From positions 1 to 27,130 of IMG/VR virus record IMGVR_UViG_3300005512_000274: a stretch of DNA of 27,130 bases. One strand, 5' to 3'. Origin of the DNA: a virus (lineage: Duplodnaviria > Caudoviricetes). How positions within the stretch are numbered: the first letter of the stretch is position 1; every line of letters starts with the position of its first letter. Position numbers and translations under genes: made by a program. The notes under the pieces are model-generated. The model saw only the letters and a list, made by a program, of their open reading frames with translations. It made no database searches and had not been told where the DNA came from. Below, in pieces: positions 1-27,130 of the stretch.

Positions 1-123
1 ATATCACCTGCTAAATTACCAGTGATGGTGCCAGTAAATTCACTTGCGCCAGTTAAATCAACTGTGCCACCTACAGTTAATTGTTCTGTTGCTGAGAATT
101 CAGTTTCGGCGGTAACCATCGTG
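1..123. repeat. Terminal direct repeat (circular assembly overlap), left copy
   Basis: 1-123 (atatcacctg...ggtaaccatcgtg) is identical to 27008-27130; an ORF continues in frame across the join. Confidence 0.97.
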
Positions 124-749
124 CTGCCAGTAAGGAGAACGGCAGCATCTAATGCCACAGCAAACACACTATTAGCCGTAATATCAGTTGCTAATAAGCC
201 AGTTATTTGTGTGGTTGTGGTTAATGCACTGGATAATTCAAGTGCAGCACGACGGTCTACAGCAGAGTCAACTGCTAGTTCAGTGGTAAATTCAATTGCG
301 GTGTTGGTATTGTTTGTAACAGAAGCTGAGATATCAGCAGAGAAAGTGGAAGAAATGTCAAGTTCAGCACCATAAACTGGACTTCCTTGCGCACTCCAAC
401 TTGTTGCAAACCCAATATCAGCCAATGCTATTACATTTAGAACAGCTTGTGTGTCTAAAGTAAAATCACTGTTAACATCAATATCGCCTGTGCGCTGAGC
501 AAATACAGTGATATCTGCTGTCATAGCACCAGTTACTGACACTTCACCAATTACTGTTAATACAGCAACAGTTTCGTTAGTAAATTGCGCATTAACTGCG
601 AGTTCAGCACTGTGAGTTACACCAGTTGCGACTAATTCACCACTGATGGTAGAGGAGAACGCTGCGGTGATAGGTTGCCCTTCAACATAACCAGTGGCTA
701 CGTATCCTTCACTTACATATAGTGATAATTGGGCTTGTATCAGTGCCAT
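1..749 (-). CDS. 5' part of junction-spanning 315-aa Ala/Thr/Ser/Val-rich repetitive virion fibre/shaft protein (continues to stop at 26809)
   Basis: GGAGA RBS then ATG at 749 (MALIQAQLSLYVSEGYVATG...). Open to the left end; ATG at 119 equals 27126, the start of track ORF 26809..27126. ~20-aa periodicity. Missed by the ORF track. Confidence 0.85.
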   Translation of the reverse strand, partial: MALIQAQLSLYVSEGYVATGYVEGQPITAAFSSTISGELVATGVTHSAELAVNAQFTNETVAVLTVIGEVSVTGAMTADITVFAQRTGDIDVNSDFTLDTQAVLNVIALADIGFATSWSAQGSPVYGAELDISSTFSADISASVTNNTNTAIEFTTELAVDSAVDRRAALELSSALTTTTQITGLLATDITANSVFAVALDAAVLLTGSTMVTAETEFSATEQLTVGGTVDLTGASEFTGTITGNLAGD

Positions 750-767
750 CAGCGTTCTCCAGTTCTA

Positions 768-1160
768 TTAGTTTAGGCTAATAGTTAATGAACCAGTTGA
801 AATCTGGAAAGTGTCACCTGAACCAACTGACTTGCTGTTAGTTAATTCACCAACAAACAATAAGTTGCCAGCGTTGTCATAAACACCTGCGTGAGTGATT
901 GTGCCCCAGCTTGCGCTAGCAGTTGGGAACTGAACATCAGCAGAGTTAGCAGTAGCGCCTGAACTTGCAGCACTAAAAGTAACTGCGGTGCGAGCGTATG
1001 AACCGCCTGATACTTCAGTTACGGTGCCTGCTTCTGCGTCAGCAACAGCAGTAAATAAACCCACAGTCCATGAAGTTGGACGAGTGGCTGTGCCAGTGGT
1101 TAGCAGCCAGTTGACTACTAGATCTTCAGCGTGGTTAGTTGCAGCATTAGATGTTGCCAT
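768..1160 (-). CDS. Small virion structural/tail-fibre-associated protein, paralog of 2830-3207
   Basis: AAGGAG RBS; VGLFT...EVSGGSYARTAVTF...NSADVQFP..WGTITH pattern of a common phage structural family. Confidence 0.75.
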   Translation of the reverse strand: MATSNAATNHAEDLVVNWLLTTGTATRPTSWTVGLFTAVADAEAGTVTEVSGGSYARTAVTFSAASSGATANSADVQFPTASASWGTITHAGVYDNAGNLLFVGELTNSKSVGSGDTFQISTGSLTISLN

Positions 1161-1204
1161 GATATTTTCTCCTTACTATAATATCGTTTTTGTGGGAGGT
1201 TGGA

Positions 1205-1474
1205 CTATTCGTCTACAGGCTCCCACAAACCTGTAGTAGTATTTAGTGTATATTCGTTGCCGGGTTTTGGGGCAATAAAGGCATCAAGCTCACGATTGTA
1301 TGTGTAGCCAATGCCTGCGTAGTTCTTTCGTAGTGGACGATTTTCTGGATGTTCGTTGCCATATGTGTTATATGATGTTTGAACCCATTCACCTTCAAGT
1401 GTATTAATAAAGTCTTGTTCAGCAACAATAACTTGTGTGACTGTATCGTTTTCTATTAGTGCGTAGTGACTCAT
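1205..1474 (-). CDS. Small tail-fibre-associated/assembly protein
   Basis: MSHYALI...W.QTSYN...LRKNYAGIGYTY..ELDAFIAPKP motif, typically found right after glycine-rich fibre genes; ATGA overlap with the upstream gene. Confidence 0.7.
   Translation of the reverse strand: MSHYALIENDTVTQVIVAEQDFINTLEGEWVQTSYNTYGNEHPENRPLRKNYAGIGYTYNRELDAFIAPKPGNEYTLNTTTGLWEPVDE
1240..1245 (-). promoter_or_regulatory. Candidate TAAATA late promoter (internal to 1205-1474) for the 1160-to-TerL operon
   Basis: cTAAATA ctact A; Y-R step at +5/+6, followed by a leader hairpin and the RBS of 1160. Confidence 0.5.
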
Positions 1475-2355
1475 AGTGCGTATCTCACAATAACAATGCC
1501 TGAACCACCTTTATTGCCCGATTTTAGATCACCTGAACAATAGTAGCCACCACCACCGCCGCCGCCGGAATTAGCTAAACCAGCTGTGGCTCCAGCATTG
1601 GAATTGCCTCCGGTGCCTCCGCCACCTGTGCCACCTGTGCCAACTGTTTCGTAACACGGGCCGCCGCCACCACCACCACCAGCATAATAGTTTCCATTCA
1701 GCCATTGAACGCCATTGCCGCCATTGCCTGATGAAAATAAAGTTCCGTTTCCGCCAACAGCCCCGGCACCACCACCGCCTGCGGCTGATGCATACCCTGA
1801 ATCCAAAACTGATCCGCCGCTGTTGCCTTGACCGGGTGTTCCTGCTGCTCCGCTAAGATAACCTGCTGTGCCACCGCCACCGGATCCGCCAGTTGATGGA
1901 GGGTATCGCCCTGATCTTGACCCATACCCACCACCAACGGCAGTTAAATTAAATGCAGTTGAATTACCACCTTTATTAATTGATGATGCTGTGCTACCTG
2001 GTGCAGTGCCGCCAGCTCCAATTATAATTGAATAGTTGTTGTCGGTTAATGTGGCTATTCCGCTAAGATAGCCGCCAGCACCGCCACCGGATCCGCCTCT
2101 ATTTGAGGTATCCCCTTGGCCGCCGCCACCACCACCAGCAACAACGAGATATTCTACATCACCTGATCCAGTTACTGACAATGTGCCAGAAGTTGTAAAT
2201 GTGTGATAAGCATAACCGCCTGCTTCAGTATAGGTGCCACCAGATACGCTAAACGCTGCTTGAGCACTATAAACTTCAGTGCTACCCAAATACATCTTAG
2301 ACACAGTTTGTGTGCCTAAATGTATTGCTGCTATGTTTGAACTCCCAAGTTTCAT
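1471..2355 (-). CDS. Glycine-rich tail fibre/adhesin protein
   Basis: YHTFTTSGTL, VEYLVVAGGGGGG, YYAGGGGG and C-terminal GGSGIVIVRY motifs; N-terminal MKLGSSNI...MYLGSTEVY anchor. Confidence 0.8.
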   Translation of the reverse strand: MKLGSSNIAAIHLGTQTVSKMYLGSTEVYSAQAAFSVSGGTYTEAGGYAYHTFTTSGTLSVTGSGDVEYLVVAGGGGGGQGDTSNRGGSGGGAGGYLSGIATLTDNNYSIIIGAGGTAPGSTASSINKGGNSTAFNLTAVGGGYGSRSGRYPPSTGGSGGGGTAGYLSGAAGTPGQGNSGGSVLDSGYASAAGGGGAGAVGGNGTLFSSGNGGNGVQWLNGNYYAGGGGGGGPCYETVGTGGTGGGGTGGNSNAGATAGLANSGGGGGGGYYCSGDLKSGNKGGSGIVIVRYAL

Positions 2356-2657
2356 TCAGTAATTACGTATAATGTGTTTGTGTCTGGTGTAAGTGCATCA
2401 TATTGGGCTTGTGTAAGCGACACAATAGTGCTAACACTTGAACTTAATACACCGCCTGCGGCTGCTACATTAGTGGCATCAGTGACATCAGCACCTGCTT
2501 CAATACCAGCAAGTTTGGCACCATCACCCGCACTAAATTCCTGTTGAATAGCATTTACACTATCAGCCATAAGTTTAATATCAGCTCTGGCTAGTCCTGG
2601 ATTATCTGATCCAGCATCTAAATGTGTAGTTGAAATAGGTGTTGTGGGCCAAGTCAT
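2352..2657 (-). CDS. Short fibre adaptor/upper-fibre-like protein
   Basis: N-terminus paralogous to 11739-12188; KLAGIEAGADVT fibre repeat; C-terminal LTQAQYDAL...TLYVI motif. Confidence 0.65.
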   Translation of the reverse strand: MTWPTTPISTTHLDAGSDNPGLARADIKLMADSVNAIQQEFSAGDGAKLAGIEAGADVTDATNVAAAGGVLSSSVSTIVSLTQAQYDALTPDTNTLYVITE

Positions 2658-2660
2658 TGT

Positions 2661-2819
2661 TTATTCTCCCGAACTTTGTGTTTTTCGATATTCAGCCCAA
2701 CGAGCACTTAGTTCATTTGCTTTTTGTGTGTACACTACACTATTTGATGGTTCAGTGTTCTTAAAATAGTGTGCTAGCATTCTTAATGCGTTAATAGCTG
2801 ATGGTGTTGATAAATCCAT
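2661..2819 (-). CDS. Hypothetical 52-aa protein (not in ORF track)
   Basis: AAGGA RBS, ATG at 2819, MDLSTPSAINALRMLAHYFK...SSGE*, fills the gap between two genes exactly. Confidence 0.7.
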   Translation of the reverse strand: MDLSTPSAINALRMLAHYFKNTEPSNSVVYTQKANELSARWAEYRKTQSSGE

Positions 2820-2829
2820 ATCAGTTTCC

Positions 2830-3207
2830 TTAATCCAATGTTACGGTAATTGCACCAATCGCAATTGTAAAACTATTTGAACTATCAACTGTTTTATTTG
2901 TCATATTTCTTGCAAATAAAGCATTACCGCCAGTTGCTGCATCCATAATAGCCATTGACTTTGCAACATATTCATTTGTTGCTGTAAATGTAATTGCACC
3001 TGTATTAGCAACAACACCACCACTGGGTGCACCAAATGTTACTGCTTGACGGCTGTAACCGGCATCTGTTACTTCTGTTGCTGTGGCTGTGTCATCAATA
3101 GCATTTGTAAACAAAGCAACATACACAGTTGCAGGAGAACTGAGTGCAGTTCCGCGTAGCACATGGTTAAGTAGTGCTGTTTCTAAATAATCTGTAATAT
3201 AACTCAT
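2830..3207 (-). CDS. Small virion structural/tail-fibre-associated protein, paralog of 768-1160
   Basis: TDYLETALLNHVL, YVALFT, EVTDAGYSRQAVTF.APSGG..ANTGAITF. Confidence 0.75.
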   Translation of the reverse strand: MSYITDYLETALLNHVLRGTALSSPATVYVALFTNAIDDTATATEVTDAGYSRQAVTFGAPSGGVVANTGAITFTATNEYVAKSMAIMDAATGGNALFARNMTNKTVDSSNSFTIAIGAITVTLD

Positions 3208-4220
3208 ATTGTTCCTCCACCATCTGGTGTGTCTAAATTGCTCCAGTAATCATTTACATATTGTAGTTCGATCTGATGTCCATAACTTCCACTGAATAGA
3301 TTGTTAGGTCCAAGTGGTGAATAACCCATATTATTGTAAGATTGTGGTGTTCCATTTGCTGGATATATTCCATTAATCCATGCGTCAACGCCATCAATCG
3401 ATGCAACACTTTGTCCTAATACATTGGCATTTATGATACTGGTATCAGCCGGATCAAATGTTTTACCAAAAGTAAACCACAATCCACTGCTTATGCTTGC
3501 ACCTTCGGGACCAAATTGACGAATAAATGCGAGATTACCATCCCAACCACTTACATTTACATATGGTTCATTAGCAATAGGCCAAAACTCACCATTGTTA
3601 TTCCATGGAGTAAATGATAAATCTTCGACACCAATAAGTTGATATCCAGCACTTAAATTGTATATCGCCATTCTGGCTTGTGCATAACTTAAATTATCTG
3701 ATCCATAATTAGCAAATATCCCGGCATCATTTTCTTGTGTGCAAGCAAATATTTGTATCCATTGGCCAGCAAGTGAATGTGGTAATTCAATGTTACCGCC
3801 AGGATATCCAACATCAAAGCTGAATAACCATCCACCATTAACATTGTAATGTGTGCCATTGTTATCATTTCTTACTTGTAAATCACCATATTGCTCATTA
3901 CCATCGAGCTTTGTGTAAACACCACCAGTAATTTGACTATTACCGATCAAATTTGGGTCGGGTAATTTTACAATCCAACTAATTGCTAAACGATGAATAT
4001 CAAAATCTAGACTGGTTTTCCATCCGGTTAAATCAATAGTAGCTGAATCTGGTGCGCTGTTCCAATACACATTTCTATTTGAATCATTGGTTGAATAACT
4101 TGGTGTTACACCAGGCCATAGTGCTTGAAATGAGCCAGAACCGATTAGTTCTGGATTCCAATCCAATTCACCTGTGTTCCAACTTGCTGTATAATGTCCT
4201 GCTCTACCTAAACCTAACAT
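3204..4220 (-). CDS. Hypothetical beta-rich virion/receptor-binding protein
   Basis: AAGGA RBS; Trp/Gly/Asn-rich; embedded in the fibre cassette. Confidence 0.55.
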   Translation of the reverse strand: MLGLGRAGHYTASWNTGELDWNPELIGSGSFQALWPGVTPSYSTNDSNRNVYWNSAPDSATIDLTGWKTSLDFDIHRLAISWIVKLPDPNLIGNSQITGGVYTKLDGNEQYGDLQVRNDNNGTHYNVNGGWLFSFDVGYPGGNIELPHSLAGQWIQIFACTQENDAGIFANYGSDNLSYAQARMAIYNLSAGYQLIGVEDLSFTPWNNNGEFWPIANEPYVNVSGWDGNLAFIRQFGPEGASISSGLWFTFGKTFDPADTSIINANVLGQSVASIDGVDAWINGIYPANGTPQSYNNMGYSPLGPNNLFSGSYGHQIELQYVNDYWSNLDTPDGGGTI

Positions 4221-4230
4221 TGTGTATTCC

Positions 4231-5565
4231 TTATGCTATGGTAGCAAATTCTGGCGATACTGAAATAAAATGTAGATATTGATTCGTATCATATGTTTCG
4301 CCAATATCACTGATACTAACTGTAACCATTGTTACTGAATTTGCTGTAGTTCCAACAATATTATTTGAATTTGCATACAGATAAGTTGAACCAGTTGGTA
4401 ATGTTACAGTATGGCCACCAGTTGCATCTTGTCTAAACATTAGTGTAACTGTATCCATTGATCTATAATTTGCAATACCAATATAACCATTAAAGTTGGT
4501 AATTGTTAAATCTTGTGTTACTTCAATAAACGCAATTTGACGATCGTTCCACTTTGTAACTTCATAGTTAGCACTTGGATTTGATTGATAAGTTACTTCT
4601 TCATGGTATTGACTTAGTGTGCCTAATTTAACTTTGGCCTGATCATCATCGTTTTTTAAGAAGTAGTAGTTGTAATTGTTTCTTGCATCTGAGCTAATAC
4701 CACCATTATAATCGTTTCCACCACCATTGTATTGACCATTTGGATAGTTATGGATTAAATATAGGCTATCCGGCGACTGGCCTCCGCTAACACTAAATGT
4801 CAAACCTACGGCTCGTTCCCAGCTGCCATTAACTTGTAGGTCAGCATTTAATGCTGACCCATATCTAAATGTGCCGGTTGTGGATTTATTAGTAACACGA
4901 GCTGTTAGTGCATTAACAAAGTTTCTGTTTCTACTAGTGCCCAGTGCATCACCCACATCGTAGTTGTAGTATGCAATTTGTGCTGCACGATGTGTGTATG
5001 CATTTGAATTTACGGTGCTTCTACCACCTTCAATCATGCTGACACTTAAAGCACGCCCGCGATCTACTGTAGACGATCCGTCGGTAAAGATATTATATTT
5101 GGTAATATTCTGTGCATAGTATCTCCGATTAGTAGCGCCGTTTTCGGTGTAATAGTTGTTGGTTAACAGTGAGTGTCTAGACTCGTTTTCTGGATCGTAG
5201 TTAGTGCTCCATTCATTACCTGGGTCACCAGCAAAGCCATTACCAAATTTTAATTGGAATGGAAGTGGGCGTGTTGCAGTTTCAGTAATAGCTGTTGAAT
5301 GTGCAGCAATTTCATTGGTAAATGTCCAGTCACCGGTATCGCCGCCACCACCGCTTGCTGCTTGTAATTCTAAATTACCCGAAGTTGAGTTATATGTTAA
5401 AACATAACCATCTACCGGGTTTGCAATGTTGACATCAGATAAATCACCAATGCTTTCACCTGTAATGTTTTCTAGTTTGTCTGTGTTTAGATTGGTAAAG
5501 TTTGTGTCTAGTTCAGTATACGTAAGTTCTGAACCTTTACCACTGCGAGTAGTAATTGTTGTCAT
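4231..5565 (-). CDS. Tail fibre protein
   Basis: N-terminal TRSGKGSELT..ELDTNFTNLN anchor, DLSDV...DGYVLTYNSTSG repeat, C-terminal QDATGGHTVTLP domain; GGAG RBS. Confidence 0.75.
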   Translation of the reverse strand: MTTITTRSGKGSELTYTELDTNFTNLNTDKLENITGESIGDLSDVNIANPVDGYVLTYNSTSGNLELQAASGGGGDTGDWTFTNEIAAHSTAITETATRPLPFQLKFGNGFAGDPGNEWSTNYDPENESRHSLLTNNYYTENGATNRRYYAQNITKYNIFTDGSSTVDRGRALSVSMIEGGRSTVNSNAYTHRAAQIAYYNYDVGDALGTSRNRNFVNALTARVTNKSTTGTFRYGSALNADLQVNGSWERAVGLTFSVSGGQSPDSLYLIHNYPNGQYNGGGNDYNGGISSDARNNYNYYFLKNDDDQAKVKLGTLSQYHEEVTYQSNPSANYEVTKWNDRQIAFIEVTQDLTITNFNGYIGIANYRSMDTVTLMFRQDATGGHTVTLPTGSTYLYANSNNIVGTTANSVTMVTVSISDIGETYDTNQYLHFISVSPEFATIA

Positions 5566-5598
5566 TTAATAGTCTCCGCTGGCCAGCGTTTATGCTTT

Positions 5599-5604
5599 TA
5601 TTTA
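5599..5604 (-). promoter_or_regulatory. Candidate TAAATA late promoter for the fibre cassette
   Basis: ttttgcTAAATA aaagc A; immediately after a terminator and ~33 nt before ATG 5565. Confidence 0.65.
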
Positions 5605-5606
5605 GC

Positions 5607-5646
5607 AAAAACAAACGTGCCCCGTGAGTAGAACAGGGCACTTTTT
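5607..5646 (-). terminator. Intrinsic terminator, probably bidirectional
   Basis: GTGCCC...GGGCAC stem 5617-5641 with T-rich tracts on both strands. Confidence 0.7.
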
Positions 5647-5698
5647 ATAAGTAATAGTGCGGGTTGATACCATCCCGTATTCCTTTGTATAGACAGGG

Positions 5699-6250
5699 TT
5701 AGAACATTCGTTTTAGCCCTGTCGCTTTTTCTAGCCTACGATGTTGATCCAGTGTTTCTACTAAAACCACACGACGTAGGTCAGTTCGTATTAAATCTTC
5801 TAGTTCAATACCATATTTGCGTCGTGCTATTTTGGTAAGTCTGTGCTCGCTGGGGAATGCTCTCGCGGTTGAGTTGATGTCGCAGTGTATGCTTTCGTCT
5901 CTGCCCATTCTGGCTCCGTCAAAGCCAACAAGCCATATACGATCAAAACGGTTAAGAGCCCATAACCCAGCGTTATAACCTGATCCGTGTTCACTCGGGA
6001 TATAAAATGCTTTGTTAGCCAATCCTGGACGATCCTGAACGCTTTGATATAACTTTTCATCAGTAAAAACAATATGATCTGCTGGAACACCTTGCCAAGT
6101 TCTATTGGTAGCAATGATGTAGGTTTGTGTATTTACTGTGCCGTGCCAATCAATTAGTTTAATACTAGGCCCATTGCCTACAATAACAGCATGTGATTCA
6201 GCGTGTTCATCAGCATACTCATCAGTGGGTATGTAATAATTAATCATCAT
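5699..6250 (-). CDS. Glycosyltransferase-like protein (DUF115/MptE-like, CST-type sialyltransferase-like Rossmann fold)
   Basis: AVIVGNGPS, IIATNR, DHIVFTD, GSG..A, IWLVGFD motifs; likely start 6250/6247 overlapping the upstream stop rather than 6313. Confidence 0.6.
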   Translation of the reverse strand: MMINYYIPTDEYADEHAESHAVIVGNGPSIKLIDWHGTVNTQTYIIATNRTWQGVPADHIVFTDEKLYQSVQDRPGLANKAFYIPSEHGSGYNAGLWALNRFDRIWLVGFDGARMGRDESIHCDINSTARAFPSEHRLTKIARRKYGIELEDLIRTDLRRVVLVETLDQHRRLEKATGLKRMF

Positions 6251-6608
6251 CCTGCCATGGTAGAACAGGTTTTTCTGACAATTCAGCATCAACTGTAAGC
6301 GTGGGTTTGCCAATTAATCTGTCATACACAGTAGCAAATGCTTGTGCGTCACCAGTTTCAACAGCACGCTCTAACAGTTTAACTGCTGCATTGTTGAACA
6401 TTGCTACCCAACCAGCTGCTTGTGCTTGAACAACTTCTTCCATCATCTTTTTCATTTGACGACGCTTACGACGCTGTTCTAGATGATTAGCATACTCCTC
6501 GGGAGATAACTTTTCTAGATATTCGCGATATGGATTAATGCCTTTTTTCCACATCCGTGCTTGGAATACCGGGTTATCCTTCCATGAATTTCGTGATCGT
6601 TCACTCAT
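6240..6608 (-). CDS. terS: Probable terminase small subunit
   Basis: WKKGINPY N-terminal motif, helical core ...GD..A...YDRLIGKP, C-terminal LPW+acidic tail; no other TerS candidate next to TerL. Confidence 0.5.
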   Translation of the reverse strand: MSERSRNSWKDNPVFQARMWKKGINPYREYLEKLSPEEYANHLEQRRKRRQMKKMMEEVVQAQAAGWVAMFNNAAVKLLERAVETGDAQAFATVYDRLIGKPTLTVDAELSEKPVLPWQDDD

Positions 6609-6795
6609 CTGCTACTCCCCGTGCTGTGAGTGTGCTTTCTCCATTTACAAGTCGCTCTGCAAAATCAGCACAATTCAATATGTTGTGTACTTCTTGTTGA
6701 GTTAGAAGTAGGTTGGGTGTATAAGTCATTGTTTCTACATCATCTAGTTGGTCAACTGGATGTAGTTCGATGGGATCTGATTCTATGATGTTCAT
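6601..6795 (-). CDS. Hypothetical acidic 64-aa protein
   Basis: GAGG RBS; first gene after the TAAATA box at 6834. Confidence 0.7.
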   Translation of the reverse strand: MNIIESDPIELHPVDQLDDVETMTYTPNLLLTQQEVHNILNCADFAERLVNGESTLTARGVADE

Positions 6796-6832
6796 GTTTT
6801 ACCTCTTGTGAGTGATCCTAATAATAGTAAAA

Positions 6833-7189
6833 CTATTTATTATTATTTTTTCGACTCCATCTAGTATTAGCGGCTACTCTTGCTTGTGTGCTCATATGTT
6901 CACTGCGTAGAATAACTTGACTATTTGACTGTGTCCATGGCGAGTTGGGGTCACGGCGTGTCATACAATAATCTTGTGGCTTTCTACCACGCTGATGCCA
7001 GTGATCCTGCCATAGTTCACGCCATTGTTCAAAGGTGTATTCGTCATTCCAACCTTCATGTCTAAATCTTGCTTGATTGCGCTGTTGAATAAAAGCACGA
7101 TATTGTTCATGCACTACTGGATCTGTTCCAGTTACCCATGTGTGTGGTCTTGGTCCCGGTTTGCTTCCTCTTCGTGATTTAACCTGCAT
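6833..7189 (-). CDS. HNH-like (beta-beta-alpha) endonuclease-related protein
   Basis: QARFR..W..TFEQW..LW...RGR...YCMTR.D...PW...N pattern of a phage HNH-related family; catalytic residues look degenerate. Confidence 0.5.
   Translation of the reverse strand: MQVKSRRGSKPGPRPHTWVTGTDPVVHEQYRAFIQQRNQARFRHEGWNDEYTFEQWRELWQDHWHQRGRKPQDYCMTRRDPNSPWTQSNSQVILRSEHMSTQARVAANTRWSRKNNNK
6834..6839 (-). promoter_or_regulatory. Candidate TAAATA late promoter for the 6795/terS/glycosyltransferase unit
   Basis: aaTAAATA gtttt A, overlapping the stop of the upstream gene. Confidence 0.6.
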
Positions 7190-7358
7190 GTGTTACTCCA
7201 AACGCTGTATTTTTATAAATTTGTTCTGGTTCTGGTGTGTCGCACCAGTTGCATGGTTCTGACTGTAAATTTGTTATGATGTCTTGTTCTGGCACGCAGT
7301 AGTGTGACCATGATCCATCTGCGTTACGCCAGCTTATTGGGTTGTTTGTGTTGTTCAT
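7179..7358 (-). CDS. Hypothetical 59-aa protein with HxC...CxxC (not in ORF track)
   Basis: TAGGA RBS, ATG 7358, MNNTNNPISWRNADGSWSHYCVPEQD...PCNWCDT...; overlaps the start of the next gene. Confidence 0.65.
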   Translation of the reverse strand: MNNTNNPISWRNADGSWSHYCVPEQDIITNLQSEPCNWCDTPEPEQIYKNTAFGVTHAG

Positions 7359-7391
7359 TTTGTTTTCCTAAAAATAGTATATTTCTTTAAA

Positions 7392-7523
7392 ATGTTACTT
7401 TTTCGCCTAAAAAAAGTAACATGAAATCAGTGATGTTACTTTTTGTTTTTAGCACGATCAATGCATGTTTGACGCTTTTTACTACAAATACCTGCATGAT
7501 AGAAGCAGATGTTACGATGTTAC
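7392..7523. repeat. ATGTTAC iteron cluster, putative replication origin
   Basis: ATGTTAC at 7392, 7433, 7509, 7517 and inverted at 7416-7422; AT-rich gap directly downstream of the helicase gene. Confidence 0.65.
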
Positions 7524-7539
7524 TGTATTGAGCCATTTT

Positions 7540-9225
7540 TTAGTGATTTAAAATTTCGTTCAATTTTTCAAAACGATCGCGTATGCTTACAATGTTAGTT
7601 GGCTGTTTTTGTACTTGTAGTGGCAAGCCCATGTTGCTGCGATATTGGTCATAATCGCGATTACAAATCAACTTCCAATCAAACACAGGCGTACTGCCAC
7701 GAACGGGGTCACGAAAACAACTAACCTGCACGGAGCTAATTTCACCATCATCAATATCAATATGATAGCGTTCAGCAAGTTCGTAATCAACCATATTACG
7801 CTTAAGATATTCTTCAAATTTCTTAGCAACATTCTTATCTTTCCAACTGGTGTTTTCAGTGTGTGTTCTAACCAAATCAGCAAGCCATTTCTTTGGCATA
7901 ACACCTTGACTTTTGTATACAGGGAGTATTTCGTCAAATGCGTGAGTAATATCGTCTTTTTGCACATCAAAGCGGTTGTGATAATCTTCACCATGCAATG
8001 CGTCCAGTTTAGTTCCTAAATGCTGTTGATGCCTAACGATCAACCCACTCAGCCAATCACTAACCTTTGCTCTGTCTTTTACTAAATCACGCCATATGCC
8101 ATCGACATACTCTTTAGGATTAGCAATGCCCCGACTGCGTGCTTCTTCAAGCATAACAGTTGATGTATAAATTACCGAATAGCGTCTATCTTCTGCACTA
8201 TCAGCACCGCCACTAAGTGTAACTACACCTTTTGGATTATTGCTTAAAAATAAGAAGTTATAATTCCGATCAGCTATTGTAGCATCAATGCCTTTGCGTT
8301 CTACACGCATGTCTTCTGAACCTGTGGCTTGCTTTAGTTTGCTTGCTTCAAGTTCGCGCTCTTCCGGTTCATCATAATACAGTATAAGTGCCATTTCCCA
8401 GTTTCCGTTGAATTTGTGTAATTCTTCTTTGTGGGCTTGCACTACACACATAGGTGTAAAGACGGTTTTTAGCAGCGTAATAAAAGTATTCTTACCTGTG
8501 CCACCAGCACCACCCCCTAGATCAATATTAGGGATAGCACTTGCTAATTCTGGTTGTATATACTTCATTAATACCCAACGCTCTAGGTGCTCGATATTTT
8601 CAGGCTTGCCGCCACCTAAACAATACATCAAAAAATCAAAGCGTTCATCATATTCCTGTGAGTCGCTTGGTTGCAACCAGTATTTTTTAATAATACTCAT
8701 CTTATTGTAGGAATTTCTTTCATTCCACTTATCAATATTAAAACTTGCTGTGGTATTCAAGTAAGAACGCTTTTGTTCAATGAATAAATCAATAATGCGA
8801 TCTTCATCAGCGCCTCTGAGTTTATGTCCGCATACAGTTTCAAACCATCTAACTATTTTTCTGCCAGTTGCTGTAAAATCTTTAAACAGTGCATTATTTT
8901 GTTTTGCACCAAAATCCTTACAGTAAATGATGCGCTGATCCTGCACCAAATAGCCCATGTCATGTGATTCCATGATTGCAGAAACTATTTTTTGATCTGC
9001 TGTCCAGTGCTTGCTGTTGCGTGCTGATTGTTCTGCCTCTTCTAAATCTCTGATGTCGCGCTCGAGATCGCGAATACGATCTTCTGTTTCATAAACGGCA
9101 CCTAGAATACGAGTGCGTTCTCTTTCATCAGCAGCACGGTTTAATTCGTCTTCTAATACAAGTTTGCGTGCTTCTTCTTCGCGGCAGCCTTGCCGCAGTT
9201 CATCAATTGATAATTTCTTTGCCAT
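7540..9225 (-). CDS. Superfamily 3 (D5/NrS-1-like) replicative helicase
   Basis: Walker A GGAGGTGKNT, Walker B LILYYDE, motif C FLFLSNN, DRRY arginine finger; N-terminal coiled coil. Confidence 0.85.
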   Translation of the reverse strand: MAKKLSIDELRQGCREEEARKLVLEDELNRAADERERTRILGAVYETEDRIRDLERDIRDLEEAEQSARNSKHWTADQKIVSAIMESHDMGYLVQDQRIIYCKDFGAKQNNALFKDFTATGRKIVRWFETVCGHKLRGADEDRIIDLFIEQKRSYLNTTASFNIDKWNERNSYNKMSIIKKYWLQPSDSQEYDERFDFLMYCLGGGKPENIEHLERWVLMKYIQPELASAIPNIDLGGGAGGTGKNTFITLLKTVFTPMCVVQAHKEELHKFNGNWEMALILYYDEPEERELEASKLKQATGSEDMRVERKGIDATIADRNYNFLFLSNNPKGVVTLSGGADSAEDRRYSVIYTSTVMLEEARSRGIANPKEYVDGIWRDLVKDRAKVSDWLSGLIVRHQQHLGTKLDALHGEDYHNRFDVQKDDITHAFDEILPVYKSQGVMPKKWLADLVRTHTENTSWKDKNVAKKFEEYLKRNMVDYELAERYHIDIDDGEISSVQVSCFRDPVRGSTPVFDWKLICNRDYDQYRSNMGLPLQVQKQPTNIVSIRDRFEKLNEILNH

Positions 9226-10150
9226 ACTGGTTTCCTTTATATTTTTTATATAATTTCTCTTGTAATCTTGCTAGTGATATTTCTTCGCGTGTTTGTGACA
9301 TAAAAATCTGTTCATCATTGTAGTGCTGTCTAAGCAAATAAATCACGCTGCCCATACTGATTGTGCCATCGCCTCGCTTCCACACCGCTTGTGCATCACT
9401 GGCAGTTTTTGTTGAACTTATTTGACTGGTAATGTATACAAAATCTTCCAATCTAAAACCACCTGTCTTTAATCCCCAACCAATGTTTCTCCAAGTTTCA
9501 TACATGCCCGAATAACGCAGATTCAAACCACTTAACAGTTTAACTATGTGACTTTTTTGTTCATCATTCATTTCTGTGTATTCTTGTGTGCTAGATTCTC
9601 GCATTTGTGATTCATCATACTCGTTTATTTCACGGATTAATGCTGCCACAATACTGTCAGGTAAAAACACACTTGCTCGTAGTTCTTTGATTTGACAATC
9701 CGGAGTACCATAAAAAATACGTGTGGGATCTTTACACACAGGATCGCCGCCAAACTCTTTATTCAATGCTCGCATCAGTTTACTTGCATCGGCACCTGAT
9801 TCAACAGCGGTTTCTGTTTGAAACAGAATTCTAAATTTGTGGAGTTCGGGTGTCCAACTGGGTGTAGCGTAAAATCCGCAAGCAAATTGATTATAAAACG
9901 CATTGTCAAACAACTCCGGTATAGTCATACCCGAGTCAATGTCCACCATAAACAACTGTCTGCTACAAAAGTGCATTGCACCACGCATGCCCGAACCATC
10001 CAAATAACAACTACTTACATAACCTTCTTCAGTTATTAGTTTAAAAACATCTTCAACTGAATCTACTTCAATGTTAGTCCATCCTGTGTATGGGAATGCT
10101 TCTCCGCGTAGCCATTTCCCACAAATCTCCGGGTGTATAGACAGTTTCAT
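9203..10150 (-). CDS. Archaeo-eukaryotic primase (prim-pol) with C-terminal PriCT-2-like domain
   Basis: LFMVDID (motif I), YATPS...HKFRILF, DPVCKDPTRIFYG, C-terminal YETWRNIGWGLK...W...ISMGSVIY. Confidence 0.75.
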   Translation of the reverse strand: MKLSIHPEICGKWLRGEAFPYTGWTNIEVDSVEDVFKLITEEGYVSSCYLDGSGMRGAMHFCSRQLFMVDIDSGMTIPELFDNAFYNQFACGFYATPSWTPELHKFRILFQTETAVESGADASKLMRALNKEFGGDPVCKDPTRIFYGTPDCQIKELRASVFLPDSIVAALIREINEYDESQMRESSTQEYTEMNDEQKSHIVKLLSGLNLRYSGMYETWRNIGWGLKTGGFRLEDFVYITSQISSTKTASDAQAVWKRGDGTISMGSVIYLLRQHYNDEQIFMSQTREEISLARLQEKLYKKYKGNQYGKEIIN

Positions 10151-10431
10151 ACTCTGTCTCCATATTTTAGTTTCATAACAAGTTCTTCGACGCTGGTTTT
10201 ATTCAGCATCATAGCCCAAGCGCGGATACTAATACACTCGCCAAAAAGATAAAAACCAACTCTGCCATTAATTTTGTTAATGTAAGCCGGCCCATCTTCT
10301 CTGTGTAAAACTTTTTGTTTAATCCAATATGTGTATTCTGTTGTTTCATTTTTCCCATCCTCGGATGTAATAGCATCTCTATAAATTAATATAGGCACCA
10401 ACAATTGTCTAACCGATTCAGCATTAGTCAT
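10147..10431 (-). CDS. Hypothetical protein with a single LHREDGPA motif
   Basis: VLHREDGPAYI...FYLFG; coupled by overlaps to both neighbours. Confidence 0.7.
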   Translation of the reverse strand: MTNAESVRQLLVPILIYRDAITSEDGKNETTEYTYWIKQKVLHREDGPAYINKINGRVGFYLFGECISIRAWAMMLNKTSVEELVMKLKYGDRV

Positions 10432-11086
10432 AGTTGGCCTCCACTTCGCGTTCTAAATCTGCTAATTCATCACGCAATTGACGAACAAAACCCTGTCTGT
10501 TCGCATCATTTTCAAAATCTAAAATTAGGGCACGCAACTGCTTGATTTTATTATGGTTTTTTTGCTGTTTTTTCGCTTTTTCGTCTTTTTGCGCCTTTTT
10601 AATAGGTTCTAGTGTCTTACTAACAAAACGACGCAAATCGTTCTGTTTTCGCACTTTTTCCATTTCTAGTTCACTTTGCCATTCACGATATTTGCGGTAA
10701 CTGGTAAATCCGTGAGCACTCATATCAGCTGCTTGTGCTTGTTTTGCAGCCAACCAATGATGATCGCCTTTGCGCATATTCATAAGATTAACGCCATCTA
10801 AAATACAACGCATAATATGTTCATCTTCCTGATCTTTTGGACCTTCAGCACCATACTCAGCCACCGAAAATAATCGCCATTCAACACTTTCGGCGTCTAG
10901 TCTACGAATAAAGTCATATACCACACGTGTGTTGTCAAATTTTGATAGTGCGCGATGTTCAGTTTCTCTGCGTTCTGGTCTGGAAGTTTCGCCCACATAA
11001 AATGGATGCCATTCATCATTGATACAAGCACGCAATTCATATATAATGCCTGGTTCAAACGAATGGTCTTCAAGTCTTTTTGCCAT
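10424..11086 (-). CDS. GIY-YIG family endonuclease with C-terminal basic coiled coil
   Basis: GIIYEL...FYVGET..PERR..EH...E.EHI...NLMN; AAGGAG RBS. Confidence 0.75.
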   Translation of the reverse strand: MAKRLEDHSFEPGIIYELRACINDEWHPFYVGETSRPERRETEHRALSKFDNTRVVYDFIRRLDAESVEWRLFSVAEYGAEGPKDQEDEHIMRCILDGVNLMNMRKGDHHWLAAKQAQAADMSAHGFTSYRKYREWQSELEMEKVRKQNDLRRFVSKTLEPIKKAQKDEKAKKQQKNHNKIKQLRALILDFENDANRQGFVRQLRDELADLEREVEANYD

Positions 11087-11108
11087 TATATTCTCCTTGT
11101 TATACAGT

Positions 11109-11116
11109 TATTTATA
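11109..11116 (-). promoter_or_regulatory. Perfect T4-type late promoter consensus TATAAATA
   Basis: TATAAATA actgt A taacAAGGAGaatataATG. Confidence 0.65.
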
Positions 11117-11118
11117 GC

Positions 11119-11147
11119 ATTATACATAATTAGTGTATTTTTCGCAA
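11119..11147 (-). promoter_or_regulatory. Sigma70-type promoter for the replication operon
   Basis: TTGCGA-17 bp-TATAAT. Confidence 0.8.
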
Positions 11148-11158
11148 CCTTTTTAGCC

Positions 11159-11196
11159 AAAAAAAAGACCCTGCACAAAGGACTTGGAACAGGGTC
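11159..11196 (-). terminator. Intrinsic terminator of small RNA 2
   Basis: GACCCTG/CAGGGTC stem followed by T8. Confidence 0.8.
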
Positions 11197-11264
11197 AAAA
11201 GAACCAGCACTCGCTGGCATTTTTCTACCAAATAAAGGTAAACTATGTACTTGCATTCGCAAGC
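11159..11264 (-). ncRNA. Putative ~106-nt four-hairpin small RNA (sRNA2)
   Basis: TAAATA at 11270-11275, predicted +1 G at 11264 starts hairpin 1, ends in a terminator; no credible ORF. Confidence 0.6.
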
Positions 11265-11269
11265 ATGAA

Positions 11270-11275
11270 TATTTA
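11270..11275 (-). promoter_or_regulatory. Candidate TAAATA promoter of sRNA2
   Basis: aaTAAATA ttcat G, 5 nt after the preceding terminator. Confidence 0.6.
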
Positions 11276-11280
11276 TTATT

Positions 11281-11311
11281 AAAAAACCCCCTTGATGTAA
11301 TCTCGGGGGTT
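11281..11311 (-). terminator. Intrinsic terminator of small RNA 1
   Basis: AACCCCC/GGGGGTT stem with T6 tail. Confidence 0.8.
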
Positions 11312-11472
11312 AAAAATGTCACAATTTTTAATACACATATAAAGCCTACTCTATTGGAGTGAGTAGAATGTAGCAGATAACTGATAGGTAACAAATTAAG
11401 AGAATTACGAAAGTATGGCAAGTTTCGTGGTTGCTGCCCTATCCGCAGCGGGGATATATGCTATCCTGCTAC
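11281..11472 (-). ncRNA. Putative ~190-nt structured small RNA (sRNA1)
   Basis: TAAATA at 11478-11483; long-range stem 11367-11381 with 11460-11475, nested inner stems, two further hairpins, terminator. Confidence 0.6.
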
Positions 11473-11477
11473 ATTTT

Positions 11478-11483
11478 TATTTA
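11478..11483 (-). promoter_or_regulatory. Candidate TAAATA promoter of sRNA1
   Basis: acTAAATA aaaat G. Confidence 0.6.
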
Positions 11484-11513
11484 GTCTATTTTGCCTACGA
11501 ACCCTATTTTGCG

Positions 11514-11519
11514 TAAATA
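11514..11519 (+). promoter_or_regulatory. Candidate TAAATA promoter for the only plus-strand gene
   Basis: ttttgcgTAAATA ttcgc A ctATG; divergent from the 11478 box. Confidence 0.6.
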
Positions 11520-11527
11520 TTCGCACT

Positions 11528-11731
11528 ATGTTAGATAAAAAATACACTTGTGCTGAATGCGGTGCTGTTAAAAACGAACAACCCACTAAAGAATATCGCA
11601 GACTATTTAATAACAATGCCTGGACACCGCGATGCACTCAGTGTGTGCGCAGACCTGTTGATGGCCGATGGCTATTGCCCAGCGAAATAGTTAAACTGAA
11701 TCAGCAGATATGCGAGTCATCACAGGCATAA
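11528..11731 (+). CDS. Small C2C2 zinc-ribbon protein
   Basis: CAEC...CTQC; fills the gap and converges on 11739; no Shine-Dalgarno (near leaderless). Confidence 0.7.
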   Translation: MLDKKYTCAECGAVKNEQPTKEYRRLFNNNAWTPRCTQCVRRPVDGRWLLPSEIVKLNQQICESSQA

Positions 11732-11738
11732 AATATTC

Positions 11739-12188
11739 TTATGATGCGCTGATCACAGCACCTAAACTGATGCGATCCCACAAATATTTTGCATTGCCAC
11801 TATCGTAAATACCTTGACTAACAGCAATACAAGCACTACCTGCATCACCATCGGAACAATATGCAATGGTTCCTGCTGGATAATCCAGTGCTTCAAGTTC
11901 TGCAACTGTTAAATCATTTAATGCTAAACAATCTTGAATAACAACTAATCCAGTAGCAGGCTGCATAATAATATTGTTTGTGCCGCCACTGGTAAAAGTA
12001 GTAGGCATATTCAATTGCGGAACCTGTTGATTACTATCAAGCGGGCACAATCCATCTGCTGTGTCTCTGCTATCAATTAATTCTCCTAACCGAACTAATG
12101 CATTGTATAGTTCTGCTCTTGCTAGACCAATGCTATCTGTAGGACTGTCTAGATGCGTAGTAGTAATATCGTTTGTTGGGTAACTCAT
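11739..12188 (-). CDS. Tail-tip/fibre-associated protein
   Basis: Last gene of the tail operon; AAGGA RBS; N-terminus paralogous to 2352-2657; GTIAYCSDG fibre-like motif. Confidence 0.65.
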   Translation of the reverse strand: MSYPTNDITTTHLDSPTDSIGLARAELYNALVRLGELIDSRDTADGLCPLDSNQQVPQLNMPTTFTSGGTNNIIMQPATGLVVIQDCLALNDLTVAELEALDYPAGTIAYCSDGDAGSACIAVSQGIYDSGNAKYLWDRISLGAVISAS

Positions 12189-12197
12189 TTTAATTCC

Positions 12198-15095
12198 TTA
12201 TTGGTCGATTAATTTATATATCGTAGTATAATTTCCGTTTGAATCTCTTATTGAGTATACCATTGGAATACCAATAATTGTTACGTCAATAATTGCATCA
12301 GTGCTGGTATTTGTTGCAACATCAACTACATTAACAGTTCCGGTGTTGTTGTTGTTTATAACACGCCCAACAACATTTTTTGTTTCGGCAACATTCGCAG
12401 TAATAATAACATTATCTGTTGATATTAACGAATTTGTGAATAATACGCCAGTATTGTCTCTAAGATATGATCGAATATCAAGTACTCGCGCACCCACTGA
12501 TCCTGATAGCGTGCTAGTATCAATGCCTTGTACTGTTTTGCTCCAAGTTTTATAAACATCAAGCTCATATCCACGTAAACAAAGTTGGTCGCACCCGCTG
12601 GTATTCGCTCCGTATACGTAAAAGTATGGTAATGCATAACAATCTACTTCAAATGGCCCAACTTTGGGCGATGGTGTTGCTACGTTTGATGAAATAAAAG
12701 TTGGTGGTGCATATGTTGCTCTTAAACTATTATCGCTAACACGATACACTTTCCAGCCGATACTTGCTCTTGCAAATGGATTTCCGCTACTGGTGTCATT
12801 ATCTTCGTAACCAACAACACGAGCATCAATTGATCCGGAGACAGTAAATGATTCATTTGCTTTAATGTAAATGCGTTGATTACTTGAAGTTTCTTCGTAA
12901 TACGCATCAACATTTACACCCAAGCATCCAGTTAATGGATGTTCCGAAATCCACGATCTTTCATATGGGGCGCCTTCGTCTTCCCATGCATCCCAACTAT
13001 CGTATAAATCATGTGCTGGATCTGATCCTAAAGAACATCCAATACCCGATTCCGGCGGAACAGTCAGTTGACACCATTTTAACCCGCCATCTTCAACTAA
13101 ATTAGTTGCGCCGGACGAATCAATAATTTGCCCAAATGGAGTTGTGTTATTGATGTCAAACTCTTTTCGTATTGATGTGTACCCATCAGCATAAGGAATA
13201 TAAACTGTAGCAGAAACGCTATTTCCGACGGTGCCGAGATCGCTTACTACTGTGAGTTCAACAGTATATGTGAGCCCGGATTTTAAAAACCCGCCACTCA
13301 GTTTGAATTCACCATACGGCGCAGTAGTTGATGGGTATATGTGAGTTTCGCGATTTGGCGATGTTACGGTGAATAATATATGGTTAATATTAGGTTCAAA
13401 TAATTCATCAAATCTAATACGAATTGTAGGTAGCCAATTACCATTAACATCTTTTCGAAACATAGAAGTATTTGAATCTACAACTAAATTTGTGATTGTC
13501 GGAACACGATAGTTAGGAATAAATTCATCAATCTGAGTATTATTAATGCCTAATCCAGCCGGCATTAATAAACGAGTCTTTTTAAAATCAATGTTTTGTT
13601 CGCTAACAATACGTTTTATATCAGCAACTGGAAATGCTGTGTATAGAGTTGTGTCGCCCAAATATTGTTTTGCTGTAATATCTATGGTCATGTCGCTGTT
13701 GCGCTGCATATTAATTACAATAAATTGATCGTCAGATAAATTTGCTGGAGCATAAGTTACGCGGATAATATCATAGACACGAATATTTGCAAATTCCGGC
13801 GACAACGACAAATTAATGGTATTTCCAATTCTTGCTTCATAATATTTAAAATCCATGTTTGGATCTGATGCATTAACAGTAAATCGTTTGATATTATCAA
13901 TTTTAGGCGTAGGTCTATTCTGTGCGCCTAATGATTGTTGTAAAATATGATTTATAGAATTTGGGTTTGACGGAACAGATCTCTCTCTAGTTTCAGTATC
14001 AAAAAATGAATAAACATATTGATAAGGTAATTCTGAATTTGGGGTAGTATTAAATGATACGCCGCCAATAATATTCTTTTGATCAACTGTATGTGTTGAT
14101 ATATCAGCATATCCAAGCCACGTATTAAGGCTATAAGTATAGCTTGAATTTGTTGCTGTTGTATAATAGATTGCATTTGGGTCTAGTCGCAACACAAATT
14201 TTCCATTTTCGTATATTAACGCACATGAATTATGCAATAATAAATTTCTTAAATTAGTTGCTATTGATTGGTCGGTGTTAATTACATATGGAGTCCCATA
14301 TCTGATTGATTTTACCGCATTATACATTGTAGCAATAGATATAAACGATGGGTTATCGATATCATCTGCATTTAACCCTGCACCATATGTTGGGTTTAGC
14401 AAATAATCATATATTGCTTGAATATTTGGGCAACTCCTCAAAACTGCACTGGAACGATCTATGTGTGAATAATCACTAGCAGTGACGAAAAATTCAAAGT
14501 TAGGTTTTTGATAATATTCTCTGCTGAAGCCAGTTTTACGCGGATATTCCGCTCTAAACTTAATAACTTCCAACCCCGGATATAAATTTTTATCAGGGTG
14601 CCAACTCGGCGTCGATGCTGCTCTTGCAGCGGTAGATTCACCATACTGCATTGGTTTCATTCGATGGAATAACCAATTATAAGTGTTGTTATCGCTGTCT
14701 TTAAACAAGTTAAATGTGTAGTCACCCCAGCGGGTATGATCATTCCAAATTGCAATATGTGCTTCTTGTAAGAATTGAAATGTAGTTTTTACTCGAATAT
14801 AATTTAAACTATTCATCGACAAAACATATGTTACATATAGATATCTATTGTTGTCGCCTCCAGTACTTACATATGCTTCAATAGCACCAAGTTTTTGCTG
14901 ATTTAAACTACCTCCGGTTTTACCTTGATATAACAAAGGCAAGCTATAATCGCCACCACGCCGATTAACCGTTGTTGAATATGCGGTGTTATCAACCTTA
15001 GGTTGTTCAGGTTGCGGGACATCAGGAACAAATAAATCAACCACCCAATCGATTGCTTTTTTGAATGGCTTAGTAATAAAGCTAAAAAAACCCAT
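12198..15095 (-). CDS. Central tail tip/host-specificity protein (lambda gpJ-like)
   Basis: 965 aa after Dit and hub genes; LPLLY, IYDYLLNPTYGAGL..DID, LIYENGKFVL, I.VYDIIRVT motifs; FN3-like segment. Confidence 0.8.
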   Translation of the reverse strand: MGFFSFITKPFKKAIDWVVDLFVPDVPQPEQPKVDNTAYSTTVNRRGGDYSLPLLYQGKTGGSLNQQKLGAIEAYVSTGGDNNRYLYVTYVLSMNSLNYIRVKTTFQFLQEAHIAIWNDHTRWGDYTFNLFKDSDNNTYNWLFHRMKPMQYGESTAARAASTPSWHPDKNLYPGLEVIKFRAEYPRKTGFSREYYQKPNFEFFVTASDYSHIDRSSAVLRSCPNIQAIYDYLLNPTYGAGLNADDIDNPSFISIATMYNAVKSIRYGTPYVINTDQSIATNLRNLLLHNSCALIYENGKFVLRLDPNAIYYTTATNSSYTYSLNTWLGYADISTHTVDQKNIIGGVSFNTTPNSELPYQYVYSFFDTETRERSVPSNPNSINHILQQSLGAQNRPTPKIDNIKRFTVNASDPNMDFKYYEARIGNTINLSLSPEFANIRVYDIIRVTYAPANLSDDQFIVINMQRNSDMTIDITAKQYLGDTTLYTAFPVADIKRIVSEQNIDFKKTRLLMPAGLGINNTQIDEFIPNYRVPTITNLVVDSNTSMFRKDVNGNWLPTIRIRFDELFEPNINHILFTVTSPNRETHIYPSTTAPYGEFKLSGGFLKSGLTYTVELTVVSDLGTVGNSVSATVYIPYADGYTSIRKEFDINNTTPFGQIIDSSGATNLVEDGGLKWCQLTVPPESGIGCSLGSDPAHDLYDSWDAWEDEGAPYERSWISEHPLTGCLGVNVDAYYEETSSNQRIYIKANESFTVSGSIDARVVGYEDNDTSSGNPFARASIGWKVYRVSDNSLRATYAPPTFISSNVATPSPKVGPFEVDCYALPYFYVYGANTSGCDQLCLRGYELDVYKTWSKTVQGIDTSTLSGSVGARVLDIRSYLRDNTGVLFTNSLISTDNVIITANVAETKNVVGRVINNNNTGTVNVVDVATNTSTDAIIDVTIIGIPMVYSIRDSNGNYTTIYKLIDQ

Positions 15096-15098
15096 ATA

Positions 15099-15713
15099 TT
15101 ATCCTTGTAATCCTTTCTGTGGTCCCCAAAGTATTTCTGTTTTATTATCAATATTAGCAAATTCTGTGCCATATGATAGGCCTAGCCGATTCTTCACCCA
15201 ATTACTATAACTTTCTGCATTACTTTTAACAGCTTTAACCTGTGAAAAATTATAAAGTGTGTGTGTGCCTTGAAGTGTCAAAGAACTTCCAGTTGGTTGA
15301 CTTACATAACCACCTGATTCAATAATTCCTTTATAAACAATAACTGCATTTCCTTGTTGCACCATATCTTCATTTAAAATTACTTTGCGGAGAGTAAATT
15401 CGGCACCCACATGCCGTCCGCCCTGCACTATTTGTATTAATGCTTGACTCAATCCAGTAAATTTAAATGTAATAGATTTGCGATTTAGATTGTAATCAGT
15501 TGATGTAGTAACTAGTTCTGCGGTAAATCCGCCTGTGTGTAATACATCGACACCATCAATTCCTACATTTACATCGCGAGTAGAACTTATAAATCTAAAT
15601 CTATCTGTCCATGACTGGAGAGCTGGATCCCAAAATGTAATATCAATAGCATCAAGTATATGGAATGTTCTTGATGCTAGTTGTGTTAAGCTAGCAATAT
15701 CAAACAGCGCCAT
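15099..15713 (-). CDS. Tail tip/baseplate hub protein (gpL-like position)
   Basis: Synteny between Dit and gpJ-like genes; VYKGII and C-terminal ILWG motifs. Confidence 0.6.
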   Translation of the reverse strand: MALFDIASLTQLASRTFHILDAIDITFWDPALQSWTDRFRFISSTRDVNVGIDGVDVLHTGGFTAELVTTSTDYNLNRKSITFKFTGLSQALIQIVQGGRHVGAEFTLRKVILNEDMVQQGNAVIVYKGIIESGGYVSQPTGSSLTLQGTHTLYNFSQVKAVKSNAESYSNWVKNRLGLSYGTEFANIDNKTEILWGPQKGLQG

Positions 15714-15714
15714 G

Positions 15715-16365
15715 TTAAATATCTTCTCTTAGATTTAACGATAATTCAACAAATCCTTTAAGTCCTGTTTCGTACATCATTGCCTCGGTATTTTGAAATA
15801 CTGTCATTTCAACATTATTTACATTAATTAATACCCCGCCAGTCGGAACATCTTGTGTCAAAGGAGGTGTAATTTTAAAAGAACCAATTCCAGCACTATT
15901 TGGATTTGAAACTATTTCAGTAATCATATACACTTTTAAATGATTAGCAAAAGTTATATAATCACCCGGCTGAAACATATTTCCGTCAGTTAGCGGATTA
16001 TAATATGTAGGTGTCCAATCACTATCATACTCAATAGTGCTATCTCCAGCAGAATGTGCGCCACTGCCATAGATATCATCATTTGCTGGTCTAGGCGATA
16101 ATGTATTATAAACACCGTTTGTGTTACTATACGGTCCAAGTGGACATTTAAATTCTGTTAATCTGCCTTTTTGTGCTTCTAGGAAAGCAACAACCTGAGC
16201 TGCTTCACCGCGTGTCATTGGTGGATAACTCAATTGAATTTCAAAATATTGATCACCGTAATTTAATCTATAAACACGACCGCTGTCAGTAGCAGAAGTT
16301 GTGCCGGGATATACACTTTTTATGGTAATTGATGCAAAATCATTTGGCGTCGGTAATGTTGCCAT
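15715..16365 (-). CDS. Distal tail protein (Dit-like)
   Basis: Follows TMP; SGR, LSYPPMTR.EA...AFL...GR, GDYITF.NH.KVYM, ITPPL motifs. Confidence 0.7.
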   Translation of the reverse strand: MATLPTPNDFASITIKSVYPGTTSATDSGRVYRLNYGDQYFEIQLSYPPMTRGEAAQVVAFLEAQKGRLTEFKCPLGPYSNTNGVYNTLSPRPANDDIYGSGAHSAGDSTIEYDSDWTPTYYNPLTDGNMFQPGDYITFANHLKVYMITEIVSNPNSAGIGSFKITPPLTQDVPTGGVLINVNNVEMTVFQNTEAMMYETGLKGFVELSLNLREDI

Positions 16366-16366
16366 C

Positions 16367-18076
16367 TTATGCTCCTAATAGTTCCGGTTGTTCAGATACT
16401 GCTTGACGGATCATGCCAACAATTAATGGTTTACGCTGTTGGAGCAACTCATCAAAACCCTCGGCGTTAGTTGCACTAATATCAAACGTAATATTAACTA
16501 CTTTGCTGCCAATTTCATCATTTGGCGTTACTGTTCCTGTGCGACCTGGAGTTACAATCTCGGGGCCGCGTTCACCAACCAAGTATGGCTGATTACCTGT
16601 GATAGTGCCGCCATACATACGTCCTTGATATTTTTGTGCTTTAATTGTAGCAACCTGTGCCATACCAGCTGCAATAACACCACCCATTTGAATCCAGTTA
16701 AGAGGAAATGGTAGTTTTAGTGCTTCAGTAGCAGCAGTATATGTATTCATAATTGCTGTAGCAATATTATATGCTTGCATGGCTGCAAACATTTCTTTTG
16801 ATTGTCCGCCAAATGCGTTTCCTAAATCTTTTAATGAATCGATAGTATTTTGTTTAACTTGACCTTCAATATTTTTTTTAGCAGCAGCATATTGTTCATC
16901 GGATAATAATTTAGCACGATGGAAATCTTCTAAAGCAGTTAGTTGATCGGCATATGACATAGCAGCAGCATCTGTTGCTCCATACCAATAAGCTAGATCG
17001 GTGCCTAACATCATTTCTCTAAAAGCAACCTGAGCCGATAATAATTCTGCTTGTGCGGCAGCTTGTGCTTCTTGTTCTTGTTTTACTAGATCAACATGAG
17101 CATATGGTTGCTGTTCGGGCATAATAACACTTGTCTGACCATTTTGTGTTACGAGATCTCCCCCGGGGCCGGCTTGGTTTCTTAATTCGTCGCGGCGTTT
17201 GACTAGATATGATAATCTTGTATCGAGTTCGTCAAGCATATCAACATTATCTGATCCAGCAGCAACCATAGCTGCAATTTCTTCAGTCACATCAGCAATG
17301 CTTTTTTCAACATCCTTTAATGGGTATGATACGCCGTTAACTTTATTAGTAATAACATCGAACAGCTCAGTTAAATCATTTAATATCTCTTTAAACCATT
17401 CACTTGCACCGGATGCTGTAATAATAGTATTAGCCATTTTATCCCAAGCGACACTTAGGTTTGAAATGGTTCCGGTTAATGTTTTCATTTGATCATTAGC
17501 AGCACCAGCAAAATTAACTTCACCGATTTTGCGGAGATAGGCTTGAATATCCTCGCTGCTGTTTTTAACGGTTGTTGTTACACCATTGAAGGTAAATTCG
17601 ATTTCGTCGCCTTGCTTTTTTGCTTTAATGCCAAATTCTTTTAAGCGTTCAAATTCGCCCATGGCCGCATCAGCAACTGCCTCAACCAATTGGTCGAGAC
17701 TTTTGCCCATTGCGCTTGCGGTATTAGTATAAGACATTAATGCAGCTTCGCTTGGGTCTAAGCCTAATGTCTTTAATTTAATGAATGAATTTACTACTTC
17801 ATCTACACTTAATGGGACTTTAGTAGCAAATTGTTCTAGCTTTCCAAATGCTGATGCTGCTGCGCCAGTCGACCCTTCGATTGTTTTTAATCTAACTTGT
17901 AGATTTTCAAATCTTGCTGCGAGAGATACAACCGATTGCCCAGCGGCACCAGCACGCTGGGCAAGGTTAATCATACTATCTAATTTAACAGCAGTTAAAC
18001 TTTTGTTTAACCTATCAATTGCTGCAACAGCTTTGCTAGTATCTGCATTAACTCTTACGGTGGCGTCTGCTGACAT
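16367..18076 (-). CDS. Tape measure protein
   Basis: Ala-rich helical; tape-measure domain (FA.KVPLSVDEV...GEFERLKEFGI); C-terminal GG...YLVGERGPE. Confidence 0.9.
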   Translation of the reverse strand: MSADATVRVNADTSKAVAAIDRLNKSLTAVKLDSMINLAQRAGAAGQSVVSLAARFENLQVRLKTIEGSTGAAASAFGKLEQFATKVPLSVDEVVNSFIKLKTLGLDPSEAALMSYTNTASAMGKSLDQLVEAVADAAMGEFERLKEFGIKAKKQGDEIEFTFNGVTTTVKNSSEDIQAYLRKIGEVNFAGAANDQMKTLTGTISNLSVAWDKMANTIITASGASEWFKEILNDLTELFDVITNKVNGVSYPLKDVEKSIADVTEEIAAMVAAGSDNVDMLDELDTRLSYLVKRRDELRNQAGPGGDLVTQNGQTSVIMPEQQPYAHVDLVKQEQEAQAAAQAELLSAQVAFREMMLGTDLAYWYGATDAAAMSYADQLTALEDFHRAKLLSDEQYAAAKKNIEGQVKQNTIDSLKDLGNAFGGQSKEMFAAMQAYNIATAIMNTYTAATEALKLPFPLNWIQMGGVIAAGMAQVATIKAQKYQGRMYGGTITGNQPYLVGERGPEIVTPGRTGTVTPNDEIGSKVVNITFDISATNAEGFDELLQQRKPLIVGMIRQAVSEQPELLGA

Positions 18077-18240
18077 TTTGATATGCTTCCTTTTTCATTT
18101 CAGCTTCCTTCTTAAAAAAAGCAAGCCATAGTCTAAGTTCGAACGCTGTTATCTTTTCTTGCCCTTCTGCTAATGTTAATCCAAGTTCTCTACAAACCTG
18201 CATTAACATAAAGATATCAGCGTTCTCAGTTAGTTTTTTT
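18048..18240 (-). CDS. -1 frameshift extension of tail assembly chaperone (gpGT-like)
   Basis: GAA AAA AAC TAA slippery site; the -1 frame stays open 61 codons (LTENADIFMLMQVCRELGLT...ELRLWLAFFKKE...KS*) into the TMP start. Confidence 0.8.
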
Positions 18241-18568
18241 CGAGGTCCTCGTTTGACATAATGCCTGCATTAATTACACCAGCAACCTGGATCACAACTT
18301 TTGGATCTGCTTCATTAAGCAATGTTGCACGATCTGCATCATTAAACAAACGCTTACCGTCACCGTCACGGGCTTTAACTAGAAGACTTTCAACCAGTGC
18401 TTCCATTGATTTTCCTTGCCCCTGTAAATTCATAATACGCATTTCGTCTTTGATTGGGTAAGTTGGATAAAAATAGATATCCATATCCCACTTAGCACAA
18501 TGGTATTTCTGTAAATTATTTTCTACTGCCTTATTAAAGTGATTTCTTACTTTATCAATAGCACTCAT
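18230..18568 (-). CDS. Tail assembly chaperone (gpG-like)
   Basis: Directly upstream of TMP; D.DGKRLF...D motif; ends LEKN on the slippery sequence. Confidence 0.85.
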   Translation of the reverse strand: MSAIDKVRNHFNKAVENNLQKYHCAKWDMDIYFYPTYPIKDEMRIMNLQGQGKSMEALVESLLVKARDGDGKRLFNDADRATLLNEADPKVVIQVAGVINAGIMSNEDLEKN

Positions 18569-18936
18569 CTAAATTTCCTTTGTATTAATGTTTCAAGTTT
18601 TTTTAACAACCCATACTTTTCAGTAACATATCTGCTGTATGGCACTAGGTTAATTAATTCAGCTTTGTGTCCTCTGCCCTTAATTTTCCATCCATTGCGC
18701 ATGGTTCCTGTTTGTTTTGGTGTCATTGGACGAACTTGTTCGCGTCCATATTTCATCACACTATCAACTTTTTGATCTATCGCACGCTGCATCTTAGTAT
18801 GTAAGCTAGGATTAATATCTACGCGAGTACGAACTCGTATCGGTGAATCACCTAGATTAGGTAATTCGGGCTGCTCAGAACGACCAATCGCCCGAACAAC
18901 CCGAAATGCTACAAACCTTAATACGGCTGGTAACAT
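18565..18936 (-). CDS. HK97 gp10-like tail completion protein
   Basis: TPKQTGTMRNGW...NLVPYSRYV motif; basic. Confidence 0.7.
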   Translation of the reverse strand: MLPAVLRFVAFRVVRAIGRSEQPELPNLGDSPIRVRTRVDINPSLHTKMQRAIDQKVDSVMKYGREQVRPMTPKQTGTMRNGWKIKGRGHKAELINLVPYSRYVTEKYGLLKKLETLIQRKFR

Positions 18937-18941
18937 TACCG

Positions 18942-19334
18942 TTAGGTAGCAGTACCAAGTGTGACACTACCAGTGCCTTGGAATGAAATGCTTGCTTCAA
19001 CCATGCCTTCCATGGTTGAGTTTACACTAATTCCAGTAACAATGATATTGCCGCTCACTTTTGGATTGCCTGAGCCGCTGTCGCTTGGATAGCCGACAAA
19101 TGCTACTTGGCCGCTGGTGATAGCATCTTCGATGTTACCAACAACCGTTGTATCATAATAAATGTCAGCACTTCCAGACCATTCCTTAACGCCTTGCTTG
19201 TAAGTACGGAAATCATCAGTCATGACAGTTGATTCAACTGTGTTAACTGTATAATCCATACTCCATGAGCGTAAGTTAGCAACTGCATCGCCGTCGATTG
19301 TGATCGATCCGTCTTGTCCAGTATATGTGGCCAC
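18942..19334 (-). CDS. Major tail tube protein
   Basis: GTG start with AGGAG; GVKEWSGS, ASISFQGTG motifs. Confidence 0.85.
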   Translation of the reverse strand: MATYTGQDGSITIDGDAVANLRSWSMDYTVNTVESTVMTDDFRTYKQGVKEWSGSADIYYDTTVVGNIEDAITSGQVAFVGYPSDSGSGNPKVSGNIIVTGISVNSTMEGMVEASISFQGTGSVTLGTAT

Positions 19335-19335
19335 T

Positions 19336-19488
19336 TTAAATCTCCTGTTCTTCTGAAGTTTCTAATATTACGGGTTCAGAAATATCGTTTACATCAACAA
19401 CTGTGTAGCCAGCATTTAGCCAAGCATCCAGCATGTTTTCAAACACAAACATTTCTCTTTCACCGTTAGTTAATTTGTATTGTTTCAC
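19336..19488 (-). CDS. Hypothetical 50-aa acidic protein (not in ORF track)
   Basis: GTGA overlap with the terminator gene; MKQYKLTNGERE...WLNAGYTVV...EQEI*; fills the gap. Confidence 0.65.
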   Translation of the reverse strand: MKQYKLTNGEREMFVFENMLDAWLNAGYTVVDVNDISEPVILETSEEQEI

Positions 19489-19916
19489 GCAATACCCCTT
19501 TGATATACATATTGAACTGTTACTACTACAATAACCAATCCAAATGGTTCTACTACATCAAAATCTACATTAATATCTGTTACTTGTGTTGACCTTGCCA
19601 TGCCGTTGCGTGTTCTATCTGCATCGAGTACTTCCTCAATACGTTCAATAACATCATTACGCTGACTGTCAATATCAAATCCATTAACCCAAGCGGTTAA
19701 TTGAACTTCTAGTGTAGATTCTCGTAATCCACCAATTCCGTTTTGTGTAATATCACTGCGCACTTCGTTTGCAGTACTAACATACACAGCGGGAAATTGC
19801 TGTCTGCTTAATTGGGCTGGATCAAACGGACGGCGTGTAACCAATCCAAATCGTGGATCTTCTGCATTTTCTAATACAGCAATGATATCCTGCACAATTA
19901 ATTCACGAGCACTCAT
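19485..19916 (-). CDS. Tail terminator protein
   Basis: MSARELIV, FPAVYV...E, IEEVLDADRTRNG motifs; position before the tail tube. Confidence 0.7.
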   Translation of the reverse strand: MSARELIVQDIIAVLENAEDPRFGLVTRRPFDPAQLSRQQFPAVYVSTANEVRSDITQNGIGGLRESTLEVQLTAWVNGFDIDSQRNDVIERIEEVLDADRTRNGMARSTQVTDINVDFDVVEPFGLVIVVVTVQYVYQRGIA

Positions 19917-20344
19917 CTAACAAGTCTCTGTGTGTATAATGGTGATTTTTCGCCTTGATTAATTTCTACAGCACCATCATTGTCGGCGTCGTATTCAACA
20001 CCATCATTGATTACTGCTGTAAATTCTTCTTCGTAGCGACTTTTATAGTAAGCCATCATCTTTTCCCAGCGATCACCGTCAGGCGAGAACTGAGTTAATT
20101 TCGGTAGTATGTAATAGGAAAGACAATGGAATACGGCGGCTCTCGTAAATTGACTTTCTGTAATTAAAGTGGTATCCATTTCAATTCCAGTATATAAGTT
20201 TGCTTTACGAGGCCACCATTCCGTTTTGAGCCGACGGACGATATCTCCACGAGTCTTTGCGTGTTCCGCAGAGAAGTCTTGGATTCCATAATTGTATAAA
20301 TCTGGAAAATATTCTAGGATATCGAGGTCTGTGCTCATTGTCAT
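19913..20344 (-). CDS. Head-tail adaptor protein
   Basis: Immediately after MCP; helical; YY..RY..EF...GVEYD.DNDG motif. Confidence 0.65.
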   Translation of the reverse strand: MTMSTDLDILEYFPDLYNYGIQDFSAEHAKTRGDIVRRLKTEWWPRKANLYTGIEMDTTLITESQFTRAAVFHCLSYYILPKLTQFSPDGDRWEKMMAYYKSRYEEEFTAVINDGVEYDADNDGAVEINQGEKSPLYTQRLVR

Positions 20345-20358
20345 TTGCTAGTCCTCTA

Positions 20359-21165
20359 TTATGCTGAGTAGTCTAGGTAGATACCACGAGTGGCGTCGAT
20401 CAGACCAACTGCTGCGTGTAGGCTAGCGACAACATCGAAACCAACAGCTTCAGCACGGCGTGCAACTTCGAGGTCGATGTTCTTCTGCATGCCAATACGC
20501 ATTGCGTCCTGACCGAATACAGCAATACCTTCTGACAGGTAGCTGCTAACAAACATTGGAACACCAGCGATAGAACCTAATAGGCCTGAACGAAGTGCAG
20601 CACCCTGGAACATGTCGCCACCAGCGTATGCAGTAGAACCAATTGCGCTCATTACTGTACCGTATAGGTCAGCAGAAACAACACCATAAAGCTGGCCCAT
20701 TTCTTTAGCACCACGGATTGCACCAACAGCACCAAATACATCGTCAAGTACTGAACTACCACCAGTTGTGCCACTGGTTAAAGTTGCTAATACAGTTGCA
20801 ACATCAGCGTCAAATGAAGCTGATACTGAGTTACCTAGTACACGACCAATTTCACTTGGATCAACATTACCGAGGTCACGAACAACTGAACGAGCTGCGT
20901 ATAGGTTAGAAACGATAGTGTTCTTAGTATCAGCTGATAGAACTGTATCTAAATCAACACCAGGTGCTGCTTCAGCAGTTAATTTAGTAGCACTTACTGC
21001 TGCTAATTCTGGAACCTGTAGAACACCGTTTGGTGCATTAACTACAGGAATAAGTTGACCACCCAGGAACAATGAATTTTCGTGGGCAGCATAGATTGTT
21101 GCTGCTTTGGCAGGAACAAAAAGCGCATCGGTGTTAAAACCGGAAGTATATGCTGAATTTGCCAT
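20359..21165 (-). CDS. Major capsid protein (compact HK97 fold)
   Basis: After scaffold; strong AAGGAG RBS; GSIAGVPMFVSS P-domain motif, D..V. Confidence 0.8.
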   Translation of the reverse strand: MANSAYTSGFNTDALFVPAKAATIYAAHENSLFLGGQLIPVVNAPNGVLQVPELAAVSATKLTAEAAPGVDLDTVLSADTKNTIVSNLYAARSVVRDLGNVDPSEIGRVLGNSVSASFDADVATVLATLTSGTTGGSSVLDDVFGAVGAIRGAKEMGQLYGVVSADLYGTVMSAIGSTAYAGGDMFQGAALRSGLLGSIAGVPMFVSSYLSEGIAVFGQDAMRIGMQKNIDLEVARRAEAVGFDVVASLHAAVGLIDATRGIYLDYSA

Positions 21166-21189
21166 TATAATCTCCTTAAATCTGGCGTA

Positions 21190-21861
21190 TTAAATCAAGC
21201 CCTTTGAACGGGCTTCTTTGTATTTCTGTCTATCTTGTGGATTAGTTAAATCTAAATTAGATAGATCGAAACCGGTGTTTCCACGAACGGCTGTATTACT
21301 AACCGTTCCTGAGCCTTTTGGAGTTGCAGCAACAAAGTGTGGGTTTGCTTGTAAGAATTCATTTACCAAACTTTTAATATCAAATACATCACCTGAATCA
21401 GTGTAACGAACTTGATCATTAGTCGGATCAATCACTTCTACTGAGCCACTATCGCCTAAACGCACCTGATCTTTGAGTAGTCTTACAACTTGATCTGGAT
21501 TAACAGCTTTTAAGCTGCTGGCTGCGTTAAGTAATGCTCCATCTACTTTGATGCTTTTCAACTCCGATTGCAATTGATTGATTACAGAATCTTTCTTCTC
21601 CGCAGTTTCTTTAAGAATAGCCTCAAATTGACCGCGTTTCTTCTGATCTTCAATCTTACGGGCTTCATCAGCCTCGGTTAGTTGCTGATAATGATCGAGA
21701 TCAATGCCTGAATACTTTGATTCGTATTTCTTGCGTTCTCTTTCAACTCTATCTGCAACAATGCGGTTTACATCTTCTTGAGTAAACCCTTTTGCCTGGC
21801 TTTCAGCGGCTTGGCCAGTTACCTCTTGATTTTCCTGATTTGTAATGGTTTCAGTTTCCAT
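21190..21861 (-). CDS. Capsid scaffolding protein
   Basis: FTQEDVNRIVADRVERE motif, coiled coil, FL.ANPHF...GSG. Confidence 0.85.
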   Translation of the reverse strand: METETITNQENQEVTGQAAESQAKGFTQEDVNRIVADRVERERKKYESKYSGIDLDHYQQLTEADEARKIEDQKKRGQFEAILKETAEKKDSVINQLQSELKSIKVDGALLNAASSLKAVNPDQVVRLLKDQVRLGDSGSVEVIDPTNDQVRYTDSGDVFDIKSLVNEFLQANPHFVAATPKGSGTVSNTAVRGNTGFDLSNLDLTNPQDRQKYKEARSKGLI

Positions 21862-21922
21862 GTGTCTTTTAACCTCTTTTGTGAGTAAAACCTGCCTTAC
21901 GCAGTAATAAGTTTTAGTATAT

Positions 21923-21928
21923 TATTTA
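21923..21928 (-). promoter_or_regulatory. Candidate TAAATA late promoter for scaffold/capsid/tail operon
   Basis: aaTAAATAatatac in the gap before the scaffold gene. Confidence 0.65.
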
Positions 21929-21943
21929 TTGTTTTTTCAAACA

Positions 21944-21997
21944 TCAACGATACTTACGCCCGCCCTTACCGGGCGTCTTTGATTTCTTTTTATACAT
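21944..21997 (-). CDS. 17-aa basic micropeptide MYKKKSKTPGKGGRKYR
   Basis: AGGAGA RBS 6 nt before ATG, overlapping the portal stop. Confidence 0.5.
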   Translation of the reverse strand: MYKKKSKTPGKGGRKYR

Positions 21998-23345
21998 TAA
22001 GGTTCTCCTGTGTGGGTGATTCCATGATCAACTCCATTTCTTCGTAATCGTCAGTTAACAATTCAGCAACACGACGAGCAATAACAGTCTGCAAGCCACG
22101 ATTTCCCGGCAATAGTTCTTTTGCAGTCTTAAACGAGTTCATTTCATTTTGTGTGTCTCGAGTATTGTATGAGTTTGGATATTCGATTTTTCCGTCCCAC
22201 ATAATGCCTAACCAATCACACATAATCTGCCAAATCTGTTCTTCAGCAAGTTGTAATTGATCTGCTTTTTTAGCCAAACGAGCCCCTAATAATCTAAATT
22301 CTGTGTCTAATGCAACGCCACTTAATGTGCGAGATTCTAATACACGAATACTGCCTACATTGGCCAGTCTATTAATAGCATCAACTGTATCGCTAATGTT
22401 AGCACGAATAGCATCCAAACTACCTGAGTTAGGCTGTAACAAATATGGACGCAAGCCTGGATCCATGTTTTCAGGCATAGTGATAATAGAGCCTGCGCCT
22501 GCACTTGCAGTAACATCTTCGGTTTTAACGAGGCTGGGATGGTTTGAAATGCGGATTAACTGAGCAATCTCAGAATTTTGGTTGTATATGCTGCGTTGCA
22601 AATCTGCAATGCCTTCAATTGCACTAATTCCCACACCTTTGATGTGTGAACGAGAATCATACAAACACACAGCAGGAATATATCCTAAACCATTGGGTGT
22701 TTCATTGACTAACGAGCTGGTATTGGTGTTTTCATCGACCATGTATGTGGCGATCATTTCAGGTGTAAACACCTTGATAACATATTCTGTGTTTTCTACA
22801 TTTTCAATAACCTTTAGATAGGTTAAAGCATATGCACCATTGTATTGCCTAGTCCATTTCCAATCTAATACCATTAATGGATTAAACAAGCACAAGTATG
22901 GGCGCACACCCATTTCATATTCATCAGCAAGTGTGCTAGCATCAACTGCTGGTTTATCGGCGATGATCCAAGCACACCCAAAAATAGCACTGATGCGATC
23001 TGCTTCACTCATAAAATCGTTAAAAGAACGATCATCATAATCAGCATCTTCTAGGATAGCATCAAGTATTGGATTGTTTGCTAGCGATCCAAAATCTCTT
23101 ACTGGTGGTTCAGCAAATAAGAAACTGTTATAGATATCTACAATACTTTGGCAATGTAAATCGACTGGTGTTTCCATAGCACGTTGCAAATAATCTTGTT
23201 CGGTTTCGTATATATAACGAGTTAGATAACCGCCTTCTTTATATGATTTGCCACCACGATATGAATCATACAGGAACTTATAATTGTCCTTGTTTCGATT
23301 ATATTCTGGATTTGCTTGTAATATATCTTCTGCTGAATTTTCCAT
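21990..23345 (-). CDS. Portal protein (SPP1 gp6-like)
   Basis: 451 aa after TerL; Y..R, A.IFGCAWII.D, LGYIPAV, G.SAI..IADLQ, SGVAL motifs. Confidence 0.9.
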   Translation of the reverse strand: MENSAEDILQANPEYNRNKDNYKFLYDSYRGGKSYKEGGYLTRYIYETEQDYLQRAMETPVDLHCQSIVDIYNSFLFAEPPVRDFGSLANNPILDAILEDADYDDRSFNDFMSEADRISAIFGCAWIIADKPAVDASTLADEYEMGVRPYLCLFNPLMVLDWKWTRQYNGAYALTYLKVIENVENTEYVIKVFTPEMIATYMVDENTNTSSLVNETPNGLGYIPAVCLYDSRSHIKGVGISAIEGIADLQRSIYNQNSEIAQLIRISNHPSLVKTEDVTASAGAGSIITMPENMDPGLRPYLLQPNSGSLDAIRANISDTVDAINRLANVGSIRVLESRTLSGVALDTEFRLLGARLAKKADQLQLAEEQIWQIMCDWLGIMWDGKIEYPNSYNTRDTQNEMNSFKTAKELLPGNRGLQTVIARRVAELLTDDYEEMELIMESPTQENLNV

Positions 23346-23363
23346 TATGGAATCCTTGTTTCT

Positions 23364-23369
23364 TATTTA
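23364..23369 (-). promoter_or_regulatory. Candidate TAAATA late promoter for portal
   Basis: cTAAATAagaaacAAGGAttccataATG, overlapping the terL stop. Confidence 0.55.
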
Positions 23370-24602
23370 GTGCGTTAGCACTCCCCAGTGTGTAGGTTGC
23401 GCAATTTTACCGTGTTCTCTAACAACCGGCATTCTATATTCAATCCCGTATCCTAGTGCATCATTCATATGATCCCAGCCGTCTTTAGATGGGATCTGTG
23501 TGCCTTCTTTATAGGTTTGTTTAGTTAAACTTTCTATCAATCTGCGGCAACTGGGATCAATTAATAACTTTGGTGTACCCTCTGCTGGGCGTAGAGCTGA
23601 ATTAACTGAATTAATGCGATCTTTAACTGCTGGGTGGCTGCGTCTATATTGCACATTAAATCCAGCATTTTGTAAAATACTAATATCGGTTCTACCACCG
23701 GCTGATGTTTTGCGTTGTGCTCCGGCAGGGTCGGGGTAAGCAATAACTCGCTTGTTTGGATATCTATTCTTTACTTCCTGTGCTAATTCATCAGTATTAC
23801 TACCATAGATTACAATTTCGTCGATAATATGAATATAACTATTTTCTTGAACACCTATGCAAGCTGAAATAGGGTTTACGTTAAAGTCACAAAACAATAA
23901 TATTTCGTTTTTAGGTTCTAGTGTATATGGTTTAACATTTTGTTCTTTGCTAAATGCCCAATAAATTACACCTGAATATGTTTCAAATCGTGCTTCGTAT
24001 TCTTGCCTATAAGTGCGTTCATCTAGATCGCGGCGTGCTGCTTCTAGTTCTTCAATTGGAACGCGGCCTCCATCTGCTGTGGTGTATTGCCAACTTACCC
24101 AGTCGGTTTGTGTTGGATCTTGCCCTTTCTGATACAAATCGTATGCCCAATTACCCATACCAGCCGGAGTGCTAATAAACATTGCACCGCCACCAGTATC
24201 CGATAGTGTGGGTCTTAATACTTCATACCATGCATCTTCGTTGATGAAAGCAAATTCATCTAGAATAATGTAATTAAGTCCAACGCCGCGTAAACTGTCA
24301 AAGTTATCAGCACCGCGAAGACTAATAGTTGAGCCATTTCGTAAAGTAATAGTTAAATCACTTTCGTTAATTTTATCAGCCCAATTTAATTCTATTAGTT
24401 TGTTCTTTAGTTTGTTCCATACTGTCTGTTTTGCTTGACGGTATGATGGTGCCACATAGAATATTTTTTGATCTGGGTAGCGGGCAGCACGAGCCATCTC
24501 TCGTATTGAAAGATGGCTTTTGCCCGCTCGTCTTCCAGCTATCACACATTTAAAGCGTGATTTATTACTGGAAACAGTTTGTTGCCATTCACTTAGTGCC
24601 AT
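23367..24602 (-). CDS. terL: Terminase large subunit
   Basis: Walker A AGRRAGKS, Walker B YIILDE, ISTP coupling motif, RNase H-like DFN...DP...DHMNDALGY. Confidence 0.95.
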   Translation of the reverse strand: MALSEWQQTVSSNKSRFKCVIAGRRAGKSHLSIREMARAARYPDQKIFYVAPSYRQAKQTVWNKLKNKLIELNWADKINESDLTITLRNGSTISLRGADNFDSLRGVGLNYIILDEFAFINEDAWYEVLRPTLSDTGGGAMFISTPAGMGNWAYDLYQKGQDPTQTDWVSWQYTTADGGRVPIEELEAARRDLDERTYRQEYEARFETYSGVIYWAFSKEQNVKPYTLEPKNEILLFCDFNVNPISACIGVQENSYIHIIDEIVIYGSNTDELAQEVKNRYPNKRVIAYPDPAGAQRKTSAGGRTDISILQNAGFNVQYRRSHPAVKDRINSVNSALRPAEGTPKLLIDPSCRRLIESLTKQTYKEGTQIPSKDGWDHMNDALGYGIEYRMPVVREHGKIAQPTHWGVLTH

Positions 24603-24931
24603 TATGCACTACGATCCTTAACAAACACTCTAAAATAGCGTTCGTCGGTTAATCCGCTTGCTGTTGTAATTGTATTGGTAATGCGATAGTTATTGCTGGC
24701 TGATCCTGCTGCTAACCACACAGTTGTTGTTGTAAGTGTGTGTATGTTATTGTTGGTGGTTAATGGATTCGAATCGCCTGTAATTAATTGAATAGTCCAA
24801 GTGCTGGTGACAATTCTGTCGCCTGAATCTAACCAATCGCTCCAATCAATTGAATAGTCTAGATAACTTTCCGGATCTTTAACAATATATGATCCAATGT
24901 TATCTGTTCTAAATCCTGTTGTTTGTGTCAT
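24602..24931 (-). CDS. Virion structural protein, putative fibre-attachment adaptor
   Basis: KDP...LDYSIDWSDWL..GD.I...TTVWL..G...Y.ITN.ITT..G...ER motif; TAATG-coupled to terL. Confidence 0.65.
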   Translation of the reverse strand: MTQTTGFRTDNIGSYIVKDPESYLDYSIDWSDWLDSGDRIVTSTWTIQLITGDSNPLTTNNNIHTLTTTTVWLAAGSASNNYRITNTITTASGLTDERYFRVFVKDRSA

Positions 24932-26799
24932 TATGCTGCTCTCCGTAAGCTACATGTTCTAATGTTTAGTGTTCTTGTTTCGGCACTAACAGTTATTGTT
25001 CTAGTTTCTGCTTGAATACTTAATGTTCTACATGGGTCTGGAGCTTCAGAAAACCCAACAACTGCTATAGCAGTTAATGCTGTCCACTCAGCAGCACCAA
25101 CCATCATTAAGCGCGGTGTGATATCAGCGGCAAATTCTGCGCTTGCTGATACATCAGCTCCAACTGTTAAATCTACTAGTGTAGACTGCGCAGTTTCAGC
25201 AGCAAATTCTGCGGCAGCACTTAATAAAATGCCTGCGTTAACAATTTTATTGAATGCTGTATTTAACTGAATAGGTGAACCATACTTAACAAGTAAGTCA
25301 ATTTCAGTGGTAAATTCTGCCATCACATCAAGTTCGGCATTAATTACAAGTCCTAAATCGGACACCATGGTAAATTCTGCTGCTGCTTCAACTATGCCAA
25401 CATGCTCAACTGTTGTATCAACAGAAAGTGTGGTTGTAGCACTAACATCAATATCGCCTAGGCGACTCCCATTAATTGCTGCTGAAAATTCACTGGCACT
25501 GGTTAAATCAAGTTCTGCTGCACACAATACTTGTGTGTCAACTGTTATCGCAAACACCGTGTTGATGTCTGTGTCGGCTGGAATAACACCATTTAACGAT
25601 ACATGACTTTCAAAATTGGAAGCAACATCAATTGTGCCTGTGCGACCTACTGTGCTGTCTGTGCTTGTTGTAAACTCAGCACTCACAGATAGTTCTGCTA
25701 GGTGTAATTCAACTAAGTCGCTTTCAGCAGTCTGGGTAAATGTGCCAGGTAAATTAAATGTGTTCTGCCAAATTAACCATTCATCCCATGTTGGGTGTGT
25801 AAACCAATTAAATGGATATACCAATCTAATGATGTTGCCAGCAGCGGTAGTCTGAGCAAATTCAGCATCCACAATTACTGTGGCACCTAGGGTTAATTGT
25901 TCTTGGACTGTTGTTTCTGTGCTGGCAGACAGGGCTAACTCGTCACTGACTAGATTTATGGCTGAGATATTAGCGGTAAATGCTGCTGTTAACTCGCTTG
26001 CTGCTTTAACATTGTAGATGTCATCATCAAAGTTGCCATCAAAGTGTAATAGTAATATGTCTGAAATTAAGCTAGGTTCAAAAGGTGTAGTTGATGGCGT
26101 AAAGTTACTGGTATACACAGCACCATTGCGGATACGAAACTCATCAAAATTACCGTGATAGTCTAAACCAATCTTTACATTAGTATCAAACGCATAAGGA
26201 GCAGCATTTGGATATTGATCATATAGACTTGATGGCGAGTATTCAATGCCTTCGTTAACAGGAATATAACTTAATGATGAATTACCACTGTATTGTGCAG
26301 TAGTAACTTCATTACCATCAATGTATAGTCTAATCTGATTGTTATTACGAACAACAGCAATGTGTATCCATTGTTCAGTGGGAATTTCCCAGTGATAGTA
26401 TAACCGATGATCGGCCTCACTATCAACTTCTTTAAATCCAACTTGCAAAACAGGATCTGGAGTAAAGAGACTGCCCTGATCATTATTATATCCAATCCAA
26501 AAGTCTGGGTCGTCACTGCTAAAATTGACGCCGTCCTGACTTTCTACTATAGTAGATGGATCTCCGTTAATCTCAACGAAGGTCTTTGGCGCAAACATTT
26601 CCCATGTTGCCCAAGCAGAGTCAAAGTAGAACCAACCTTCAATGGTAAAGTTATTGGATAGTGTTATGTCTTCACCGGGAATTTTAATGTTTAGATAAGC
26701 ATTATTACCAATGCTGCGTGCTGAACAATTACCAACTCGATAATTGTCGTAATCTAAAATTACTGTAGCATCGCCTGTTCCGTTGAATACAACTGCCAT
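24931..26799 (-). CDS. LamG/concanavalin A-like domain protein with repetitive C-terminal shaft
   Basis: NFTIEGWFY, WIHIAVVR...LYIDG, GNFDEFRI..GAVYTSNFTP, LLLHFDG; then ~20-aa AEF repeats. Confidence 0.8.
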   Translation of the reverse strand: MAVVFNGTGDATVILDYDNYRVGNCSARSIGNNAYLNIKIPGEDITLSNNFTIEGWFYFDSAWATWEMFAPKTFVEINGDPSTIVESQDGVNFSSDDPDFWIGYNNDQGSLFTPDPVLQVGFKEVDSEADHRLYYHWEIPTEQWIHIAVVRNNNQIRLYIDGNEVTTAQYSGNSSLSYIPVNEGIEYSPSSLYDQYPNAAPYAFDTNVKIGLDYHGNFDEFRIRNGAVYTSNFTPSTTPFEPSLISDILLLHFDGNFDDDIYNVKAASELTAAFTANISAINLVSDELALSASTETTVQEQLTLGATVIVDAEFAQTTAAGNIIRLVYPFNWFTHPTWDEWLIWQNTFNLPGTFTQTAESDLVELHLAELSVSAEFTTSTDSTVGRTGTIDVASNFESHVSLNGVIPADTDINTVFAITVDTQVLCAAELDLTSASEFSAAINGSRLGDIDVSATTTLSVDTTVEHVGIVEAAAEFTMVSDLGLVINAELDVMAEFTTEIDLLVKYGSPIQLNTAFNKIVNAGILLSAAAEFAAETAQSTLVDLTVGADVSASAEFAADITPRLMMVGAAEWTALTAIAVVGFSEAPDPCRTLSIQAETRTITVSAETRTLNIRTCSLRRAA

Positions 26800-26808
26800 T
26801 TCTTATCC

Positions 26809-27130
26809 TTATTCCAATGTTACAATCACAGTTCGTTGTCTGTGGAAATATGGTGTTACTACACTTTCAAAATCAACTGTAACTGCCAGTGATATTGGCT
26901 GTATCACTGTTGCACCAATTGATGTAGTAAATGATGCTGTAATTGCTGTGTCAGCAGATGTTGTAATCGCAGCCGCAATACCTGTGCTGAATTGTGCTGT
27001 GCTGACAATATCACCTGCTAAATTACCAGTGATGGTGCCAGTAAATTCACTTGCGCCAGTTAAATCAACTGTGCCACCTACAGTTAATTGTTCTGTTGCT
27101 GAGAATTCAGTTTCGGCGGTAACCATCGTG
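26809..27130 (-). CDS. 3' part of the junction-spanning 315-aa repetitive protein (starts at 749)
   Basis: Frame continuous with 1-749 through the 123-bp overlap. Confidence 0.85.
   Translation of the reverse strand, partial: TMVTAETEFSATEQLTVGGTVDLTGASEFTGTITGNLAGDIVSTAQFSTGIAAAITTSADTAITASFTTSIGATVIQPISLAVTVDFESVVTPYFHRQRTVIVTLE
27008..27130. repeat. Terminal direct repeat, right copy
   Basis: Identical to 1-123. Confidence 0.97.

Follow-up and report, generated by a model that had tools for sequence, protein, structure and literature searches.

TAAATA boxes in a family of small aquatic siphophages resemble T4-type late promoters and may point to a helper phage

Results

Gene content of a closed 27-kb siphophage genome

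The window, i.e. the whole 27,130-nucleotide stretch of DNA that was analysed (IMG/VR record IMGVR_UViG_3300005512_000274), was originally predicted to be a closed genome, and a 123-nt terminal repeat and 100% completeness uphold this. All virion proteins, those of the head as well as of a full tail, are encoded by the phage itself, which does not lack capsid or tail genes in the manner of P4, PICI, cf-PICI and PLE. The main genes and the likely origin are:

6240..6608, minus: probable terminase small subunit (TerS), with the C-terminal LPW motif common to the family's TerS and no similarity to gp55
7392..7524: iteron-like ATGTTAC direct and inverted repeats past the helicase gene, a likely origin
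7540..9225, minus: primase-associated helicase (PF19263)
9203..10150, minus: primase-like protein with a PriCT-2 domain
10424..11086, minus: GIY-YIG-like nuclease that opens the replication unit (weak match, E 0.003)
11528..11731, plus: C4 zinc-finger protein, the sole plus-strand gene, similar to a family that many relatives carry
11739..21861, minus: unit with the full set of siphophage morphogenesis genes (scaffold, major capsid, adaptor, terminator, major tail, chaperones, tape measure, distal tail, hub)
21990..24602, minus: portal (21990-23345) and terminase large subunit, TerL (23367-24602)

No integrase or repressor was recognised among the ORFs of the phage, nor does it carry the hallmarks of the T4 superfamily (gp55, gp45, replisome, contractile tail). 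The scanned ORFs, including many small ones that lack a family assignment, also yielded no recognisable endolysin, polymerase or sigma family; annotated lysins are present in HTVC026P and HTVC111P. ORF 1205-1474 was considered as a pointer to a helper and dropped, as its homologues are spread over many phage types.

The nearest cultured relatives infect Pelagibacter. TerL matches that of the HTVC111P-type pelagiphages at about 50%, with gene clusters in common, and the module for terminase, portal, scaffold, capsid and tail has homologues in both the HTVC111P-type pelagiphages and DSL-LC06 (proposed 'Nanhuiviridae'). The family's capsids form a clade separate from the HTVC111P type in a quick tree. 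The HTVC111P-type phages, which were purified via dilution to extinction (10.1101/2019.12.14.876532), differ in being autonomous, in encoding lysins and a DnaD-domain protein and in showing no box signal; no homologues of this DnaD-domain protein or lysin were found in 280 loci. A missing polymerase is no proof of dependence, because these autonomous phages lack one too. The primase-helicase was found only in the lineage of the 27-kb phage, and the helicase is absent from the four other terminal-repeat genomes tested. No replication gene was recognised in most complete relatives, and the only non-virion gene found in nearly all family genomes is TerS.

TAAATA boxes and sigma70-type promoters in the 27-kb genome

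Nine TAAATA boxes are interspersed with other signals as follows:

1240..1245, minus: TAAATA box heading the gp80-like/fibre/gp77/TerL unit, which crosses the circular junction; site shared by 9 of 10 relatives
5599..5604, minus: TAAATA box heading the fibre unit 5565-1205, behind a terminator; kept in the close relative L189
5617..5641, minus: intrinsic terminator upstream of box 5599
6834..6839, minus: TAAATA box ahead of both ORF 6795 and the TerS-like gene; kept in L189
11109..11116, minus: full TATAAATA box, 23 nt ahead of the replication unit; kept in L189
11119..11147, minus: host sigma70-type early promoter TTGCGA-17-TATAAT (11147-11119), in tandem with late box 11109 directly behind it; kept in L189
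11158..11264, minus: predicted structured small RNA behind box 11270, with a terminator at its end (z -4.4)
11270..11275, minus: TAAATA box behind terminator 11311-11285; TAAGTA in L189
11278..11472, minus: predicted structured small RNA behind box 11478 (z -2.7)
11478..11483, minus: TAAATA box divergent from box 11514
11514..11519, plus: TAAATA box, lying 8 nt upstream of the single plus-strand gene
21923..21928, minus: TAAATA box heading the scaffold-capsid-tail unit, the family's most conserved site
23364..23369, minus: TAAATA box that overlaps the TerL stop and precedes the portal by 19 nt; same site in 18 of 35 relatives

All nine lie at the coordinates and on the strands originally predicted, the one at 11109 being the full TATAAATA, and a pyrimidine-purine step at +5/+6 follows exactly seven of them, as had been counted. 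Two boxes do sit behind terminators, namely 5599 (hairpin 5641-5617) and 11270 (hairpin 11311-11285 with a U-run), and the boxes switch strand with the plus-strand gene, box 11514 being on the plus strand 8 nt upstream. Boxes 1240, 6834 and 23364 overlap the last codons or the stop of the upstream gene, while 11478 and 11270 head structured non-coding stretches rather than ORFs; no Rfam match was found.

The proposed layout of T4-late-type boxes stood, but it had overlooked the host sigma70 early promoters and the family-wide pattern. Canonical TTGACA-TATAAT/TATACT promoters occur in the same family genomes, so the host's main sigma looks ordinary. Tandem early and late promoters are also described before replication genes of RB49 and S-PM2 (PMC2984593).

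TAAATA occurs 19 times in the genome, fewer than the 37 matches expected, and the ten beyond the nine boxes are within genes. Enrichment over a shuffled background held in part: it is modest, with five intergenic minus-strand boxes against a mean of 1.6 (85 of 5000 shuffles reach five), and weak for a single genome. Four of 12 automatically called operon heads carry a box (p=0.056). Significance rests on the family.

Position and avoidance of the box across relatives

Of 52 non-redundant family loci, 50 have a sense TAAATA before the scaffold gene (8.8 expected), as do 8 of 8 loci of the DSL-LC06 clade (1.1 expected) and 37 of 38 loci of an independent portal-derived set, compared to 4 of 34 control loci of the HTVC111P lineage (5.6 expected), which have the same GC. 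Internal genes have no box upstream (adaptor 0/62, major tail 0/17 in the family). Raw box density was rejected as a discriminator: it is 2.2 per 10 kb in the family and 2.5-2.9 in AT-rich HTVC phages, and positional, strand and shuffle tests are needed to separate the two. A Mosig locus is excluded from the family box counts.

Avoidance inside genes was expressed as observed/expected TAAATA against codon shuffles, sense and antisense. Genes of the 27-kb phage contain 1/19 antisense boxes, and those of the family 52/173 sense and 56/209 antisense. No avoidance is seen in the HTVC111P-type control (161/151 and 253/209), and T4-like Mosig gave 30/56 and 57/80. Some other AT-rich hexamers are depleted in family genes too, less strongly (z -3 to -5 vs -10 to -13).

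Register, flanks and the question of host recognition

Across the family, the box lies 4-5 nt or at least 15 nt before the ATG and never at 7-14 nt. A ribosome-binding site is present in 0 of 23 short-spacing and 95 of 114 long-spacing cases. The same 5-nt peak occurs in gp55-bearing loci (25/105). The predicted lack of a shared -35 element extends to the family, where 13 of 164 boxes have one vs 6-10 at control spacings, and the YR step at +5/+6 follows 81 of 164 boxes vs 32-64 at neighbouring steps. Position -1 is A (0.54) or C (0.22) and +1 is mostly A or C; these flanks do not closely match T4 or Mosig, and therefore no particular helper can be identified from them.

In these family-wide sequence tests the boxes behave, as predicted, like -10-type promoters that stand alone and keep the T4 late register. 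Their motif, position, register and avoidance were observed, as was the gene inventory, and promoter activity is inferred. T4-family late promoters are described as consisting of a single invariant AT box, placed roughly one turn before the start, with no -35 (PMC2988020); in S-PM2 the box is NATAAATA (PMC2984593). The family's boxes resemble them in being lone AT boxes without a -35, in the 5-nt leaderless spacing (seen in the marine gp55-bearing loci) and in gene avoidance (seen in Mosig). They differ in residing in siphophages of 26-31 kb without gp55 or gp45, and in their relaxed flanks, [A/C]TAAATA[A/C].

Recognition by a host sigma is an unlikely explanation, in which the reader would be either sigma70 with CarD, using a -10 without the -7T as is frequent among Alphaproteobacteria, or an alternative sigma not yet known. 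TAAATA can be read as TA-AAT-A, and TTGACA-17-TAAATC lies before the scaffold gene in some HTVC111P-type phages. However, the leaderless spacing of sigma70 -10 boxes is 6-7 nt, whereas the peak here is at 4-5 nt. Furthermore, all six positions of the box are selected (158 exact matches vs 20-43 for last-base variants), and cultured SAR11 siphophages neither enrich nor avoid it. Most R. sphaeroides promoters are reported to lack the -7T, but TTG is kept in CarD-activated rRNA promoters (PMC7703639), whereas the boxes have no -35 signal.

An archaeal host, for which the boxes would be TBP TATA boxes, is extremely improbable. The archaeal TATA core does resemble TAAATA, and the boxes have no -35, but only 9 of 164 boxes are preceded by TT. 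Archaeal transcription starts ~25 nt downstream of the TATA box, which would leave both the ATGs at 4-5 nt and the ribosome-binding sites at 15-19 nt outside the transcript. The bacterial sigma70 promoters and the Pelagibacter hosts of cultured relatives also argue against it.

Search for a reader of the box and for a helper

In agreement with the original prediction, no gp55 was found in 13 near-complete family genomes or 198 loci, and profile comparison of 29 ORFs of the 27-kb phage with gp55 gave at most 1.2% probability. Library scans, the only search made for gp33, found none. A borrowed gp55-family sigma is proposed because the phage encodes no recognisable factor of its own.

The phage could instead be autonomous and make TAAATA readable through an unrecognised factor, either sigma-like or a remodeller of host RNA polymerase, which we regard as fairly unlikely. 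Many small ORFs have no family, and the early sigma70 promoters would offer a means of expressing one; yet beyond TerS no non-virion gene is present in nearly all genomes, and the gp55 profile comparison speaks against it as well. A C4 zinc-finger gene resembling the plus-strand gene occurs in many members, but it is often itself behind a TAAATA box and its product is too small for a sigma-2 domain. As an Ogr-like activator or sigma it was rejected, with no match to Ogr or sigma families and a low-confidence model (pLDDT 68). A helical family (c24), a weak atlas lead for gp59 or sigma, has a confident fold with neither fold nor profile support for these roles, and is absent from the 27-kb phage.

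The family capsid gene was absent from 185,579 cell genomes in a profile search, and a portal profile retrieved two short, uninformative MAG contigs. MAG G019 was rejected as evidence of co-infection: it contains gp55 contigs, but also 13 terminase-family matches, and its contig L372 has no scaffold box. These cell-genome searches returned no helper, host or co-infection record, and the sequencing runs listed included no RNA run and yielded no RNA 5' end. Nor was any adaptation for helper attachment identified.

Discussion

We consider it somewhat probable that the phage is a small complete siphophage in which the TAAATA boxes, conserved and kept out of genes, are likely T4-type late promoters and likely read by a gp55-family sigma from a co-infecting T4-superfamily phage. 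The reader's identity, the dependence on a helper and the borrowing of lysis are each proposed from genome sequence. After entry, host sigma70 would fire the early promoter only (primase, helicase, nuclease). Co-infection by a T4-like phage would then provide the host RNA polymerase core with gp55, aided by gp33 and the gp45 clamp; the gp55-bearing polymerase would start RNA ~6 nt behind each box, and the helper's late machinery would switch on the units for the head, the tail and packaging. The phage would build its own virion and exit via the helper's lysis.

Obligate co-infection is costly, and the primase, helicase and sigma70 promoter of the 27-kb genome also speak against a helper. Together with the origin and the co-directional layout, in which almost all genes are on one strand, they would suit facultative piracy, i.e. 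a slow solo cycle by read-through from the early promoter, with boxes that serve only to profit from or survive co-infection. We find this quite improbable: a terminator lies between the early genes and the 5599 unit, neither an antiterminator nor an endolysin was recognised, and replication genes were not recognised in most complete relatives.

Returning to late promoters read by a helper's sigma, we judge the chances evenly balanced that aquatic siphophages of 26-31 kb, as a widespread family, parasitise T4-like phages obligately and are a bacterial counterpart of virophages. Such phages would have a whole virion, capture gp55 by mimicry of the helper's late promoters, leave replication and lysis mostly to the helper, and purge stray boxes because they are always expressed in T4-infected cells.

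Virophages share the late promoter motif of their helper. Mavirus and Sputnik are described as encoding their own virion and needing the larger virus's machinery (PMC11389934). They differ in their eukaryotic hosts, non-tailed virions and proven dependence, whereas dependence of the 27-kb phage is proposed from its genome. P4, PICI, cf-PICI and PLE have helper-triggered expression, as proposed here, and P4 late promoters respond to P2 Ogr; they are, however, integrative and steal capsids or tails, whereas the 27-kb phage has a complete virion and no recognised integrase or repressor. Aci01-2-Phanie is reportedly a tail borrower. The Streptomyces satellites MiniFlayer, MulchRoom and Ando are small and helper-dependent with their own capsid genes, and lack replication (PMC10690885) or lysis genes (PMC13587820). 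Ando and MulchRoom borrow tails, in contrast to the full tail of our family with its tape measure, distal tail and hub, and borrowing of a late sigma factor is not reported in the parts of these two sources covered here. DSL-LC06 carries TAAATA boxes as the 27-kb phage does, at 7 of 16 operon heads; the words 'promoter' and 'satellite' do not occur in the main text of its paper (PMC10611076). No description of a gp55-dependent satellite was found in the literature searched, which covered few subscription papers.

The phage satellites compared borrow capsids, tails, replication or lysis. If true, a phage with a complete virion of its own but a borrowed late sigma would represent a new way to parasitise phages and, among bacteria, a true parallel to virophages. 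Because T4-like myophages rank among the main killers of aquatic bacteria, a common hyperparasite would alter their burst sizes and the reading of viromes. Helper dependence, if true, could explain the lack of cultured family members; among 50,697 GenBank phage records, no capsid matched that of the 27-kb phage. With the combination of a scaffold box and gene avoidance, any small phage genome could be screened cheaply for helper dependence. Capsids of the present family form 760 clusters at 90% identity.

Position of TAAATA boxes in the window and across the family

The original prediction read TAAATA hexamers as T4-type late promoters in a phage encoding no late sigma factor. All nine boxes it listed were found (1240, 5599, 6834, 11109, 11270, 11478, 11514 on the plus strand, 21923 and 23364); judged by layout, a box stands at the head of every inferred transcription unit, two lie behind terminators, and a pyrimidine-purine step falls at +5/+6 in 7 of the 9. 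Enrichment over a shuffled background was modest in the window alone, with five intergenic minus-strand boxes against 1.6 expected (matched by 85 of 5000 shuffles), and the hexamer occurs 19 times in the entire window, half of the 37 expected. Two features had been overlooked: a sigma70 promoter (11147-11119) immediately ahead of box 11109, and structured non-coding stretches preceded by boxes 11478 and 11270.

11158-11472, minus strand: two putative small RNAs with predicted structure, each with a TAAATA box upstream and a terminator at its end

Rfam gave no match for these predicted RNAs. The stretch is better conserved in L189, a related locus, than the adjoining plus-strand gene. Ahead of the window's replication unit an early and a late promoter stand in tandem, an arrangement resembling that of RB49 and S-PM2 (PMC2984593).

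Capsid searches yielded a family set of 178 loci, 68 of them non-redundant (752 kb). At 50 of 52 loci the scaffold start has a sense box no more than 130 nt away, and at 5 an antisense box, with 8.8 expected, although the loci are related and such counts are not independent events. Boxes also stand ahead of the portal (18/35), tail unit (31/34) and fibre unit (9/10), and almost never ahead of internal genes (adaptor 0/62, major tail 0/17, distal tail 1/31, capsid 4/62). The scaffold box recurs in 8/8 members of the separate capsid clade of phage DSL-LC06 and in 37/38 loci of an independent portal-fetched set. Since relatives share only about 33–49% portal identity with the window, passive retention of a non-coding hexamer is unlikely.

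The nearest cultured phages by terminase are the HTVC111P-type pelagiphages, which share the virion module and, according to 10.1101/2019.12.14.876532, were purified by dilution to extinction. At the same GC as the family, this lineage has a box ahead of scaffold in 4 of 34 loci versus 5.6 expected. A quick capsid tree places it as sister to the DSL-LC06 clade; long branches meet there, hence no order of events is claimed. DSL-LC06 was published as an orphan family, with promoters unmentioned in the main text of PMC10611076. Some HTVC111P-type phages carry TTGACA-17-TAAATC ahead of scaffold (L024:13360-13452, L210, L260), a sigma70-like promoter lacking -7T, one base off the family's box.

Promoter anatomy and avoidance inside genes

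Family boxes stand 3–6 nt (peak 5) or at least 15 nt from the ATG, and never at 7–14 nt; a ribosome-binding site accompanies 0/23 of the short class and 95/114 of the long. These classes fit an RNA start at +6, which would fall on the ATG itself or far enough upstream to include a ribosome-binding site. The same 5-nt peak appears at 67 environmental loci bearing gp55, the T4 late sigma factor (25/105, possibly in part one orthologous site). The reported absence of a -35 element extends to the family (13/164 versus 6–10 at control spacings), and exact TAAATA occurs in 158 of 815 upstream intervals, versus 20–87 for each one-base variant. Both properties agree with T4 late promoters as described in PMC2988020. 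The flanking bases differ from those of T4 and the T4-like phage Mosig, so no helper is named.

Inside genes, TAAATA was counted against synonymous-codon shuffles on sense and antisense strands. Family genes are depleted on both (observed/expected 52/173 and 56/209), as are those of the window (3/7 and 1/19); some control hexamers are lowered too in family genes, to a smaller extent. HTVC111P-type genes show no depletion (29/31 and 43/34; environmental members 161/151 and 253/209). Depletion is seen in the gp55-encoding Mosig (30/56 and 57/80) and, weakly, in stretches of T4 and S-SM1. From the avoidance in family genes we infer that a lone hexamer would suffice to fire in cells where these phages are expressed.

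Search for a factor that reads the box

That gp55 is not encoded was borne out: its family, phrog_234, is absent from 13/13 virus records (completeness 92–100%, five with terminal repeats), and a 78-sequence gp55 profile gave a best E of 4.2 among 26,790 frames of 198 loci. Built without T4, the profile recovers T4 gp55 at 8e-28. A two-sequence profile of the clamp gp45 found no match; the co-activator gp33 was covered by library scans. Subsets of the relatives' non-virion ORFs, excluding fibres and the shortest ORFs, were scanned against PHROGs (135 and 76) and Pfam (135 and 28). They contained no polymerase, primase, sigma or endolysin; matches were to TerS, homing-type nucleases, methyl- and glycosyltransferases and XhlA-like small proteins, with weak sigma-4 helix-turn-helix matches in two nucleases. 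SegE-type GIY-YIG nucleases recur (L102:12655-13062, L105:7310-7717, L144:312-719, L186:2163-2591); SegE is a T4 homing endonuclease.

It is unlikely that the box is read by a phage factor of unrecognised type. Two semi-conserved proteins lack a named family: the helical c24, absent from the window, whose predicted fold (pLDDT 90) matched its own family alone, and a C4 zinc finger (window 11528-11731 and relatives; 537 representatives at 50% identity), often immediately behind a box, whose predicted fold (pLDDT 68) matched nothing. c24 (L005:5234-5662 and relatives) occurs on 22–29 kb contigs and has a recurring (F/Y)xx(L/I/V)FE tail reminiscent of sliding-clamp-binding motifs.

Reading by a host sigma, such as sigma70 with CarD on an element lacking -7T (PMC7703639), is quite unlikely. 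Textbook sigma70 promoters occur in the same family genomes, so the box is not accounted for by the host's principal sigma. An archaeal TBP is scarcely conceivable.

Genome content and proposed mechanism

The window record is closed, with a 123-nt terminal repeat, and the minus strand carries every gene except one. Its 40 scanned ORFs include a complete siphophage set (terminase and portal; scaffold and capsid; adaptor and terminator; major tail, chaperones, tape measure, distal tail and hub; several fibres). Also present are a primase, a helicase and two ORFs resembling nucleases. No ORF matched a family of sigma factors, polymerases, integrases, repressors or endolysins. ORF 6240-6608 has the C-terminal LPW motif of the family's small terminase and is most likely TerS. 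A frame from 749 runs over the terminal repeat to 26809 as a single 315-codon fibre-like gene. The helicase family is present in 1/5 terminal-repeat genomes.

7392-7524: iteron-like ATGTTAC repeats, direct and inverted, five to six copies, after the helicase gene; a likely replication origin

We consider it probable that host sigma70 would drive a small early programme, and that a co-infecting T4-superfamily phage would supply gp55; gp33, the clamp and lysis would probably come from that helper too, and the small phage would build its own virions. Because gp55 by itself supports basal transcription by core polymerase (PMC2988020), such a satellite could do without the replisome of its helper, in keeping with the primase-helicase and iteron-like origin that the window phage has for itself. 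Capsid and portal profile searches of cell genomes found no host, helper or co-infected cell, a search of sequencing runs turned up no RNA run, and polymerase is equally absent from the autonomous HTVC111P-type relatives; we therefore infer helper dependence from promoter anatomy and gene absence. Merely facultative use of the boxes is very unlikely.

ORF 5699-6313 has a weak sialyltransferase match, and several relatives (L025, G002, G013, G016, G018) carry glycosyltransferase, FkbM methyltransferase or sugar-metabolism genes. The replication block of L189 is 85–91% identical to the window's and its tail is different (distal tail ~32% to the DSL-LC06 type), a module swap.

Relation to known satellites

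The literature searched contained no description of a gp55-dependent satellite. The satellites described in PMC10690885, PMC13587820 and PMC11389934 borrow tails or replication; the window phage would work like a virophage and is a candidate member of the satellite class. Three phages with unrelated gene sets (L190, L191 and L192; Dps-like ferritin, Prim-Pol, methyltransferase) encode the window-type helicase (45–49%) and also carry TAAATA boxes, a few of which may overlap TATAAT; more than one origin of the strategy is therefore possible.
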